Assembly: GCA_963753345.1 (NCBI GenBank)
Contig: CAVWBU010000049.1
Location: 32,001 to 96,000 of the forward strand
Direction of reading: 5' to 3'
DNA: 64,000 bases
DNA from: an uncultured Fibrobacterota bacterium
Lineage (GTDB): Bacteria > Fibrobacterota > Chitinivibrionia > Chitinivibrionales > FEN-1185
In this document: positions 1-64,000 of the stretch, piece by piece
How positions within the stretch are numbered: position 1 is the first letter of the stretch
Layout of the letters: the number at the start of each line of letters is the position of its first letter
Made by a program: the position numbers and the translations under genes
The notes under the pieces: model-generated
What the model was told of the DNA's origin: nothing
Databases searched by the model: none
Seen by the model: the letters and a program-made list of their open reading frames with translations, nothing else

Positions 1-1
1 C

Positions 2-709
2 GCCACCTATGTAAAGATGAAGGGCAATGCCTGCTCGCGCGTGGGCATGCAGTCGAAAAAAGTGGAGCTTCCGGATTCAACGACCACGGAACAGCTGATT
101 GCCGCGATAGACGCGCTCAACAGGGACAAGAAGGTTCACGGCATCCTCCTGCAGCATCCGGTGCCCCGGCACATTGACGAACGGAAATGCTTTGAGGCCA
201 TTGCGCTTTCCAAGGATGTTGACGGCGTGACGTGCCTCGGGTTCGGCCGCATGGCCATGGGCGAGGCTGCGTACGGCTCCTGCACACCCGGGGGAATCAT
301 GTCACTGCTCGACCACTATAAAATCCCCCTGGCCGGCGCGCATGCCGTGGTGGTGGGCCGCAGCCCCATTCTGGGCAAGCCCATGGCGTTAATGCTCCTT
401 AACAAACACGCAACAGTCACTATTTGTCATTCGAGAACAAAGGACTTGCCCGCCATCGTGCATACCGCCGACATCGTGGTCGGCGCCGTGGGAAAACCCG
501 AATTCATCCGGGCCGAATGGATACGGCCGGGCGCGGTTATCGTTGACGCAGGATATCATCCCGGCAAGGTGGGCGACGTCGACCTCAAGAACGCCGCCGC
601 GCTCTCCAGCGCCTACACGCCCGTGCCCGGCGGCGTGGGCCCGATGACCATAGCAACACTTATGAGGCAGACCGTTGAGGCGGCGGAAAAAGCGGCGGGA
701 ATTTCTTGA
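2..709 (+). CDS. folD: Bifunctional methylenetetrahydrofolate dehydrogenase/cyclohydrolase (5'-truncated by the window edge)
   Basis: [26 protein letters not shown] and [11 protein letters not shown] motifs; frame open from position 2. Confidence 0.97.
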
Positions 710-737
710 ATCGATAGCAATTGAAAAATATCTATCT

Positions 738-1138
738 GGTGGGGGAGGTTTCCCCCTCGCTCCGGCCTCCTCGGCCTTTGGCCTGCGGTGTCCTTCGCTA
801 CCCCCTCCTGGGTAGCCGCCTTGATAAAGCAGTTGCAAGACCAGGCATTGTTGTGGCGGCACCCACGAGCGATATCCAAGAAAAGTTGAAAGTTGACAGT
901 TGGCAGTTGACAGCAGGACTGGGAAAAGAAAATCCGAGTTTGTTTTGAGTGTTCCGATTGGCGCAATAATAAAGCTAGACTGAATAGACTTCTTCTGCCG
1001 CGCGTTAGGTGGACCGGAGGGTGCGCCAGAGCGCATTGTCGCCTGATCCCCAGCCGAAGGCGATAGGGACAGGCGGCAACGAGGCCGAAGGGACGAGCCC
1101 GGAGGGAGACCGGCCCGAACGTAGCGAGGGCAACGCCC
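738..1138. repeat. Composite structured intergenic element: unit A (738-865), AGTTGAC-type heptamers (884-914), unit B (1002-1138, +)
   Basis: Near-collinear with 11232-11634 and with the reverse complement of 5929-6346. Confidence 0.92.
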
Positions 1139-1192
1139 TGCTTTTATCTCGCTTTGTAAAGCGGTGCCCCCACCAGGATTTGATCTTCTTCT

Positions 1193-1927
1193 TTATATCC
1201 GCACCATCATCGCCAGCCCAATCGCCTTATAGAGCGCCTTCACAAGCGGGGGCGCCCAGAAGCGTTTGGCGTACTTTACGATGTCCTTGTCCGGGTGTTT
1301 CTCTTTCTTGAAAAGCGAATACAAAAACGGCCGGTCGGTGTTGCTTTTCCCCGTTCGTTCGTACACGAGCCGTCCGGTCCTGTCCCAGACCTGCACGTGG
1401 AAGCTCGTCTTTGCGGTGCAGGTAACGGGCCGTTCGTACCCCGGGCCGAACCTGTCGTTGCGCCATCCCGCCGGCTTGATCGTGACCTGCCGTATGGTGA
1501 GGGAATACGGAATCACAACAAGGTCCGCGTTGTATTTGTCGGCGAGCTGATGCACGCGTCCTGAGACACGCTGCAGGAAAGCAGTGTCGCGGTCGAGCCG
1601 CGAGTACCCTGTCCGCGGGAATAGGGCGAGCGAGTCGGATTCGTCGCGCTTGGGTGCGCTGCAGGTCCTGAAATTCTTCGAGACTTCGTAGGCGAGCAGG
1701 CGGTTGGCCGCTTCAACGAAGAATGAATCGGGAAACAACGTGTCGGGCGACGAGGTTGTGTTGTCAACGTACGTCACGCGCAGGCTGTCGAGCGGGATGC
1801 ACAGGGCCGTCTTGCCCCGGTCGAGAAGCATGTTCGAAGGATCGCTTGTGTAAGTTGCCATGCGGCCGGCGCAGCCGGATAGAACCAGCGCGGCGGCAAG
1901 GATAACGGAGAGGGAAATTTGTTTCAT
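1193..1927 (-). CDS. Hypothetical lipoprotein
   Basis: MKQISLSVILAAALVLSGC lipobox signal; start re-set to this Met. Confidence 0.75.
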   Translation of the reverse strand: MKQISLSVILAAALVLSGCAGRMATYTSDPSNMLLDRGKTALCIPLDSLRVTYVDNTTSSPDTLFPDSFFVEAANRLLAYEVSKNFRTCSAPKRDESDSLALFPRTGYSRLDRDTAFLQRVSGRVHQLADKYNADLVVIPYSLTIRQVTIKPAGWRNDRFGPGYERPVTCTAKTSFHVQVWDRTGRLVYERTGKSNTDRPFLYSLFKKEKHPDKDIVKYAKRFWAPPLVKALYKAIGLAMMVRI

Positions 1928-2092
1928 ACTTGTCCGGTTTGCAGTGGGTGAGGGCCGAATATGTATTTTCCTAACGTATGCCATCAATGGAAAGATAGAT
2001 GATCGGCCAGGGTTGCCGGTATCGGGGACTTACGAGCATGGGTTTTCGGAATCTCTGCGTATGAGCCATCCATGCGGCGCCTTTGTTTCGCC

Positions 2093-2132
2093 AACCCATC
2101 AATCAATCAACTCATGAATCCATCAACCCATT
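2093..2132. repeat. Degenerate octamer tandem repeat (AAYCMATC-like, x5)
   Basis: aacccatc aatcaatc aactcatg aatccatc aacccatt. Confidence 0.6.
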
Positions 2133-2166
2133 CACGCTGGCTTTCCTTTAGAGAAAGGAGTGGCCT

Positions 2167-2940
2167 ATGAACAAACAAATGGTGACGCTGTTTTCGGTTG
2201 TGTGTGCCGCAATTGTCGTCGCGGTGATCGTTTTCGCCGTGGTGCCGAAGAAGGCCGCCCAGTCGGGCGCCAAGTCGGGACAGACCCTGGAGCAATCGGG
2301 CCAGTTCGATGCCGCGATGTCGGCCTATGCGTCCGCGCTTGTAAAGCTTTCGGAAGGCCGCCGCTTTACCGGCATTCCCGACAATACCACTGCCGCCAAC
2401 CTCAAGCCTCAAACCTGGGAAAAGCCCATTGCCGATTTCGTGGACTGGCTCAACGCAGGCGGAAAGGCCACCCCGGAGGTTGCAGATCTTATCGGGGGGC
2501 TTGAACGCTGCATGCCGAAGGTGAAATACGAGAATTTCGTTTTCGATTTTAAGATGAAGAAGGCCTCGGCGGCCGATTATGCCGCTGTGTGGCGCCAGGT
2601 GTTTTGTCCCGAGGGAACGTGTCCGCCCGCCGTGATCGAAAAGGCGTTTGCCCAGAGCGACGTTATCGTCACGCTGCGGGGCAACAACATATATTCGTAT
2701 TTGGTAAGCCTTGTCAACGGCGAATCCGGCAAGCGCACCGATGTCCCCGTCGAGCAGGACATGACCCCTTCGTTTCTCGCAAAGCCGGGCAAGTACTGCC
2801 TTGTCATCAAAAGCACCACCATGTTCAAGGACAAACGCGAGTGGGTCTCCGGCCAGGAGGCCGTGACGTTTGTTGTGCCCGATTCCGTTACCGTGATGTC
2901 GGCGCTCTTGAGGACCGAGGTGGGCAGGGTGGCAAGGTAA
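2167..2940 (+). CDS. Hypothetical protein with N-terminal membrane anchor
   Basis: AGGAG RBS, hydrophobic N-terminus, 257-aa ORF. Confidence 0.75.
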   Translation: MNKQMVTLFSVVCAAIVVAVIVFAVVPKKAAQSGAKSGQTLEQSGQFDAAMSAYASALVKLSEGRRFTGIPDNTTAANLKPQTWEKPIADFVDWLNAGGKATPEVADLIGGLERCMPKVKYENFVFDFKMKKASAADYAAVWRQVFCPEGTCPPAVIEKAFAQSDVIVTLRGNNIYSYLVSLVNGESGKRTDVPVEQDMTPSFLAKPGKYCLVIKSTTMFKDKREWVSGQEAVTFVVPDSVTVMSALLRTEVGRVAR

Positions 2941-3292
2941 TTATCAAAGTTGAAAGTTTAAAGTTTAAAGTTGAAAGGAGATCGCGTAAGTATCCCTGTG
3001 CCGCGACTCTCCCGTGTCAGGCCATCACCCTTGGACACGCTCAGGGTGAGCGATATTTCAGAATCTATCTGAGGATTGTAACCGCCTTTCAACCAAGATA
3101 TCTCCATCAATTCCTCACAATACAAATCTTTCTCCCGCCCCTAGCGGAATTTATTTTGTTAGGCCGTTTGATCATGGTTCTTGCGCACCCCGCGGATAGG
3201 CCCTATGGCAGTACTCATTGCAGTCCCCCGAATCATTACCTCCGATCACATTTTCGCGTTTTATATTCACACTCAACTGAGGAGAGGCTAGA

Positions 3293-5338
3293 ATGAATCA
3301 CATCACCTTGTTTGCTCTCGGGGCGGGCGTCCTGGGAGTACTGTATGCCCTCATTACCGCCGGATGGATCATGAAGCAGCCGAGCGGTTCCGACCGCATG
3401 AGGCAGATTTCCGACGCTGTCCGCGAAGGAGCCTCCGCGTTTCTCAACCGTGAATACCGTACCGTTGCAATGGTCGCGGTGGTCATGGTCATCCTTCTGT
3501 ATTTTCTCGGACTGTGGACCGCGGTTGGTTTCATCATCGGCACGGTCGGATCTGCCCTTGCCGGATACATCGGCATGATGGTGACGGTCCGCTCAAACGT
3601 GAGGACCGCGGAAGCCGCGAAAGGCGGGCTGCAAAAGGCCCTCACCCTGGCGTTTAAAGGCGGATCCGTAACAGGTCTCATGGTTGTCGGTCTCGGGCTT
3701 CTTGGCGTTACCGGTTACTATCTCCTTATGAAGCACATTCCCGGCATCACCGTTGACGACAGGTTCCACGCGCTTGTCGGGCTCGGGTTCGGCTGTTCGC
3801 TCATGAGCGTGTTCGCGCGTATCGCGGGCGGCATCTACACCAAGGCCGCCGACGTGGGCGCAGACCTTGTCGGAAAAGTCGAAGCCGGAATTCCCGAAGA
3901 CGATCCCCGCAATCCCGCGGTGATCGCGGACAACGTGGGCGACAACGTGGGCGACTGCGCGGGAATGGCCGCCGATCTGTACGAAACCTACACGGTGACC
4001 ATCGTTGCCGCGATCCTTCTTGCAAAAACGGTGTTCGGCGCGGACAGCATGTGGGTTGAATTCCCGCTGCTCATCGGCGGCATCTCCATCATCGCATCGA
4101 TCATCGGCACCTTCTTTGTCAAGATGGGGAAGAAGCAGTACATCATGGGCGCGCTGTACAAGGGACTGGCGGTTTCCGGCGTGCTTGCCGCGGTCGCCTT
4201 TTACTTTGTTTCCGACATTTTCATAAAGCAACTTCCCGCGGACCAGCAGGTCTTCTCGGCAATGAACGTGTTCTGCATGGCGATTATCGGCCTTGTTCTC
4301 ACGGGCCTCATCGTGATGATCACCGAATACTTCACCTCCACGAGTTTCAGTCCCGTCAAGCATATCGCGGCCGCAAGCCAGACAGGCCACGCCACGAATA
4401 TCATCGCAGGTCTTGCGGTGTCCATGAAGTCAACCGCGCTTCCGGCCCTGGTCATCAGCGCCGCGATCCTTGGAGCTTTTGCTCTTGGAAACGGGTTCCA
4501 GAACGCGGCAGCAGGCCTTTTCGCCATTGCGCTTTCCGCGGTTGCAATGCTGTCAATGACCGGCATCATCGTCGCCATCGACTCCTACGGCCCGATCACC
4601 GACAACGCGGGCGGCATTGCGGAGATGGCCGAGCTGCCCGAGGCGGTGCGGAACATCACCGACCCGCTCGACGCGGTGGGCAACACCACCAAGGCGGTGA
4701 CAAAAGGGTATGCGATCGGTTCGGCGGCCCTTGCGGCGCTCGTGCTGTTCGCGGAATTCTCGCGCTCGTTCGGCGGCGTCATCGCGTTTGACCTGTCCGA
4801 CCCGAGGGTGCTGGTGGGCCTGTTCATCGGCGGGCTTCTGCCCTTCTACTTCGGTTCGCTCCTCATGGAAGCCGTGGGCACGGCAGCCGGCGGCGTCGTC
4901 GAGGAAGTGCGGCGCCAGTTCAAGGCGTTCCCGGGCATCATGAAAGGCACCCAGAAGCCGCAGTACGGCACCTGCGTTGACATTGTGACAAAAGGCGCGA
5001 TCAAGCAGATGATGCTGCCAGCGCTCATTCCCGTTGCGGCGCCCATCCTTGTCGGGTTTGTCCTCGGCAAAGAAGCGCTCGGCGGCGTGCTCATCGGCGC
5101 GATCGTGACCGGCCTGTTCCAGGCAATCGCCATGACCAGCGGCGGCGGCGCATGGGACAATGCAAAGAAGTTCATCGAGAACGGCGCGTTCGGCGGCAAA
5201 GGCTCGGATGCGCACAAAGCTGCGGTCACCGGCGACACCGTGGGCGACCCCTACAAAGACACGGCAGGCCCGGCCATCAACCCGATGATCAAGGTGGTCA
5301 ACATCGTCGCGCTGCTTATTGTCCCGCTTATCAAGTAG
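3293..5338 (+). CDS. hppA: Membrane-bound H+-translocating pyrophosphatase, probably K+-independent
   Basis: [20 protein letters not shown] and [10 protein letters not shown] motifs; GNTTKA has the Lys typical of K+-independent enzymes. Confidence 0.96.
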
Positions 5339-5362
5339 GCCCTTTTTTCGGAATGTAGGAAG

Positions 5363-5395
5363 CAAAGGCAGGGAGCGCGTGTCCCTGCCTTTTGT
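5363..5395 (+). terminator. Putative intrinsic terminator after hppA
   Basis: aaaggcaggga...tccctgcctttt stem-loop. Confidence 0.6.
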
Positions 5396-5419
5396 CATTC
5401 GGCGGCCCGGAGAATGCAC

Positions 5420-5902
5420 ATGAGGCTTGAGACGAAAACGGTGTCGATTTCGAGGCAGGATTTCTTCCGCATTCTGATGCGGAGAGCCTATGCGGGCAGG
5501 TGGTCGCTGTGGATAATACTCACGGTCCTTGCGGGAGTCGGTATTTCCACGGCCATCTCAAAGGGAGACTTTTTGATTCTGGTGCTGGTGATTATTCTCG
5601 TCGCCGCATTCTTCGCGTACACGCCCATCTCGATTGTGCGGTATGTCAACTCTCCGGAGACGGCAAACTTCTACGCGAAACGCAAGTACATCATCACCGA
5701 CGACACGCTCACCGTGGTGCTCGAAAGCGGCACGGCCACCGAATTCGCCCTTTCGAAAATCACCAAGGCCGTGCGGTACGGCAGGTACTACCTTCTGTTT
5801 CTGTCCCCCCAGCAGTACTTCTACATTCCCGCAGATTGTTTCGCAAGCACGGAGGATACGGAGCAATTCAGCGAATTGCTGATTGAACGTGAGCTTTTGT
5901 AA
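5420..5902 (+). CDS. YcxB-family membrane protein
   Basis: Two TM helices followed by a C-terminal YYLLFLSPQQYFYIPADCF pattern. Confidence 0.7.
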   Translation: MRLETKTVSISRQDFFRILMRRAYAGRWSLWIILTVLAGVGISTAISKGDFLILVLVIILVAAFFAYTPISIVRYVNSPETANFYAKRKYIITDDTLTVVLESGTATEFALSKITKAVRYGRYYLLFLSPQQYFYIPADCFASTEDTEQFSELLIERELL

Positions 5903-5928
5903 ATAGCGAGAGCGATGAAAGAAGAGTT

Positions 5929-6346
5929 GGGCGTTCCCCTCGCCTTCGCTCGGGTTGGCCCTCCTTACGGTCTCGGCCGCCGGCCTCGGGCTGCCACGGC
6001 CCCTAGGCCGGAGTACCGGCGGGGTCCGGGCAGCATCCCGCTTTGGCGGGACCTCCAGTCCGGCCTAACGCAGCGGCAGAAGAAATCTCATTAGTCAATC
6101 TTATTTCTCCGCCATCCAGAATCCCACATTATCCGACAAAGATTCTTCTTGCTTTCAACTGTCAACCGACAACTGCCAACTTTCAACTCTGTTTCTCGGT
6201 GCCGCCACAACAATGTAGGGTTTTGCAGCTGCTTTGTCAAGGCGGCCACCCAGGAGGGGGTAGCGGAGGACCGGCCGCGCACTCCAGAATACCTGTTTAT
6301 CAATGAGCGCAACCGGGCCGTAGCGAGGGGGAAACCTCCCCCACCC
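5929..6346. repeat. Composite element, inverted: unit B (5929-6071, -), heptamers (6151-6188), unit A (6196-6346)
   Basis: Reverse complement of the 738-1138 architecture, with variant arms. Confidence 0.92.
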
Positions 6347-6375
6347 AGATCATTTTAGAAACTCACTATTTATCG

Positions 6376-7941
6376 CTATTCCTGCTTCTCCTTGTCTCTT
6401 TTCTCCTCCGCCTCGTGCCGTTTTTGTTCCTCGTCCGATTCGCCGGAGACAGTGGAACCGGAATGATTGTTCTTGTCGATGCGCTCATGATGCCCCTCCT
6501 CACCCTGCTGAGCGCTTTCGTGCCCGGGACGACCCGGGTGCGCGGGGGATTGTTCCGGCGGCGGAGTCCACTTCTCCACCTTCTCCGCGTGCTGCCTCGA
6601 CTGCTGCGCCTTGACACCCGCCGCGGCAGCCTCCGCCCTGAGCGATTCGCGTTTGTTCTGGTCTTTTTCCAGCATCGCGGCCTGTTCGAGCTGCTTGCGG
6701 CGGTTGTCCTGCGCCTCGGCTTCCTGGCGCGATTTACGGGCCACGGAGGCCGCGGCATCCGCCTGGCGCTTCTGCATCGCCTGGAACCGTGCCTCCTGCG
6801 GCTGCGGCGGAGCGGGCGTCCTCAGGTGCGGCGTCCGTTCAATCCGTTGCTTTACAACAAGCGGAGATTCGGGCGCGCCCGGGGCGATGGGCGGCTTGAA
6901 GAGGATGAGTCCCCTGGCGCTCACGCCGCCGGCGGGCACGGGCTGGCCTGGCCTGATGTCGGCCGCAACAATCGGAACGGGCCGCACAGCGGTATTCGTC
7001 ACCCGGGCCACGAACTCCGGCGCAGGTCCCTTATTGACAATCCGGTTTTCCACCGTAACGTAGTTGCTCTTGACAACGGCGGAGGCGCCGAACACCCGGG
7101 GCAAAAGCGGCGGCGGCACCGCATGGCGCTGCGGCTCAGCATCGCAGAAGTGCCTGTTGTCGACAAAGCAGTAATCGTTGAGGGAGAGTTCGAACTCGAA
7201 GCCCGCCGAAACCTGCCTTTCCCCATAGAAGAATCCCTGGTTGCGGACAAACCGCGCCCTGGGCGGCAGCGGCGCCCAGCCGAAATACTGCGGGCTGGTG
7301 CGCCACGACACCCACGCCGGCCCCCACTCGTTGTCCGGCACCCAGAGCCAGCCGCGCTCGCGGTTGCGAAACCATCGGCCGTAATGGAACGGCGCCCATC
7401 CCCACGCATAATCCGAGACCCATGTCCATCCCCAGTCGGTGTACACCCAGTGACCGTGACTGCAATACGGGGTCCAGTCCGGTTCAACATCGGCCGCGCT
7501 CGGGCGCCAGCACCAGGTGCCGTCGACATTGAGCCACGTGCCGTAGGGATACATCGCTTCATAGAAGGAGGATACATTCATGTCCTTTTGCGGAGGCGCC
7601 ATTGCCTCGGGCGGGGGCGATTCCTGAGCGGATTCCACGCGGCCGTTGCCGCGGTTGTGGTGCATGGCCTCGGTGATCACCTGCGGCGAAACGCCGAGAT
7701 TCTTGAGGGTGACGATGTCGTCGGCCGTAAGGTCGAATTCGTCGGGCGACTGGTCGATGAAGGTGATCATTACCTCTTCGTCAACGCCCGACTGGGCGAG
7801 CCTGATGAGCTCGTCGGTCTCGTCTGCAGAGGCTCGTGCGGCAAAGAGAAGAAGCGCGCCGATTGCAGCCGCGGCGAGAAAGAGATTTCTAGGGATGATT
7901 GAATAAAAAGCATGATTCGAACAGGGACGCTTGATAGGCAT
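6376..7941 (-). CDS. Secreted Trp/Pro-rich protein (DUF6600-like) with a charged low-complexity tail
   Basis: Signal peptide; WTPYCSHGHWVYTDWGWTWVSDYAWGWAPFHYGRW motif. Confidence 0.75.
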   Translation of the reverse strand: MPIKRPCSNHAFYSIIPRNLFLAAAAIGALLLFAARASADETDELIRLAQSGVDEEVMITFIDQSPDEFDLTADDIVTLKNLGVSPQVITEAMHHNRGNGRVESAQESPPPEAMAPPQKDMNVSSFYEAMYPYGTWLNVDGTWCWRPSAADVEPDWTPYCSHGHWVYTDWGWTWVSDYAWGWAPFHYGRWFRNRERGWLWVPDNEWGPAWVSWRTSPQYFGWAPLPPRARFVRNQGFFYGERQVSAGFEFELSLNDYCFVDNRHFCDAEPQRHAVPPPLLPRVFGASAVVKSNYVTVENRIVNKGPAPEFVARVTNTAVRPVPIVAADIRPGQPVPAGGVSARGLILFKPPIAPGAPESPLVVKQRIERTPHLRTPAPPQPQEARFQAMQKRQADAAASVARKSRQEAEAQDNRRKQLEQAAMLEKDQNKRESLRAEAAAAGVKAQQSRQHAEKVEKWTPPPEQSPAHPGRPGHESAQQGEEGHHERIDKNNHSGSTVSGESDEEQKRHEAEEKRDKEKQE

Positions 7942-8185
7942 AAAAGAACCTCCGTGTTTGGATCGGGATCGGGCCGTTGTCTTAAAATATAGTACGCTTG
8001 GGGAAGAGGAAATGGGGTGATGAAAATTTCGGGTGCAGGATGATGTTTGATGATGAACGGTGTCGCGAGGGGAATCAACAATTACTCGATAATGGTGCCT
8101 GCGAAGAGTTGCGGATTCAAACATGTATTTTATCTATTATTCCTAATCTTCTTGGTGTCCTCCGTGTCCCCGTGGTGAGTTTTCT

Positions 8186-9886
8186 TCAGTCCGTCATTAC
8201 AATTTTTTGCTGCCACGTTTTCCCTCCGCATACCCCGCGGATCACATGGATCCCCGGCGGAAATTCGTTATTGGCAATAAACCCGCCCGACCCGTGCACC
8301 TCCCTGCGCGCAAGCACCCGGCCGCGCAGGTCAAGGACCTCGAGCGAAAACCCCTTGGCCCACGGAGCCGAGACCGCGAACCCGCCGTGCACCTGCCGTA
8401 TCGAGATTGCCCTCGACGGATTGTCCGGGGACGCAAGCGGCACTCTCGCTGCGGTCGACGGCGTCCATTGGAACGTGATGCTCGCCTTGGAAGGCACGGT
8501 GTAGGAAAACGCCTGGCCGGCCCACACCACCTTGATCTGCCTGTCGGCGAGCGTGTCGTTGAACACGAGAAGCGCGATGGACTTGTCGGGATTGACAAAT
8601 GCAACGTTGAGGAGCTGCGTGTAATAGGTGGAGAAGATCCGCCAGGCGCCGTTGGCCACGAACTTGGTGATGTGGCCGAGGTCGTAGTAATCGATCCGGA
8701 AATCGACCGTGCCGCGCTTCTGCGCGTCGTAGCGCCACACTTTGATGAGGCCGCGGCACCCGTCGCAGCCGCCCACGTGCGGGCCGAAGTCTTCGTCGGT
8801 GGCCACCGGCCACTTTACAAAGGATTTTGCATAGTTGCGGATGACCGAAACGATCTTCTGCATGTCGGCTTCCTGCTGCGCCTGGCCTTCGGTGAACCCC
8901 GACCATTCGGTGAAAAAGATGTTGTAATGGTACTGGTCGTAAACGTCGGTCTGGACCGTGGTGCTCCCGCCGTACCCGTGAAACGCCACTCCTCCGATGT
9001 ACGGGCTGTTCTGGATCTGCGGGTCGGGCAGGAACGGCTCGACCAGGCTGACGTGATCGGGGTTGAAATCCAGCAGAAGAATCTTGGTGGTGAGGCTCTC
9101 GCGCGCGAACGCGGGGAGCCAGAAGCCGGTGAGCATGGTGTGCATCGCATCGGCGCCCATCACCGACACCGACGGGTAGTCGATAGAGTCGCAGCACGAC
9201 GGCTCGTTGTTGAGCGTCACGTAATTGACATGCACGCTTTCGGCCTCGTAGGCCCTGATCGTCTTGACGTAGTAGTTTGCGTGGTGGCCGTAGTACGCGG
9301 GAAGGATTTCGCCCATCACGAGACTGTTGTTCGATTTCATCCAGGCAGGCGGGCTCCAGGCGTTCATCTGCAGCGTGAGCGCAGGGTTGAGGCGCCGCGC
9401 CTGCTTGGTGAGCGGCAGCACGTCGGCGCGGTCGTGGTCGATGGAAAAATGGGGGAGCGTGGAGTCGTCCCGGTCGGCGGGGTTGTCGTCGTACGTGTAG
9501 CGCGCGACCGTGAGATCCGACGATCCCATGGGGTTGCGGAGGTAGCTCACGCCGATTCCTTTGTCGCGATCGAAGAGCGCGGTCATCACGCTGTCGCGCA
9601 ATTCCGGTTTGACAACGCTGTCGATGAGCCATGCCGCCGCGTCGGTGAGCGACGCGCCGGCGCCTTCCCATTGCTGGTAGCATAGTTTGTCGTTCACGAC
9701 GATGGGCGTGAGCGGGGCCGACGTGTCGGAAGAGAAGACGGCCGAATCGGCGGGCGCAAGGCCCTGCACCACCGAGGATGCGGTGGTGGTGGTGATCCAG
9801 GCGCGGACGGTCTCGTCGGCCGAATTAACAGATGAGAAAATGGCGCACACAAGGACGAATGCGGAAACGGGTGCGGTCAGGCGCAT
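8186..9886 (-). CDS. GH30 glycoside hydrolase with C-terminal sorting-type domain
   Basis: GAGASLTD, LRNPMGSSD, WSPPAWMK, NNEP and FTE motifs. Confidence 0.88.
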   Translation of the reverse strand: MRLTAPVSAFVLVCAIFSSVNSADETVRAWITTTTASSVVQGLAPADSAVFSSDTSAPLTPIVVNDKLCYQQWEGAGASLTDAAAWLIDSVVKPELRDSVMTALFDRDKGIGVSYLRNPMGSSDLTVARYTYDDNPADRDDSTLPHFSIDHDRADVLPLTKQARRLNPALTLQMNAWSPPAWMKSNNSLVMGEILPAYYGHHANYYVKTIRAYEAESVHVNYVTLNNEPSCCDSIDYPSVSVMGADAMHTMLTGFWLPAFARESLTTKILLLDFNPDHVSLVEPFLPDPQIQNSPYIGGVAFHGYGGSTTVQTDVYDQYHYNIFFTEWSGFTEGQAQQEADMQKIVSVIRNYAKSFVKWPVATDEDFGPHVGGCDGCRGLIKVWRYDAQKRGTVDFRIDYYDLGHITKFVANGAWRIFSTYYTQLLNVAFVNPDKSIALLVFNDTLADRQIKVVWAGQAFSYTVPSKASITFQWTPSTAARVPLASPDNPSRAISIRQVHGGFAVSAPWAKGFSLEVLDLRGRVLARREVHGSGGFIANNEFPPGIHVIRGVCGGKTWQQKIVMTD

Positions 9887-9981
9887 GGATGCGGCATAAC
9901 TCCCGGCTGCGGTGGCGAAAGGCTTTTCCGGCCTATTGAAAATAGTGCACGGCGGGCGGCATCGGACAGCGGGAAGCGTTG

Positions 9982-11022
9982 CTACTGCCGCACGACGATG
10001 CGGCGGCCCGCCTCGCCGAAGACGCCGCGCACGGACGCGAGGTAAACGCCGGGCGCAAGCGACCGCAGGTCGAGCGAAAAAGACCGCGCAACGCCGCGGC
10101 TGGAAAGCACGCGCCGGCCATCGATGCACACGACCTCTGCCGCATAGGCCTGCTCGGACGGAAGCTCGACCGAAAGCCGCGAGCCGAGATTCGTGACGCC
10201 GGCCGCGGGCGCGCTTCGGCGTGCCGCCGCAGGCACGCCGACGTTTATGGTGGGGTCCCAATTGTAAACACGGACGTAATCCACGACAAGGCTTTCCGGA
10301 AAGATGGTGGAGTTGTCGATGTTGCCGTCGAAGTTACCGCCCACCGCAAGGTTCAGAATAAAGTAATATTGTTTGTCGAACGGGACGTTGGGGTGGGCGT
10401 CTTTGGTGAGAGTCCCGAAATACACGCTGTCGCAAAACCAGCGTATCGAATCGGTGCTCCATTCGACGCCGTAAAGGTGAAAGCTGTCGTGGACGTTCCC
10501 CTTCGGCAGCGTGTACTGGTTAAAGAGGTCGTAATTGGTGCAATGATACGATCCAGACGTCCAGTTCGGCAGACGGCCCTTGCCTTCCATTATGTCAATT
10601 TCTCCGCAGGCCGGCCATCCGCCGCCCACGCCGAGCATCCAGAACGCGGGCCACATGCCCTGGGTGATAGGCAGGCGCATGCGCGCTTCCATGCGTCCGT
10701 ACATGAATGTTTGCTTCCCCGAACTTTGAATCTTGCCGGAGGTAATTTCCCCGGAGTTTGTTGTCTCGAGGATCAAGCAGCCGTTCTTGACGAACACGTT
10801 CGATCCTGCCTTGTCGTGTCCGGCGGTGTAATGTTCCTGTTCGGCATTAGGAGGATTGTCCGTTTGCTGCACCGTCCAGTTTGCCTCGTTGAGCGCGGTA
10901 CTGTCGAATTCGTCGGACCAGAAAAGCTTCCAGCCGCCGGCAATAGCGTTTGTCAAGATGACAGCCACCAGGAGCGCTGCGGTGCGCAACGCTTCAGTTT
11001 TCAAAGATGTCCCACGGAACAT
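9982..11022 (-). CDS. GH16 beta-glucanase with C-terminal sorting-type domain
   Basis: WSDEFD, WPAFWMLG, EIDIME catalytic motif, LNLAVGG. Confidence 0.93.
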   Translation of the reverse strand: MFRGTSLKTEALRTAALLVAVILTNAIAGGWKLFWSDEFDSTALNEANWTVQQTDNPPNAEQEHYTAGHDKAGSNVFVKNGCLILETTNSGEITSGKIQSSGKQTFMYGRMEARMRLPITQGMWPAFWMLGVGGGWPACGEIDIMEGKGRLPNWTSGSYHCTNYDLFNQYTLPKGNVHDSFHLYGVEWSTDSIRWFCDSVYFGTLTKDAHPNVPFDKQYYFILNLAVGGNFDGNIDNSTIFPESLVVDYVRVYNWDPTINVGVPAAARRSAPAAGVTNLGSRLSVELPSEQAYAAEVVCIDGRRVLSSRGVARSFSLDLRSLAPGVYLASVRGVFGEAGRRIVVRQ

Positions 11023-11231
11023 TTCAACCGCCTGTTCTACTCCCCAGATGAGTTGTTAAACGCTTAGAATTCGAAAACGGTCAATACCCTCTAATAATAA
11101 GGATAATCGTCGTTGTTTGCCCTAAGAATCTGATCGGCGCGCAAGAATACTCCGTGAAATGCTGCACAGATAGTTAGTGCATAATGGACTTGAGTTGAAA
11201 CTAGGGATACATGTCTTAGAAGAGTCTTTAT

Positions 11232-11634
11232 GGGGGGAGGTATCCCCCTCGCTTCGGCCTCCTCGGCCTTTGGCCTGCGGTATCCTACGCTACCCCCTCG
11301 TGGGTAGCCCCCAAGAAAGTTGATTTGCGAGAAAGAAACTTCGGCTGCGGGGGCACCGAGAAGAATAGTTGAAAGTTGACAGTTGGCAGTTGACAGCAGG
11401 ATTGGGGAAAAGTTCCTGGTTTGTATTGAGTATTCCGATTGGCGCAATAAAAAACCAGCCTGAATAGACTTCTTCTGCCGCGCGTTAGGTGGACCGGAGT
11501 GGTCCCGTCATAGCGGGATTGCCGGCCGACCCCCGGCCGAAGGCCATCGGGGCGGTCCGGCAACGAGGCGAATAGCCGAGCCCGGAGGGAGACCGACCCT
11601 TGCCTTCGTTTTAACGAAGGCAAGGGGAACGCCC
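11232..11634. repeat. Composite element: unit A (11232-11358), heptamers (11367-11397), unit B (11482-11634, +)
   Basis: Closely matches 738-1138, including the linker. Confidence 0.92.
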
Positions 11635-11662
11635 AAGATCTCTCGTTATCTCAAGAGAAAGT

Positions 11663-11944
11663 CTATCTCTCATCCCTTCTCGCCCGGTAAGCCATGGCCT
11701 TCTCCAGTTGCGCAATCGCCTTGCGCGAAGCAGCTATGGCCGCAGCCTTGTGACCGCCGAAATTGTGCGGGGCCGCTTCCATATAGGCAATGGCGTCCTC
11801 AAGGTCCCGGATTGCGGTTGCGATGCGGGGATGGTCGGCCAGCTCGGAGCCGACCGCAGCGCGAGGCGCCGGCTGCGCCTGCACCTGAGAGCAGGGAAGG
11901 ACCAGAACCGCAGAACACAGCGCGAACAGGAGAGCTTTCTTCAT
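11663..11944 (-). CDS. Small secreted helical protein
   Basis: Signal peptide, AAGGAG RBS, APHNFGGHKAAAI motif. Confidence 0.75.
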   Translation of the reverse strand: MKKALLFALCSAVLVLPCSQVQAQPAPRAAVGSELADHPRIATAIRDLEDAIAYMEAAPHNFGGHKAAAIAASRKAIAQLEKAMAYRARRDER

Positions 11945-12050
11945 ACCATAACTCCTTTGGTTTGGGCATGTGGCAGAACGAGCATTCGTCGCCTGCAGTA
12001 ACGCGGGCGACGAATGCGTGGGTATCCGAAATAAGGCCTCAGCAGACGGG

Positions 12051-12320
12051 CTATCTTTTCTTGCTTGACAGGATCCTGTACGTTTGCGAAACCGACAATC
12101 CGAACTTCTTGGCGATTTCGATGCCGGTTGTGTCGCCCTTGTACATGGCGATCACTTTCTTGTCGCGGGCGGGATTGAGCGCCCTTCGCGAGGGGATACT
12201 GTATTTTGCCCGCAACTGGTGGATGGCCTGACGGGTCACTCCGAATTTCTTGGCGATCGCCTGGTCGGTCCTGAGGGTCTTCTGCAGGCGGACAAGGTCA
12301 CTCTTGCTTGTAAGAGCCAT
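12051..12320 (-). CDS. Small protein with two HTH motifs
   Basis: DQAIAKKFGVTRQAIHQ and GIEIAKKFGLSVSQTYRIL; AGGAG RBS. Confidence 0.8.
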   Translation of the reverse strand: MALTSKSDLVRLQKTLRTDQAIAKKFGVTRQAIHQLRAKYSIPSRRALNPARDKKVIAMYKGDTTGIEIAKKFGLSVSQTYRILSSKKR

Positions 12321-12470
12321 ACACTCTCCTTTGGTAATAAGTGGTTCGGTTGTTCATCTCCCGCTCCGGGGACTCTCGCGCCCGGATGGGCGTTTGTTTG
12401 AGTATTAGACTGCATAACGGGAAAAATGTTTCCGATTTTGTTTCGGCGCTGCAGACATGCAGTTTCTAAA

Positions 12471-12486
12471 CGCAAGGATTGTGCCA
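12471..12486 (-). promoter_or_regulatory. Putative sigma54 (-24/-12) promoter for the HTH gene
   Basis: Minus strand reads TGGCAC-AATCC-TTGCG, matching TGGCAC-N5-TTGC. Confidence 0.65.
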
Positions 12487-12857
12487 TTTGTCCTGAGGGG
12501 GGAACGGCGGCGACGTTGTCAATCCCACAGCGAGCGGATTCCTCGGAGCTTGCTCCGGGGTTAGCGAGCGACTAACAGCCTGTTCTTTTTCTATAGGGAT
12601 GGAAGATTCCTCGTCCCGCGGGACTGCGGGGTTCTTCAATTCCGGGAAGACAATTGGGAAAAGGAGAATGCTGGAAGAGGTCTTGCAGCATGACTCTTGC
12701 AGAGCGACACGCGCCGAACCGCTTCCGAAAGGGCTTTTAATGCCGCTGGATATTATTTTGTTGGCTGGTGATAAGGATCGGTTTCCTGCAAGAGCTCACC
12801 ATGGCCGGGTGCAAGCCTGCCGATCGATCGCAACGTGCTGTTTGCCAGAGGAACGTC

Positions 12858-13793
12858 ATGAACCCGGTTCGCAGCGTCCTTGTTGTCGTGCTTGCCTTTG
12901 CCTCGTTCTCCTATGCCTCCTCCGCCGATTCCCTGTCCGGTGCACCCGGCCCGTCCCTCGTGCTTCTGCCCGATTACTATCTGTGCTTCGACATGTCAAC
13001 GTTCGCGCTCTACCGTGACGCGTTTTTCAAGCGGGAGTACCTGGCCGAGCAGCATCCGCAGTTCGAATTCTGCCTCTTGTCATACAAAAACCTTCTCGCG
13101 TTTACGTGGGACGTTGATTTCCAGGTGGGGCTCGGCGAGGTGCCGGGGAACAACGTTTTTACGGTGCTCAGCATTGCGTTCGGCTACAGTCCCGCTCTGG
13201 AAGTGCGGCTCCGCGATGTGTGGATATCGGGCGGCCTGGAACACCGGTGCCTTCACGATGTTGACAGAAGCGATTTTCCCGTCGCCTACTGGAACAGGGG
13301 GGTTCTTAATTGCTCCTCCCCGAACGCACGTCTCGGCGCCTACTGGCACGCGCTCGCGGCCGACAAGGACTTTTCGCAGAAGAGCCGCGTTGCCTGGCAG
13401 GCGCAGTCGGCCTATTGCATCAAGGACTTTTTCGGCCTTGTCTCCCCTGGAAAGCTCGACGGGTACGATCCCTTTGTGTGGGAGGTGAACGGCGTGTGCC
13501 GCTATGCCTTCTTCAAACGCGGAAGCTGGATTCTCGACCTGCGGGGTGAGAGTATCGCGGGCAATTTCAGCAGAGCGCACGGCTATCATGTGTCAAGCGG
13601 CACCAACTGGTACTGGCGCGAGACTGCCGGGATCGAGGCGTTCTTTACCCGAGGGGTACGCGGCGCAAGCCTGTACGTTCTTTATAACCTCGACGACATG
13701 CCGGCCGATCCCAACGGTCCGTCGTTCACGCTGGGCGATTCGCGGTTCTCGAAAGACGAACTGCTCCAGATCGGGGTGACGTTTTTCAATTAG
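12858..13793 (+). CDS. Hypothetical exported protein, possibly an outer-membrane beta-barrel
   Basis: Signal peptide, aromatic beta-rich sequence, C-terminus IGVTFFN. Confidence 0.6.
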   Translation: MNPVRSVLVVVLAFASFSYASSADSLSGAPGPSLVLLPDYYLCFDMSTFALYRDAFFKREYLAEQHPQFEFCLLSYKNLLAFTWDVDFQVGLGEVPGNNVFTVLSIAFGYSPALEVRLRDVWISGGLEHRCLHDVDRSDFPVAYWNRGVLNCSSPNARLGAYWHALAADKDFSQKSRVAWQAQSAYCIKDFFGLVSPGKLDGYDPFVWEVNGVCRYAFFKRGSWILDLRGESIAGNFSRAHGYHVSSGTNWYWRETAGIEAFFTRGVRGASLYVLYNLDDMPADPNGPSFTLGDSRFSKDELLQIGVTFFN

Positions 13794-13852
13794 GGGTAAG
13801 AGGGAACCTCACGGCGAGAGACACGCCCCCGACCTTGAGGCAACATTAACCC

Positions 13853-14494
13853 ATGACGCATCTTCATCCTCACATCATCCTGGAGACTCTTTCCGCCGCG
13901 ATTGTCTTCGGTTTTGCCGCCGGATTCTCGCCCGGTCCGCTCCTTGCGCTCACCATTTCCCAATCGGTGAGGCACGGCGCCCGCGAAGGCGTTAAGGTCG
14001 CCTTTGCGCCGTTTTTTACCGACGCGCCGATAATCGCCGCGTCCCTTGCGGCCCTCGCGCGGCTGGAACACCTCAAGCCCGTGCTGGGCGCCATAACCAT
14101 TGCCGGCAGCCTGTTCGTGTGCTGGCTTGGATACGACAGCATCCGCACTTCAACGCTTCGGGTTGATGGCAAGAGCGAAGGCGCGGGATCGCTGGGCAAA
14201 GGAATTGTTGCCAACTTTCTGAGCCCGCATCCTTATATTTTCTGGATGGCGGTAGGCTCGCCGTTCGTGCTCAGGGCCTGGACAGCGTCGCATGCTGCGG
14301 CGGTCCTTTTCCCCGTGTGTTTTCTTTCGAGCCTTGCCGCCGCCAAGGTGCTGGTGGCGATTGCCGCCGGACAATCGAGAAGGTTCCTGAGCGACAGGGC
14401 ATATTCGGCGATCATGAAGACGCTCGGGGTTGCGCTCTTTGCGTTTGCAATACTGCTTGCGCGGGAAGGCGCGGCGTTGTTGACATCCCGGTAG
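13853..14494 (+). CDS. LysE-family translocator
   Basis: SPGP motif, NFLSPHPYIFW, multiple TM segments. Confidence 0.85.
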   Translation: MTHLHPHIILETLSAAIVFGFAAGFSPGPLLALTISQSVRHGAREGVKVAFAPFFTDAPIIAASLAALARLEHLKPVLGAITIAGSLFVCWLGYDSIRTSTLRVDGKSEGAGSLGKGIVANFLSPHPYIFWMAVGSPFVLRAWTASHAAAVLFPVCFLSSLAAAKVLVAIAAGQSRRFLSDRAYSAIMKTLGVALFAFAILLAREGAALLTSR

Positions 14495-14527
14495 GAAGGT
14501 CCGCATCACCTGCTCAGAAAGGCGCGT

Positions 14528-15475
14528 ATGAAAACGAAGTCGATGGCCGTGATGCTTCTCTGCTGTCTGCTCGCGATTACCTGCTGTATCAATCCGATCC
14601 AGAAGGTGATTGACCAATTCAACAAGCCGCCCGACATCGCCGCGTTCACCAGGGCGGTGAAGGTGAACCTGCCCCTGGCCTATGCCGCGTCCATTGCCAT
14701 GGAGGTGATGAACAAATCCGCTGTTGCGGGCGTTACCCTGGCGCGCACGAACGATTCGTTCCCGTGCAACGCGATCGTCACCATCCCGGTCAACCGCAGC
14801 AATCCGCTTCCCGTGGGCAGCGACACGGTGACTGGCTCGATGATGGTGGCCGGACTCTGGGCCGACTCGAACACCGCGGTCGCGTCGGTGTTCTTTACGC
14901 ATACGAACATCAGGGACGGCACGTTTGAGCTTCGCGACGTCGCCTTCGTGCCCATCACCCGCGACTCCTCGGGCACCATGGTGGTGTTCGCGAGCGAAGA
15001 CGTGAACGCCGATTCGAGCGTGGTGATGACCACGACCATCACCGATTCGCTCTTTAATGTCAAGTTCCAGGGCGTTCCGGACTCGCTTCCGACCGACAGT
15101 TCTCTCGCCGTGCATCAAAATGCATGGATCACCATCGCGCAGCGGCCCGCCGGAGCAGCCATCGGCCGGGAAACGTACACGCTCTACGGCGCGAGCCAGT
15201 ATCTGGGCGTTTCGTCTTCAACCACCGAGGTTATTGAGGCGGTGATGGTGGGGGTGAAAATGACGCCGTTTGCCTGCCGCGCAAACCCAGACAGCGGATA
15301 TGCCATGGTCCGCGACATCAAGATCCAGGACGCGAACCATTCGTCGGACATCGACCTCGGGACCACGGTGTTGACATTTAAGACCGCGTGCACGGGGCAG
15401 GCGACCATCCTGCTCGCAACGGGCGAATACCTGGCGCGGACCGGCTCGACCATTGCGCTCAACCTCGACCAATAA
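14528..15475 (+). CDS. Hypothetical lipoprotein
   Basis: Signal peptide ending in Cys; 315-aa ORF. Confidence 0.7.
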   Translation: MKTKSMAVMLLCCLLAITCCINPIQKVIDQFNKPPDIAAFTRAVKVNLPLAYAASIAMEVMNKSAVAGVTLARTNDSFPCNAIVTIPVNRSNPLPVGSDTVTGSMMVAGLWADSNTAVASVFFTHTNIRDGTFELRDVAFVPITRDSSGTMVVFASEDVNADSSVVMTTTITDSLFNVKFQGVPDSLPTDSSLAVHQNAWITIAQRPAGAAIGRETYTLYGASQYLGVSSSTTEVIEAVMVGVKMTPFACRANPDSGYAMVRDIKIQDANHSSDIDLGTTVLTFKTACTGQATILLATGEYLARTGSTIALNLDQ

Positions 15476-15491
15476 CAAAAGGGGAAACTGC

Positions 15492-16397
15492 GTGAAATTG
15501 CGGGACGTTCCCTTGGTGATCGCGGCAGCCGCTTGCTGCGCATTCTGCCAGCCGGACAGCGGCAACATCGTGCACACCGGCCAGGCTACCTACTACAGTG
15601 CGACCGGCGACGGTGCGTGCATGTTCGGCCCGTCTCCCGGCGACCTCATGGTGTGCGCGATGAACGCCGCCGAATACGACACCGCAGCCGTATGCGGAGC
15701 GTCGATTCACATCGTCGGGCCTTCGGGGGAGGTCACGGTGCGCGTCGTTGATTTGTGCCCGGAATGCCCCAGGGGCAATGTTGACTTGAGCAAACAGGCG
15801 TTCGCGAAAATCGCCGACACCATCCTGGGGCGGGTCTCAATTACCTGGCGGTATGTGGAAACAAGCGTTTCCGGCCCGATCGACTACCGGATAAAAACAG
15901 GGAGCAATCCCTGGTGGATCGGCATTCAGATTCTTAACCATCGCAACCCGGTTGCCAGGCTCGAGGCGGACAGCGCGGGGAAATGGATTACCGTGCCGCG
16001 CATGAGCTACAATTACTTTGTGGATTCTTCGGGGCTTGGCCCCGGACCCTATAGCTTCAGGGTGACGGACCTTTACGGCCAGCAGTTGACGGACGCAAAT
16101 ATTCCGCTCGCGCCGGATGCCATCACCCCGGGCGCGGCGAATTTCGCAAGCCATGCGGCAACGGTAAGGCAGGGCATCGCCTCGCACGACCTTAGGGGCA
16201 GTATACACATGATCTTGAGGGCGGTGATGGGCCGGGGGAGATTGCTGGGACCGACCGAAAAGGGGCCGTTTGATGTTTATAGGATAGACGGAGCCTTTGT
16301 CGGCCATGTCACTAATTCCGTCGGCGGCGAAAACAGGATCGCCGTCGGCGTCTATCTTCTAAAACCGGCGGGTGGCACAAATCAAGGAGAGCAATAG
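15492..16397 (+). CDS. Bacterial expansin-like protein (DPBB + CBM63) with C-terminal tail
   Basis: GQATYY, GACMFG, VVDLCPEC, DLSKQAF, YNYFV. Confidence 0.88.
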   Translation: MKLRDVPLVIAAAACCAFCQPDSGNIVHTGQATYYSATGDGACMFGPSPGDLMVCAMNAAEYDTAAVCGASIHIVGPSGEVTVRVVDLCPECPRGNVDLSKQAFAKIADTILGRVSITWRYVETSVSGPIDYRIKTGSNPWWIGIQILNHRNPVARLEADSAGKWITVPRMSYNYFVDSSGLGPGPYSFRVTDLYGQQLTDANIPLAPDAITPGAANFASHAATVRQGIASHDLRGSIHMILRAVMGRGRLLGPTEKGPFDVYRIDGAFVGHVTNSVGGENRIAVGVYLLKPAGGTNQGEQ

Positions 16398-16477
16398 AGG
16401 GCTGATCTCTATGTGGATATGCGCGCCGGCGTATCCGCCAACGGTGAACGCCAACCAATTCGCTATTCACTATTCAA

Positions 16478-18724
16478 TTACAACCGCGCAAACGTCTGCG
16501 GGGCGCTCGTGGCCCCGTTGTGCTTCACCCGCACGATGATGCATCCCCTGGCCGCGGCATCGGGGATCGCAACGGGCCTGCTTCCGACAACGGCAAGCGC
16601 GGCGAGTTGACGGCCGCGCATATCGAAAATCTGAACGAGCGCCCGTTCGCCCGCCGCAATGCCGCGCACCGAAATACGATTTCTGCCGCTTATCACCGCG
16701 CACACCGGCGCTGCGGCGGCACGGACGCCTGCGCCATGCAACGTGGACACGGGAACGCCCAACGCGACCATGGCGGCCAGGGCGTCCACCTTGCCCGCGC
16801 CCCAGCGCACGTCGGGTGTCGTTATCGGGCCGGTATACTGGTCCTTGATCGCCGTCTGTTGCAGGATGGTGGTGACGCTTTCCGGTGTGAGCGTCGGATC
16901 GGCCTGGAGCATGAGCGCCACGATGCCCGCCACGATGGGCGCGGAAAGCGATGTGCCCTGGCTCCAGGCATACCGGCCGGCAAGACTTGCCTGCGTAGGC
17001 CACGCGACGGTTCGGCTGTTGTCGGGTGCGTTTCTCGGGATTGCCCCCACCACCATGCGGCCCGGCGCGCAGATCTCCGGCTTTATCCTTCCGTCAACCG
17101 TTGGCCCGATGCTCGACCACGTTGTCCACTCGTACAGCGCAGAGTCCGGATGGCCCGTTGTCGATCCGTCGTACAGGAATGTCGACGACTTGCTGTAATA
17201 GCTGCCCACGGAAATGATCCGCTTGGCCGTGCTGCCGATTTCGTTCACCGTGATGAGCGTGTCGCCGTCGTAGAAGCCGGGAGAGCCCTGGCCCCACATG
17301 TTGTGCTTGTAGCAGTTCCATGCGTGAATGGTGCAGGCAGAGCTTGACGTGACGCGAATGCCGGGGATAACGCTCCAGTTGCTGGAATAGACGTAGATTT
17401 CGGTGTGCGGCTTCTGGTTGGTGGCGTTGGCCTTCTCCACAAAGGTCTCAACGATAAGCGTGTCCGGTCCTTTTGTGGCGTTGGGCCAGAGAAACTTGTC
17501 CGCCGATTGGCTGTTCCTGTTTGTCGTGAGTGCGATGCTGCTTTTTCCGAATGCGCCGGTCGAATCCTGCAAAACGTACAGTGTGGTGGAAAAGGGCTTG
17601 TTCGGCTCGCCCCATATGTCAACGAGGGAATAGGCGATATATTTCTGGTTTGTGGGACTCACGGAATCCCAAACATCCTCGGACCAGACCCATGTTCCCA
17701 TGGTGTCGTTGGCGGCGAGCGGAAACGCGATGTGCACCTTTGTCGCGCCGTCGTTGCCCGCGGCCCCGACCACGATGCGGCTGAGGCCCGTTGTTGCGCT
17801 CACGCCCGACAGGGCATCAACGGCCTGGTCGACGAGCGAGGTGCCGTCGTGAGGGCCTTCCTGTATGCCGATGCTCATGTTCACGACGCACGGCATCTTG
17901 AGCGAGTCCGCAATCGAAAAGATCCAATTGAGGCCGTTGACGATATCTGCGGTGGTGCCGCTGTCGCTGCCGTACATCACACCGATGATCGAAGCGTCGG
18001 GTGCCGCGCCCGTATACGCGAATTGCCGGTCCCGTCCGGCGCCCATGCTGGCGGTCATGGTTCCGTGGGTTTCGGGGCCCAGGCCGAACAGGGTGTCTTT
18101 GTCAATTTCCTGCTGCATCCGTATGAGTCCGTAGCCGAAACGGTTGGCTCGAATCTTTGATGTGTCGGTCTGGTTCCAGATGCCGACAAATCTTGAATGG
18201 CCGAGCGAATCAAGGAAGGCCGGGTGATGCGTATCGAATTCGGTGTCGAGGAATCCAATGAGCACGCCCTTGCCGGTGAAATGCTTGGTGAGGCCGCTTG
18301 GCGCGGTGCCCTGAACTTCGTTGATGTGCGTTTCGCGCCGCACCGAATCCATGTTTGAGAAAATATGCTTCCGGTGTTCAATGGAGAGAATACCCGGGAT
18401 CGCCGTGAGGTAGGGCGCAGTATGCTCGCATCCTTCGAGGGATGCGATATCGTTTATCCGTGTAACGAGGCGCCATCCTGCCGGCGCCAGCGAGGACGAA
18501 GAAAACGTTTTATCCACAAGCGCGAGCACGCGTATGGTCTTTTTGCAGCCCGAGCGTTGTATTTCCGCTGAGGCCGCCAGAAGGTTTTCACGAGTGGGAA
18601 GCATCGGGTGTTTGTTTATTTCAAAGGTCCCCACGTAGTGGACCGGCTTGCCGACATTCGCACCGCTGAGTGTTGCAATCCCGGCAAGCATCAGCAATGC
18701 AAGGCTTCGGATCAAAGACATCAT
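16478..18724 (-). CDS. Secreted S8 subtilase with C-terminal sorting-type domain
   Basis: Catalytic triad motifs LDTEFD, HGTMTA, GTSLSAP. Confidence 0.9.
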   Translation of the reverse strand: MMSLIRSLALLMLAGIATLSGANVGKPVHYVGTFEINKHPMLPTRENLLAASAEIQRSGCKKTIRVLALVDKTFSSSSLAPAGWRLVTRINDIASLEGCEHTAPYLTAIPGILSIEHRKHIFSNMDSVRRETHINEVQGTAPSGLTKHFTGKGVLIGFLDTEFDTHHPAFLDSLGHSRFVGIWNQTDTSKIRANRFGYGLIRMQQEIDKDTLFGLGPETHGTMTASMGAGRDRQFAYTGAAPDASIIGVMYGSDSGTTADIVNGLNWIFSIADSLKMPCVVNMSIGIQEGPHDGTSLVDQAVDALSGVSATTGLSRIVVGAAGNDGATKVHIAFPLAANDTMGTWVWSEDVWDSVSPTNQKYIAYSLVDIWGEPNKPFSTTLYVLQDSTGAFGKSSIALTTNRNSQSADKFLWPNATKGPDTLIVETFVEKANATNQKPHTEIYVYSSNWSVIPGIRVTSSSACTIHAWNCYKHNMWGQGSPGFYDGDTLITVNEIGSTAKRIISVGSYYSKSSTFLYDGSTTGHPDSALYEWTTWSSIGPTVDGRIKPEICAPGRMVVGAIPRNAPDNSRTVAWPTQASLAGRYAWSQGTSLSAPIVAGIVALMLQADPTLTPESVTTILQQTAIKDQYTGPITTPDVRWGAGKVDALAAMVALGVPVSTLHGAGVRAAAAPVCAVISGRNRISVRGIAAGERALVQIFDMRGRQLAALAVVGSRPVAIPDAAARGCIIVRVKHNGATSAPQTFARL

Positions 18725-18839
18725 ACAGGAGCTCCCTATCGCAGTCCTACCACATAGTATAGCACGGGATTGAGGGGTTTGCCAGATTTTGTTGGGGAGA
18801 CTAGGGGAATCCAATTCATTAGAATACATGAGAAGAGAT

Positions 18840-18975
18840 GGGCGCCCCGCCGCTTCGCGGCGGCGGCCCTCCTTCCAGGCTCGGCCTTTGGCCTCGTTGC
18901 CGCCTGTCCCGACCGCCTTCGGCGAGGGATCAGGCGGCAATGCGCTCTAGCGCACCTTCCAGTCCGGCCTGGCGC
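18840..18975 (-). repeat. Unit B; its linker is interrupted by IS5 and the heptamers resume at 19985-20016
   Basis: Minus strand reads GCGCCAGGCCGGACTGG...GGAGGGCC...GGCGCCC. Confidence 0.9.
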
Positions 18976-19031
18976 GCGGCAGAAGAAGTCTATTCTGTCA
19001 AGTTTGATTTCTGCGCTGGCTGGAATACTAA

Positions 19032-19953
19032 GAGCTTATCCATAAATAAGAATTGTGGTTAATGTCGGCATATATGATATTATTTCCATGGAAGAACCAA
19101 AAAAACGCAGGCTCTATTCATGGGAGATATCGGACGAGTTCTGGGCGAAAGTTGAACCGTTAATACCGAAAAAGAAGCGTGATCGCCGTCAGAAGTTCGT
19201 TCGTGAATCAGGAGGTGGACGGAAACCCATATCACCTCGTCTTGTTTTGGCTGGGATAGTTTTTGTTCTTCGGACGGGAATTCAATGGAAAGCGCTTCCG
19301 AAGACTCAATTTGGCAGTCCAAGTGCAATCCATCGCTATTTTCTTGAGTGGCAAAAGGCCAGATTCTTCGAGAAATTGTGGAAAGCAGGGATTGCCGAAT
19401 ACGACGATATGGAAGGCATAGCCTGGCAATGGCAAAGTATTGATGGTGGGATGAACAAAGCCCCACTTGCACTTGAAAATGTCGGCCACAACCCAACTGA
19501 TCGGGGAAAAAAATGGCAGCAAGCGAAGCATACTCGTCGACGGTCGTGGCATCCCGCTGTCGCTCGTCGTGAGCGGAGCACAGAAGCACGACGTGAAGTT
19601 GCTGCCTGATACACTTGACAACATTATGATAGAACGTCCAACAACAAAAGCTCGTCGGAGACAGCATTTGTGTGCTGATAAAGGGTATACAGGAGAGCCC
19701 GCGTTCAACCAGTGTGTCGAGCGGCGATATATCCCTTGCATTCGGCAACGAGGAGAAGAAATTGAAATGAAGCGCAGGAACCCAAGGTTCAAGGCGCAAA
19801 GATGGGTTGTGGAGCGATGCTTGTCGTGGCTCAACCGCTTCAGAAAATTGCTGGTTCGTTTTGAAAAACTTGCTCGTAGTCATACAGGTTTACTACAGTT
19901 GGCTTGTGCAATAATATGTTTCAGACAATCAACTTTTATTTATGGATAAGCTC
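19032..19953 (+). mobile_element. IS5-family insertion sequence, 922 bp
   Basis: 18-bp perfect inverted repeats GAGCTTATCCATAAATAA; TAA target-site duplication (19029-19031 and 19954-19956); lower GC. Confidence 0.93.
19088..19949 (+). CDS. IS5-family transposase in two overlapping ORFs, probably joined by -1 frameshift at GGGGAAAAAAA (19503-19513)
   Basis: LRTGIQWKALP, SIDG, ADKGY and RWVVERCLSWLNRFRKL motifs. Confidence 0.9.
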
Positions 19954-20023
19954 TAAGATCAAACCGCCAATGTTGATTCTTTAAGCTGTCAACTGTCAAC
20001 CGCCAACTGTCAACTCTCTCTAG

Positions 20024-20788
20024 CTATTCAACAAGCTTTCTAATCTCCGCAATCGCCTGCTTGATCGCCACAACCTCATCCGCCAGCATGTCCACCTTCT
20101 TTTCGAGTACTGCGAACCGGTCGTTGACCGAGCCTGTTATCGCCGGCGCGGGCGAAGCGCCTTCCGGCGGGGGAACTTGTTGTGCCGGGACATCGCCGAA
20201 AAAGCAGTGCGCGTAACGCTGTTCCTTTTTTCCCGGCTGCTTTGGCAGTTTTGCAACAAGCGGCCCGAGAGAAGGCGACATCAGCTTGAGCACGCAGGTT
20301 TCCACTTCGTCAATGGCGGGAAAGGCGTGCATGCGTGTGCATACGGTGCGCAGTTCCCCGGCCGTGAGCGGGCCGCGCAGGAGCAGCTCGGTGAGGATGG
20401 CCAGTTCGGGTCGAACAAGGTTCGCGGCGACCGAACGGCTTGCCGGTGCGTTTTCCGCTGACGGGTCCGCGTTTGCCTGCGCGCCCGCCGCGTCGGCGGG
20501 CGCGTCCTGCGCCGCAACCGCGAGCCGCGCGGGAAGGTTGTGCTCGAACTTGGGAACCCTGCCGCCGGCCGTGGAAAGCTGCCACGCCAGGTTCTTGCCG
20601 CGCAGGGATTCGAGCGCCATGGTCACGTCGTCGGCGGTGAGCGTCATCACGGGATCGCGGTTGTTTTTCTGGTTGCACGCGGCTACGAGCGCGTTGAGCG
20701 AGAGCGGGTAGTATTCGGGCGTGGTGAGTTCCTTTTCGACAAGCGACCCGAGGACGCGTGCCTCAACAAGAGAAAGGATGATGTCCAT
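20024..20788 (-). CDS. YceH/DUF480 family protein
   Basis: EARVLGSLVEKELTTPEYYPLSLNAL..ACNQK and LLLRGP motifs. Confidence 0.9.
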   Translation of the reverse strand: MDIILSLVEARVLGSLVEKELTTPEYYPLSLNALVAACNQKNNRDPVMTLTADDVTMALESLRGKNLAWQLSTAGGRVPKFEHNLPARLAVAAQDAPADAAGAQANADPSAENAPASRSVAANLVRPELAILTELLLRGPLTAGELRTVCTRMHAFPAIDEVETCVLKLMSPSLGPLVAKLPKQPGKKEQRYAHCFFGDVPAQQVPPPEGASPAPAITGSVNDRFAVLEKKVDMLADEVVAIKQAIAEIRKLVE

Positions 20789-20884
20789 GCGAAAGATCCT
20801 TTAAGGGTAGTATTGTTTGGCCAGGGACCAGTTTCATGATATCAAAATACTACTATTGCAATGTTAATGTTTTTTCAAGTTCTT

Positions 20885-21225
20885 GGTGGGGGCACCGCTT
20901 CGCGTTTCCCCCTCGCTGCGGCCTCCTCGGCCTTCGGCCTGCGGTGTCCTCCGCTTCCCCCTCCAGCAAAGGGGCGCGCCGAAGTCGCTCGCTTGACGCT
21001 CGCGAGGCGTCGCCCCTTCGCAACGCAACCGCTGTGGTATGCCGCTACGCGGCGATAGTATATGAGGATGCAAGCAATTGCCTGTTGCGCTTGCGCCAGG
21101 CCGGACTGGAGGCCGCGCTGGAGCGCGGTGCCGCCAGGACCCGCCGCAACGCGGCATTGGGCCGTGGCGGCCCGAGGCCTGTGGCCGAGACCGGAAGGAG
21201 GGCCGCCGCCGAAGGCGGGGCGCCC
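20885..21225. repeat. Composite element: variant unit A (20885-21020) and unit B (21093-21225, +)
   Basis: Core motifs shared with the other copies. Confidence 0.85.
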
Positions 21226-21316
21226 ATTTTTTATGTATGGATTTATTTCAAGGGAAAGTTGTTTGTTGGGTTTAGTATATTATTATAGCCATCACCCCCA
21301 ACCCAAAGGACTGGAA

Positions 21317-22126
21317 ATGAAAAAGACAACCGCACTCTCTGTCATTGCCATCATTGCAATCACGGCACTCTCCGCATTTGCAAAAGACAAGCCCACGTCC
21401 GACGGCGTGATGCTCAAGGCGGACTACGGCGCACAGAAGCAGTGGACCTATGCCGTAACGTATACCTCGCAGGGCAACTTCAGGCAGAAAGCCACGAACT
21501 CGGCCAAGGCTTCCGAAATCCAGTGCATCCTGACCGTCACCAAGAACAACGCAAAGAAACTCGCGGTCAAGGCGGACAGCGTTTCGATAAAGTCGGACAT
21601 TTACAAAGAAGACCTGCAGAAGGAAATCAAGGAGAAGCTGCTCAAGGCGGACTATGCGCTGTCGCTTACCAACGGGTTCCCCTCCATCGACACGTCGCTC
21701 GAAATCCCGGCAAGCAGCGTTCTTGAATGGGACCTGTACCGCCAGATGGCAAAGCTGCTGCCGGCCCTCCCCGCAAAGCCGGTCAAGCCGGGTTTTACGT
21801 GGGAGCGCACCGACGCTTTTCCCATGAACACGCCCCGCGGCAAGGTATTGTGCGAAGTGTACCGCAATTACACCTTCGGCGTGCTCGCGGGCGACTCCGC
21901 CATGATAAGCTGGAAATTCCGCTATTCCGGCACCGGCAAACCCGACTCCTCGGCTTTAAGCGACGTGCCCGTGTTCGGTACGGGCAACGGCACCGCGGTG
22001 CTCGATGTCAAGCGCGGCTGCATTTTAAACGCCGAGATGAATTTCACCACGCCGGTGGCCGTGGTGGGCGACGTGAGCATCGTGTGGCATGAGAAGGCGG
22101 AGATGAAATTGGCGGAGGGGAAGTAG
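21317..22126 (+). CDS. Hypothetical secreted protein
   Basis: AAGGA RBS, signal peptide MKKTTALSVIAIIAITALSAFA. Confidence 0.75.
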   Translation: MKKTTALSVIAIIAITALSAFAKDKPTSDGVMLKADYGAQKQWTYAVTYTSQGNFRQKATNSAKASEIQCILTVTKNNAKKLAVKADSVSIKSDIYKEDLQKEIKEKLLKADYALSLTNGFPSIDTSLEIPASSVLEWDLYRQMAKLLPALPAKPVKPGFTWERTDAFPMNTPRGKVLCEVYRNYTFGVLAGDSAMISWKFRYSGTGKPDSSALSDVPVFGTGNGTAVLDVKRGCILNAEMNFTTPVAVVGDVSIVWHEKAEMKLAEGK

Positions 22127-22151
22127 GGGAGAGGCGCGGGGATATTGTTGG

Positions 22152-23096
22152 ATGAAAGAAAGGAAGAAGATGAACAAAAAGGAACGTCTAGCGGAAAAGG
22201 AATTGTTTTCGACCGCTTTGACTGCTTTCGTTAGAGGACTTGGCGGGTATGTCTCTGCAGAAGATGGACAGTGGACGGTGAAGGGATTCATCGACATCTT
22301 TAAAAACATCTATACAATCAGCTCCGACACGAAAATCATCTCCAAAATACTTGAGATACACCTCTTTCCAAAGATTCTTCAGTTCGCCCAAGACAACGGA
22401 TATTCAATCGTCTTGGCTGAGCACCAGAACTGGTATCCTGACCTGAGCTTTGTGAAGCAGAGCAATCAAGCCGTAAAGTTTGCAGTTGACCTTAAGACCA
22501 CCTACCGCGATCTAGACTTTCCTGGTCACGTAAACGGGTTCACGCTCGGCAGTCACGGTGCGTACTTCAAGGAGCGGACATCTACTAAGAATATCCAATT
22601 TCCATATGCTGAGTATTTTGGTCATTTTTGTTTGGGAATCATCTATACTAGAACCGACGCAAAGGATTTCAACGAGACAGAAGTGGTTCGCGTCAAGGAA
22701 CTGGACGACGGCACAACGAGGGAATCGACTTCCCGTTACCGTGTTACTTCCGTCGACAACCTTCGGTCAATTGCTTCCGTGGTTCGTGACTTCCAGTTTT
22801 TTGTTTGCGAGAAATGGCGTCTTGCGAGCGACAAACAAGGTTCAGGCAACACAGCAAACATCGGGTCGATCACTTGTATTGAAGACATATTGGCCGGAAA
22901 CGGCGTCTTTGCGAGACTTGGAGAGGAGTGGTTCGACGAGTACTGGATGAATTATGGCCTCACCACGCGCATGAAAAAAGGCAAGGCCACTCCTATCAGG
23001 TCAATTAAAGACTTTCTGGATTTCAAACGTGGCGACAAAAGGAGAATCGTACGCATGAATACGAAGAAGAAGGTTAAGACGGACAAACAAGAATGA
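22152..23096 (+). CDS. Type II restriction endonuclease, EcoRV-like
   Basis: SDTKIISKILE, YPD...DLKTTY (PD-D/ExK), FTLGSHGAYF, GSGNTANIGSI; start could be 22170. Confidence 0.85.
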   Translation: MKERKKMNKKERLAEKELFSTALTAFVRGLGGYVSAEDGQWTVKGFIDIFKNIYTISSDTKIISKILEIHLFPKILQFAQDNGYSIVLAEHQNWYPDLSFVKQSNQAVKFAVDLKTTYRDLDFPGHVNGFTLGSHGAYFKERTSTKNIQFPYAEYFGHFCLGIIYTRTDAKDFNETEVVRVKELDDGTTRESTSRYRVTSVDNLRSIASVVRDFQFFVCEKWRLASDKQGSGNTANIGSITCIEDILAGNGVFARLGEEWFDEYWMNYGLTTRMKKGKATPIRSIKDFLDFKRGDKRRIVRMNTKKKVKTDKQE

Positions 23097-24064
23097 GAGT
23101 GATCATCCCACCGATCAAGAGCCAAGGAATTAAGACCAAATTAGTACCGTGGATTCTAGCGCTTGTTCCGAAAGTAAAGGGCCGTTGGATTGAGCCATTT
23201 TTAGGCACCGGTGTTGTTGCATTTAATTCAGGATTTCCCAAGGCAGTCTTGGCGGACATCAACCCCCACATCATTACGTTTTACCAAGCAATAAGAGAGG
23301 GAAGCATTACGCCAGCATCCGTAAGACTGTTTCTCGAAACCGAGGGCGATCTTCTATCCAAGGCAGATGATTCTGGATATGCGCATTTTAGAGCCATAAA
23401 AGATCGGTTCAACCGCAATTTTGACCCTCTCGACTTTCTCTTTCTCTCACGTGCAGGCTTCAACGGCATGATGCGCTTTAACAGGAAGGGAGAATGGAAC
23501 ATCCCATTTTGCAAGAAGCCGGAACGGTTTGCGCGAGCGTACATCACTAAAATAGTAAACCAAGTCCATGACATTGTTCGTGTGATAACCCCAGATTGGT
23601 CTTTCAAGGTAGCCTCTTTTGAGGAGACTATTAACCAAGCGACAAAAGATGACATTATTTATTGCGATCCTCCATATATAGGGAGATATGTTGACTACTA
23701 TAGTGGCTGGACAGAAGAGAACGAACGCAAGTTATACGATCTACTGTTATCCACACCTGCTCAGTTTATTTTGTCAACCTGGCACCATAACGACTACCGT
23801 GCAAATGAGTTTATTACGGAACTATGGGGCAACTTCAGTGTAGTGACGCGTGATCACTTCTATCATTCAGGGGGAAAACTAGAGAATCGCAGATCGGTTG
23901 TTGAAGCACTAATCTACAACTTTTCATCGAATTTACAAAAACACAACCACGGGATAGAACCAAAGGCTGAGCAGTTGGTATTGTTTGAGAAGAAGGCCAA
24001 GTACAAAACCCACCAATTAAGTCGAGTTCACAGCGGCACGGGTGCCTCGTCCAAAGGTATTTAA
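23093..24064 (+). CDS. Dam-family N6-adenine DNA methyltransferase, cognate to the nuclease
   Basis: EPFLGTG motif I, DPPY motif IV; ATGA overlap with the upstream gene. Confidence 0.92.
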   Translation: MRVIIPPIKSQGIKTKLVPWILALVPKVKGRWIEPFLGTGVVAFNSGFPKAVLADINPHIITFYQAIREGSITPASVRLFLETEGDLLSKADDSGYAHFRAIKDRFNRNFDPLDFLFLSRAGFNGMMRFNRKGEWNIPFCKKPERFARAYITKIVNQVHDIVRVITPDWSFKVASFEETINQATKDDIIYCDPPYIGRYVDYYSGWTEENERKLYDLLLSTPAQFILSTWHHNDYRANEFITELWGNFSVVTRDHFYHSGGKLENRRSVVEALIYNFSSNLQKHNHGIEPKAEQLVLFEKKAKYKTHQLSRVHSGTGASSKGI

Positions 24065-24094
24065 GTATAGCCTGTAAACTAAGGATCAAGATGT

Positions 24095-24250
24095 ATGAAG
24101 AACAAAACAACCTACACAAATGAACCAATCGGAAAAATTGAAATTGTCAAGGACTTTCTGCCGTCTCCTGAACGTCTGGTCCATCGGAAAAAGAAAATCA
24201 GGGTCACTGGTAAGTCAAAAAGAACGAGTTCGTATTTTGGTAGGATATAA
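24095..24250 (+). pseudogene. Truncated CopG/BrnA-like antitoxin remnant (51 codons)
   Basis: MKNKTTYTNEPIGKIEIVKDFLPSPERLV resembles the N-terminus of that family, then diverges and stops. Confidence 0.45.
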
Positions 24251-24314
24251 GTTCACTGGAAGGAAAATTTTGGTCGCGATTCGCAAGCTTAATTTCCAAT
24301 ATACACAAACAATT

Positions 24315-24380
24315 CTTCTCATCTGACAACGCACCCCGTCCTCACCATCCCGCAGCTTTTCAATCAAACGAAATCCCGAA
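24315..24380 (-). repeat. Degenerate copy of the 3' end of the gene at 26578 (direct repeat of 26574-26638)
   Basis: 54 of 66 aligned positions identical by hand count; encodes ...RTGCVVR* in both. Confidence 0.8.
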
Positions 24381-24494
24381 GTCCCTGCAACGATCTACCG
24401 TTAGTACCCGACAAAACCGAAAAAAGTCTTGCAATATAGTACGAAATAGTGTATAATAATTAGTACACAATAACGTACTTCTTAAGGAGTTCAT

Positions 24495-24779
24495 ATGACA
24501 AAAGGAATTATGTTTGCTGAAGATGTGCATCCTGTTTCGGAATTCAGGTCCAAAGCGGCTGGATTCATTACACAGGTTCATAACACTAAAAGACCTTTGG
24601 TAATAACTCAAAATGGCAAGAGTGCGGCCGTTTTGCTTGATGTCACTATATATGATTCAATGGTAGAAAAATTGGAGTTGCTTCAGGATGTTGAACTTGG
24701 CTTAAAACAAATCGATGAAGGGAAGGGGATTACTCATTCGGAAGCCCATAAAACCATCAGGTCAAAATATACAAAATGA
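24495..24779 (+). CDS. Phd/YefM-family antitoxin
   Basis: PVSEFRSK, PLVITQNGKSAAVLL. Confidence 0.9.
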   Translation: MTKGIMFAEDVHPVSEFRSKAAGFITQVHNTKRPLVITQNGKSAAVLLDVTIYDSMVEKLELLQDVELGLKQIDEGKGITHSEAHKTIRSKYTK

Positions 24780-25072
24780 AGATTTCCTGGTCTCCTTTAG
24801 CGCTTCAACGTATTAAAGAAATAGCTGATTATATTGCTCTAGACAGCAAGAAAGCAGCATTAAAATGGGTCGATACAATATTCGGGAAAGTTGAAATATT
24901 GGAAACAGAGCCGCACATTGGAAGGAAGGTTCCCGAGCTAAACCTGCCAGACATACGAGAACTTATCTTCGGAAATCATAGGGTAATTTACAGAGTATTG
25001 AAAAATCAAATTGCCATATTGACTGTAAGACATTTTAAGCAAATCCTCCCAACAGAAGAAATCGGGTTCTAA
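24776..25072 (+). CDS. RelE/ParE-family toxin
   Basis: WSPLA..IADYIA, PHIGRKVPE, RVIYRV; overlaps the antitoxin. Confidence 0.9.
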   Translation: MKISWSPLALQRIKEIADYIALDSKKAALKWVDTIFGKVEILETEPHIGRKVPELNLPDIRELIFGNHRVIYRVLKNQIAILTVRHFKQILPTEEIGF

Positions 25073-25222
25073 CGCGCTAAATCATGACCTTCCGCATTTG
25101 CAAACACCCTGGGCTCGTAGGCGGTTGGTTCTTCAAGAAAGATTTGTGGTTTGCGGAGAGTAAATGCGGTCGTAGTCCGCATATTTACGCCACGTTGGTT
25201 GCAATTTAATACATGCAACAAT

Positions 25223-26272
25223 CTACCGCCGCACCACAATCCTGTCTTTTGTCTGCCATAACGTCCCGCGCACATTGACAAAATAAACTCCTGGCGCCAG
25301 CGCGCCCGTCGGTACGGTCGCGGTCCGGCCGAAGCCTTCCCTGAGAAGCACCGTTTTGCCGTTGACCGCCGCAATTTCCACCATAAAGGCCTGCTCTGCC
25401 GGAAAGTCAAGGGCAATCCGTGAGCCGAGAATGGTGATTGCGGCCCCAGGCGCGGTGCGGTGCACACGTGCCGTCACCGAACTGATGGAAGAGTCCCAAT
25501 GGAATACCCGGACATAGTCGACCAGAAGGCTTTCCGGAAAAACGGTGGTGCTGTCGATGTTGCCGTCGAAATTGCCGCCTACGGCAAGATTCAGGATAAT
25601 AAAGCAGGGCTTGTCCCAGGGGAAATTCGGGTGAGCGCTCCTGTAGAGGGTCGCCATTTTCGCACTGTCGCACCACCAGCTCATTGAGTCGGCAAACCAC
25701 TCGTAGGCGAAAACATGAAAGGACTGGTGGAAATCGGGCCCCGGCGGCTCCATATACCAACTGGTGGTGTCGTATCCGGAGAAATGATACGATCCGGTGG
25801 TCCAGTTTGGCAACCTGCCTCTTTCTTCCATGATATCGACTTCACCGCATGCCGGCCATCCGACCGAATTGATATTTGCGCCGAGCATCCAGAACGCGGG
25901 CCACATTCCCTTGGTTACGGGCAGCCGCATGCGCGCCTCCATGCGGCCGTAGGTGAAGTTTTTAAGATTGCCCACGATTTTTCCCGACGTGATTTCCGTT
26001 GTCCTTCGCGCCTCGATGATCAGAGTGCCTTTCGTAACAAAAATATTGGATCCCGCTATATCGTGACCCGCGGTATAGCGCTGCTGTTCGCCGTTGACCG
26101 CTCCGGGATTTGCCGTCTGAACAGTCCAATTCTGTTCACTGAGCGCCGTGGAATCAAACTCGTCGGACCAGAACAGCTTCCACCCGCCGGCCATGGCGTT
26201 TGTCAGAATTACCGCCACCAAAAAGCAAGTCGTGCGCAATGATGCAGTCCTCAACGATGCCGGAAAAATCAT
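25223..26272 (-). CDS. GH16 beta-glucanase, paralog of 9982-11022
   Basis: EVDIME motif; near-identical N-terminus and LNLAVGGNFDGNID segment. Confidence 0.93.
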   Translation of the reverse strand: MIFPASLRTASLRTTCFLVAVILTNAMAGGWKLFWSDEFDSTALSEQNWTVQTANPGAVNGEQQRYTAGHDIAGSNIFVTKGTLIIEARRTTEITSGKIVGNLKNFTYGRMEARMRLPVTKGMWPAFWMLGANINSVGWPACGEVDIMEERGRLPNWTTGSYHFSGYDTTSWYMEPPGPDFHQSFHVFAYEWFADSMSWWCDSAKMATLYRSAHPNFPWDKPCFIILNLAVGGNFDGNIDSTTVFPESLLVDYVRVFHWDSSISSVTARVHRTAPGAAITILGSRIALDFPAEQAFMVEIAAVNGKTVLLREGFGRTATVPTGALAPGVYFVNVRGTLWQTKDRIVVRR

Positions 26273-26577
26273 TTCAACCGCCTTTCCTACCTCATCTAAG
26301 AAGTTAACCGCTTGAATCCCCGATCAAAATTATATGCCATAATTATAAGGTTAATCGCCCTTCTTTGCCCGGACAATCTTGCTGCGGCCATGCATTTTTA
26401 TCGAAAGCGCTCCTCTCCATCACTGTCGGAACATCATGGGAAACTCAATCAATTGTCGCACAGGTGCCCGGTCCAAAGATGTTTAACCCTTGGGCAGCCC
26501 GTGTGTCACGATCATCACTTCGACTTTGCTCGGTGCAGGCCTTGATCGTTTTTCGCAATCAATAGAGTCAATCCTTC

Positions 26578-27801
26578 TCATCTGACAACACATCCAGTCC
26601 TCATCTTCCCGCCGTTTCCAATCACGCGGAATCCAGAATTCATCCCAACCACCTGCCTTCCCAACAGATCGTAAATAGGAGCTGGGGCTCTGGTTCGTGG
26701 GATCATGGGAGAACGTCCCGGGTTCGATGGTTCCTTTACTGACAAGTCCATGCACGATTCCGTCATCGGATACCCCGCGAATGCATCCAGCGCAGGCTGC
26801 GTCACCGTGACGCCCAGTTCGGTCCACGCTTGTTCAATGAGGCTGCTGTTCAACGCAGTCGTATAGTCGACAAATTCTTTGGTAACATCAGCGGAATCCG
26901 TAGTATTGACTTCAAGGACTTTTATCGGGGTCTGGCATGACATGGAAAATGAGGCAAGGTTGAAATAGCAGATTTTCCGGTTGGTGTGGGTCCGGAACAA
27001 AACATACAGGTTCTTTGGGTCGAATTCGATATTGTATTTCGTCGACCCCTGTGCCACGCTGTCAAGGATCGCAAACCCGTAGGTCCCGATACTCCAGGAT
27101 GTGTCGTATGCATTGACCATGGTTGCGGCCCGGCAAAACCTGTCGAGCGAATTGACGCTGCCCTTTACATACGATCCAGCCCTGAGATATGCCAGCGAAT
27201 TATCGTAGGTGTCGTTGGTGATGGCCGCATACGGCAGGTCCGCGCCGGTATGATACGCCAGATACGAATTGTTGTTGCCGTCATTCAGGAAATCGAGCAC
27301 CGCGGAGGCGCCGGAGCGGTCGGAGACAAAAAAATGCACCCGCGAAAAATTGCTCGAGGGCTCCCGGATCCGTATAACGGCGTTGCTGGCTATCACCTGA
27401 GAAACCGTGCTGTAATTGTCGAGCTGATATTGGACCCATTGGTCCATCGACACCGACGGCCGGCTGTCGGGCGCAGGGAAGAAGCCTTCGCTAAGGTACA
27501 GCTGGTGCACCACGAGTCCCGCTTCGTTCATCCCCACAAAGCCGTTTTCGCAGCCGTACTGGGCAAAGGTCACGCTGCCGTATTTCGAGGTCCATGCGGC
27601 CGGGTTGTCGACCGGATCGCCGTAGTAGGTGAATGCCGTTTTGGAAACGTTCCGTTTATTGACAAATGCAAGACAGCGGTCGAACGACCAGTCGTAGTCT
27701 CTTCCGACCAGCGGCTGGTCGCCTTTGCGCAGGCAGAAGGCAGAGCAGCAGAAACTTTCGGTGACTGCCGCAAACACCACCATCATTGTTATAATTGGCA
27801 T
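26578..27801 (-). CDS. Secreted linear amide C-N (Ntn/choloylglycine hydrolase-like) hydrolase
   Basis: CS nucleophile right after the signal peptide, GRDYDW, GMNEAGL, ITN; start approximate. Confidence 0.85.
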   Translation of the reverse strand: MPIITMMVVFAAVTESFCCSAFCLRKGDQPLVGRDYDWSFDRCLAFVNKRNVSKTAFTYYGDPVDNPAAWTSKYGSVTFAQYGCENGFVGMNEAGLVVHQLYLSEGFFPAPDSRPSVSMDQWVQYQLDNYSTVSQVIASNAVIRIREPSSNFSRVHFFVSDRSGASAVLDFLNDGNNNSYLAYHTGADLPYAAITNDTYDNSLAYLRAGSYVKGSVNSLDRFCRAATMVNAYDTSWSIGTYGFAILDSVAQGSTKYNIEFDPKNLYVLFRTHTNRKICYFNLASFSMSCQTPIKVLEVNTTDSADVTKEFVDYTTALNSSLIEQAWTELGVTVTQPALDAFAGYPMTESCMDLSVKEPSNPGRSPMIPRTRAPAPIYDLLGRQVVGMNSGFRVIGNGGKMRTGCVVR

Positions 27802-28089
27802 GTTTTTTATATGCAGGTGAGGCTCCTTTTTCAGCCACCGGCTATAAGGGAGAATATAGCCGATCTCGCGCGTTTTCGCCAGATTTGCCGATGGAGGTTT
27901 TTTCTCCTTAAAGTCGCTCATCTTCAAGCCCACCGTTCACTCAATTAGTCCAATAATTAACAAATAAACCTCCTGCAAAAATTCCCCAAATACGCTATGT
28001 TAATATAATAGGAAAGACGTTTGGTGATTGCCGAGGCTCATATTTGACTTATTTTCGACCAAAAGGACCTTTCTTCCAAGGAGGCGGTC

Positions 28090-29565
28090 ATGCGCTCCAC
28101 GATCATCCGTCCCTTCCTCATGCTGTCATGTCTCTTGAGCATTTTCCCCCTTACAGGTTCCGGCGCCACAATGACCATCGGGCCCAACAAGGAAGTCCTG
28201 CTCAATGGTTCGCCTTTTTTCCCCATCCTCACGTGGCTGCAGAACGCCTCGCTCATCGCGACGGAAAAAACTTACGGCATCAACACGTTCGTGGGGCAGG
28301 GTGACAACTCGACCGCGCTTGACTACTGCAACACGGCCCAGGCGCAGGGCGTGTACGCCGTGCCGTCGTGGGACTCGGGCGAGGCGGCGTCGGTGAAGAC
28401 GCACCCGGCAATGCTCGGCTGGGTGTTCGGCGACGAGCCGGACCTGCAGGGAAATGATGTAACGCCCTCTGCGATCCGGACGCAGTACAACGCCATCAAG
28501 GCGGCAGACCCCAATCACATCACCTTTCTCACCATCACGTCGGGGTTTTACAGCGGCGACGCCCTGCCGGCCTGGATGAATGGCAGCGACTCCATGTATT
28601 ACAGCTACCCCAAGTACACCGATCTCATCGGGTTCGACTATTACCCGGTGTACGGCTGGTGCAGGCCCGACTGGATCTACAAGGTGCCGGGCAGCCAGGA
28701 CGAGCTTGTCAACAAGTACTGCGCGGGAACAAAGAGCACCTACCAGTGGATCGAGTGCGTCAAGACGTCGGGCCAATGGTGCTCGATCCCTTCGCGGGGC
28801 ACGAACGACGGGCCGTACCCGAACGAAATCACCGACGAGGTCTGGCTCGCCATCATCAAGGGTGCGAACGCCATCGGCTACTTCACCCATTCGTGGAAAT
28901 GTCCGGGCTATTCCCAGTGCTGCCTTTCCGATTCGCAGATAGCAATGCTCAAGAAGGTGAATGGCCGCATCACGGCGCTCACCGGGGCGCTCTGCGGGCC
29001 CGATTCCAAGATCGCAGTGACGGTGCAGTCGAACGACACAAAGGGAGAAATCGAGTTCCGCGCAAAGGAATACAACGGCAGCCTGTATATAATTGCGGCC
29101 CAGGTGATCAACCTGAGCGGCAGCAAGGACACGCAGCAGGCCACAATAACAGTGTCCGGCCTTCAGGGGAACGTCACGGTCTACGATGAGAACCGCACCA
29201 TTACTCCGTCAAGCACCTCGTTTACCGACAGGTTCATCGCCACGGATCCAGCCCACATATACATGATGAAGTCGTCCCTGCTTGCGGTGAGGGGCGCCGA
29301 AGGGACTCCGCCGCTTTTCTTGTCGCATGCGACCTGCATGGGCCATGGTCCGCTCGTGACCTTTAGGCTCCCGGAGATCGCGCAAAGCATTATAAGGATT
29401 TATTCGTGCTCGGGCACGTTGCTCCGCACGCTTGCAGGAACAAGCAGGACGCCAACCTGGAATTGCGCTGATGAATCGGGGAAACAGCTTGCCCGCGGAG
29501 TGTACTATGCCGCAATTTCGGGCGGGCCAGGCACGTCCGTGCTTCCGGTATTATTGCAGTATTGA
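28090..29565 (+). CDS. Secreted putative glycoside-hydrolase-like protein with FlgD-Ig-like C-terminus
   Basis: Signal peptide, DEPD and FDYYP motifs, IYSCSGTLLRTL...WNCADESGKQLARGVY. Confidence 0.65.
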   Translation: MRSTIIRPFLMLSCLLSIFPLTGSGATMTIGPNKEVLLNGSPFFPILTWLQNASLIATEKTYGINTFVGQGDNSTALDYCNTAQAQGVYAVPSWDSGEAASVKTHPAMLGWVFGDEPDLQGNDVTPSAIRTQYNAIKAADPNHITFLTITSGFYSGDALPAWMNGSDSMYYSYPKYTDLIGFDYYPVYGWCRPDWIYKVPGSQDELVNKYCAGTKSTYQWIECVKTSGQWCSIPSRGTNDGPYPNEITDEVWLAIIKGANAIGYFTHSWKCPGYSQCCLSDSQIAMLKKVNGRITALTGALCGPDSKIAVTVQSNDTKGEIEFRAKEYNGSLYIIAAQVINLSGSKDTQQATITVSGLQGNVTVYDENRTITPSSTSFTDRFIATDPAHIYMMKSSLLAVRGAEGTPPLFLSHATCMGHGPLVTFRLPEIAQSIIRIYSCSGTLLRTLAGTSRTPTWNCADESGKQLARGVYYAAISGGPGTSVLPVLLQY

Positions 29566-29592
29566 AACGATAGGAAAGGAAGAAGGCTCGCC

Positions 29593-30645
29593 TTACATTC
29601 CGACCGCGCTGCGCGCAAGTCGGTAGCGGTCGGGATAGGTCTTCTTGAACTCCCGCAGTTTTCCCGCCTTTTTCCATAACGCAAGCTCCGCAACCGCGAT
29701 GCGCGGCTCCGCCTTGAGCGCATCGTCTTCGCCGGCCTTCTTGAACAGGTCGAAGGCGTCCGGCGAGGGAACCGACACGCGCGGCAGCACGAGCGTCACG
29801 AGCTTTTTCTGCTGCCAGTATTTTTTGCACACTTCCACGAGGAAGGCGTCCCTGTTCCTGCCCACAAACGCGCTCAAGGGCAAAACGAGGCTCCGGTCGT
29901 ACGCGGCAAGCCGCTCCGCGTCCGATTTTTGCTGGCCGCAGGCGCCGGCCTCGGTGATTGCGGTCGCGGGTATCTCGCGGATGGCCGCAAGCGCGGTCTC
30001 GAGCGCGGCTTTCGATTTGCCCTGCGATTTCGCTTTTGTCAAAAAGAACGCGGCGTATTCGCGGTAGATTCTGCACGCGGGTTCGTCGAGCCCCTCCTTG
30101 ATCCCGCTCCGCTCGGCAAACTTGCGCACAATGCCGAGCCCCTTGTCTGCGTCGCAACCGTTTCTCGCGGCCGTGGCGCAGTCGCCTGCTATCCGGGAAA
30201 GCCAGTCCTTCCTGAGCGAGTCCGGGCAGACAAGCTTTTCCGCGAGAAGCCGCGCCTTTGCCGTGTAGTACCGCATGCGGTCGGCGGCGCACAGCAGGTC
30301 GGCCCCGGCATTCAGGTCGTCGAGCGACTTGTACAGCCGGTCGTCCTTTTTTGCCGCGTACACGCACAGCCGCGAAAGGTCGGAGCACACGTAAATGTCG
30401 TTGAAAATGCCGTTTTCAAGGGGGCAGATGTCGCGCGCCATGGCGGCAATGTCGGCGGCGAACGGTTCGCTTTTGTCAAACTGGTCGTTGACGCGGCGCA
30501 GCCATTTTTCGGTGACGGGCACGACCCGCGCGATCATGGCCGATTCCTGCGCCTTGGTGGAGACGAGCTTTGCCTCGGCCGTGCCGATAAAGGAAACCAC
30601 GGCGGCCATGGCAACGGCGAACGTAAATGTATTCCTTGCAGTCAT
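29593..30645 (-). CDS. Hypothetical secreted helical protein
   Basis: AAGGAG RBS, signal peptide, 350-aa ORF. Confidence 0.7.
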   Translation of the reverse strand: MTARNTFTFAVAMAAVVSFIGTAEAKLVSTKAQESAMIARVVPVTEKWLRRVNDQFDKSEPFAADIAAMARDICPLENGIFNDIYVCSDLSRLCVYAAKKDDRLYKSLDDLNAGADLLCAADRMRYYTAKARLLAEKLVCPDSLRKDWLSRIAGDCATAARNGCDADKGLGIVRKFAERSGIKEGLDEPACRIYREYAAFFLTKAKSQGKSKAALETALAAIREIPATAITEAGACGQQKSDAERLAAYDRSLVLPLSAFVGRNRDAFLVEVCKKYWQQKKLVTLVLPRVSVPSPDAFDLFKKAGEDDALKAEPRIAVAELALWKKAGKLREFKKTYPDRYRLARSAVGM

Positions 30646-30680
30646 GGCACAGCTCCTTCCCCAGCATGCCGGCCCTTGTA

Positions 30681-33200
30681 TCAGCTGTCAAGCTTTACCG
30701 GCGTCGGCTTGACGTCCCAGATGTCTTCGGCATACTGCCGTATGGTGCGGTCGGACGAAAACCTACCCATGTTCGCAACGTTGAGAATGGACATTTTTGT
30801 CCAGCGTTCCGTGTCGACATAGGCCTGCGCAAGGGTCTTCTGGCACTGGACGTAGGAATCGAAATCGGCCATCACCATGTAACGGTCCCCGCCGTTGAGC
30901 AGCGAATCGAAAATGGGACGGAAGAGCTGCGGCTCCTCGGGGCTGAAGAACCCGAGCGAGATGAGGTCCATCACCTTCCGGAGTTTTTCGTTCTTGTGGT
31001 AGTAGTCCCACGGGTTGTACGATTTTGCGCGAAGCTCGTTCACCTCGTGCGCGCGCAGCCCGAAAATAAAGATGTTCTCGTCGCCCACTTCCTCCCACAT
31101 TTCGATGTTCGCGCCGTCCATGGTGCCGATGGTGATGGCGCCGTTGAGCCCGAACTTCATATTGCCGGTGCCCGATGCCTCGGTGCCGGCCGTCGAAATC
31201 TGCTCCGAGACCTCGGCCGCTGGCATGATGTATTCGGCGAGCGTCACACGGTAGTTGGGGATGAAATGGACCTCGAGCAGGCCGCGGGTGTCCGGGTCGC
31301 CGTTGATCACGCCCGCCACGTTGTTGATGAACTTGATGAGGAGCTTCGCCATGTAGTAGCCGGGAGCGGCCTTGCCGGCAAAGAGCACGGCGCGCGGCAC
31401 GAACTCTTTTTTCTTTCCCGCCTTGATCTCGTTGTACATGGCGATGCAATGGAGGATGTTGAGCGTCTGGCGCTTGTATTCGTGAATGCGCTTCACCTGG
31501 GCGTCGAACATGAGGTCCGGGTTGATGCGCATGTTTTCCCATTTCTTGAGGATGCCGGCGAGGCGTTTCTTGTTGGAAAGCTTCGCCTCGCGCCAGCGCT
31601 TCCCGAATTCCCGGTCGTCGGCAAGGGGGACAAGTTTTTTGAGCTGGGAAAGGTCCTTGATCCAGCCGTCGCCGATGCTTTCGGTGACCAGCGACGACAG
31701 GGGCTGGTTCGCCGCGTACAGCCACCGCCGCTGGGTGATGCCGTTGGTCTTGTTGTTGAACTTTTCCGGCCACATGTCGTGGAAGTTCCTCACCAGGCCG
31801 TCTTCGAGCAGCTTGGTGTGCAGCTCCGACACGCCGTTTACCGAATGCGAACCGACGATGGCGAGGTACGCCATGCGCACCTTGGGGTCGGGGCCTTCCT
31901 CGATGAGCGACATGTCGCGCAGCTTGTCGACCTGGCCGGGGTACTTGTACGACACCTGGCGCAGGAACTTGCTGTTGATTTCGTAGATGATCTCCATATG
32001 GCGCGGGAGCAGGGTCTTCACGAGACTCACGGGCCAGCGCTCGAGCGCCTCGGGCATCAGGGTGTGGTTGGTGTAGGCGAACGTGCGCACCACAATGTCC
32101 CACGCATCGTCCCACAAGAGCCCGTTTTCGTCGATAAGCAGGCGCATGAGCTCCACAATGGCGATTGCGGGGTGCGTGTCGTTGAGCTGGATGGCCACCT
32201 TGTCGGGGAAGTTTTTGAAATCCTTGTTGTTCGAGAGATAACGCCGCATGATGTCCTGCAGCGACGCGGACGTGAAGAAATGCTGCTGCTTGAGCCGCAG
32301 CTCCTTGCCGGAATGGTTGTTGTCGTTGGGGTAGAGCACCTTGGAGATGTTCTCGCTTGTCAATTTATCCTGGCACGCGCCGATGTAGTCGCCGCTGTTG
32401 AAGTAGTCGAACTTGAACTCGTGCGCGGCGCGCGCGCTCCACAGGCGAAGGGTGTTCACCGTGTTGTTGCCGTAGCCGGGCACCGGCACGTCGAACGGCA
32501 GCGCGATCACCTCCTCGGTGTCGACCCACGCCACCTTCTGTTTGCCGTTCGCGTCGGTATGGTACAGGGTCTTGCCGTAGTATTTGATGTGGGCCTTGTA
32601 CTCGGCGCGCTCCATCACCCAGGGGTTAACCTGCTGGAGCCACTGTTCCGGATACTCGGCCTGGTGGCCGTTCACGATGCGCTGGTTGAAAATCCCGAAT
32701 TCGTACAGGATGCCGTAACCGACCGCCGGCAGCTCGAGCGTGGCCATGGAATCGAGGAAGCATGCGGCAAGCCTGCCGAGGCCGCCGTTGCCGAGTCCCG
32801 CGTCAACCTCCTGGTCGATGATGTCTTCGATGTCGAGTCCCAGGTCCTTCATGGCGCTTGCGCTGGGTTCGCGCATTTTGAGGTTCATGATGTTGTTCGA
32901 CAGGAGCCGCCCCATCAGAAACTCCATCGACATGTAGTACACGCGCTTGACGTTCTGCTCGTGGTACAGTTGCTTGGAGGTGATCCACCGCTCGATGAGC
33001 CGGTCGCGCACAGTGTAGGCGAGGCTCAAAAACTCCGCGTACGCGGTGAGCGAGTACTTGTCTTTTGCGAGGTTGTATTCGAGGTTGTTGAGAAACCCGA
33101 GCCGCACGTTCTCCCGCGCCATCCCCTTGAAATGGACCGACCAGTTCTTGTTGTCCTTGTCCGGGATCCTCGTGACGGTTTCGGTGATCGCTTTCTGCAT
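30681..33200 (-). CDS. glgP: Glycogen/alpha-glucan phosphorylase
   Basis: GLGNGGLGRLAACF, QLNDTHP, KRIHEYKRQ, EASGTGNMKF. Confidence 0.98.
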   Translation of the reverse strand: MQKAITETVTRIPDKDNKNWSVHFKGMARENVRLGFLNNLEYNLAKDKYSLTAYAEFLSLAYTVRDRLIERWITSKQLYHEQNVKRVYYMSMEFLMGRLLSNNIMNLKMREPSASAMKDLGLDIEDIIDQEVDAGLGNGGLGRLAACFLDSMATLELPAVGYGILYEFGIFNQRIVNGHQAEYPEQWLQQVNPWVMERAEYKAHIKYYGKTLYHTDANGKQKVAWVDTEEVIALPFDVPVPGYGNNTVNTLRLWSARAAHEFKFDYFNSGDYIGACQDKLTSENISKVLYPNDNNHSGKELRLKQQHFFTSASLQDIMRRYLSNNKDFKNFPDKVAIQLNDTHPAIAIVELMRLLIDENGLLWDDAWDIVVRTFAYTNHTLMPEALERWPVSLVKTLLPRHMEIIYEINSKFLRQVSYKYPGQVDKLRDMSLIEEGPDPKVRMAYLAIVGSHSVNGVSELHTKLLEDGLVRNFHDMWPEKFNNKTNGITQRRWLYAANQPLSSLVTESIGDGWIKDLSQLKKLVPLADDREFGKRWREAKLSNKKRLAGILKKWENMRINPDLMFDAQVKRIHEYKRQTLNILHCIAMYNEIKAGKKKEFVPRAVLFAGKAAPGYYMAKLLIKFINNVAGVINGDPDTRGLLEVHFIPNYRVTLAEYIMPAAEVSEQISTAGTEASGTGNMKFGLNGAITIGTMDGANIEMWEEVGDENIFIFGLRAHEVNELRAKSYNPWDYYHKNEKLRKVMDLISLGFFSPEEPQLFRPIFDSLLNGGDRYMVMADFDSYVQCQKTLAQAYVDTERWTKMSILNVANMGRFSSDRTIRQYAEDIWDVKPTPVKLDS

Positions 33201-33302
33201 GTCGGGCCTCTTCTATGGGGCGAAATGGAGGAATGGGGTTTGGGCTAAATCGTAGGTACAAAATAATTCATGAGGGATGGATTAAATAATCAAGAATATC
33301 CA

Positions 33303-33457
33303 GGAGGGGGAGGTGTCCCCCTGGCCCCCGGCTTCCGTCGCCGCAGGTCTATAATGTCAATTTCGAGCGGCGACGGTGATCCGGGGGCACACCCCCTGGT
33401 GGGTAGCCCCCTTGACGGAGCGGCGGCAAACCAGAAACATTGTTGCGGGGGCACCCA
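33303..33457. repeat. Solitary unit A
   Basis: GGGGGAGGTGTCCCCCT[arm]ACCCCCTGGTGGGTAGCCCCC...GGGGGCACCC. Confidence 0.85.
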
Positions 33458-33621
33458 GAAACATAGTTTTCCGCCGCGGCTGGGCTACCGCGTTTCGCTT
33501 CCCTGCTACGCTATTCATGCCGGTCTTAATCGTTCCCCAAAAAGCAACGTTTTTTGATCGTGCCTGTTGACCTTTCATCATTGGCGAGGTAAATTTACCA
33601 TAGAGACGCAAGGAGGAACCG

Positions 33622-34453
33622 ATGCCGGATATTTTCGCCTACAGCGACAGCCGCCTGTTTCTTAAGGACTACTACGCCGAACACAAGAAGGCGCATCCTT
33701 CCTTTTCGTACCAGTATTTCGCGAACAAGGCCGGGCTGAAGTCAAAGACATTCATCTACAAGGTCATCGCGGGCCAGAAGACGCTTTCAAAGGGTGCGGT
33801 GTTTGCCGTGGCCCAGGCAATGGGGCTTAACAGGAAAGAAACCGAGTATTTCGAAGCCATGGTACATTTCACGCAGGCAAAGACCGGACGGGAGCGCGAG
33901 TTCTATTTTAACCACCTGCAGGCGTTCGGCAAGCATCACACTTCCGCGCAGCTTCGGCAAGACCAGTTTACGTATTTCTCAAAGTGGTACTATCCGGCCC
34001 TGCGCGAGCTTGTCGCGTTTCTCGACTTCAAAGACGATTTCAAGATACTTGCCCGAACACTCAACCCGCCCATTACAACACCTCAAGCCAAAAAGGCAGT
34101 TCGCCTGCTGCTGGACCTGGGCCTGATAAAACGTATGGCCTCGGGGCGATACTTCCAGACCGATAAATCGATAACCACCGGTGATCAGGTTCGGTCGCTT
34201 GCCGTCGCCGCTTTTCAAAAGGAGAACCTGCGGCTTGCCACAGAATCCATCGACCGCCACAAGCGGCAGCTCCGGGACATCTCCACCCTGACCGTCGGCA
34301 TCTCCGAAGCCGGGTTCCAGCGTGTAACGCGAAGAGGTCGCCGCGTTCAGAAAGCGGCTGGCCGAAATGGTTGAGAAAGATGATCCTGTCGATAGAGTGT
34401 ATCAGATAAATTTTCAGGTGTTCCCGCTCTCAACACCGCCCAGGAAGGGATAA
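33622..34453 (+). CDS. TIGR02147 (Fibrobacter paralogous family) protein, frameshifted near 34330
   Basis: FLKDYY..HK...SFSY..FA.KAG and YFSKWYYPALREL; C-terminal VYQINFQVFPLS lies in the shifted frame. Confidence 0.85.
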
Positions 34454-34456
34454 CCT

Positions 34457-36269
34457 ATGCGCAGCAAACTTTTTATCGCCGTCCTTTGCCTCACCCTGCC
34501 GTTTATGGCATGCGTAAAGAATATTGCGGGCGGAAGCACCGAGACAACTAATCCGGCCGTCTCCGCCATGCTCTACAATCCCGGCGGGTCGCCTGCGGCG
34601 CATGCAAAAGTAAGATTCTATCCGATCAATTATAATCCCCGCACAGGCGGCCTGGCCAAGACACTGGCGGCGGTCGTGGACTCAACCACCACCGATGCTA
34701 GCGGTAATTATACTGCCAAGCTCGACACCGGCACGTACAACGTGCTCGCCGCCGGCGACAGCGGCGTCGTGTACCAGGACTCGATAACCGTTGTCAAAGA
34801 CTCAACACGTTCACCCGCCCGCGGACACGCTGAAAGCGCCGGGATCGATCCGAGGAGTAATTCGGCTGCAACCGGGTGATGATGCAAGGACAGTGTTTAT
34901 CCTGTTTATGGGGACAAATACTTGGGGATACGCCGGAAGACTGCCATTGGCAGTTTACCGTTGCAAACATGGCGGAAGGAACGTACAGGGTGAGGATTTC
35001 TGACGACGTTGGATGCGTATGTGCCGAAGGACACGGTGCTGAGCGTGACGTGCAGGGAAGACGGATTCGCTGCCGCATGATATTGTGCTGCAATATACGG
35101 GGATTCCGGTGCCGAGAGGGTTGAAGATCTGCTATGATACATTGAAGCAGATCGTGACGTTGACGTGGAACAGACCAACAACTGGAAGGAAAATCGCCGC
35201 ATACAACATTTACAGAAAGGAACAAGATTCTAGCTTCGCAAGGATCAGAAGCAATGTCCAAGATACCACTTTTTCAGATAGTACTTTACGAGCAAGCGCC
35301 ATTTACGAATATAGAATCGCGGCTGTCGATACGCAAAATACCGAAGGAACACAAAGTCCATCTATAACAATGAACTTTCACAACCGTTTTAACCTAGTCA
35401 CGAGCACGACTGCTTTTGGCAGAAGGCAAGAGCATAGCAGCGTAGTTTTTGATAACAGAATGTGGGTTTTCGCCGGAACTGACGGGTATAATTTGAAGAA
35501 TGATGTTTGGTATTCGACTGATGGCAACTCTTGGACGCAAGCAACGGACTCCGCCAGCTTTGCCAAAAGGCGAGGTCACACATCAGTTGTCTTTAATAAT
35601 AAAATGTGGGTCATTGGAGGTCTCGCCGACAATGGAACGGGGGGCTTTGATGATGCGAGTGATGTTTGGTATTCTACGGATGGCATTTCGTGGATACAGG
35701 AGGCAGCTTCGCCAGATTCCATTTTCTCCGGAAGAGTTGCCCATGCAAGTATTGTCTTTGACAACAAGATTTGGGTCATCGGCGGGTCTGCCAGTAGCGG
35801 CCTTCTGAATGATGCTTGGTATTCCACTGATGGGATTTCTTGGATAGAGGCTACAAATTCAGCCGCCTTTGATAAAAGACTTGGTCATCGCCTTTTTGTT
35901 TTCAAGAATAAAATGTGGCTCGTAGGCGGGAATGACAACAGCGGATTCAAAAACGATGTTTGGAATACACAAGATGGCGTTACTTGGAACGAGGTCTCTA
36001 ACTCAGCTAGTTTCGATGCGAGATATGGATTTGCTGCCGATGTCTTGGATAGCACAATTTGGCTTGTCGGCGGGTACGGCATGCCTGGTGGCACGCTTGG
36101 TCCATTTGATGACGCATGGTATTCTGAAGATGGCGCCCTGTGGAGACAATTCAATATCCCCCCAAATCTCACAGCGAAATTTAACCAATCGTCAGTTGTT
36201 TTCTCAAATGAACTATGGATTATCGGGGCAAATAATTCGGGTGCCAGTGACGTTTGGGCTCTAAGATAG
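34457..36269 (+). CDS. Lipoprotein with carboxypeptidase-regulatory-like, Fn3 and kelch-repeat domains, broken by about 4 frameshifts (34805-35055)
   Basis: FMAC lipobox; protein continues across frames; about 5 repeats of R..H.svVF.nkmWv.GG..DvW.s.DG. Confidence 0.75.
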
Positions 36270-36309
36270 CTGGGTCGCACTATCCATGTCGCCTTGACAA
36301 ATGCTGAAG

Positions 36310-36335
36310 AGCCGGAAGGATTTCTCCTCCCGGCT
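36310..36335. terminator. Hairpin between convergent genes
   Basis: agccgg-aggA...tcct-ccggct stem. Confidence 0.45.
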
Positions 36336-36365
36336 TCATGCAAACGCAGCCGCAATTCCTGCAAG

Positions 36366-39300
36366 CTATTTCTTCTTGTTCAGTTTATCAAATTCCTTTT
36401 TCAAAGATAGCATTTGGTTCTGCTGCTCCTTTATGGCTTCGATAAGAACGGCGACCATGTTGGGATAATTTACGCCCAACATGCCCTTTTCTGATTGGGT
36501 AACCAACTCTGGAAGAACATGCCTTACTTCTTGGGCGATTAGCCCATAAGTTGAAACACCCATGTTTGCTTCTTTCTTCCAATCAAAAGCGACTCCTCGT
36601 AATTTCATTACTTTACCAAGCGCATGTTCTATCTTCCGAATATTCTTCTTGAGTCGCTTGTCAGAAGGGGTCTTGATAATATTCCCACTACTATCACACG
36701 ACAGAGGAGCGGCACCAGAATTCAAATTGCTGGCATGAATCGTGCCATTTACGTCTAATTTCTGCACCGGGTTCGTCAAACCTATTCCTACGTTTCCTCC
36801 GATTTTCACCATAAGCAGGCTACTGCTTGTATTATTGAGTACCTGAAACGGATCGGGGACCGAGGCGACAAAGTCCCAATGGCTGTTTACGGTGTGTCCT
36901 GATTTTGAATTGAATCCGGCCTGTACGCCATTATTGAAGGTCTGTGCGAAACCCGTGATTTGAACACCGGTGGCGTTCCACGCGCCGCCGCCACTGTCGC
37001 TCCATCTGAACGTGTTTGTCTTTTCCCAGTTGCCAGTCCCAGTCTGGCTGAATTGTCCACTGAATTGAAACGTATTCTGATCAACACGCGTAATGACATA
37101 GACGCCATTATAGCTGTTTGGCCCGGAAATTGTAACTTCATTGCCCGTTGACAACCCGTGGTTGTTCGAGGTTGCATTTACAAGGTTGGTGCCCCCGTTG
37201 GCAAATGCAGTGATGGAACCGGTCACGACCGTCTCGATTTGCACTCTGTAATTGGTGTTCCCGTTTTGTCCGGTATAAATACCGCTCGCGGTCATGTCAT
37301 TCAGGCCGGGTCCGGTAAAGGTGGGAGCATTAACCTGAGAGATCGGCACCACATTGGTCAACCCGACATTGCCAATCACATTGAACCGATTGTACACTGC
37401 GCTGTTGGCCCCTGGGGCATTATCCCTGTAATCATTCCCATAAACCATTCCCACATCTGCGGTGGTGGCGATGTTAATACAATTTATGAATCCCGTGGAA
37501 TTGTGTTGGAAAAGACAACCATGAATTTGGATGCGTCCGGCAGTTGCGTTCACCCCTGCGGTTATCGCCTGTGTGTAGTCAATGAAGACAAAATTTGCGA
37601 TCTTAAGACAACCAGGGATTTGCCATAGTATAGTGTTGCCTCCAAGCCAACTCTGGAACACCCCCGTATTCAACAAGAGTATCGCCCCTCCATGATTCCC
37701 GCTGGAGTCGCCGAATATGCAATGGTTTCTATTATAGACGTTTGGACTATTTACATTGCCAACGTTCCCGCATGTGATTCGGACATTGCTTAGTTCCATT
37801 TCCGCTACTGCGCCGGTTGGGGCAGGAATATCCACGTAAATTCCGCAGTCCGCCATATCGAATTGTATGTTTGTTCCGAACAAACCTTGTACTGGACCAG
37901 TCGTTGAATCACTGCTAATCCAAATACCGTTATGTGCGAAAATGGCAAAAAAATCCTTGATTATCAAAAAGTTGGCCTGCTGTATTATTATTGCCGTCAT
38001 GTTTTGCACGAGGTAAGTATACCAGTCTTTTCTCTGTTGATCGGAGGAAGTCCAATCGAATTCGTTGAAATATGAGGGATTAAAAAACACTTTTTCAATT
38101 ATAGTTACGTCTCCCATGTTGTCGACGAGAATGCCGGTTTGCAATGGGAATCCATAAATGTTGTAAAGGTGGTTGCGTCCGCCAACGGCTTGGGCTACCA
38201 TAGAAATTCCCTGGTAGGGGTTTACAAGCGTCAAATTCATGGCTCTGTTGTCGCAACCTTTCCCACTATATCGGGGGCTAGTGTTTGCCTGGAATTCTAT
38301 GCAATACGGATAAGGTTGAACGTTAAACGAAGTACCCTGGGTAGCACCACTAAGATACTGGACCGGATAAAAAATAGTCAATCCCTCTATGACACTTGAG
38401 CCGTTAATAGCGCCCACTTGGGGGTCATTGATGCCGCCTGATAGGATTATGAACGACGGGCCTCCGGAGCTACCGAAGTTCGACAGGCATAACAAAACTG
38501 GCCCCTGGGGAGTTCCTTTGATCCAGAAGTTTTTCATCCATACCGGTGGTGCAGACCTCATCCCACGCAGTATTACATTAGAAGGCACTAAGATAGAGGC
38601 GGAATTGTTGTTGAATACATAGTACCCGTTAGGAACATACACCACACCGCCACCCTCCGCGGACGCAGCCGAAAGGGCATTATTGAAGGCTAAGGTATTG
38701 TCCACGGTTGTTGCAGCAGAAGTTACCTTCCAGGAAACATTGCCCGGTAGAGCGGAGTAGTTGTTAAACGAACCATTAATCGTGATTGTACCATCTACCA
38801 CAGTTCGCACGGTATACGCTCCGCAATTCTGGTTGTTGTGAATCCAAAGAGTGTCACCAGAAGAAACATTTGACATTGTTATGCTTGAGTCTGTTAGGGT
38901 ATTCGCTGAAGAAGAAGAAATTGTTCCAGACAAGCTCCATACTTTGACAAAAAGCGGTATTGCCCCATAATCAAGCACATTATACACTTTCTGTGTCGTC
39001 GCGACCCTATTGAACCCCGGATACCCCGTCCCGTCGTCGATCCTAATGTTTCCATTAACTTGAAGTGCCTCTTGGGGAGTTGTCGTCCCAATTCCTACTT
39101 TTCCCCCAGAATCCAAACGCATTTTGCAAGTTCCGTTAAGACGAAAATTTATTCCATTCTGGCCCGAACCAAGATTGTCAATAAGAGTCGCATTGCTATC
39201 TATTCCCCCTCGAGCTGATCCACCCTGAGCGACCATAGTAACGGCATTCGAATTGTCGGCAATAATTCCAATCGAAGATAGTTTGCCACTGTTATTCCTT

Positions 39301-39542
39301 TGTACAACCAATTGGTAGCCGTCCGCATCATTTTGAACCTTTAGGTTTTCATTGCCCAAGAAGCTGGTTGCGCCAATTTTGACTGGGCCAGAAAAGGCTC
39401 CTGAACCGGCAACGTCAAGTTTCGAACCCGGCGATGTCGTTCCAACGCCGACGTTTGTCCCGTCGTCCAGAATTTGGCTGTCTGTCAAATGTTGAACAGT
39501 TGTCGTGTCGCTGGCTTTTTGGATTTTGTTTACCGTTGCCAT
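36366..39542 (-). CDS. Tail-fibre/tailspike-like protein: VGIGT repeats, pectate-lyase-like beta-helix, C-terminal S74 chaperone domain
   Basis: NVGVGTTSP repeats; NVLDYGA and GGVVYVPNGYY; SDKRLKKNI...GLIAQEV...LIEAIKEQ. Confidence 0.82.
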   Translation of the reverse strand: MATVNKIQKASDTTTVQHLTDSQILDDGTNVGVGTTSPGSKLDVAGSGAFSGPVKIGATSFLGNENLKVQNDADGYQLVVQRNNSGKLSSIGIIADNSNAVTMVAQGGSARGGIDSNATLIDNLGSGQNGINFRLNGTCKMRLDSGGKVGIGTTTPQEALQVNGNIRIDDGTGYPGFNRVATTQKVYNVLDYGAIPLFVKVWSLSGTISSSSANTLTDSSITMSNVSSGDTLWIHNNQNCGAYTVRTVVDGTITINGSFNNYSALPGNVSWKVTSAATTVDNTLAFNNALSAASAEGGGVVYVPNGYYVFNNNSASILVPSNVILRGMRSAPPVWMKNFWIKGTPQGPVLLCLSNFGSSGGPSFIILSGGINDPQVGAINGSSVIEGLTIFYPVQYLSGATQGTSFNVQPYPYCIEFQANTSPRYSGKGCDNRAMNLTLVNPYQGISMVAQAVGGRNHLYNIYGFPLQTGILVDNMGDVTIIEKVFFNPSYFNEFDWTSSDQQRKDWYTYLVQNMTAIIIQQANFLIIKDFFAIFAHNGIWISSDSTTGPVQGLFGTNIQFDMADCGIYVDIPAPTGAVAEMELSNVRITCGNVGNVNSPNVYNRNHCIFGDSSGNHGGAILLLNTGVFQSWLGGNTILWQIPGCLKIANFVFIDYTQAITAGVNATAGRIQIHGCLFQHNSTGFINCINIATTADVGMVYGNDYRDNAPGANSAVYNRFNVIGNVGLTNVVPISQVNAPTFTGPGLNDMTASGIYTGQNGNTNYRVQIETVVTGSITAFANGGTNLVNATSNNHGLSTGNEVTISGPNSYNGVYVITRVDQNTFQFSGQFSQTGTGNWEKTNTFRWSDSGGGAWNATGVQITGFAQTFNNGVQAGFNSKSGHTVNSHWDFVASVPDPFQVLNNTSSSLLMVKIGGNVGIGLTNPVQKLDVNGTIHASNLNSGAAPLSCDSSGNIIKTPSDKRLKKNIRKIEHALGKVMKLRGVAFDWKKEANMGVSTYGLIAQEVRHVLPELVTQSEKGMLGVNYPNMVAVLIEAIKEQQNQMLSLKKEFDKLNKKK

Positions 39543-39594
39543 AGTTCGTCTCCTTTGTTAAAGGACTCCGCGAGACGCTCATTAGTCTCAATTG

Positions 39595-39798
39595 TTAAAT
39601 TTTGCTCCATATTCTCGCCTTCATCATCTGCACGACGTTGATGTGGTTATCCACTTGATCATTGTACCCCTTGACGGCAACCTCGAAATGTTCTTTCGCC
39701 TGGTAGACGGCAGTTTTGCCTGCACCGCCTGTTGGCACACCACGTCCGGGTTTACAGTGTTTTGGCTTTGCTGCATAAAACCTCACTTTCCTTGACAT
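39595..39798 (-). CDS. Possible small protein upstream of the tailspike-like gene
   Basis: 67-aa co-directional ORF; no clear RBS. Confidence 0.3.
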   Translation of the reverse strand: MSRKVRFYAAKPKHCKPGRGVPTGGAGKTAVYQAKEHFEVAVKGYNDQVDNHINVVQMMKARIWSKI

Positions 39799-40051
39799 TT
39801 GGTTTTGTGTGTTATTTCAAATGTGAACGCAAATGATACACGGGCCTGACCACGAGCGTATTCCGCAAATGTCAAGCAGCCAGTGGTGCATGGGGAGGGA
39901 GGTTTGTCGAATCAAAGCTTGACAAAGGACACTCTCAATATACAATCGCCGGGGGGGGCATTGTCAAGACAAAACTGGGGATATTTGGGCGTGCGTTCCG
40001 GCTTGCTGTTGCAGGCTACTCCGCAACTTCTCAGTACAATTCCCGCCTAAC

Positions 40052-40080
40052 AAAAGAAAAGGCCGCGATCCTCCGCGGCC
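40052..40080 (-). terminator. Intrinsic terminator after Hsp20
   Basis: ggccgcgg..cgcggcc followed by ttttcttttg on the minus strand. Confidence 0.7.
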
Positions 40081-40111
40081 CTGCGTCTGCTTCCTCAACA
40101 ACCTGCGCTTC

Positions 40112-40552
40112 TTATTCGACCTTCACCTCAATCGCCTTGGGCTTTGCGGCCTCGGTCTTCCTGAGCGTCAGCTCAAGCAGGCCGTTTGCGTACTTTGCCT
40201 CGACGTGGTCCGCGTCAACGTGGTCGGGAAGCGCGAACTCTCTGCGGAACGAACCGAATCTCCTTTCAAAGTGGTAGTAGCGGTTCTTGTCCCGTTCGGT
40301 CTTCTCTTCCTTCTTCTCGCCGCTGATGGCGAGGACGCCGTTCTTCACCTCAACGGTGATGTCCTTCTTGTCCAGCCCTGGCATGTCCGCCGTGATCTTG
40401 TACGTGTCTTTTTCCTCAACGATGTCGACACGGGGATAGTTGACCAGAGAAATGTCCCGGTCCCATGCGTTGAAGATGCCGTTGCCCAGAAAATCGTCCA
40501 GCAGATTGGACAGGCTGGTGACTGGTGTTTCGTACCTTACGAGCGCTGACAT
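40112..40552 (-). CDS. Hsp20/alpha-crystallin small heat-shock protein
   Basis: PRVDIVE, ERRFGSFRREFALP, YANGLLEL, IEVKVE. Confidence 0.95.
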   Translation of the reverse strand: MSALVRYETPVTSLSNLLDDFLGNGIFNAWDRDISLVNYPRVDIVEEKDTYKITADMPGLDKKDITVEVKNGVLAISGEKKEEKTERDKNRYYHFERRFGSFRREFALPDHVDADHVEAKYANGLLELTLRKTEAAKPKAIEVKVE

Positions 40553-40587
40553 AACTCCTCCTTGTTAAGGTTTGGTGGTTTGACGGT

Positions 40588-40773
40588 TCATATATTCCCG
40601 AGAAACTCCTCCACGGTCGCGCACGTGTTGAGCATGATCGAGAGGTTGGTTATTTCGTCCTTGCTGATGATGGCCTCGCGCTTCGGTCTTCCGCCGAGAA
40701 ACGGTATGTAATCGGGCCTCATGACGTCTTCGAGCTTCACGGACCTTTTGTCGACCACATTCTTGTTTTCCAT
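40588..40773 (-). CDS. Small hypothetical protein (61 aa), probably co-transcribed with Hsp20
   Basis: GGAGG RBS, genome-like codon use, 35 bp upstream of Hsp20. Confidence 0.7.
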   Translation of the reverse strand: MENKNVVDKRSVKLEDVMRPDYIPFLGGRPKREAIISKDEITNLSIMLNTCATVEEFLGNI

Positions 40774-40825
40774 ACGCAGCCTCCGTTCACTTGTCCCAAA
40801 ATCTTGTTTTCGCTTGATAAGAAAG

Positions 40826-40841
40826 GCAAGGCCTGTGCCAA
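40826..40841 (-). promoter_or_regulatory. Putative sigma54 promoter for the small-protein/Hsp20 operon
   Basis: Minus strand reads TTGGCAC-AGGCC-TTGC. Confidence 0.7.
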
Positions 40842-41054
40842 TGAAAAAGGTGTTGAAATTGACGAGATTTCAGGGGTGATAAAGCAAGGTGTTTGATGAT
40901 GGAACATCAGTCCAAAGTTTATTGTATGATTATGAAACGTCTTTGGTATGATGCACGAGGTGATTGATCTGCGCATTAGTCAATGATTGATCCGTTCCAC
41001 CGCCAAACGATCTGCGGTCACCGACATTCAATTAAGCACCCATCGCCCGCCCGC

Positions 41055-41219
41055 GCGTTAGGCCGGACCGCAGGGGGCGCAAGAGCGCATTGTCGGCCGA
41101 CCCTCGCCGCAGGCGACTCGGGCGGTCCGGCAACGAGGCGAACAGCCGACGACCCTTGGAAGCACCCGAAGGGGTGGCCCGGAGGGAGGGCCGGCCCGAG
41201 TGCAGCGAGGGAAACGCCC
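41055..41219 (+). repeat. Solitary unit B with 27-nt insert
   Basis: GCGTTAGGCCGGACCG...GGAGGGCC...AACGCCC. Confidence 0.9.
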
Positions 41220-41272
41220 AATTCTTCTTTCAACCTCACTTGTCCTTGCGTATTCTCTTATTTTTACTTCTC

Positions 41273-41932
41273 ATGAAAGTTATTAAAGAATATTCCTGCT
41301 ACCTCTTCGACGCCGACGGAACGCTCCTGGACACCACGGAGCTCATTCACCAGTGCTTCATCTTTACATGCAGGAAATACGGCGGCTTTGAAATTTCCCG
41401 GGAGCGCGTGACCGAGAATATCGGCCTTACGCTCAGGCGCCAGACGGAATTGTATCTTGGTCCGCTCACCGACGACAGGTATAAGACCATTGGCGGCGAC
41501 CACATGAAGTACCAGCTGTCCATTTACCCGCAATACCTCCGGCTTTTTCCCGGCGTGGCAAAGGGCCTTGGGCTCTTGCGCTCGCGGGGAAAGCACTGCG
41601 CCGTGGTGACCTCACGCAGGCGGGAGACGCTTGAACTGTACCTCAGGGAAACCGGGATCCTCGGATATTTTGAGGCGCTGATAACGCCGGAAAGCACGGT
41701 GAAGCACAAACCCGACCCTGAGCCCGTGCTCGCAGCGCTGTCCCAGCTCAAGGTCACCGACAAGGGATCGGTCCTGCTGGTGGGGGATTCCGGGTTCGAC
41801 ATCGAATGCGGGTCGCGCGCGGGCGTCGATACCGCGTATGTCAACAGGAGTCACAACGACTCTTTGACACTTGCGACGCGTCCCACCTATGTGATAGACG
41901 ATTTCATGCAGATCTGCGCGGAAACGGCATAA
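41273..41932 (+). CDS. HAD-superfamily phosphatase (PpaX-like)
   Basis: FDADGTLLD, VTS, KPDPEP, VGDS..D. Confidence 0.9.
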   Translation: MKVIKEYSCYLFDADGTLLDTTELIHQCFIFTCRKYGGFEISRERVTENIGLTLRRQTELYLGPLTDDRYKTIGGDHMKYQLSIYPQYLRLFPGVAKGLGLLRSRGKHCAVVTSRRRETLELYLRETGILGYFEALITPESTVKHKPDPEPVLAALSQLKVTDKGSVLLVGDSGFDIECGSRAGVDTAYVNRSHNDSLTLATRPTYVIDDFMQICAETA

Positions 41933-41952
41933 CGTTGTATATTTAACCCTTC

Positions 41953-42672
41953 ATGGTCACCTTCTCCTTCATCAGCAAACGTTACGGTTCGCATTCCGGC
42001 CTCGCGGTTGACAATGTCTCCTGCATCGTGGAGCGCGGCGAATTTTTCGCCCTGCTCGGGCCCAACGGCGCGGGAAAAACCACGCTCATCAAGATGCTGC
42101 TCGATTTTGTCAAGCCTACAAGCGGCGGTGCATCCATCAACGGAGTTTCGAGCGCTTCCCCTGCTGCGCGGGAGGGCGTTGGCTACCTCGCCGAAAACGT
42201 TCGCGTGCCCCTGCACCTGTCGGGCAAAGCCTACCTGCGCCGCCAAGCCGAACTGTGCGGCATGTCCGCGGCCGGTGCGGCCGGGACAATCGCCGAAGTC
42301 CTGGAAATCGTTGGCATGGCCGGGAAGGAAAATGCGGCGATGAAGACCTATTCCAAGGGCATGCTGCAGCGCATCGGGCTTGCCGCGGCCATGATACCGG
42401 GCACAAAGCTCCTGGTGCTTGACGAACCGGTGAGCGGCCTGGACCCGCTCGGTATCCGCGACGTGCGGCGCATTATGGAAGGACTCAAGCGGAAAGGCGT
42501 GACCATCATCCTCAATTCACATTTGCTGTCGGAGGTTGAAAAGACCTGCGACACTGCCGCCATCATCGACAAGGGGAGAATCGTCCTCAAAGGCGCGATA
42601 TCGTCCATTGTCCGCGAGGGCGAGACGCTCGAAGACGTGTTCGTGCGCGTGATCGAAGGGCAGCATGCGTAA
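41953..42672 (+). CDS. ABC transporter ATP-binding protein
   Basis: GPNGAGKT, YSKGM, LDEP, H-loop. Confidence 0.95.
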   Translation: MVTFSFISKRYGSHSGLAVDNVSCIVERGEFFALLGPNGAGKTTLIKMLLDFVKPTSGGASINGVSSASPAAREGVGYLAENVRVPLHLSGKAYLRRQAELCGMSAAGAAGTIAEVLEIVGMAGKENAAMKTYSKGMLQRIGLAAAMIPGTKLLVLDEPVSGLDPLGIRDVRRIMEGLKRKGVTIILNSHLLSEVEKTCDTAAIIDKGRIVLKGAISSIVREGETLEDVFVRVIEGQHA

Positions 42673-43473
42673 TTTCTTCCATATTGTAAAGTATACGGTT
42701 GTCGACATCATCCACCAGAAGAGCTTTCTCGTGCTGCTCATCGTGAGCATCGGGTTCGTAATGTTGCTCCGCGGCTGCTACTCGGGCAATTACACGGTGA
42801 ACGGCAGAACGGTCGACGGTTTGACGGTCGCGTGGCACGCGTCCATCGTCGCGTTTCACGTTGTGGCTGCCGGTGTGCTGCTTATTGCCGCAATCTTTTC
42901 CATGAATCTGCTGAGGCGCGACCGCGAAGACGGGACCGCCCAGTACATGCTGTCCAAGCCTCTGCCCCGCATCACCTATGTGTTCGGCCGCGCGATCGGC
43001 GTGTGGCTTGTTTCATTCGCGTTCATGTTCGCGCTTCACCTCACCATTTTTATCATCACGCTCGCCAGCGCGGGCGGGACCATGCCCGGATACCTTGTCG
43101 CGTCGTGTGTGTGCTCCGCAAACGTGCTCTTTATGGTCCTGCTCGTGTGCCTGATGTCGCTTTACATGCCGGATTTCGCCGCGGCCCTTGCGGGATTGGG
43201 CGTGGCGGCGGTGAGCTACGCGGCCGACTCTTTTTTCCATGCCGCGCAGACCAGGCTGGTGCAGGCCATGATGCAGAACCATCCCCTGAACGCTCCGCCG
43301 TGGGCAATGGCCTGGCCCAAGGTATGCTCGCTGCAGGATTGCGCGGTTACCTTGATAAACGGCAAAGCCTTTCAGCCGATCGGGCCCGTCCATCCCGGTG
43401 ATCGTGATGGCCTTTTACGTAATGTGCTATCGCGGCCGGGCTGGTTCTGGCGTTCGAGCGCAGGGAAATCTGA
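42665..43473 (+). CDS. ABC-2-type permease, apparently frameshifted near 43395-43435
   Basis: TM helices, LSKPLPR motif; last TM segment and ...AFERREI* lie in shifted frames. Confidence 0.75.
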
Positions 43474-43495
43474 CACTTCCGGCAAAGGACACAGC

Positions 43496-44668
43496 ATGAA
43501 GACCCTCTATTTCGACCTCGTGTCGGGCGCAAGCGGCGACATGATCCTTTCATCGCTGATCGACACCGGCGTGCCCGTGGACTGGCTCCGGAGGCAACTC
43601 GCCAAACTGAGGATTCCCGGCTTCACCATTGACGTGGAAAAGCAGAAGCGGAGCGGGATTTCCGCCTCGCATCTTGTGATGAAGTGGGACGCGCCGCGCA
43701 CCTACCGCCACCTCCGGGATTTACTAGGCATGATCAAATCTGCGGGCTACGGCGCGGGCGTGTATTCCCGGTGCGAGTCGGTTCTTATGCGGCTGGGAAA
43801 AGCCGAGGCAAAGGTGCACGACATGCCGCTTGAAAAAGTCCACTTTCACGAGGTGGGCGCGGTGGATACGATTGTTGACGTCGCGGGAATCTGCCTGTGC
43901 CTGGAGAAACTCGCTGCAGACGAGGTGGTTTTCTCGTCGCTCACCGACGGCAGGGGCACGGTGAACACCCAGCACGGCGTGATGCCGGTGCCGGTGCCCG
44001 CCGTGGCTGCCATGGCACAGGGGTTCGATCTGCGGATACTTGACATTCAGGGAGAGCTTCTCACGCCAACGGGGTGCGCCGTTCTCACCGCGCTGGGCAG
44101 GCAAGTCACAACCGGCGTATCCGGCACGGTGCTCTCCACCGGCTACGGCTGCGGCGACAAGTCGTTCAAGGAAACACCGAACGTTCTCCGCGTGTTTCTA
44201 GTCGAGCGGGATATATCCTCGCCGGCCGGCCGCGTGTGCGTCCTGGAATCGGACATGGACCACATTTCGGGCGAGATCATGGCCGATGCGGCCGGAAGGC
44301 TCATGCGCGAAGGCGCGCTCGATGTTTCGTGGCTGCCGGTGTTCATGAAAAAGGGAAGGCCCGGCTACAGACTCACCGTGCTGTGCGCGCCGGACAAGCA
44401 GCAGGAACTCGTCGACGCCATTATTATTCACACACGCACGCTCGGCGTGCGCATGCGCATGGAAGACCGAGTTGTGGCGGAAAGAAAGCAGGGTACTGCC
44501 AAACTCCGGGGGCAGGGTATTGAGGTGAAGGAATGTTCGTACAAGGGGCACTCGTTTACAAAGCCGGAATACGAGGCGCTGGCGAGGATAAGCGAGAAAA
44601 CCGGGACGCCGGTTGTCGAGCTTATGGAGGAATACCACGAAGGGATAAGGCGGCCGCGGCGGCGTTGA
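43496..44668 (+). CDS. larC: Nickel pincer cofactor biosynthesis protein LarC
   Basis: LYFDLVSGASGDM, HFHEVGAVD, GELLTPTG, MKKGRPG, KPEYE; has its own RBS and ATG. Confidence 0.92.
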   Translation: MKTLYFDLVSGASGDMILSSLIDTGVPVDWLRRQLAKLRIPGFTIDVEKQKRSGISASHLVMKWDAPRTYRHLRDLLGMIKSAGYGAGVYSRCESVLMRLGKAEAKVHDMPLEKVHFHEVGAVDTIVDVAGICLCLEKLAADEVVFSSLTDGRGTVNTQHGVMPVPVPAVAAMAQGFDLRILDIQGELLTPTGCAVLTALGRQVTTGVSGTVLSTGYGCGDKSFKETPNVLRVFLVERDISSPAGRVCVLESDMDHISGEIMADAAGRLMREGALDVSWLPVFMKKGRPGYRLTVLCAPDKQQELVDAIIIHTRTLGVRMRMEDRVVAERKQGTAKLRGQGIEVKECSYKGHSFTKPEYEALARISEKTGTPVVELMEEYHEGIRRPRRR

Positions 44669-44811
44669 GAGGGCGCGGCGGCGGCCGGCATGCCGGGACA
44701 CAACCCTTGTTTGCCTCCCTCGTGATATAGTATTTTACCCAATCCGCTCAAACGATACTCAGGCATTTTTCCCGTTGTTGCTATAAATCAATATCCTGAA
44801 AGGTGGATTCG

Positions 44812-45975
44812 ATGAGGTATCTGTTTACTTCTGAAAGTGTGTCGCAGGGACATCCGGACAAAGTTGCCGACCAGATCTCCGATGCGGTGCTCGACGCCAT
44901 GCTCGAGCAGGACCCGTATTCCCGCGTCGCGTGCGAGACGCTGGTGACCACCGGCCTCGTGGTGGTGGCCGGCGAAATAACGAGCAAGGCGATTGTCGAC
45001 ATTCCCGGCGTGGTCCGCCGCACGATTTCCGAAATCGGCTACAACGACCCCGGCCTCGGGTTTGAGTCGAAAAGCTGCGGCATTCTCGTGACACTTGACA
45101 AACAGTCACCCGATATCTCCCAGGGAGTCACCGCGGGAAAGGGACTTCACAAGGAGCAGGGCGCGGGCGACCAGGGCATGATGTTCGGCTATGCCTGCGA
45201 CGAGACCAAGACCTACATGCCGCTCGCCATTCATCTTGCGCACCGGCTGGTGGAATACCTCACGTTCGCGCGGGAAAAGAAACTCATCAAGTACCTGCGT
45301 CCCGACAGCAAGTCGCAGGTGACCGTTGAATACGAGAACGACAAACCCGTGCGCGTCCATACCGTGGTGCTTTCCACCCAGCATGCGCCCGATGTTTCGT
45401 ACCAGAAAATCAGGAAAGACATGATCGAGAAGATCATCAGGAAGGTGATCCCGGCAAAACTGCTTGACAAGAAAACAGTTTTTCACGTCAATCCCACGGG
45501 ACGGTTTGTGATCGGCGGCCCTCACGGCGACAGCGGCGTTACGGGCCGCAAAATTATCGTCGACACGTACGGCGGATACGGCGGCCATGGCGGCGGAGCT
45601 TTTTCGGGCAAGGACCCCACCAAGGTTGACCGGAGCGCCGCGTACGCCGCGCGCTGGATCGCCAAGAACCTTGTGGCGGCCAAGCTGGCGAAAAAGGTGA
45701 GGATACAGGTGTCGTACGCCATCGGCGTCGCAAAGCCCATTTCGATTTATGTGGACACCTACGGCACCGGCATCATGTCCGACGACAAGATAAGCAGGAT
45801 CGTGGAAAAAGTGTTCGACCTCCGTCCCGCCGCCATCATCGAAAAGCTCAAGCTGCGGCGGCCCATCTACCGCGAGACCGCCCGCAACGGCCATTTCGGC
45901 CGCGAGCTCCCGAATTTCACATGGGAGAAGCTTGACATGGTGGCAAAAATCAGGAAAGCCGCGAAGCTCAAGTAA
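44812..45975 (+). CDS. metK: S-adenosylmethionine synthetase
   Basis: [33 protein letters not shown]. Confidence 0.98.
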
Positions 45976-46159
45976 GGCGGTTTTGTTGAGAATGAAGTGA
46001 GGGCATAGAGCGATCTATGCCCTTTCTTATAGGAAAAGCCTCTCGCAAAGATCGCCACGGTCGCAGAGAATATAAAAAGGTATTTTACCTTTTGCGCTCC
46101 TGGCGTTCTTGGCGAGATATTTTTTAGAGTAGACTTCTGAAATCAAGGAGAATCGCTCT

Positions 46160-47743
46160 ATGGACAACCGCCCGTCCGTCGTTCTCACCGGCAACGACCT
46201 CACGGTCGAGGACATCGTGGCCATCGGCATCGGCGACAAGCGCGTCACCATCGATCCGGCGGCGCTTTCCCGGTGCAAGGAGTCGCGCGACTTTCTCGTC
46301 CGTGAAGTGGAGGCGCGGCGCATCATCTACGGGGTGAACACGTCGTTCGGCCCCATGTGCAACAAGATCATCGCCGACGCCGACATCGAGACGCTGCAGG
46401 TCAATCTCATCAGGAGCCATGCCGCGGGGCTCGGCGATCCCATCAAACCCTACATCGCGCTGGCCGTGCTCGCCGTGCGGCTCAACACGCTTGTCAAGGG
46501 ATTTTCCGGCGTGCGCATCGAACTGGTGGCGCTCATGGCGGAAATGGTGAACGCCGGCATCGCGCCCTATATTCCCGAATGCGGCAGCGTGGGCGCGTCG
46601 GGCGACCTGGTGCACCTGGCGCACACGGCGCTCGCCGTTATCGGCGAGGGAAACGTGTTTTACAAGAAGGAATTCATGCCCGCGCGTGCGGCGTTTGCGA
46701 AAGCGGGGCTCGCGCCGGCGCGCCTGAGCTACAAGGAAGGGATCGCCATCATGAACGGCACGAGCGCCATGACCGCCATCGCGGCGTTTGCGCTGTTCGG
46801 CGCAAAAAAACTGCTGCGTCTCGCATGCGTCAACGCGGCGTTCGCCATCGAGATCTTCGGCGGCATCGACGACGCGTTCGACGAAGACCTGCACGAGGTG
46901 AAGCCGCATCCGGGTCAGAAGGCCGTCGCCGCGATCATCCGCAGGCTGTACGGCGGCTCGAAGAACATCACCCTCCGGAAAGACATGCACGAGATCATCC
47001 GGCGCCAGCAGACCGACGGCCGCGTGTTCGAGACGAGCATCAACGTGCAGGACGTGTATTCCATCCGGTGCGCGCCGCAGATCCTCGCGCCCGTGAGCGA
47101 GGCCATCGAGGCCGCGGCTCGCACCATAGAGATCGAGGCGAATTCGTCGAACGACAATCCCATCATCATTCCCCAAAAGCAAAAGATCATCCACGGCGGC
47201 AATTTCCACGGCCAGAGCGTGGGCTTTGCCATGGACATGCTGTGCATGGCCGTCGCCGAGTTGTGCACGCTGTCGGAGCGGCGGCTCAACAAGCTGCTTG
47301 ACAAGAGCCTCAACGAGGGCCTGCCCGAGCATCTCATTCCGGGGACCGTGGGCCTCACCATGGGGTTCATGGGCGCGCAGTACCTGGCCACCTCCACCAC
47401 GGCGGAAAACAGGCAGCTCGCGAACCCGGTGAGCACGCTGTCAATCTCGTGCAACGCGTCGAACCAGGACGTGGTGAGCATGGGTACGGTCGCGGCGCGC
47501 AAGGCGTTCAAGGCGGTGAGCAACGCCAAGCACGTGCTCACGCTCGAGACCCTCGCGCAGATGCAGGCGCTCTCCTTTCGCAATGCGGCGACCATGGGGC
47601 GCGGCACCACCAAGGTGTACAACACGCTCAAGCCGCATTTCTCGGTCTACGACAACACACGGGTGTTCCACGACGACCTGGTGAAATTCAGGAAGCTGCT
47701 GTTTTCAAGCCAGTTGTTTGATGACTTGGAAGTTTATTATTGA
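46160..47743 (+). CDS. MIO-dependent aromatic amino acid ammonia-lyase (HAL/PAL/TAL family)
   Basis: YGVNTSFG, GSVGASGDL (ASG), QDVYSIRC, GGNFHG, NQDVVSMG. Confidence 0.93.
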   Translation: MDNRPSVVLTGNDLTVEDIVAIGIGDKRVTIDPAALSRCKESRDFLVREVEARRIIYGVNTSFGPMCNKIIADADIETLQVNLIRSHAAGLGDPIKPYIALAVLAVRLNTLVKGFSGVRIELVALMAEMVNAGIAPYIPECGSVGASGDLVHLAHTALAVIGEGNVFYKKEFMPARAAFAKAGLAPARLSYKEGIAIMNGTSAMTAIAAFALFGAKKLLRLACVNAAFAIEIFGGIDDAFDEDLHEVKPHPGQKAVAAIIRRLYGGSKNITLRKDMHEIIRRQQTDGRVFETSINVQDVYSIRCAPQILAPVSEAIEAAARTIEIEANSSNDNPIIIPQKQKIIHGGNFHGQSVGFAMDMLCMAVAELCTLSERRLNKLLDKSLNEGLPEHLIPGTVGLTMGFMGAQYLATSTTAENRQLANPVSTLSISCNASNQDVVSMGTVAARKAFKAVSNAKHVLTLETLAQMQALSFRNAATMGRGTTKVYNTLKPHFSVYDNTRVFHDDLVKFRKLLFSSQLFDDLEVYY

Positions 47744-47760
47744 GAATTAGAAGAAGATAT

Positions 47761-48160
47761 GGGCGTTCCCCCGGTTGTGAAACACAACCGGGGTCGGTCT
47801 CCCTCCGGGCTCGGCTGTTCGCCTCGTTGCCGGACCGCCCTATGCCTATCGGCCGGGTCGGCCGGCAATTCGCTTTGGCTCACCCTCCGGTCCACCTAAC
47901 GCGCGCAAACAGGAATCTATTCTGTCAAGTGGTAATACTTGCGCAATGCGAAAATCTTGTTGATCAGCGCAGAAAATCCTGATTCGTCAAGCCTGCGGGG
48001 ATTGTGGAAGATTCCTGCTGCCAAGCGCCAGGCAGGACTGGAGGCCGCGCTGGAGCGCGGTGCTGCCTGACCACGGCCCGCAGGGCCCTCGTGGCAGGCA
48101 GCCCCGAGGCCGTAGGCCGAGACCGGAAGGAGGGCCGCCGTCGTCTTCTGCGGGGCGCCC
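47761..48160. repeat. Head-to-head pair of unit B: 47761-47902 (-) and 48025-48160 (+)
   Basis: Both copies carry the full core motif set. Confidence 0.9.
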
Positions 48161-48266
48161 AACTCATTTCTTTCCAATTCTATTCTGCAAAAAAAGTCCC
48201 TTTATCACCGTTTTCTATCTTATTTTTAATACAATGGCGAGGGCTGCCATTCCACAAGGAGGAACC

Positions 48267-48803
48267 ATGTCAGGCGCGAAGAAGACACTGATTGCCGGAT
48301 GCTGCATTGCGGGGCTGCTTGCGCTGCCGCTTTCGGCGCAGCAGATGGTCGACAACTGGAAGATCACGCCGGCCACGGATGGAAGCACGCTGGCCATGGC
48401 GATATCGAATCCGGCCACTCCTCTCAACATCGAAGCGGAGATGGACTATTCGGTCGCGAACAACGGCGTGCCGTCAAAGGCGACGGTAAAATTCAAGACA
48501 GGCGTTCAGCGCGCCATGACGCCTGAGGAAGTGGATTTTTACTGGTCGAATCTCAAAGGCCCCAACGCTTTCTGGAATTATATGCAGGGACAGGGAAAGA
48601 CCAACAGCTTCACCTCGAACACCGACCAGATTCCCTTCAGCTTTCTCGGACGCACGGTAAGGGTAATTTCGAACGAAAACAATTTATACATCGGCACGCT
48701 GGCCCAGAACACCAATACACCCGATTGGTTCTCGCTCGACATCAAGGGAAACCGCGTCTTGTTCTGGCGGAAAGCGGTGAAGGAAATTCAACAGCTCAAG
48801 TAG
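48267..48803 (+). CDS. Unknown secreted protein, paralog 1 of 3
   Basis: AGGAGG RBS, signal peptide, FKTGVQRAMTPEEV...AVKEIQQLK. Confidence 0.85.
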   Translation: MSGAKKTLIAGCCIAGLLALPLSAQQMVDNWKITPATDGSTLAMAISNPATPLNIEAEMDYSVANNGVPSKATVKFKTGVQRAMTPEEVDFYWSNLKGPNAFWNYMQGQGKTNSFTSNTDQIPFSFLGRTVRVISNENNLYIGTLAQNTNTPDWFSLDIKGNRVLFWRKAVKEIQQLK

Positions 48804-48820
48804 GGTTTTTTGAAATTGAC

Positions 48821-48860
48821 AAAAAGAAAGCCGCCGAGTCGATCCGGCGGCTTTCTTTTT
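48821..48860. terminator. Bidirectional intrinsic terminator
   Basis: aaaaagaaagccgccg...cggcggctttcttttt between convergent genes. Confidence 0.85.
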
Positions 48861-48886
48861 GCGCGCTTTGCGCGCGGAAAACGGGC

Positions 48887-50314
48887 CTATCGGGCCGGAA
48901 GTCGGCCGGCCTTATTGGCCGAGTCGCGCGGAAGCTGGGCAACCTGCGCCTGCATCTCCTCAACGCTGCACGCGACGGGAAACTCCGACTGGTAGGCCTT
49001 GACGGTTTGCGCGGCATCGTCGCGCCGTTTCTGTGCCAGTTCGATTTTCACGAGCATGCCGTACTCGCGCTCGCGCCATGCGCCCACCGGATATGACGCA
49101 AGATAGCTGCGAATTCCTTGTTCTGCTTCCCCGTAACGGCCGAGCTTGGAAAACAGGATGCTGTTGCTTCGGTGAAGCACGGCCTCGCGCACGAGGCTGT
49201 CGTTCGTGGCGGCGACGGCCTTTCTATAGGCTTCGAGCGCGCTTTCCCAGCGGCCCGTCTTGCTGTAGCAGAGCGCAAGATCGCAGTACGCGACGTCTTG
49301 GTCAAGCGAATGGCGGGAGAGATAGTTGACAATAGCGACTATCGTGCCGTCATAATCGCCCCGGCGGATGAGGTGCCGGACCGCGGCATAGGCCTGCTGT
49401 GCGGAAGCGAGGTCGTCCGCCGAGGACCTGGAGCTCTGGTGGGCATCCGTGCCGCGGGGCGGCGCGAGTGGAAAGGCCCACGGGCCCAGTGCTTCGAAAT
49501 CTTCGGCCAGCTGCATGTGCAGCAACCGGGGCAGGGGTCCTGTGCTCAGGGAGCCGCCCGCGCCGTCCGCAAGGCAGAGTTCGCCGCAGGACACGGCTGT
49601 CTGGCCGCCGGTCCGGCTGCTGCGGACCGTCACCGTTCCCTCGATGACCGAAACGCGCACTTCGTCGCCAGTGCGGTCAACCGAAAAATGAGTCCCCGTG
49701 GCCACAGCCGTAACCGTTCCGCAGCGGACCGCGATGGTGTCGTAGAGCCTCTTGTGCGCTGCGATTAGAACGGCGCCGTGTCCAAGGTCGAAATGCACGA
49801 CCCGCCTTTCGGGCCGGCTGATCACAACGCTCGAATTGGGGCATACCTTCAAAGCGCACATCCTGTCGAAAACGACAATGCTATCTCTTGCCGACGTTGA
49901 AATCGCACCATCCTGTGATGCCGGAGCGGCTGCAGCGGGCAAAGAATGGTTTCTGTTCTGCAGACCGAACACATAATACACCGAAGCAACCGCCGCGAAA
50001 ACAAGCACGGCCGCCGCTGCCAGGAACCTGAGCGGCGGTCTTTTCGACGGAAATTCGAGCATCCGCGGCGGCCGGCTGCCTAGCGCGAGGCCGCGGTCGA
50101 TGGCGGCCATTGCGGCGGCGCTGTCGAAACATGAATCCGCCGGTGCAGGACGTTTGAGGAGCGCGAGCGTGGCACGCGCTTCGCGGTACGCGCGTCCGCA
50201 GCGCCCGCATACCGCAACGTGCGTCTCCACGGCGAGCCTTTGCTCTTTGTCAAGAAGACCGTCGCACAGCAGATACACCTGACGTTCGGTTACGTTACAT
50301 TTCATATCATGCAA
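48887..50314 (-). CDS. Anti-sigma factor: zinc-finger (HxxxCxxC), TM helix, FecR domain, TPR repeats
   Basis: HVAVCGRC; ATGTHFSV..VSVIEGTV; C-terminal helical repeats. Confidence 0.85.
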   Translation of the reverse strand: MHDMKCNVTERQVYLLCDGLLDKEQRLAVETHVAVCGRCGRAYREARATLALLKRPAPADSCFDSAAAMAAIDRGLALGSRPPRMLEFPSKRPPLRFLAAAAVLVFAAVASVYYVFGLQNRNHSLPAAAAPASQDGAISTSARDSIVVFDRMCALKVCPNSSVVISRPERRVVHFDLGHGAVLIAAHKRLYDTIAVRCGTVTAVATGTHFSVDRTGDEVRVSVIEGTVTVRSSRTGGQTAVSCGELCLADGAGGSLSTGPLPRLLHMQLAEDFEALGPWAFPLAPPRGTDAHQSSRSSADDLASAQQAYAAVRHLIRRGDYDGTIVAIVNYLSRHSLDQDVAYCDLALCYSKTGRWESALEAYRKAVAATNDSLVREAVLHRSNSILFSKLGRYGEAEQGIRSYLASYPVGAWREREYGMLVKIELAQKRRDDAAQTVKAYQSEFPVACSVEEMQAQVAQLPRDSANKAGRLPAR

Positions 50315-50882
50315 CTTCCATCATCCCGCTTTTCTTGAGTTGCTTCGTGACAAGCTTGCGTCCCTTGAACAGTATGGCCTTTATCGCATTTTCGCTTTTC
50401 CCGGTCTGCTTTGCAATGTCCTCAAGGCTTGCGTCTGCAAAGTAGAACATCGAAAAGATCTCCCGGCTGATTTCCGGCATGCCCTCGATGACCGACACCG
50501 CCTTTTCAAACATACGCCGGCGGTCGATGCCCGCCTCGACGTCCTGGTCGCCGGCGAGAACCTGTTCGGGCACATCGTCGAGCCCCGTTGTCTTCCGGTG
50601 TTCGGTCTCCCTGGCAAGCACCGTGAACGTAACGTTGACGGTTATCCGGTAGAGCCAGGTGCTGAACTTGCAATGCCCCTTGAAGTCGCCTATTTTCCGG
50701 ATGACGCGCATCGCCACTTCCTGGAAGATGTCCTGCGTCAGCTGGGGGTTCCTGGTGATGCGCGTAGCGACCGCGTGTATCATCCCGCTATTTGCAAAGA
50801 GCAGTTCCCGAAGCGCCTGTGGGTCACCATTCCGGCTTTTTGCCACAAGGTCGCTCTCGGGAAGAGTACCTGCATTCATCAA
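50307..50882 (-). CDS. ECF sigma-70 factor
   Basis: DIFQEV, FSTWLYRITVN, region-4 HTH; overlaps the anti-sigma gene. Confidence 0.92.
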   Translation of the reverse strand: MMNAGTLPESDLVAKSRNGDPQALRELLFANSGMIHAVATRITRNPQLTQDIFQEVAMRVIRKIGDFKGHCKFSTWLYRITVNVTFTVLARETEHRKTTGLDDVPEQVLAGDQDVEAGIDRRRMFEKAVSVIEGMPEISREIFSMFYFADASLEDIAKQTGKSENAIKAILFKGRKLVTKQLKKSGMMEVA

Positions 50883-51255
50883 TAAGACCCCGAACAGGAG
50901 GAAAAGTTACCCGGATAGTGAAAAGTCTTGATACTGGTGTCCTAAATATATGATCTTCATGGCAGATGCGGCATGCAAAAAAACCGGAAACCGCTTGCCT
51001 GTGACTGCCGTCTAACTGGTAGTTGAAGGTAAATCGCCCGCTCCAAAGAGAAAAAAGAGGTCGCCGACAGAATCGGGGGAAGAATCAATGGGAAAATTGT
51101 ATATTTTCTTCAGTTTTCTTGATCTTCAACATTCAATTTGACGACTTAATATATGGATCACGTAATCAGCAGTTGAAGAGTGTCCGCTGCCAGGGGCGAG
51201 GGGCTTTAAGCTACCATTGTACCAAGACCGGGCAATTTTAAACAAGGAGAAGAGC

Positions 51256-51795
51256 ATGATGCGAGTCCTGAAGAAATCGGTTTTCGCTGTGTGCGCTGTC
51301 GCTGTCATCGGAGCGCAAGGGGTGTCCGGGCAGCAGGCTTTTGACAACTGGGCAATATCTCCTGGCCAGGACGGTAAGTCAGTCACCATGACCTATGCGA
51401 ACCCGGGTACCTACCTGAAGATCGAATCGGACCTGGTTCTTTCCGTTGACGCCGCCGGAGCGGCGACCAGCGGAACCATTCATTTCAAAGACGGCGTTCA
51501 GCGCGCCATGACCCCGGGAGAGGTGGCGTTTTACTTTACGGAATACAACGCCGGCGGCGCCTACTGGGACTTCCGGGAGAAACAGGGGACGCTCACCAAA
51601 TTCGACTTCAACAGCGACGCGATCCCGCAGGGTTTCGCTGGCCAGCAGGTGCGGGCGGTGTCCAAAGCAGGGAAGCAGTACATCGGCGTCATGAGTCTGC
51701 TGCCGGCCTCGCCGGACTGGTTTTCGCTCAACATCAGGGGCAACACGATGCTTTTCTACAAGAACGCGGTGAAAGAGATACAAGTTCTAAAATAA
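51256..51795 (+). CDS. Unknown secreted protein, paralog 2 of 3
   Basis: AAGGAG RBS, signal peptide, FKDGVQRAMTPGEV...AVKEIQVLK. Confidence 0.85.
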   Translation: MMRVLKKSVFAVCAVAVIGAQGVSGQQAFDNWAISPGQDGKSVTMTYANPGTYLKIESDLVLSVDAAGAATSGTIHFKDGVQRAMTPGEVAFYFTEYNAGGAYWDFREKQGTLTKFDFNSDAIPQGFAGQQVRAVSKAGKQYIGVMSLLPASPDWFSLNIRGNTMLFYKNAVKEIQVLK

Positions 51796-51812
51796 ATTCT
51801 AAGATTTGAGTT

Positions 51813-52422
51813 GGGTGTTTCCCTCGCTACGCTCGGGCCGGTCTCCTTCCGGGCCACCCCTTCGGGTGCTTCCAAGGGTCGTCGGCTGTCCGCCTCGTTG
51901 CCGGACCGCCCCGATGGCCTTCGGCCGGGCACCCCGTCGGGTGCTTCCAAGGGTCGTCGGCCGGCAAAAGGCAAGAGACACAATGATGAAGCGCGAAGCG
52001 CTATTTCCATGCCTTGGGGAACGAAGTGACAATTCGCTCTGGCTCACCCTGCAGTCCACCTAACGCGGCGCAGAAGATCACCGCCAAATTTTATATCCGG
52101 CTTTCGCTTCTTTTATCCCTTGTCAAATCGGAGAGGTCCGTGCTGAGCGAGGTCAAAGCGGGCCGGGGGTGAGGTCAAATGAAATAGAACGATTGGTTTA
52201 GGAGATTAAAGGATAGAATAATTCCGAAAAGTCAAATCACCAGGTATCGCTTTTATCTGGGGATTATACAACAGGGCAATGCTCCATTGCCCTGCGCCAG
52301 GTCGGACTGAAAAAATGGTCCCGCTAAAGCGGGATTACCGCCTGACCACGGCCCGAAGGGGTAACGAGGCGAACAGCCGAGCCTGAAAGGAGGACCGCCG
52401 CTGCTTTAGCAGCGGGGCGCCC
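51813..52422. repeat. Head-to-head pair of unit B: 51813-52066 (-, with nested inserts) and 52294-52422 (+)
   Basis: Core motifs present on both; the first copy carries two 27-nt inserts. Confidence 0.88.
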
Positions 52423-52446
52423 ATTTTACTTGAATTTGATCGATTC

Positions 52447-52998
52447 TCACTTCATCACCTGAATTTCCTTCACCGTATTGTTTGTAAACTGAAGCGGGCC
52501 GCAGCAGGCGCCGTCAACGGCCAGCGAATATCCCTCTCCCATGCCTGCCAGCTTGGCCAGTTTTCCAACATACTGCTTTCCGTCGTTGAGGATCAGCCGC
52601 GCGGTTTTCCCGAATACATCGGCAGGCAGCTTGTCGCTTGCAAGCGTGTACGATGCCGTTTTCCCGTGCTTGCCGTAGTAATCCCACACCGCCACCTGCC
52701 CTCCGGATTGTTCGAAATGCAGCGCAAGTTCGCCCGGTTTCATCTGGCGCTGGACGTTGTTTTTGAACGTTACGGTGCCGGAAGACGGCGTGCCGTCGGC
52801 ATTGACGGAAAATGCGAATTCCGCTTCAATGCCTAAATACGATTCAGGATTGCTCACGGACATGGCGGTGATCCGGCCGCCGTTGTCCGTTACCAGCTTG
52901 AGCCCTTCAAACGTTTCTTCGCCGGCAAAAGAAGCTGTCGGAAACACGATCAATGCGCACAGCGAACTTAGCCCCCATGTCAATAATAGGTTTTTCAC
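52447..52998 (-). CDS. Unknown secreted protein, paralog 3 of 3
   Basis: AGGAGG RBS with GTG start, FKNNVQRQMKPGEL...TVKEIQVMK. Confidence 0.85.
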   Translation of the reverse strand: MKNLLLTWGLSSLCALIVFPTASFAGEETFEGLKLVTDNGGRITAMSVSNPESYLGIEAEFAFSVNADGTPSSGTVTFKNNVQRQMKPGELALHFEQSGGQVAVWDYYGKHGKTASYTLASDKLPADVFGKTARLILNDGKQYVGKLAKLAGMGEGYSLAVDGACCGPLQFTNNTVKEIQVMK

Positions 52999-53160
52999 GA
53001 TGACCTCCTTCTTACTTAGGAAAATACAATGCGCGCGAATTATCCGGTACGCCTCTATCATTTTCGCCCAATGAGACCGAATTCGAGGGGTCACAAGGCG
53101 GCCGTGTTTTTTGGGATGGTGTGAAATAAGAAAAAGACTCGCAGGAAAATAGAAAGACGT

Positions 53161-53609
53161 GGTGGGGGAAGTGTCCCCCTAGGGTTCAGCCAACCGGCGC
53201 AACGTCAGGCTCAAATGCGAATGTTGCCAGTTGTCTGAACCCATACCCCCTCGTGGGTGGCCCCCAAGTGTGTTGGTTTGCAAGAAAGAAACCTCTGCCG
53301 CGGGGGCACCGAGAAAGCGGGTTGAAAGTTGAAGGTATGAGAAGAATTCCTCACAGGCTTGCAAAGATGTTAGTTGGCGCAAGAAAGAAAATGTGACAGA
53401 ATTGATTTCCCCTGCCGCGCGTTAGGGGCGACTGGAGGCTGCGCTAGAGCGCGGTGCCGCCCGGACCCGCCGCGCTGCGCGGCATAGGGCCGTTGCGGCC
53501 CGAGGCCAAAGGCCGACGACCCTTGGAAGCACCCGAAGGGGTGGACCGAAAGGAGAACCGACCCCATGTAAATTCGCACAGTCGGGCGAATTCACATGGG
53601 GTAACGCCC
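53161..53609. repeat. Composite element: unit A (53161-53311) and unit B (53419-53609, +)
   Basis: Core motifs, residual heptamers and the 27-nt insert. Confidence 0.9.
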
Positions 53610-53634
53610 AAATCTTTATTCTTGTTTAAAAAGT

Positions 53635-54540
53635 TTATATTCTGGAGTCTTGCCAGAAATCATAAAAATTAAACCACTCGTACGGCTTTGCCTTGACAGC
53701 CTGCTCAAGGATTCCAACGTACCGTTCCACGGCGGTAAAAATATACTTGTCACGGTTTTCGGGCGTATTGCCTTCGAAAAGGATGGGGGCATAGGCCTTG
53801 AAGATATATTTCCTGAGGCCGGACTTGGTTACCATAATGGGAATGACTGAGGCGCCGGTCGCTGCCGCGACCGCAAACGGGCCGAGCGGAAACCACACGT
53901 CCTCGCCCAGAAAATTGTGCTTCTGCGCCTTCTGGCCCGGCGCAACGCGGTCGCCGTGCATGCATACAAGACCGTTTCCCTTGAGCGCGTTGCGAACCGC
54001 CATCACGAGGTCGAGCCCTCCTTCACCGACGGGAATCACTTTGGTCCTGCGGCCGTCAAGGGCCTTTTGGAACAGTTCCTTCATTTCGGGCCTTTCGGCG
54101 TCCATCATCAGATAATAGACGTCGGCGTTGAGCCGCTCCGAAAGAAGATTGCCCGCGATTTCCCAGTTTCCCGCGTGCGCGCCCAGGAGTATGGCGCCGG
54201 AGCCCCTTGCCGCCGCGGCCGCGATGAGGTCTTCGCGCTGGGATTCAAATCTGAAAAACGACTGCTTCCCGGTGAGGAATGCGTATCTGTCAATCATACT
54301 GGTACCAAAGGAAAGACAGTGCCGGAAGCGGTGCCACAGGGAGGTGCGCAGGCCGAGGTGGGACCGCAGCGCCCGGACCGCGAGCGCCGATTGTTTGTCT
54401 GCCAGTGCGTAGAACATGCTCACAAAAAGGAGCAGAACATAGGCCGGCACCACGCCGAAAAGAGAAATGAGCCGGACAAATATTTTGGTGCCCAGGGTGC
54501 TTCCCCGTGATTGCCCGTTCCACTCCGTGGGAGAGTTCAT
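53635..54540 (-). CDS. LpxL-like lipid acyltransferase
   Basis: WNGQSRG N-terminus, AHAGNWE, HGDR, PYEWFNFYDFW. Confidence 0.85.
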   Translation of the reverse strand: MNSPTEWNGQSRGSTLGTKIFVRLISLFGVVPAYVLLLFVSMFYALADKQSALAVRALRSHLGLRTSLWHRFRHCLSFGTSMIDRYAFLTGKQSFFRFESQREDLIAAAAARGSGAILLGAHAGNWEIAGNLLSERLNADVYYLMMDAERPEMKELFQKALDGRRTKVIPVGEGGLDLVMAVRNALKGNGLVCMHGDRVAPGQKAQKHNFLGEDVWFPLGPFAVAAATGASVIPIMVTKSGLRKYIFKAYAPILFEGNTPENRDKYIFTAVERYVGILEQAVKAKPYEWFNFYDFWQDSRI

Positions 54541-55418
54541 GGAGCGGTCGTCCCTTGCCAGCGTTTCTGGAATTCGGCAGTTGAATTCTGTCTGCGCTGC
54601 TGGTCTGTTTCGAGCTTAAGATACGCTTCAAAGGAGGTTTGAGCCTGCTGCCGGTCGGGAATTGCGGTTGAGTACAGCATGGAAAGCTCCAGCGCCGAGA
54701 GCGTGGCCGCCAGCCTGAGGTTCGCCTGATCGGCCACAAGGTTCGCCTTTGCGCTTTGTCCGCCGGCGAACAGATCCATTTCGCGCCGGTAGTGCCGTGC
54801 CGCTGCCGCAAAATCCTTTTTTTCCGCCGCTATCCTTGCCAGCAGAAAGTTCTCGACGGGCAGCGCGGTGTCTATGGAAAGCGCCATTTCGAAGTACTTC
54901 TGCGCGAGTGCCGGATTCCTCATCTCGTAATACGACAGGAGCCCGAGGTTGTGGCATGCCATGAAATTCTTCGGGTCCACTGCCAGAATCTTCTCGTAGG
55001 CCGCCTGCGCCGATGCGAAATCTTTCTTCTCCGTAAAGACACGTGCCAGGTTGTAGAGATGTTCCGGCATCCCCGGCGACGCCTTGATCGCTTCCTGAAC
55101 GTAGCATTGAGCCGAATCAAGATACGCCGGAGAGCGCTCGGCGCGGTAGCGGTCGAAAAAGAAGCTGCCGATTGCTTCGAGGATCTTTGCGCGTTCCTTT
55201 GGATTCTTCTCGGCCGCGAGCGCCTTTCGCGCTTCGCCGAGGTCGACGGCAACCGGACCTTGCCGGTCGTAACCGCCGACGCCCTGCCGGACGTCGACAG
55301 CCGGGAGCGGCGTTCCAAAATAGGAATGGTTGCCGTTTGCCGCGACCATCGCGATGGCCCATATCCCGAACGCGAGCGGGTAAAACCCGCTGTCGCGGTT
55401 GACAATGGGTATCTTCAT
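54537..55418 (-). CDS. TPR-repeat protein
   Basis: YNLARV..AYEKILAVDP..HNLG helical repeats. Confidence 0.8.
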   Translation of the reverse strand: MKIPIVNRDSGFYPLAFGIWAIAMVAANGNHSYFGTPLPAVDVRQGVGGYDRQGPVAVDLGEARKALAAEKNPKERAKILEAIGSFFFDRYRAERSPAYLDSAQCYVQEAIKASPGMPEHLYNLARVFTEKKDFASAQAAYEKILAVDPKNFMACHNLGLLSYYEMRNPALAQKYFEMALSIDTALPVENFLLARIAAEKKDFAAAARHYRREMDLFAGGQSAKANLVADQANLRLAATLSALELSMLYSTAIPDRQQAQTSFEAYLKLETDQQRRQNSTAEFQKRWQGTTAP

Positions 55419-57016
55419 TTCCGTACCACCTCGTACACCACCGTGGGCGGATTGTTGAGCGCATAGGCGATCTTGAACCGGTCAAAATGGCTGCGAATGG
55501 CGGGAAAAAGGTATTCCCGCGACGTGCCGGTCCATGCGAAATTGTCGAGCACCACGTACGAAACGTGCGCGTCGTCTATTGTCTCCATGATTTTGTTGAC
55601 GTCGTGCGAATACGGGTACATGACGCCCGGATGTTTTGACCGGATAAAAAACAACTCGGCCTTCCTGTTCATGACCACGGCGCCGGGAGGCGTGTTGACG
55701 CGTATCCAGTCGGCGCAGCTGTAGAAATTTTTCCAGTCCGGGCCCAGCGCCGTTTCCCTTTTGGCGTAGGAAATCTGGAAGTGGACGTTCGACAGTACAA
55801 TGAGAACCGCGGCGATCCACACGATCGATCGATTGAGCCGGGAGGGATGCGCACAAGGCAGGGTGATGGCGGCAAACCTGTTGCGTATTTTCGCCCCCCC
55901 TTGATCGTGGAAGAGGGCAACCACGCCCTCGATGCCGAAAAGCAGGAAAAAATACAGAAATGGAATGACTCCCGCAACGAAGCGCTCGCTTGACCATTGC
56001 GTCTGCCACATGAGAATGATGCCGAAATACATGAATACATACAGTGACAGAAATTTCATCGGCCCGAACAAGCTGCGCAGCCATCCCGCAAAAATGAAAA
56101 GGAGGAATGCGGCGGTGATGAGGGCCTGCGCTCCCTTCGGGGTGGCGGGAGGCAGCGAGATGATCGATCTTTGAAGGATAGTGGAGCCGTAGGCCTGGAT
56201 ATTCTGCAGGATGCGCTGCACCATTTCCCCGAAGGTAACGAACCCCGCATCGGGATTATAGGAGTTTCGCAGCACGATATGGATGAAATACCCGCCGCCG
56301 CCCGTCGTGGCCATATGGAACGCCGCCACGGTGACTACGAGCACAACGGCGTGCGCGATCATGTATCGGTACCGTTTCGTCAATAAATTCGTGAGCAGCC
56401 ATGATGCGCTGAAAGCCAGGCCGATGCTTCGGCATTGGAGGGGGAGCACCGACACAACGGCGGTGACTAGGAACAGCCACCGGTCGTTCGGCCTGGCGAT
56501 GCTCAGCTCGTAGAGGTACAATGCGAGGAGTGAAAAAAGCAAAAAAGGGGCTTCGCTCATGAGGGTGGAGCTGAACTGCGCAAGCGTTGCGCACGCGGCG
56601 CACAGCGCTACGATCGGCAGTAAAAGGTTTTTTGAATACAGCCTGAAGAGATAATATGCCAGCAGCGTTATCAGGGCGCCGATGAGGGATTGAACGATTT
56701 TTGCCGCTAAAATGCTGGAAGAAAAAATCTGGATAAACGACAGCATGAGCGGGAAGACGATCGGCGTTGATTTTTCCGCAGGCAAATCCGGGTACTGTAT
56801 CTTGTGGTACCCCTTGCCGTCGTGGATGGCTTTTCCCAGCAGGTAAAAGCACGCGTCATCGCCGTTCGTCGACAGATCCGGCGTGAACTGCCAGGCAAGC
56901 AGTGCGAGCTGGGCAATAATGAGAATTCTTACCCAGGTTGATTGCGAAAGTGTCGGAAGACCTCGCGGGGGCCTTTTTTCCACTTCTTTCTTAACGGGTG
57001 TGCCTTTTCTATCCAT
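55415..57016 (-). CDS. Polytopic membrane glycosyltransferase (GT-C/ArnT-like)
   Basis: GDD..Y near the N-terminus, SEAPF, many TM segments, DWIRVNTP. Confidence 0.75.
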   Translation of the reverse strand: MDRKGTPVKKEVEKRPPRGLPTLSQSTWVRILIIAQLALLAWQFTPDLSTNGDDACFYLLGKAIHDGKGYHKIQYPDLPAEKSTPIVFPLMLSFIQIFSSSILAAKIVQSLIGALITLLAYYLFRLYSKNLLLPIVALCAACATLAQFSSTLMSEAPFLLFSLLALYLYELSIARPNDRWLFLVTAVVSVLPLQCRSIGLAFSASWLLTNLLTKRYRYMIAHAVVLVVTVAAFHMATTGGGGYFIHIVLRNSYNPDAGFVTFGEMVQRILQNIQAYGSTILQRSIISLPPATPKGAQALITAAFLLFIFAGWLRSLFGPMKFLSLYVFMYFGIILMWQTQWSSERFVAGVIPFLYFFLLFGIEGVVALFHDQGGAKIRNRFAAITLPCAHPSRLNRSIVWIAAVLIVLSNVHFQISYAKRETALGPDWKNFYSCADWIRVNTPPGAVVMNRKAELFFIRSKHPGVMYPYSHDVNKIMETIDDAHVSYVVLDNFAWTGTSREYLFPAIRSHFDRFKIAYALNNPPTVVYEVVRK

Positions 57017-57232
57017 CGATTAAAAATATAAGGTGATTTCCCGGTGCGTAAGAGGAAAATGAACCTGCATGTTTCTTCTAGGGGAACGTCGATGCCATGA
57101 CGAAATAGCCTTCTCCAATTGACTGAGAACAGGGAAAACGGTATTTTCTCAAACTCCTTCGCCTGAAGCACGATGGAGTGTGGACATCCACCGAGGTCCG
57201 CTGTTTCGAGTTTCCGTAGACTGAAGGGATTC

Positions 57233-57832
57233 ATGGACGATAGAAACAGAACACGCGGTTTCGGGGTTTTCGAAAAGTACCTTTCATCGAGACGGGCGCA
57301 CGTCGCCGACAAGCTCATTCCTTATGCCCTCCGGAAGGGTTCGCTCCTCGACATCGGATGCGGTCCTTATCCGTATTTTCTCACGCACACCGAATTCAAC
57401 ACGAAAGTCGGGATCGACCAGGAGTGCCAGGGCTCCTCCATGAATCTGAAGGGCATTACAATTCGTCAATGGGACGTCGGCAAGAATCTCAAGCTTCCCT
57501 TTGAAAACGCCTCTTTTGATGCGGTGACGATGCTCGCGGTAATCGAGCATCTCGAGTTCGATCACCTAGTTTCCATCCTTGATGAGATCCACCGGCTCAC
57601 AAAACCCGGGGGCTGTCTGATTATGACCAGCCCGTCGTTCTGGACCGCCCCGATCCTATTCGCTCTCTCACGGATCGGCGTTATCAGCAAGCTCGAAATC
57701 GACGATCACAAGCATGCATATTCCTTGTCGGAATTGTCTCTTATTATCGGTAAATCCCGTTTTTCTACGGGTTCCCGCGGCATGGGACATTTCGAATGGG
57801 GAATGAACATGTGGGTAAGAGTGACAAAGTAA
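57233..57832 (+). CDS. Class I SAM-dependent methyltransferase
   Basis: LDIGCG, LPFENASFDAV, VIEHL, KPGG. Confidence 0.9.
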   Translation: MDDRNRTRGFGVFEKYLSSRRAHVADKLIPYALRKGSLLDIGCGPYPYFLTHTEFNTKVGIDQECQGSSMNLKGITIRQWDVGKNLKLPFENASFDAVTMLAVIEHLEFDHLVSILDEIHRLTKPGGCLIMTSPSFWTAPILFALSRIGVISKLEIDDHKHAYSLSELSLIIGKSRFSTGSRGMGHFEWGMNMWVRVTK

Positions 57833-58013
57833 TTTTCCCGGCGCAGCCTTCCCGATCTGCCACAAGCCGCAAACAAAAGCCTGCCGCGTGTCCCGAAAGG
57901 AAAGCCTGAATTTAAGTTGACAAAGGTCTACAAAACATTATATTAATTGTAATGGCTTGTGTATGGCAGGAACAATCGAGCCGATATAACTTTTTCATAA
58001 AGGGGGCGCATTT

Positions 58014-59825
58014 ATGAGAAGGACTGGAAGATCAATATTTTGGCTTTCGTTGATTGTATCGGCGTGCATCGTCCAGGCTCAGGTGTCGACGGGTTTGGTT
58101 GCCCAATACCACTGCGATGAAGGAAGGGACAGCATACTCCACGACAGCGGGCCGTATGCAAACAACATCGCGCTTCATAATGTATTATGGGCGGCGGGTA
58201 AGAGCGGTTCCTGCCTCGTTTTCAACGGGATTAACAGCTATGGAATGGTGACGGCCCAGTCGGGCACGTCGCTTGATTTCGGCGCCGGCGATTTTACGGT
58301 TGCGCTGTGGATCAACACCACGTCACCGTCAAACGCCAGTCACAAGGAGAACATCCTCTCAAAAGGAGACCCTTTCAATACGGGCGTGACGCTCTCCATT
58401 GAGCATGGGATTACCTATGCATGCGTGGGGAGCACCGGATTGGCGGGTTTCAGCTGGTCGATCAAACCGGTAAACGACGGGAGTTGGCATTATTACGTAT
58501 GCGTGAGGAAATCGGGGATTGTTTCGGTATACAACGACACGGTGCTTGTAAGCAGCTACTCATTTTCAGGAAGCGTTACCGTGTCGACGGCAATGTTCCT
58601 TGGAAGGCATGGAGCCGCGGCCGAAGAATATTATAACGGCATGCTCGACGAGATCTCACTGTATTCCCGGGCGCTGTCGTCTTCCGAAATCAGCGCGGGC
58701 TTCCGGTCTGTTGCCATTTCAACAAGCGTGCCCGTGCTTATTCCCATCCCCTCTCCAACCGAAAACCGCCAGCCCACGTTTGCCTGGCATCATGTTTCTT
58801 CGGAGAATTCGTACACCGTCAACATCGACACGAACAGGCAATTCCAATCGGTCCTTATCCACGTTCCGGTGAGCGACACCGTGTTTGTGCCTCTGACGCC
58901 GCTTCCGCTTGGCACGATATACTGGTACGTCGCGTGCAACGATACGCCGGCGGGGAGATATTCAAGCGTCGATTCGGTTGTCCTTGTTGCCCACGATCCT
59001 TATCCTACGGTGTTAATCCCGGTTGCGCCCGACCCGACCGTTGAAAGGAGACCGCGGCTGGCCTGGCACAAGGTTTCGGCCGCCACGCAATATACGTTGA
59101 ACATCGCCGATAATATCGTTTTTTCATCGCCGATTGTCTCGATCCAGCTCAGCGACACTTCGTTTTCACCGCTGAGCGATTTGCCTCTTGGCACCATATA
59201 TTGGGAGGTCAAATCGGACACAAGCCTCAGATTCGCAACAAGCTCATTCACCATTCAGCCGGATTCGATTCCCCTATTGTACAGGTTCAATGGCGCCACG
59301 GTGTTCCAGACCCGGCCCGCGTTCAAATGGCACCCTGTGAGCAGCGCCGCCTCGTACACGCTCCAGGTCGACACGGTTGTGGGCTTTGCCAATCCGGTGT
59401 ATATCATGCCGACGCAAGACACCATGTTCGTACCGCTCATCGACCTCGCGGCGGGGGGCACCTACTTCTGGAGAGTTTCCTGCAGCAGGAACGCATCGCT
59501 CTTCTCGCCCGAGGACACGGTGAGGATTTCCCCAACACCCGTTGTAATTGCTGATAAGAAAATCGGAGATGCGGGCGCCGCCGCCGCCATTCGCCTGGTT
59601 GAGCGCGGCAGCAATCAATATCTGTCGGTGAGAATTCCCGCAGCAAAAGGGTGCATTCTTGTAACGCTGCTGTCCGTTTCGGGGAGAACGCTTTTTCATT
59701 CGGCAATGCAAAACGTGCAAACGCTGGACATCCCGCTAGAATCGAAAATCACGAGCGGCGTTTATATCGTTCGGGTTACAGCGGGCGTCAAGACGTATTC
59801 ATCGAGGGTGTTTTTGGACAAATAA
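58014..59825 (+). CDS. Secreted LamG-domain protein with three Ig/Fn3-like repeats and a C-terminal sorting-type domain
   Basis: FTVALW, NDGSWH, YNGMLDEISLYSRALS; 3x RP.f.WH.VS.a..YT...g..yW.V. Confidence 0.85.
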   Translation: MRRTGRSIFWLSLIVSACIVQAQVSTGLVAQYHCDEGRDSILHDSGPYANNIALHNVLWAAGKSGSCLVFNGINSYGMVTAQSGTSLDFGAGDFTVALWINTTSPSNASHKENILSKGDPFNTGVTLSIEHGITYACVGSTGLAGFSWSIKPVNDGSWHYYVCVRKSGIVSVYNDTVLVSSYSFSGSVTVSTAMFLGRHGAAAEEYYNGMLDEISLYSRALSSSEISAGFRSVAISTSVPVLIPIPSPTENRQPTFAWHHVSSENSYTVNIDTNRQFQSVLIHVPVSDTVFVPLTPLPLGTIYWYVACNDTPAGRYSSVDSVVLVAHDPYPTVLIPVAPDPTVERRPRLAWHKVSAATQYTLNIADNIVFSSPIVSIQLSDTSFSPLSDLPLGTIYWEVKSDTSLRFATSSFTIQPDSIPLLYRFNGATVFQTRPAFKWHPVSSAASYTLQVDTVVGFANPVYIMPTQDTMFVPLIDLAAGGTYFWRVSCSRNASLFSPEDTVRISPTPVVIADKKIGDAGAAAAIRLVERGSNQYLSVRIPAAKGCILVTLLSVSGRTLFHSAMQNVQTLDIPLESKITSGVYIVRVTAGVKTYSSRVFLDK

Positions 59826-60035
59826 GAAATCGGACGCACGAGGGTTTGGAACGGGCATAAGAAGCGTTTTACAAATCCGCGGCGGCAATTCGCCCGAAGG
59901 CATCTCGATGGGCCGGGTTCCGCCTCCGTCGGCGTTTATCGCAGGGGCAACCGTTCTTCTGCGGCAACGGCAGAGCGGCGTTGCGAACAAAGGCGGCGGC
60001 AGGTCTGAAGCGTATTCGCGCCAGTCTAGCCGCCG

Positions 60036-60431
60036 TCACTTCAAATACCCCTCAAGTATCTTCCTGTCCGGCGGCAGCCATTCAAGCCCCTTCGCGCTTT
60101 CCCCGTCCACCCACCTGATCTCCTGGTGCTCCTTCGCAAAAAACTCGTCCCGTCCCGCCCTGCACACAAACGGAATGAGCGTCACCAATTTGTCCGGATA
60201 TTCGAACGTCACCTCTTCAAGTCGTGCCTTCACGGTTATTTCCGCACCCAATTCCTCCATAATTTCCCTGACTATCGCGGCCTCCGGCGTTTCTCCCTTG
60301 CGCACCTTACCTCCCGGGAATTCCCAAAACCCCGCATGGGACTGGCCGCTCCCGCGCTGCGCGGCAAGGATTCTGCCGTCCTTTTCGATGATCGCGCAGG
60401 CCACCAGGACAGGAGTATTGGTTCTCGTCAT
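60036..60431 (-). CDS. Nudix hydrolase (MutT/NudG-like)
   Basis: WEFPGGKVRKGETPEAAIVREIMEELG Nudix box. Confidence 0.92.
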   Translation of the reverse strand: MTRTNTPVLVACAIIEKDGRILAAQRGSGQSHAGFWEFPGGKVRKGETPEAAIVREIMEELGAEITVKARLEEVTFEYPDKLVTLIPFVCRAGRDEFFAKEHQEIRWVDGESAKGLEWLPPDRKILEGYLK

Positions 60432-60549
60432 TTTCAAAAAATATGTCGTGTGCCCCAGCAGACAAAATTCAAATCCCGAACCGGAAAACGTAACGTATAT
60501 TTTATCTCTCTCGTTAACCATCGTCTCATCCTCCGTAACGGCAAGGCCT

Positions 60550-62547
60550 ATGAACACCGCGTTTTCCCGGTATCCCGCAGCGATGAAAAAGGAGGAATTC
60601 CTCCCCGTGGCGTACCGCTGGATGTATTTGTCAAGAAAGCTCGAAGAAAGGATCGTCGAGCTTTACAAGAAGCGGTACGTGAAGGGAACCGTGACGCTCG
60701 GCATCGGCAACGAGGCGACGGCCGTGGGCATGAGCGCGCCGCTGCGGCCGAAAAAAGACGTGCTCGCGCTCATGCAGCGCGATTTCGTTGCGCACCTGAT
60801 CATGGGCGAGACGCCGTACCGCCTGCTGTGCCAGTACATCGCCAATGCCGACAGCCCCACGCACGGACGCGAGGGGAACGTGCACCACGGCAACGCGGCC
60901 GAGCGCCGCTTCCCCATGATAAGCCATTTGTCGAACATGCTGTCACTTATTGTGGGCGGAACCTGGAGCGCGCGGAAAAACGGCGAGGATGCGGTCGGGC
61001 TCGCCGTCATCGGCGACGGCGGCAGCAGCAAGGGCGAATTCCACGAGTCCATCAACATCGCGTCGGTGCTCAAGGTGCCGGTGCTGTTCCTTATCCAGAA
61101 CAACCACTATTCCTATTCAACGCCCACCAAACTCCAATACGCGTGCGAAAAGCTCTCGGACCGGGCCGGCGGATACGGCATCAAGGGAAAAACCATCGAC
61201 GGCACCGACGTGTGGGAAGTGTATTCGGCGGTGTGCGCCGCGCTTGACGAAATGACCGCCACGTCGCTTCCGTACATTCTCGAATGCATGACGCTGCGTC
61301 TCGAAGGACACGCCGTGTACGACAAGGCAGAATATGTTACCAAAGAGGAGCGTGACGAGTGGCTCACCCGCGAGCCGCTGATGCAGGCGCGGCGCGCGCT
61401 GCTTGATAGCGGATGCGCCGAGGCGGCCGTTGCCGGCATCGAGCGGCAGGCGGAGGAAGAAGCCGAGGCTGCGGTGCGGAAGGCGCTTGTGCCGCCCAGG
61501 CCGGACCCGGTGATAACCGCGGGCGCGGTGTTCGCGGAAAGCAAGCCGTTCCCCGTGTGCAAGCCGTTTTTTGCCGGGAAGGTTAAGTTCATCAACGCGG
61601 TGACGCTTGCGCAGGACTACCTTCTCGCCAACGAACCTTCGGCCGTGCTCCTGGGACTGGACATCGGGCCGTACGGCTCCGCGTTCAAAACGTGCAAGGG
61701 ACTCTTTGACAAGTACGGAAGGGGCCGCGTGATGGACATGCCGCTCGCCGAGTCGGCCATTGCCGGGTTCGCGCTTGGCGCATCGCAGACAGGCTCGCGT
61801 CCCATCATCGAATTCCAGTTCGCCGATTTCTCGACCGAAAGCGTCACCCAGCTCGGGCTCAACGCCGGCACCTGGTATTTCCGCAGCGGCAGGGAAGCGC
61901 CGCTGCTCGTGAGGCTTCCCTGCGGCGGCGGCATCACGCTCGGCGCGTTCCACTCCGGCGAGTTCGAGGGACTGTGGTCGAGGTTCTGCGGCGTCAAGCT
62001 TTTGTATCCCTTTACGCCGCAGGAAATGTTCGAAGCGCTCGTGGCAGGTTTCTACGACCCGAACCCGTGCCTTGTGTTCGAGCACAAGCTGCTGTACGGA
62101 AGCGCCAAGGGGTCGGACATCGACTTCGACGGCGACCTTTCGAAAGTCTGGAAGGAGCGTCAGTACGCCGCCGGGACGGATTGCACCGTGGTGGGAATCG
62201 GCGCCATGCTCGACGTTGCGATGGCGGCCTGCGGGGATCTGGGCGGCAGCTTCGACATCTTCAACCCATTCGTCCTCAACCCGCTGAAGCCTTCACAAAT
62301 AATACAATCGGTGAAGAAGACGGGCCGGCTGTGCGTGGTGCAGGAAAGCACGGCAAGCGCAGGACTCGGCGACAGGATTATTTCCACGGTGTGCAGGGAA
62401 TGTTTTTCCTTTTTGAAAAGAGCGCCCGTCCTCGTGAGCGCGCCCGATATGCCGGTGCCGTTTGCGCCCGAGCTTGAAACGCTGTACCGGCCGGGCCGGG
62501 ACCGGGTGAAAGAGGCCATTTCAACATTGACAGGAGATTCACGGTGA
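60550..62547 (+). CDS. Fused 2-oxoacid dehydrogenase E1 alpha/beta
   Basis: ThDP motif GDG...QNN, RLEGH, PLAESAIAG, EFQFADF, HSG; start may be 60583. Confidence 0.9.
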   Translation: MNTAFSRYPAAMKKEEFLPVAYRWMYLSRKLEERIVELYKKRYVKGTVTLGIGNEATAVGMSAPLRPKKDVLALMQRDFVAHLIMGETPYRLLCQYIANADSPTHGREGNVHHGNAAERRFPMISHLSNMLSLIVGGTWSARKNGEDAVGLAVIGDGGSSKGEFHESINIASVLKVPVLFLIQNNHYSYSTPTKLQYACEKLSDRAGGYGIKGKTIDGTDVWEVYSAVCAALDEMTATSLPYILECMTLRLEGHAVYDKAEYVTKEERDEWLTREPLMQARRALLDSGCAEAAVAGIERQAEEEAEAAVRKALVPPRPDPVITAGAVFAESKPFPVCKPFFAGKVKFINAVTLAQDYLLANEPSAVLLGLDIGPYGSAFKTCKGLFDKYGRGRVMDMPLAESAIAGFALGASQTGSRPIIEFQFADFSTESVTQLGLNAGTWYFRSGREAPLLVRLPCGGGITLGAFHSGEFEGLWSRFCGVKLLYPFTPQEMFEALVAGFYDPNPCLVFEHKLLYGSAKGSDIDFDGDLSKVWKERQYAAGTDCTVVGIGAMLDVAMAACGDLGGSFDIFNPFVLNPLKPSQIIQSVKKTGRLCVVQESTASAGLGDRIISTVCRECFSFLKRAPVLVSAPDMPVPFAPELETLYRPGRDRVKEAISTLTGDSR

Positions 62548-63866
62548 GCAACGACGTTTTCAGAATTCCGCTGTACCTGCCGTCGCAGGCGGCCGCCGAA
62601 ACCGAAGCGACCATCACCAAGTGGAACTTTTCGGCGGGCGATGCGTTCACAAAAGGCCAGATCCTCGGCGAAATCGAGAGCGCCAAGGCCTCGTTCGATT
62701 TCGAGGCGCCCTGCGACGGGACCGTGGTGAGGCTCATTTCAGTCGAGGGCGACACGGTGTCGTTCGAAGAGCCGGTGATGGAAATCGAGACGAGCGACGT
62801 GTCGATGAAAAACGCCATCCCCGCAGCTCAGGCGGCAAAGGCCGCGCCGCCCAGGCCGGCGCCGCGGCCAGCGGCCGCGGCTTCTTTCGCGGACAGCGGG
62901 CGGCAGGTGAGCATCCTGGGTATCGGTGGGTATCTGCCCGACCGTGTGGTTTCCAACAAGGAACTGCTGCGCGAGTTCCCGTCGGTCACCGAAGAGTACA
63001 TTTTCGGGGTCACCGGCATTCGGGAGCGGCGGTGGGCCAGGGACGGCGAGAAACCGTCCGACATGGCCTTTCATGCGTCAAGCGAGGCAATCCGCCGATC
63101 CGGGCTCGACCCGAAGGACATCGGCGGCATCATCGTCTCCACCGAGACGCCCGACATTACCATGCCGTCAACCGCGTGCATCCTGCAGGATATGCTCGGC
63201 CTGCGCGGGATTCCCGCCTTCGACCTCAAGGCCGCATGCTCGGGCTGGCTGTACGGCCTCACCCTGGCCAAGGGCCTCGTGCTTTCGGGCGTGGCCGACG
63301 ACATCCTGGTGACGGGCGTGGAGATGCAGTCGCAGCTCCTTGACAAAACAGACATGGGCACCTACTTCCTCTTCGGCGACGGCGCCGGCGCCGCCGTGGT
63401 GTCGGGCAGGCGGCCCGGCCACGCCATGAAACAGTCTATTCTCAAGGCCGATTCCAAGGGACTGCCGCTTGCAAGGCGGGCGGTTCCGGGCTTCAAGATA
63501 CCCTTGGGCTTGGAGAATCTCAACCCGTGGATACGGCTCGACGGCCATGCGCTGTTCCGCTTCGCCACCGGCGGGTTCGCCGCAATAATCCAGGACGTCA
63601 TTGCCGGCAGCGGCTGGAACCCGGAGGACGTGGGATGGGTGGTGCCTCACCAGGCCAACGCGCGCATCCTCAAGGCGGCGGCGCAGAAATGCGGCGTGCC
63701 GTTCGAGCGGTTCTACATCAACATCGACCGCCTCGGCAACACGTCGAGCGCGAGCATCCCGCTCGCACTGATGGATTTGCAGAAGGACCTCAAGTCAGGT
63801 GACAAACTCGTTTTATGCTCGGTCGGGGCGGGCGTCACCATTGCGGCGCTTACCGTGGAATGGTAG
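62544..63866 (+). CDS. Lipoyl-domain / FabH-type ketosynthase III fusion
   Basis: EIESAKASFDFEAP lipoyl-Lys motif, Ala/Pro linker, AACSG/PHQAN/GNTSSAS Cys-His-Asn triad. Confidence 0.9.
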   Translation: MSNDVFRIPLYLPSQAAAETEATITKWNFSAGDAFTKGQILGEIESAKASFDFEAPCDGTVVRLISVEGDTVSFEEPVMEIETSDVSMKNAIPAAQAAKAAPPRPAPRPAAAASFADSGRQVSILGIGGYLPDRVVSNKELLREFPSVTEEYIFGVTGIRERRWARDGEKPSDMAFHASSEAIRRSGLDPKDIGGIIVSTETPDITMPSTACILQDMLGLRGIPAFDLKAACSGWLYGLTLAKGLVLSGVADDILVTGVEMQSQLLDKTDMGTYFLFGDGAGAAVVSGRRPGHAMKQSILKADSKGLPLARRAVPGFKIPLGLENLNPWIRLDGHALFRFATGGFAAIIQDVIAGSGWNPEDVGWVVPHQANARILKAAAQKCGVPFERFYINIDRLGNTSSASIPLALMDLQKDLKSGDKLVLCSVGAGVTIAALTVEW

Positions 63867-64000
63867 AGTGGGGAAGGGTTTTAGGAGCGACCGGTAACGT
63901 CTAAGCCCATTTCATATTTTGTGTGCCACGAGCATCCTTGATCGTGGCGATGGTTCATGGTCTCGTTGAAAATCAAACGGTCAAGAGCACTGTCGTGGAC

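Follow-up and report, generated by a model that had tools for sequence, protein, structure and literature searches.

The analyses presented here support that Unit B, an element of 130-190 bases found between ordinary genes, is conserved as a structure rather than as a sequence. The family is best explained, with about an even chance in our judgement, as a set of uncatalogued mosaic interspersed non-coding repeats of the Chitinivibrionales (Fibrobacterota). All 11 copies reported by the first-pass annotation in the window (the whole 64,000-nt stretch of DNA analysed) proved genuine. They could be aligned end to end, and a profile built from them returned exactly 11 sites in the same places.

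Copy number and genomic placement

The genome carrying the window is a metagenome bin (G000, 94% complete) of an uncultured peat/sediment bacterium. The genome-wide count that the first-pass annotation had proposed gave 396-400 profile matches in 4.52 Mb (~400 copies, ~1 per ~12 kb), with 347 matches on contigs of at least 30 kb (4.21 Mb). Copies were dispersed over all contigs in either orientation, showed a median pairwise identity of 71%, and had neither coding content nor a tie to particular genes; no multi-copy gene family was found adjoining them. Element loci filled 452 of ~3,530 intergenic gaps (~12%, about 1 in 8) and were present in every gap type: 224 tandem, 118 convergent and 91 divergent, plus 19 at contig edges, against backgrounds of 2151, 693 and 689 gaps, respectively. 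The initial impression that copies lie between tandem, convergent and divergent genes alike therefore holds for the whole genome. The elements abutted gene ends, with median distances to stop codons of 24-29 nt, and the occupied gaps were fairly evenly spaced along the genome.

Unit B as a module of a larger composite

Although Unit B is a real repeat, it is usually only the right-hand module of a ~400-nt composite that had been missed earlier, consisting of Unit A, a GTTGAMA heptamer tract, an upstream module of ~45 nt and B. Conservation extended beyond the limits first drawn, by ~45 nt on the upstream side and by a few bases on the downstream side, where 180 of 188 copies had an A at position +1. 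Between A and B lay direct repeats of the GTTGAMA heptamer together with additional TTGAC/TTGGC motifs. Unit A started at a median of 24 nt past the stop codon of a co-oriented gene (165 of 254 cases), and its co-transcription with that gene is therefore very likely. Less frequently, two B units were arranged head to head; G000 contained 29 such B-/B+ pairs, separated by a median of 123 nt, and G018, which belongs to another family, had the same doublet with a ~120-nt spacer. In the copies examined from two other genera (G018 and G066), the B core was kept, whereas neither the heptamer tract nor Unit A was seen in the upstream flanks.

The window contained examples of each arrangement. Copy 1 (1002-1138, +), a compact copy, was the right module of a composite spanning 736-1142, with Unit A at 736-873 and the heptamer tract and upstream module at 874-1001. 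Copies 2 (5929-6071, -) and 3 (11482-11634, +; long P6) belonged to composites with Unit A at 6191-6345 (-) and 11230-11364 (+), respectively, and copy 5 (21093-21225, +) was accompanied by a partial Unit A at 20904-20966 (+). Copy 4 (18840-18975, -), the top-scoring copy, was a solo B preceded on the 5′ side by the upstream module (about 18976-19020). Copy 6 (41055-41219, +) was also solo and carried a 27-nt mini-hairpin inserted after the GGCCGA of P5. Copies 7 (47761-47902, -) and 8 (48025-48160, +) formed the left and right arms of a head-to-head doublet with a 122-nt spacer (47903-48024). Copy 9 (51813-52066, -) was expanded by two 27-nt mini-hairpins and a block of ~65 nt, while copy 10 (52294-52422, +) had a truncated P4. 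Copy 11 (53419-53609, +), with a mini-hairpin and a 14-bp P6, formed a composite with Unit A at 53160-53313 (+). The nested mini-hairpin was thus found in three window copies, twice in copy 9. Unit A, the module that partners B in this composite family, also occurred solo at 33303-33462 (+).

Fold and covariation

Unit B folded into six helices (P1-P6) around invariant purine-rich junction strands. In the numbering of copy 4, which served as reference, P1 comprised positions 1-5/130-134, P2 7-10/108-111, P3 21-26/31-36, P4 37-78, P5 80-96 (with tandem G.A) and P6 113-129. The closing stem P1 met P2 and the hypervariable hairpin P6 in a three-way junction, and P2 led to a second junction, from which P3, P4 and P5 branched off. 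The strands GGAC-NNN-AGG and CC-NNN-AGGAG that join the helices, the tandem G.A motif and the ends (GCGYYAG... and ...RRCGCCC-A) were near-constant, and the helices varied freely provided that pairing was kept.

In 122 copies from the genus, 86.5% of the helix cells were paired, compared with 74.9% (sd 0.3) over 500 shuffles, a control that related sequences may exceed without real structure; sliding the partners by 1-3 columns lowered pairing to 31-45%. Both sides had changed in 26 of 37 pairs. Twenty copies from other genera, whose arm sequences were entirely different while the junctions were conserved, gave 89.5% paired cells against 58.2% in shuffled and 35-45% in slid controls, with 30 of 37 pairs altered on both sides and a covariation score of 0.49 versus 0.12. 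These two sets supported the earlier proposal in that structure rather than sequence is conserved, and the individual switches on which it had been based were real. P1 positions 4 and 5 alternated between U-A (78 and 82 copies), C-G (30 and 28) and U.G (9 and 9) among the 121 copies with letters there, P2 and P3 covaried, and P6 was swapped for unrelated sequences that still paired.

Taxonomic range and history of the sites

The family was present in 24 of 81 genomes of the order. Within the genus it was abundant in four of the five other species and absent from the fifth, whose genome is 99% complete; several other genera also had multiple copies (scored matches: 24, 21 and 15, of at most 41). 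The family would be old in the order, with expansion to hundreds of copies in one genus. Orthologous sites were still occupied between species at 80-90% nucleotide identity, and therefore selection acting on every copy, and with it a host function, could account for the high pairing at 71% copy identity.

The first-pass annotation had called the element propagating. Comparisons of strains and sister species yielded no clean insertion with a matching empty site and revealed instead block replacement, B subtype swapping, microhomology deletion and decay. At one orthologous locus, B had been exchanged for another subtype between flanks ~90% identical. The site of copy 3 was occupied in the sister genome G001 by another B subtype, and the G001 orthologue of copy 9 was compact. 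Copy 10 was missing at the orthologous G001 locus, where the flanking spacer differed too. In G002, copy 7 corresponded to a decayed remnant and copy 8 was missing. Blocks such as the 65-nt insert and the mini-hairpin were common to several copies. The flanks of 102 composites and of 190 B copies matched each other, in direct or inverted sense, no better than shuffled pairings did, revealing no target-site duplications and no terminal inverted repeats; copy-specific flank complementarity was not found, and the left flanks showed a weak consensus. The best explanation, which we consider an evenly balanced proposition, is that the present copies have mostly been reshaped by recombination or gene conversion among themselves.

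Folding strand, possible active form and putative partner enzyme

Mismatches within the helices were strongly asymmetric. G.A/A.G exceeded C.U/U.C by 179 to 108 over all cells of the genus set (29 to 10 among sporadic variants) and by 33 to 2 in the other-genera set, and therefore one specific strand folds, which is the plus strand of each copy as listed here. Tandem G.A was present within P5 in most copies, with flanking GA motifs in 116 and 106 of the 122, as well as in P3 (26 of 122) and in many P6 hairpins. Triloops closed by C-G (GAA, GCA, GTA, AAA) made up 66 of 113 P6 loops, GAA was likewise the most frequent loop in P4 and P5, and GNRA and UUCG loops were missing from the Unit B hairpins. 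In DNA, d(GNA) triloops and GCGNAGC mini-hairpins are known for exceptional stability (PMC3201870, PMC13037366). G.U pairs were scarce (136 of 4,321 and 11 of 592 cells, 2-3%). Orientation was weakly tied to neighbouring genes: 66 A-B composites had the same and 33 the opposite orientation, solo B was split 31:36, and the downstream neighbour faced solo B with its start or its end in 101 and 97 cases, respectively. The C(GNA)G triloops, the few G.U pairs and the lack of a consistent transcriptional orientation lean towards single-stranded DNA, a case built from loop types and pair statistics only.

The reading that we favour, at roughly even probability, is that Unit B is a non-autonomous, structure-dependent repeat handled in trans and remodelled by recombination between copies. 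One strand would fold while the locus is single-stranded, more likely as DNA (in the course of replication or repair, or when DNA is taken up) than as a transcript. A trans-acting protein that copies or cuts the element, or processes it in some other way, may recognise the constant junction core, and the element would have transposed in the past.

Alternatively, Unit B may be a functional structured RNA, either a small RNA or 3′UTR module whose two conserved AGGAG-like junction strands would bind a protein or the ribosome, or a new class of ribozyme capable of self-cleavage or self-processing, with copy number being secondary; we regard this as possible but doubtful. Its multi-junction fold, near-invariant single-stranded junctions and covarying helices are the usual signature of functional RNAs, and the strand asymmetry fits a transcript equally well as single-stranded DNA. 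At the two covarying P1 positions, U.G intermediates outnumbered C.A by 18 to 1, and G.U exceeded A.C among sporadic variants (74:47); however, G.U remained rare overall, and the loops were GNA triloops instead of GNRA or UNCG. The very likely co-transcription of Unit A also agrees with an RNA, but solo B showed no orientation preference. The upstream module of this genus contains TAGATTTC, 10-17 nt before P1, which is similar to the -10-like TAnnTTT motif preceding the tRNA genes of this genome, but the module is genus-specific and does not have the -35 spacing that TTGACA-N17-TAnnTTT promoters show in this genome. No sigma-70-type promoter was detected before any of the six copies in 40000-59999, nor an intrinsic terminator (a GC hairpin directly followed by a T run) at their 3′ ends; overall counts did not differ from the shuffle level (for terminators, 28 sites in total versus 25.5 in shuffled sequence). 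Twister-sister matched the 3′ half below threshold (23 bits), which would favour a ribozyme, but the match was confined to P5/P6 letters that are not conserved in other genera and it was absent from a distant homologue; nothing tRNA-like was found by ARAGORN.

It is unlikely that the composite of A, heptamer tract and B is instead a domesticated double-stranded DNA cassette, which would either offer an array of binding sites to a nucleoid, topology or regulatory protein or insulate transcription in the gaps next to gene ends, with hairpin potential as a by-product. The direct heptamers and TTGAC/TTGGC motifs, the proximity to stop codons, the filling of ~12% of the gaps at fairly even spacing and the occupancy of sites kept across species are all consistent with such a role, as is the reported binding of gyrase and IHF by REP/BIME elements of E. 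coli. However, duplex binding leaves the compensatory changes in six helices unexplained, the 33:2 excess of G.A over C.U has no meaning in a duplex, and the B core was conserved in the G018 and G066 copies whose examined flanks showed neither heptamer tract nor Unit A.

Handling in trans would imply a partner enzyme. No candidate gene was found within the window, in agreement with the first-pass annotation, and the linked RAYT or reverse transcriptase gene that it had suggested seeking did not appear: Y1 transposase (PF01797), reverse transcriptase (RT, PF00078) and TnpB (PF07282) had no match in the assembled G000, a 94%-complete bin in which multi-copy insertion sequences may be unassembled. 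The Y1 transposase was also absent from G001, and both genomes hold hundreds of Unit B copies; across the order PF01797 was present in 65 of 81 genomes, a distribution that does not track Unit B. Within the genus genomes, RT was found in G002 and G004 only and TnpB in G001 only, and the ends of the sole IS200-like element of the genus, in G002, were unrelated to Unit B. A self-sufficient element, whose junction core would be catalytic or recruit a housekeeping enzyme so that the folded strand (DNA or RNA) copies itself to new intergenic sites without HUH transposase, RT or TnpB, would account for hundreds of copies in genomes where these genes were not found and would represent a mobility mechanism so far undescribed in bacteria, but we consider it improbable.

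Finally, that the covariation arose from shuffling of hairpin cassettes by gene conversion, without selection on pairing, and that B is decaying junk of one past burst is very improbable: subtype replacement, shared insert blocks and a kinship that may lift sequences above shuffle controls would fit, but swapping is unable to generate new complementary arms, the unrelated arms of the other-genera copies still paired far above their slid controls, and the junction strands were conserved across the order when the arms were not.

Relationship to known families

The Rfam 15 covariance models gave no matches at gathering thresholds over the whole window. The resemblance to Flavo-1 initially suggested was not upheld, as neither Flavo-1 nor Acido-Lenti-1 matched up to E=10 in 47500-54000 (5 copies), in 18790-19030 or in the distant homologue (L045). 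In a 241-nt search, Twister-sister (RF02681) reached the 3′ half of Unit B with 23 bits (gathering score 34, E 0.0065); an identity was rejected on this sub-threshold score, one helix being deleted in the alignment and the matched P5/P6 letters not being conserved elsewhere, and L045 gave no match. A tRNA-like or tmRNA-like element was discarded by the 0 genes that ARAGORN found in the window and by the loops of P6, which are triloops and not a T-loop. MITEs were discarded by direct and inverted flank matches no higher than in shuffled pairings. Regarding PATEs derived from IS200/IS605, which have subterminal hairpins that a Y1 TnpA recognises and insert 3′ of a fixed tetra- or pentanucleotide, the absence of target-site duplications fits, no Y1 gene was found in G000 and the left flanks had only a weak consensus.

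Unit B is closest to REP/BIME/REPIN elements, but far more elaborate. Both have hundreds of extragenic copies near gene ends, modules combined in varied mosaics, hairpins and inverted doublets, and neither target-site duplications nor coding capacity. The inverted doublets with short spacer typical of REPINs were found as the 29 B-/B+ pairs. REPs are single 20-40-nt palindromes tagged GTAG or CGTC (PMC3116915, PMC3337134, PMC3733652). Unit B, in contrast, is a 130-190-nt fold of six helices and two junctions with conserved single-stranded junctions, its core is conserved order-wide, it lacks a GTAG/CGTC tag, and no RAYT/Y1 gene (PF01797) was found in G000 or G001, so a REP/REPIN-RAYT system was rejected.

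Pneumococcal BOX and RUP, Neisseria Correia, enterobacterial ERIC and Bacillus cereus bcr1 elements are also modular, intergenic, multi-copy sequences of 100-200 nt with predicted stable folds, and the boxA-(boxB)n-boxC order of BOX is comparable to A-(heptamer)n-B. In essence, however, they are MITEs or long imperfect palindromes that carry terminal inverted repeats and target-site duplications, whereas Unit B has neither and shows a branched fold that covaries across the order. Integron attC sites and IS200/IS605 ends share with Unit B a folded single-strand substrate, structure over sequence, short conserved cores at the stem base with variable terminal structure, and no target-site duplications. 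The attC sites (5′-RYYYAAC...GTTRRRY-3′) are arrayed with cassettes next to intI, whereas Unit B shows the reverse order (GTTAGG... ...AAC) and its copies are scattered over every contig in either orientation, and this identity was rejected. IS200/IS605 ends are simple subterminal hairpins adjoining the Y1 gene, and those of the G002 element differ from Unit B. NTS/SRM repeats occur in hundreds of dispersed copies and are recognised as single-stranded DNA by Ssn GIY-YIG nucleases encoded elsewhere (PMC11893778). They resemble Unit B in being dispersed by the hundreds around ordinary genes, and by analogy NTS/Ssn could serve as a working model for an element acting without a linked gene.

The Unit B family, by contrast with the bacterial interspersed repeats so far described, which to our knowledge are simple palindromes or MITEs, combines a branched fold with a conserved core kept order-wide and through 29% divergence within one genome. 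If the active form is single-stranded DNA, it would widen the small set of folded-DNA substrate systems (REP/RAYT, attC/IntI, IS200/IS605 and NTS/Ssn) and point to a further partner enzyme; if it is RNA, it would be a new class of large structured RNA with hundreds of loci. The family also bears on the assembly and binning of peat/sediment Fibrobacterota. Either way, the Unit B covariance model can be used for annotating these genomes. It recovered 11 of the 11 window copies and ended copy 11 at 53563, while the end at 53609 given by the first-pass annotation is correct because the last hairpin of this copy is long.

Copies and extent of Unit B

The first-pass annotation had named 11 Unit B stretches from the sequence alone. 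All of them aligned over their full length, and a scan of the window with a profile built from these copies returned exactly the 11 named places, which were also recovered by a covariance model (11/11). When the same profile was applied to G000, the metagenome bin holding the window (94% complete; 4.52 Mb in 55 contigs), it gave 396 matches, and 400 after one iteration; contigs of at least 30 kb carried 347 matches, about one per 12 kb. Regarding the extent of the element, the copies were real, but the conserved unit turned out to be wider than first delimited. Specifically, about 45 nt on the 5′ side were conserved in most copies (consensus TTGGCGCAA...TTGACnGAATAGATTTCTTYTGCCGC), and the first base after the terminal ...CGCCC was an A in 180 out of 188 copies, followed by a T-rich stretch. 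The end assigned to copy 11 (53609) is correct, since the last hairpin of this copy is 14 bp long; the covariance model stops at 53563. Its closest MetK in the species collection (79% identity) is labelled a Chitinivibrionales MAG, which, together with a TIGR02147 'Fsuc_second' paralogue in the window, places G000 in this order of the Fibrobacterota. The stretch occurred in 12 DNA runs of metagenomes (peat, freshwater sediment and soil) and in none of RNA type among those listed, a result without bearing on expression. Metagenome contigs from four runs, compared with positions 40001-60000, broke at the repeats, with depth piled on them and joints that were mostly cross-matches between copies; none of them bridged an empty site.

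A conserved fold supported by covariation across genera

The fold was taken from copy 4 (18840-18975, minus strand). P1 (GCGYY/RRCGC) is the closing helix and, one A further on, the 4-bp P2 opens a junction that bears P3 (6 bp with a 4-nt loop), P4 (long, bipartite or tripartite) and P5, which consists of a C-G pair, tandem G.A/A.G mismatches and GGCC/GGCC. The purine-rich strands that join the helices, GGACYGGAGG and CCYGGARGGAG (10-11 nt), are both conserved, and the 3′ strands of P2 and P1 flank P6, a hairpin variable in both sequence and length. A by-eye check for junction-junction pairing revealed none that was consistent across genera.

An alignment of 122 copies, drawn from G000 and four sister species, was made with a covariance model built on this fold (R1). 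Standard pairs filled 86.5% of the 4,321 cells, compared to 74.9% (sd 0.3) in shuffled alignments and 31-45% when the partners were slid, and 26 out of 37 pairs had changed on both sides; these figures lean towards structure, since related copies were aligned by fitting them to the model. The stronger test was across genera: R1 and a second model, R2, found homologues elsewhere in the order, in other genera, that kept the ends and the junction strands while every arm differed in sequence. Among 20 such copies, 89.5% of the cells were paired (58.2% when shuffled, 35-45% when slid), 30 out of 37 pairs had changed on both sides and the covariation score was 0.49 versus 0.12. Since the pairing holds across genera and the median identity among the G000 copies is only 71%, the claim of conservation at the level of structure, and not of sequence, was confirmed.

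Folding of a single strand and the choice between DNA and RNA

Mismatches within the helices were asymmetric between the strands. In the genus set, the ratio of G.A/A.G to C.U/U.C was 179:108 when all cells were counted and 29:10 among rare variants; in the other-genera set it was 33:2. The tandem G.A of P5 was recurrent, its flanking GA motifs being present in 116 and 106 out of 122 copies, and tandem G.A also appeared in P3 (26/122 copies) and in many P6 hairpins. Such an asymmetry is of no use to a duplex, indicating that one particular strand folds. G.U pairs were only mildly more frequent than A.C (74:47 among rare variants, 11:10 across genera) and made up only 2-3% of the cells. P6 ended in a triloop in 66 out of 113 cases, chiefly GAA, GCA, GTA or AAA closed by C-G, and P4 and P5 likewise ended most often in GAA; neither GNRA nor UUCG loops were found in the Unit B hairpins. 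Exceptional stability in DNA is known for d(GNA) triloops and for GCGNAGC mini-hairpins (PMC3201870, PMC13037366). Altogether, the triloops and the scarcity of G.U lean towards folding as single-stranded DNA, short of proof, and we slightly favour single-stranded DNA over RNA as the active form.

A serious rival, which we regard as less likely than our preferred reading, is that Unit B is a functional multi-copy RNA. It would find some support in a match of the 3′ half of the element (18829-18897, minus strand) to the Twister-sister ribozyme, which reached 23 bits against a gathering score of 34. We judged this match to be due to chance: it relies on letters of P5 and P6 that other genera do not conserve, and a distant homologue did not give it. 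The loop repertoire and the low G.U content also speak against an RNA, as does the lack of transcription signals: a sigma-70-type scan of positions 40000-59999, which ran at background level, placed no promoter 5′ of any of the six Unit B copies there, and an intrinsic terminator scan, likewise at background, found none at the end of these copies (0/6). The upstream module carries TAGATTTC 10-17 nt 5′ of P1, without a properly spaced -35 element, and upstream modules differ in other genera. The tRNA genes of G000 presented TAnnTTT-like motifs upstream, several with TTGACA 17 nt further upstream. Its housekeeping promoters appear to pair TTGACA with a TAnnTTT-type element across a 16-17-nt spacer, a hybrid of a sigma-70 -35 box and a Bacteroidota-like -7 motif; examples are found 5′ of tRNA genes throughout the genome and in the window at 57119-57147 and 57917-57944.

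Unit B as a module of a composite element and its genomic placement

Unit B is usually one module of a larger unit. Its partner, Unit A, is a second structured repeat; it is 141 nt long, starts with the hairpin GGGGGAAGTnTCCCCC, has no Rfam match and is present in 289 genomic copies, 204 of which are followed by a Unit B in the same orientation, mostly at 80-200 nt. The window contains Unit A at 736-873, 6191-6345 (minus strand), 11230-11364, 20904-20966, 33303-33462 and 53160-53313. The linker between both units opens with three to five tandem GTTGAMA heptamers (874-915 in the window, and equivalent linkers). These heptamers were also seen alone, in both orientations, just 3′ of gene ends in sister genomes lacking A and B at that place (G002/G004 at the folD locus; L010, L011). 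Merging the units of G000 produced 452 loci. A-B composites were the most numerous (194), followed by solo B (136), solo A (83) and head-to-head B-/B+ doublets (29; median spacer 123 nt), and 10 loci were other combinations; the four main kinds are all represented in the window.

According to crude ORF-based gene calls, these loci occupied about 12% of the intergenic gaps. They were located in tandem (224), convergent (118) and divergent (91) gaps or at contig edges (19), the background being 2151, 693 and 689 tandem, convergent and divergent gaps, respectively. Within tandem gaps, the numbers oriented with and against the genes were 66:33 for A-B composites, 35:10 for solo A and 31:36 for solo B. 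In 165 out of 254 cases, Unit A followed a co-oriented gene, starting at a median of 24 nt past its stop codon, and the 3′ end of Unit B faced gene ends (97; median 29 nt) as often as gene starts (101; median 61 nt). Orientation and GC skew were weakly concordant (odds ratio 2.1, p 0.008), an association confounded by gene orientation. Neither target-site duplications nor copy-specific inverted flanks were found around the element copies.

Distribution and remodelling of orthologous copies

By BLAST, Unit B was limited to the genus and present in four of the five other species; the fifth, G003 (99% complete), gave no Unit B with either covariance model. R2 matched 24 out of 81 genomes of the order, belonging to 14 of its 33 genera, and several of them were multi-copy (24, 21 and 15 scored matches, of at most 41). 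The head-to-head doublet, with a spacer of about 120 nt, recurred in one genome of another family. When 151 genomes were sampled across the phylum, matches outside the order came from only three of them, each single and weak. One motif scan of viral contigs gave two exact matches, one of which was a weak truncated look-alike (18 bits).

Orthologous copies are old and remodelled, not fresh insertions. The site of the composite at 11230-11634 is occupied in the sister species G001 by a different B subtype and an altered Unit A. Copy 9 contains two 27-nt mini-hairpins and a 65-nt block, both missing from its compact G001 orthologue, and copy 10 with its spacer is replaced by other sequence in that genome. 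Only a decayed left arm remains at the doublet site of G002, and strain-variant contigs differ by a block of about 420 nt and a microhomology deletion. No clean insertion was found when G000 was compared with G001-G005 at the folD locus and three other window loci, nor among seven strain-variant contig pairs; these comparisons revealed replacements, subtype swaps and a microhomology deletion. The duplicate contigs of G000, 91-99% identical (e.g. C4/C16, C44/C45/C46 and C15/C55), differed mostly by block replacements in intergenic repeats. A run of about 75 A bases in C45 (about 3240-3300), where its twin has ordinary sequence, is probably an assembly artefact.

Search for a partner enzyme and comparison with known repeats

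Searches for a partner enzyme identified no candidate through PF01797, PF00078 or PF07282, IS200-like ends or ORF clustering. PF01797 (Y1 transposase/RAYT) had no match in G000 or G001, and its occurrence in the order (65 out of 81 genomes) did not follow that of Unit B. Among five genomes of the genus, PF00078 (reverse transcriptase) was found only in G002 and G004, and PF07282 (TnpB) only in G001. Clustering of all G000 ORFs revealed no multi-copy gene family adjoining Unit B, and the genes around the homologues of other genera were unrelated housekeeping genes. As a metagenome bin, G000 could lack insertion sequences that are present in several copies. G002 carries at least six identical copies of an IS200-like element with a 144-aa Y1 transposase and classic end hairpins (L074-L077), which was found in none of G000, G001 and G003; these end hairpins are ordinary and unrelated to Unit B.

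At gathering thresholds, Rfam 15 gave no match for Unit B, and ARAGORN reported nothing tRNA-like. The initial interpretation is partly supported. It stands as far as the preference for structure over sequence is concerned; a likeness of Unit B to Flavo-1 was not supported, as neither this motif nor Acido-Lenti-1 appeared up to E=10 in the Rfam searches. REP/BIME/REPIN repeats are the nearest in behaviour, being likewise extragenic, mosaic, arranged in inverted doublets, devoid of target-site duplications and adjacent to gene ends. Of the features that define REPs, Unit B lacks both a short tagged palindrome and a RAYT gene, and it differs from MITEs in showing neither terminal inverted repeats nor target-site duplications. 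In the NTS/Ssn system, hundreds of dispersed copies work in single-stranded DNA form, and the nuclease that processes them is encoded at a separate place (PMC11893778); this system serves here as a useful working analogy only. Titles and abstracts on Chitinivibrionia/Chitinivibrionales, on Fibrobacter interspersed repeats and on intergenic repeats, REP and RAYT did not describe the Unit B family. Our preferred reading, which we hold with evenly balanced confidence, is that Unit B is an interspersed repeat, non-autonomous and dependent on its structure. Its one-strand fold would be the substrate of a putative trans-acting factor, and its copies would at present be reshaped mainly by recombination among themselves.

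A nested mini-hairpin and other features

A 27-nt mini-hairpin (stem CACCC/GGGTG, loop GAAG) had 92 matches in G000, 40 of them identical. It was nearly always placed right after GA, at an unpaired position of Unit B or in the first loop of Unit A; its hosts in the window are the Unit B copies at 41055-41219, 51813-52066 and 53419-53609. Ongoing insertion of a mobile mini-hairpin was discarded, as the sequence variant differs from one insertion site to the next and blocks are held in common with other copies. The pattern points to a few old events that may have been propagated through copying and conversion. The motif was also seen near a homologue from another family of the order (L047).

A third repeat family, CCCTCTCC-loop-GGAGAGGGG followed by GGGGTGAGG, was noted in G000 contigs C18, C26 and C28 and at loci L080 and L087; it occurs in other genera too and at times hosts the mini-hairpin. 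The window also encodes a TIGR02147 'Fsuc_second' paralogue and contains a low-GC islet at 22152-25072 (GC 0.49 in 24001-28000) with a Dam-family adenine methyltransferase (23093-24064) and a Phd/RelE-type toxin-antitoxin pair (24495-25072).

What the first reader, a model, noticed from the sequence alone, without database searches (positions are those of the whole stretch)
738..53609. Units carry DNA-type GNA triloops and pair head-to-head: candidate ssDNA (REPIN-like) system
Seen: on the GCGYYAGG strand of unit B the loops are repeatedly C-GNA-G (gccGAAggc, cgccGCAggcg, gcccGCAgggc, ggccGTAggcc, ccgcGAAgcgg, GAGC-GTA-GCGA). The clearest such loops in unit A (GCGAAGC and ggccGAAggcc in the 20885 copy) are on the strand opposite to the adjacent B. 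So the five A+B composites may share the divergent geometry seen directly in the two B+B pairs (47761-48160, 51813-52422), with spacers of about 70-230 bp. Established: GNA triloops such as d(GCGAAGC) are exceptionally stable in DNA, and HUH transposases act on ssDNA hairpins. Inference: each unit folds as ssDNA on its own strand, and pairs act as mix-and-match ends of a non-autonomous element. Caveat: cGAAg reads cUUCGg on the other strand, so an RNA role is not excluded, although GCA and GTA loops do not fit UUCG.
Basis: partly seen in the sequence, partly recalled or inferred. Interest (0 to 1): 0.75.

Follow-up and report, generated by a model that had tools for sequence, protein, structure and literature searches.

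The report
Large folded repeats between bacterial genes
The window is peppered with copies of a 130-270-base repeat built to fold on one strand into a rod topped by a cluster of hairpins; it is far more elaborate than the known bacterial intergenic repeats, and whether it acts as DNA or as RNA is still open.

Summary
Unit B has 11 copies in the window. At least 32 more lie in three Fibrobacterota/Chitinivibrionales MAGs, with weaker relatives in two proteobacterial MAGs. It folds on the GCGYYAGG strand. Perfect-stem triloops are GNA 70 times against TNC 6 times in 39 units; shuffles give 11 and 4. The fold is real: 18 of 32 pairs change on both sides, and 0 of 500 shuffles reach this. I revised it to a rod (P1, P2 and a cross-strand helix with GNA/GNA and GGA/GAG loops) closing a junction of hairpins. 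Units sit in inverted mosaics (A-spacer-B, B-B), in every kind of intergenic context. One orthologous site carries a different subtype in a related genome.

No Rfam, tRNA, plasmid, phage or paper match was found, and no HUH, RT or integrase gene lies nearby. DNA-type loops and almost pure Watson-Crick stems lean towards folding as single-stranded DNA. The complexity, a conserved CCA and a T-rich tail lean towards RNA. My best reading is a BIME-like, non-autonomous mobile repeat read as ssDNA (0.4). A transcribed structured RNA repeat is the close rival (0.35). The REPIN analogy fails on unit size and on arm identity.

The parts
740..817 (+). Unit A: hairpins H1, H2 (variable) and H3. The purine-rich loops are on the - strand.
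   Evidence: Pattern scan and hairpin list; sequence read.
815..995 (+). Spacer S: covarying hairpin H4 (about 815-860), heptamer array AGTTGRM x4 (884-911), and the conserved AT-rich 5' extension of B (TTGGCGCAA ... TGAATAGACTTC).
   Evidence: Alignment of 21 spacers; heptamer search gave 16 matches against 0.16 expected.
996..1145 (+). Unit B, P1 type TT/AA.
   Evidence: Model R1, 136.3 bits.
5922..6077 (-). Unit B of the composite 6343-5922.
   Evidence: Model R1, 121.2 bits.
6078..6343 (-). Spacer S (heptamers 6154-6188, H4) and unit A (6244-6343) of the same composite.
11232..11641 (+). Composite: A (11232-11309), spacer (heptamers 11367-11394), B (11476-11641).
18833..18981 (-). Unit B, the best-scoring copy, P1 type CC/GG.
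   Evidence: Model R1, 146.2 bits.
19028..19957 (+). IS5-family insertion sequence (two overlapping ORFs, inverted ends) inserted in the spacer between the heptamer array (19988-20015) and B 18833-18981. It is not part of the repeat family.
   Evidence: DUF4096 and DDE_Tnp_1 matches; inverted ends read.
20885..21232 (+). Composite with a variant A (20885-21010) and B (21087-21232).
33305..33453 (+). Unit A plus H4 with no B after it (truncated composite).
41049..41226 (+). Solitary unit B carrying the optional P5a hairpin.
47754..48167 (.). Head-to-head pair: B on the - strand (47754-47908), 110-nt spacer, B on the + strand (48019-48167).
   Evidence: the whole composite recurs in L043 and L056.
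51806..52429 (.). Head-to-head pair: B on the - strand (51806-52072, with a large insert in P4) and B on the + strand (52288-52429).
53163..53616 (+). Composite: A (53163-53262), spacer, B (53413-53616, with P5a and a long P6).

Best explanation
What it is. Units B and A are modules of a high-copy, non-autonomous, dispersed mosaic repeat. It resembles BIMEs in layout but has much larger units. The family is carried by Chitinivibrionales-like Fibrobacterota, with relatives in proteobacterial MAGs.

The fold. Each B unit is selected to fold on one defined strand. A rod is made of P1 (GCGYY/RRCGC), P2 (GGYC/GRCC) and a helix formed by two CYGNARG strands, interrupted by symmetric GGA/GAG and GNA/GNA purine loops. 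The rod closes a junction of hairpins P3, P4, P5 and an optional P5a. A variable hairpin P6 branches off near the 3' end.

How it most likely works. Copies are made, lost and recombined at the DNA level. The fold is most likely formed by single-stranded DNA, on the lagging-strand template or extruded from the duplex, and read there by an enzyme encoded elsewhere in the genome that cuts and joins at the foot of the rod, next to the conserved CCA.

Shown: the fold, its strand, the modular and mosaic make-up, the dispersal into all kinds of intergenic sites, and the turnover at one orthologous site. Inferred: that the folded molecule is DNA rather than RNA, that an enzyme acts in trans, and where it cuts.
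For: Fold:
- 18 of 32 pairs change on both sides. 84.7% of cells are paired against 76.1% in shuffles (0 of 500 reach it) and 34-51% when the partners are slid.
- P1 is TT/AA in 27 copies, CC/GG in 10, CG/CG in 1 and TT/AG in 1, and UC/GA in L073 (read).
- The cross-strand pairs are paired in 41 of 41 sequences each, as CG 25/UA 16 and as GC 33/AU 7/GU 1.

Strand:
- GNA 70 against TNC 6.
- Single mismatches are G.A six times and pyrimidine-pyrimidine never.
- The sense strand has the lower folding energy in 34 of 39 units with RNA parameters and 37 of 39 with DNA parameters.

DNA rather than RNA:
- True terminal loops are cGNAg (47) and GNNA (14), with 7 GNRA and no UNCG. These are the loops of extraordinarily stable DNA mini-hairpins, whose RNA versions are much weaker (PMC13037366, passages read).
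- Stems are almost pure Watson-Crick: 1285 pairs with 4 G.U and 5 A.C. About 1.3% of consensus cells are G.U.
- No sigma-70-type promoter lies within 60 nt upstream of any of the 9 units scanned. Only 1 of 9 has a terminator-like 3' end.

Dispersed and mobile:
- 11 copies in 64 kb.
- In the window the gene on the 3' side is convergent 6 times and co-directional 5 times.
- Flanking genes in the loci are unrelated housekeeping genes.
- L037 is 88% identical to window 53546-54565. It carries, at the same gene end, a B that is 98.75% identical to another window copy and lacks P5a.
- B cores at 89% identity are joined to different P1/P2/P6 sets.
- Several DATFYJ01 contigs end inside or next to a unit.
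Against: - No gene for a single-strand transposase or recombinase was seen.
- Every known ssDNA substrate of such enzymes (REP, IS200/IS605 ends, attC; recalled) is far simpler than a seven-helix unit with conserved purine loops, optional domains and long-range closure. Those traits are typical of structured RNA.
- The rod is followed by CC in 37 of 37 copies and A in 33 of 37, then by a T-rich run with a mean of 5.9 T in 10 positions. This looks like an RNA 3' end.
- About half of the B copies carry a conserved, unstructured, AT-rich 45-nt 5' extension that could be a promoter of an unfamiliar type.
- 5 of 6 solitary B units lying between co-directional genes point the same way as those genes.
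- B orientation shows no clear replication-strand bias: 7 on + and 4 on - in a window whose cumulative GC skew rises throughout.
- No target-site duplication or conserved target was found by reading the flanks.
- The low G.U count could also reflect few, young master copies.
Confidence: 0.4

Rival explanations
1. Transcribed structured RNA repeat. B, and A on the other strand, act as RNA. One option is a small RNA module with its own unusual promoter (the conserved 5' extension), processed to a stem-plus-CCA end. The other is a structured element co-transcribed with neighbouring genes that stabilises, terminates or insulates transcripts, spreading like BOX, ERIC or bcr1 repeats or like HEARO/omega-RNA elements.
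For: - Rod-plus-junction architecture with symmetric purine loops, optional P5a (13 of 43 copies) and variable-length P4 and P6, with strong covariation.
- CC in 37 of 37 and A in 33 of 37 directly after P1, then a T-rich run with G absent at +6 to +10. CCA is also kept in the proteobacterial copies L018 and L073.
- A conserved 45-nt 5' extension with TTGAC in about half of the copies.
- 5 of 6 solitary units between co-directional genes are co-oriented with them.
- GNRA variants occur: GUGA and GGGA in P3 of L018 and L073.
- A few sense-only G.U pairs, for example column pair 68-191 with UG five times.
Against: - No Rfam family at gathering score, and no recurrent weak hit. ARAGORN finds nothing.
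- Loops are mostly triloops of the DNA-optimal kind; there are few GNRA and no UNCG.
- G.U is not in excess over A.C (4 against 5) and is rare overall.
- No sigma-70-type promoter upstream of 9 of 9 scanned units, although this organism shows TTGACA/TATAAT-like promoters at other genes.
- Units often face the 3' end of a convergent gene, and some lie antisense to both neighbours: L016 and the 53163 composite.
- 11 copies in 64 kb is far above any known trans-acting sRNA family (recalled).
Confidence: 0.35
2. Ordinary MITE moved as double-stranded DNA by a DDE transposase. The outer ends of the composites, with their mirrored flanks (AAGAAGAG... on the left, ...CTCTTCTT on the right), would be terminal inverted repeats. 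The internal folds would then be incidental or selected later.
For: - Composites are about 400-460 nt with no ORF. Their outer flanks mirror each other: T-rich to the right of B and A/G-rich to the left of A (by reading).
- Whole composites are copied with their spacer.
- DDE insertion sequences exist in the genome.
Against: - No target-site duplication was seen at five window composites.
- Solitary B units and a solitary A exist.
- Compensatory change in every helix, and 41 of 41 pairing in long-range pairs, are not expected if only duplex ends are read.
- The strong strand asymmetry of loops and mismatches has no role in a duplex substrate.
Confidence: 0.07
3. Host-serving single-stranded DNA signal. 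The clusters of SSB-resistant mini-hairpins would act as priming or assembly sites on exposed single strands, like ssi or sso signals. The divergent pairs with heptamer iterons would echo an IncQ-type origin layout.
For: - Mini-hairpins of the CCGAAGG/GCGNAGC kind occur at single-strand initiation sites and bind SSB poorly (PMC13037366, passages read).
- The composites combine direct heptamer repeats, an AT-rich stretch and one folded unit on each strand.
Against: - Many copies per 64 kb, in both orientations, with no replication-strand bias.
- Turnover between related genomes.
- An insertion sequence is tolerated inside one composite.
- The origin layout is recalled from memory and was not tested.
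Confidence: 0.08

Closest known systems
BIMEs (bacterial interspersed mosaic elements) of enterobacteria, built from REP units
   Same: High-copy and extragenic. Two unit types stand in inverted orientation, joined by conserved linker motifs. Subtypes are combined as mosaics. The folding is strand-specific. The BIME features are recalled; the features here come.
   Different: Units here are 130-267 nt with seven or more helices and long-range closure, not single hairpins of about 35 nt. There is no GTAG head. Spacers are 110-270 nt and carry a hairpin, heptamer repeats and an AT-rich block.
REPIN-RAYT systems
   Same: Inverted doublets of a folded unit, many copies, no ORF inside.
   Different: The arms of a pair are only 65% and 45% identical, so no single long hairpin can form. 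Unit size and complexity differ. No RAYT gene was seen in the DNA available.
IS200/IS605 ends and their ORF-less derivatives (PATEs)
   Same: Two unlike ends (A and B), no terminal inverted repeat in the strict sense, no target duplication seen, and a strand-specific fold.
   Different: The ends here are far larger. No conserved short target lies left of A. No tnpA or tnpB was seen. Solitary units are common.
Integron attC sites
   Same: Single-strand folding in which the two ends of the site pair with each other. The sequence varies while the structure is kept. The tip is variable. Some copies start with GTTAGGC, which fits GTTRRRY.
   Different: The order of the core sites is reversed. A quarter of the copies (10 of 39) have CC in place of TT at these positions. 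Units lie in both orientations among housekeeping genes, not in a one-way cassette array.
Structured RNA-type repeats and mobile-element RNAs (BOX, ERIC, bcr1; HEARO/omega RNA)
   Same: Modular, many copies, compensatory changes that keep a fold, optional modules.
   Different: No Rfam match. The loops are of the DNA-optimal kind. G.U is nearly absent. No associated ORF occurs in any copy seen.
Single-strand origins and initiation signals (sso, ssi, G4-type)
   Same: About 150-250 nt of orientation-specific folded DNA with several hairpins, including GNA/GNNA mini-hairpins (PMC13037366).
   Different: Those are single-copy parts of plasmids and phages. Here there are many chromosomal copies, and no plasmid or phage match.

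Membership tests
REP / REPIN-RAYT | The unit is one short (about 20-40 nt) imperfect palindrome headed by a conserved GTAG-type tetranucleotide (definition recalled). | tested here: not met
   Units are 130-267 nt with seven or more helices. GTAG occurs only in an optional 28-29-nt module at hairpin tips.
REP / REPIN-RAYT | Two near-identical units in inverted orientation fold together as one long hairpin. | tested here: not met
   Orientation is inverted in 4 of 4 B-B pairs, but the arms are only 65% and 45% identical.
REP / REPIN-RAYT | A RAYT (Y1 HUH) gene flanked by the units in the same genome. | not testable with these tools
   Only 64 kb plus 31 two-kb loci could be read. None was found among 76 window ORFs and 123 ORF pieces.
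REP / REPIN-RAYT | Many extragenic copies. | tested here: met
   11 B and 6 A in 64 kb, all between ORFs.
BIME | A mosaic of two unit types in inverted orientation joined by conserved linkers. | tested here: met
   A-spacer-B in 17 of 17 composites, B-B in 4 of 4 pairs. The spacer motifs are conserved across three assemblies.
BIME | The units are REP palindromes. | tested here: not met
   See the fold.
IS200/IS605-derived PATE | A fixed 4-5-nt target directly 5' of the left end, with no target duplication. | tested here: inconclusive
   No duplication was seen by reading. The left flanks of 18 A copies share no fixed tetranucleotide. The exact ends are unknown.
Integron attC | R'' (RYYYAAC) at the 5' end and R' (GTTRRRY) at the 3' end; arrays in one orientation separated by cassettes. 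| tested here: not met
   GTTAGG lies at the 5' end. 10 of 39 copies have CC for TT. Units are in both orientations among housekeeping genes.
Any Rfam 15 family (including twister-sister) | Score at or above the family's gathering threshold. | tested here: not met
   0 hits at gathering score. Twister-sister scored 23 bits against 34 on one copy only, and its alignment contradicts P1. Nothing recurrent at E <= 1.
DDE-type MITE | Terminal inverted repeats and a target-site duplication. | tested here: inconclusive
   The flanks are mirrored and pyrimidine/purine-rich, but no duplication was found by reading five composites.
Intrinsic terminator | A GC-rich hairpin directly followed by a T run on the sense strand. 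| tested here: not met
   The consensus scan marks the 3' end of 1 of 9 scanned units, at 1127-1139. A T-rich run does start 3-5 nt after P1.
tRNA / tmRNA-like gene | Detected by ARAGORN. | tested here: not met
   0 genes in the window, despite the stem-plus-CCA end.

The most novel reading that the evidence does not exclude
Unit B is the substrate of an undescribed single-strand-acting mobile system. Its recognition module is a folded unit of about 150 nt and seven helices: a rod with symmetric GNA/GNA and GGA/GAG purine loops, a hairpin junction, and a conserved CCA at the foot. That is an order of magnitude more complex than REP, IS200/IS605 ends or attC. The system is shared between Fibrobacterota and proteobacterial lineages. 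Equally unexcluded is a new class of ornate, high-copy RNA with a tRNA-like stem-CCA end.
Probability: 0.25. Interest if true: 0.85.

Novelty: new variant of a known kind. Interest (0 to 1): 0.62.

Why it matters
Dispersed bacterial repeats that fold are known mostly as single hairpins (REP) or as foldback MITEs. Here each unit is a multi-helix structure with covariation as clean as in curated RNA families. It is present at about one copy per 6 kb and is found again in another phylum.

If the fold is read as DNA, it would greatly widen what single-strand transposases or recombinases are known to recognise. It would also give a natural example of DNA mini-hairpin motifs under selection. If it is read as RNA, it is a new high-copy structured RNA class with a stem-CCA end.

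Either way it makes the DNA-or-RNA question testable with oligonucleotides and strand-specific transcriptomes. It also explains the assembly breaks seen in these MAGs.

Tried and rejected
- Rfam at gathering score and at E <= 1 or 10: nothing recurrent. The twister-sister hit (23 bits) was rejected because it is below threshold, hits one copy, and pairs GGC of P1' with P5.
- tRNA/tmRNA scan: none.
- Mini-hairpin reading of the two CYGNARG strands: rejected in favour of a cross-strand helix. Intra-strand pairing gives 10 wobbles and 2 mismatches of 36, while cross-strand pairing is 36 of 36 and 41 of 41.
- Homology of reverse-complemented A to the 3' half of B: not supported (48 of 78 matches against 49.4 in shuffles). 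Only short shared motifs remain, such as AGGCCAAAGGCCGAG in one A subtype.
- Integron attC reading: rejected (order of core sites, orientation, context).
- G.U versus A.C as a strand or RNA test: flat, 4 against 5. The count on the model alignment was spoiled by register shifts.
- RNA versus DNA energy parameters: both favour the same strand, so they do not discriminate.
- Sigma-70 promoter and terminator scans, the Bacteroidetes-type TAnnTTTG motif, target-site duplications, and pairing of the flanks with the core: nothing convincing.
- A TTGACA-17-TACATT match inside H4 of one composite recurs only weakly in other copies.
- Plasmid and phage collections: no match.
- Papers: no hit for six unit strings. 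For Chitinivibrionia plus repeat, 4 papers were listed and none is relevant by title or abstract.
- Unknown ORFs next to the units: no Pfam or NCBIfam family. The Atlas gave no usable hit for 52450-53094.
- The 28-nt GTAG palindromes as independent REPs: all 9 sit at the tips of unit hairpins, so they look like an optional module.

Full report
**Where the window comes from.** GC is 46-62% and cumulative GC skew rises along the whole window. Genes include FolD, H+-pyrophosphatase, GH16 and GH30 enzymes, glycogen phosphorylase, MetK and a TIGR02147 (Fibrobacter paralogous family) protein. The strong matches come from three MAG assemblies labelled Fibrobacteres, Fibrobacterota and Chitinivibrionales. 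Locus L037 (DATFYJ01) is 88% identical to window 53546-54565 over 1021 nt. The window is therefore from a related but different genome.

**The units are real.** Exact-seed repeat finding already shows the families. A covariance model from 10 window copies finds 11 B units in the window at E <= 2.7e-12, with the next hit at E = 0.48. It finds 32 more at E <= 1e-4 in the loci. Ten window copies are 51-83% identical pairwise, median 69%. Unit A has 18 copies, 6 in the window. One of these, at 33305-33408, has no B and was not in the finding.

**The fold of B.** The model alignment gives 15 of 27 pairs with changes on both sides, and 0 of 500 shuffles reach this. P1 closes the unit: GCGYY pairs with RRCGC. 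The two variable positions are TT/AA in 27 copies, CC/GG in 10, CG/CG in 1 and TT/AG in 1, and UC/GA in L073. One copy has an A.C. P2 is GGU/ACC, GGCC/GGCC, GGGC/GCCC or GGC/GCC, with G.A mismatches in some subtypes.

I first read the two conserved CYGNARG strings as mini-hairpins with GNA triloops. A scan of anchored columns showed instead that they pair with each other: Y5 with R12 in 36 of 36, and R9 with Y8 in 36 of 36. The tool count confirms this: CG 25/UA 16, and GC 33/AU 7/GU 1, each 41 of 41. With these pairs, 18 of 32 pairs covary and 84.7% of cells are paired, against 76.1% in shuffles and 34-51% when partners are slid.

The unit is therefore a rod built from P1, a bulged A, P2, a GGA/GAG loop, two pairs, a GNA/GNA loop and two or three more pairs. 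The rod closes a junction of P3, the long P4, P5 and, in 13 of 43 copies, a conserved extra hairpin P5a. P6, of very variable length, branches between P2' and P1'. Nine 28-29-nt GTAGRG...CYCTAC palindromes were found in the loci. All sit at the tips of unit hairpins: 7 in P6, 1 in P4, 1 in H2 of unit A.

**Which strand folds.** Three results agree on the GCGYYAGG strand.
- In 39 complete units, perfect-stem triloops are GNA 70 (65 closed by C-G), TNC 6 and other 106. Shuffles give 11.0 and 4.2. Outside the two junction strands the count is 47 against 6, and GNNA against TNNC is 14 against 2.
- In helices predicted on both strands, single mismatches are G.A or A.G six times and pyrimidine-pyrimidine never.
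- Folding energy is lower on this strand in 34 of 39 units with RNA parameters and in 37 of 39 with DNA parameters.

For unit A the purine-rich loops and GAA/AAA triloops are on the strand opposite to the neighbouring B (TNC 6 against GNA 1 on the written strand). A is not shown to be a B relative.

**Arrangement.** In 17 of 17 cases A lies 150-330 nt upstream of B on the same written strand. The spacer is conserved across assemblies. It holds a covarying hairpin H4 (GCCGCC/GGCGGC or GCCCCC/GGGGGC), CACCGAGAA, two to four AGTTGRM heptamers, and an AT-rich block TTGGCGCRAGAA-N-TTGACNGAATAGAYTTC that ends a few bases before P1. The same block precedes one arm of the B-B pairs. All 4 of 4 B-B pairs are head-to-head, but three are copies of one composite. 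Their arms are 65% and 45% identical. B subtypes are mosaics: cores that are 89% identical carry different P1, P2 and P6 sets. An IS5-family element sits inside one composite.

**Context.** Units lie between convergent, divergent and co-directional genes. In the window the gene on B's 3' side is convergent 6 times and co-directional 5 times; some gene calls rest on ORFs without a family. Flanking genes in the loci are unrelated housekeeping genes. No HUH, RT or integrase domain appears in 123 ORF pieces of 31 loci, nor in 76 window ORFs. Of 6 solitary B units between co-directional genes, 5 point with the genes and 1 (L016) points against them.

At the one orthologous site available, both genomes have a B at the end of the lipid A acyltransferase gene, but of different subtypes. 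The L037 copy is 98.75% identical over 80 nt to another window copy.

**Flanks.** After P1 come CC (37 of 37), A (33 of 37) and a T-rich run with a mean of 5.9 T in positions +6 to +15 and no G at +6 to +10. Upstream, TGCCGC is common and the strand is also pyrimidine-rich. The left flank of A mirrors this, by reading.

Consensus scans find no sigma-70-type promoter within 60 nt upstream of 9 of 9 scanned units, and a terminator-like end at only 1 of 9. Other genes of the window do show TTGACA/TATAAT-like promoters and AGGAGG ribosome-binding sites.

**Relatives elsewhere.** L018 and L073, from one MAG labelled Deltaproteobacteria, and L051, labelled an uncultured proteobacterium, carry shorter versions with the same junction strings, P5, cross-strand pairs and CCA. 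The scan pattern demanded P5 and one junction strand, so only the other features count as independent evidence.

**Not described before, as far as searched.** There is no Rfam family at gathering score, no recurrent weak hit, no tRNA-like call, and no plasmid or phage match. No paper holds any of six unit strings. Nothing relevant was listed for Chitinivibrionia plus repeat (titles and abstracts only).

**DNA or RNA.**
- For DNA: the loops are cGNAg and cGNNAg. According to the mini-hairpin review (PMC13037366, passages read; PMC3201870, abstract), these are extraordinarily stable in DNA and depend on a C-G closing pair, while r(GCGAAAGC) melts at 39 C. The same review reports them at single-strand initiation sites, where SSB binds them poorly. 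Stems are nearly pure Watson-Crick, with G.U no more common than A.C (4 against 5 among 1285 pairs).
- For RNA: the complexity of the fold, the purine loops, the optional domains, the stem-CCA end with a T-rich tail, the conserved 5' block, and the 5 of 6 co-orientation.
- Neither set is decisive.

I commit to a BIME-like mobile repeat read as ssDNA at 0.4, with the RNA reading at 0.35. What I say about REP, BIME, REPIN, IS200/IS605, attC, sso and the RNA-type repeats rests on my own recall. For two of these (PMC3333891, PMC5027513) I saw only the search listing.

**Unchecked.** The rest of the host genome, the true copy number, the closed metagenome and viral collections, any transcript data, and the presence of a cognate enzyme.

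Noticed in passing
window 19028-19957: IS5-family insertion sequence (DUF4096 and DDE_Tnp_1 in two overlapping ORFs on the + strand, with inverted ends). It is inserted in the spacer of a composite, between the heptamer array and B 18833-18981.
   Followed up: partly
window 2948-2975: A free-standing array of the AGTTGRM-like heptamer (AGTTGAA AGTTTAA AGTTTAA AGTTGAA), away from any A or B unit and about 320 nt upstream of the H+-pyrophosphatase gene.
   Followed up: no
loci L015, L017, L029, L034, L037, L058, L066, L080: Nine 28-29-nt palindromes GTAGRG...CYCTAC, all at the tips of unit hairpins (P6, P4, or H2 of unit A) and nowhere else in the DNA read. This looks like a portable optional module.
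   Followed up: partly
L018 927-1067, L073 915-1072, L051 947-1033: Shorter B-like units in MAGs labelled Deltaproteobacteria and proteobacterium. They have new P1 variants (CG/CG, UC/GA) and GNRA loops in P3, so the family crosses phyla or has been transferred.
   Followed up: partly
window 53546-54565 versus L037: Orthologous lipid A acyltransferase gene at 88% identity. A B unit sits at the same gene end in both genomes, but of different subtypes.
   Followed up: partly
window 22152-24061: EcoRV-like restriction endonuclease and D12-class adenine methyltransferase, in a low-GC stretch (GC about 0.46) directly downstream of a composite.
   Followed up: no
window 9985-11022 and 25226-26272: Two GH16 paralogues with 71-86% DNA identity over most of their length.
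   Followed up: no
window 34000-40000: A low-GC stretch holding a Kelch-repeat protein whose DNA repeats every 144-159 nt (35475-35988), and a 1058-aa protein ending in a Peptidase_S74 (endosialidase chaperone) domain.
   Followed up: no
window 42665-44665 and 62544-63863: Two unusual fusions by Pfam: an ABC-2 membrane domain with a LarC-like nickel insertion protein, and a biotin/lipoyl domain with KAS III.
   Followed up: no
window, after P1 of every B unit: The closing stem is followed by an unpaired CCA (CC in 37 of 37, A in 33 of 37), as at a tRNA 3' end. ARAGORN nevertheless finds no tRNA-like gene.
   Followed up: partly
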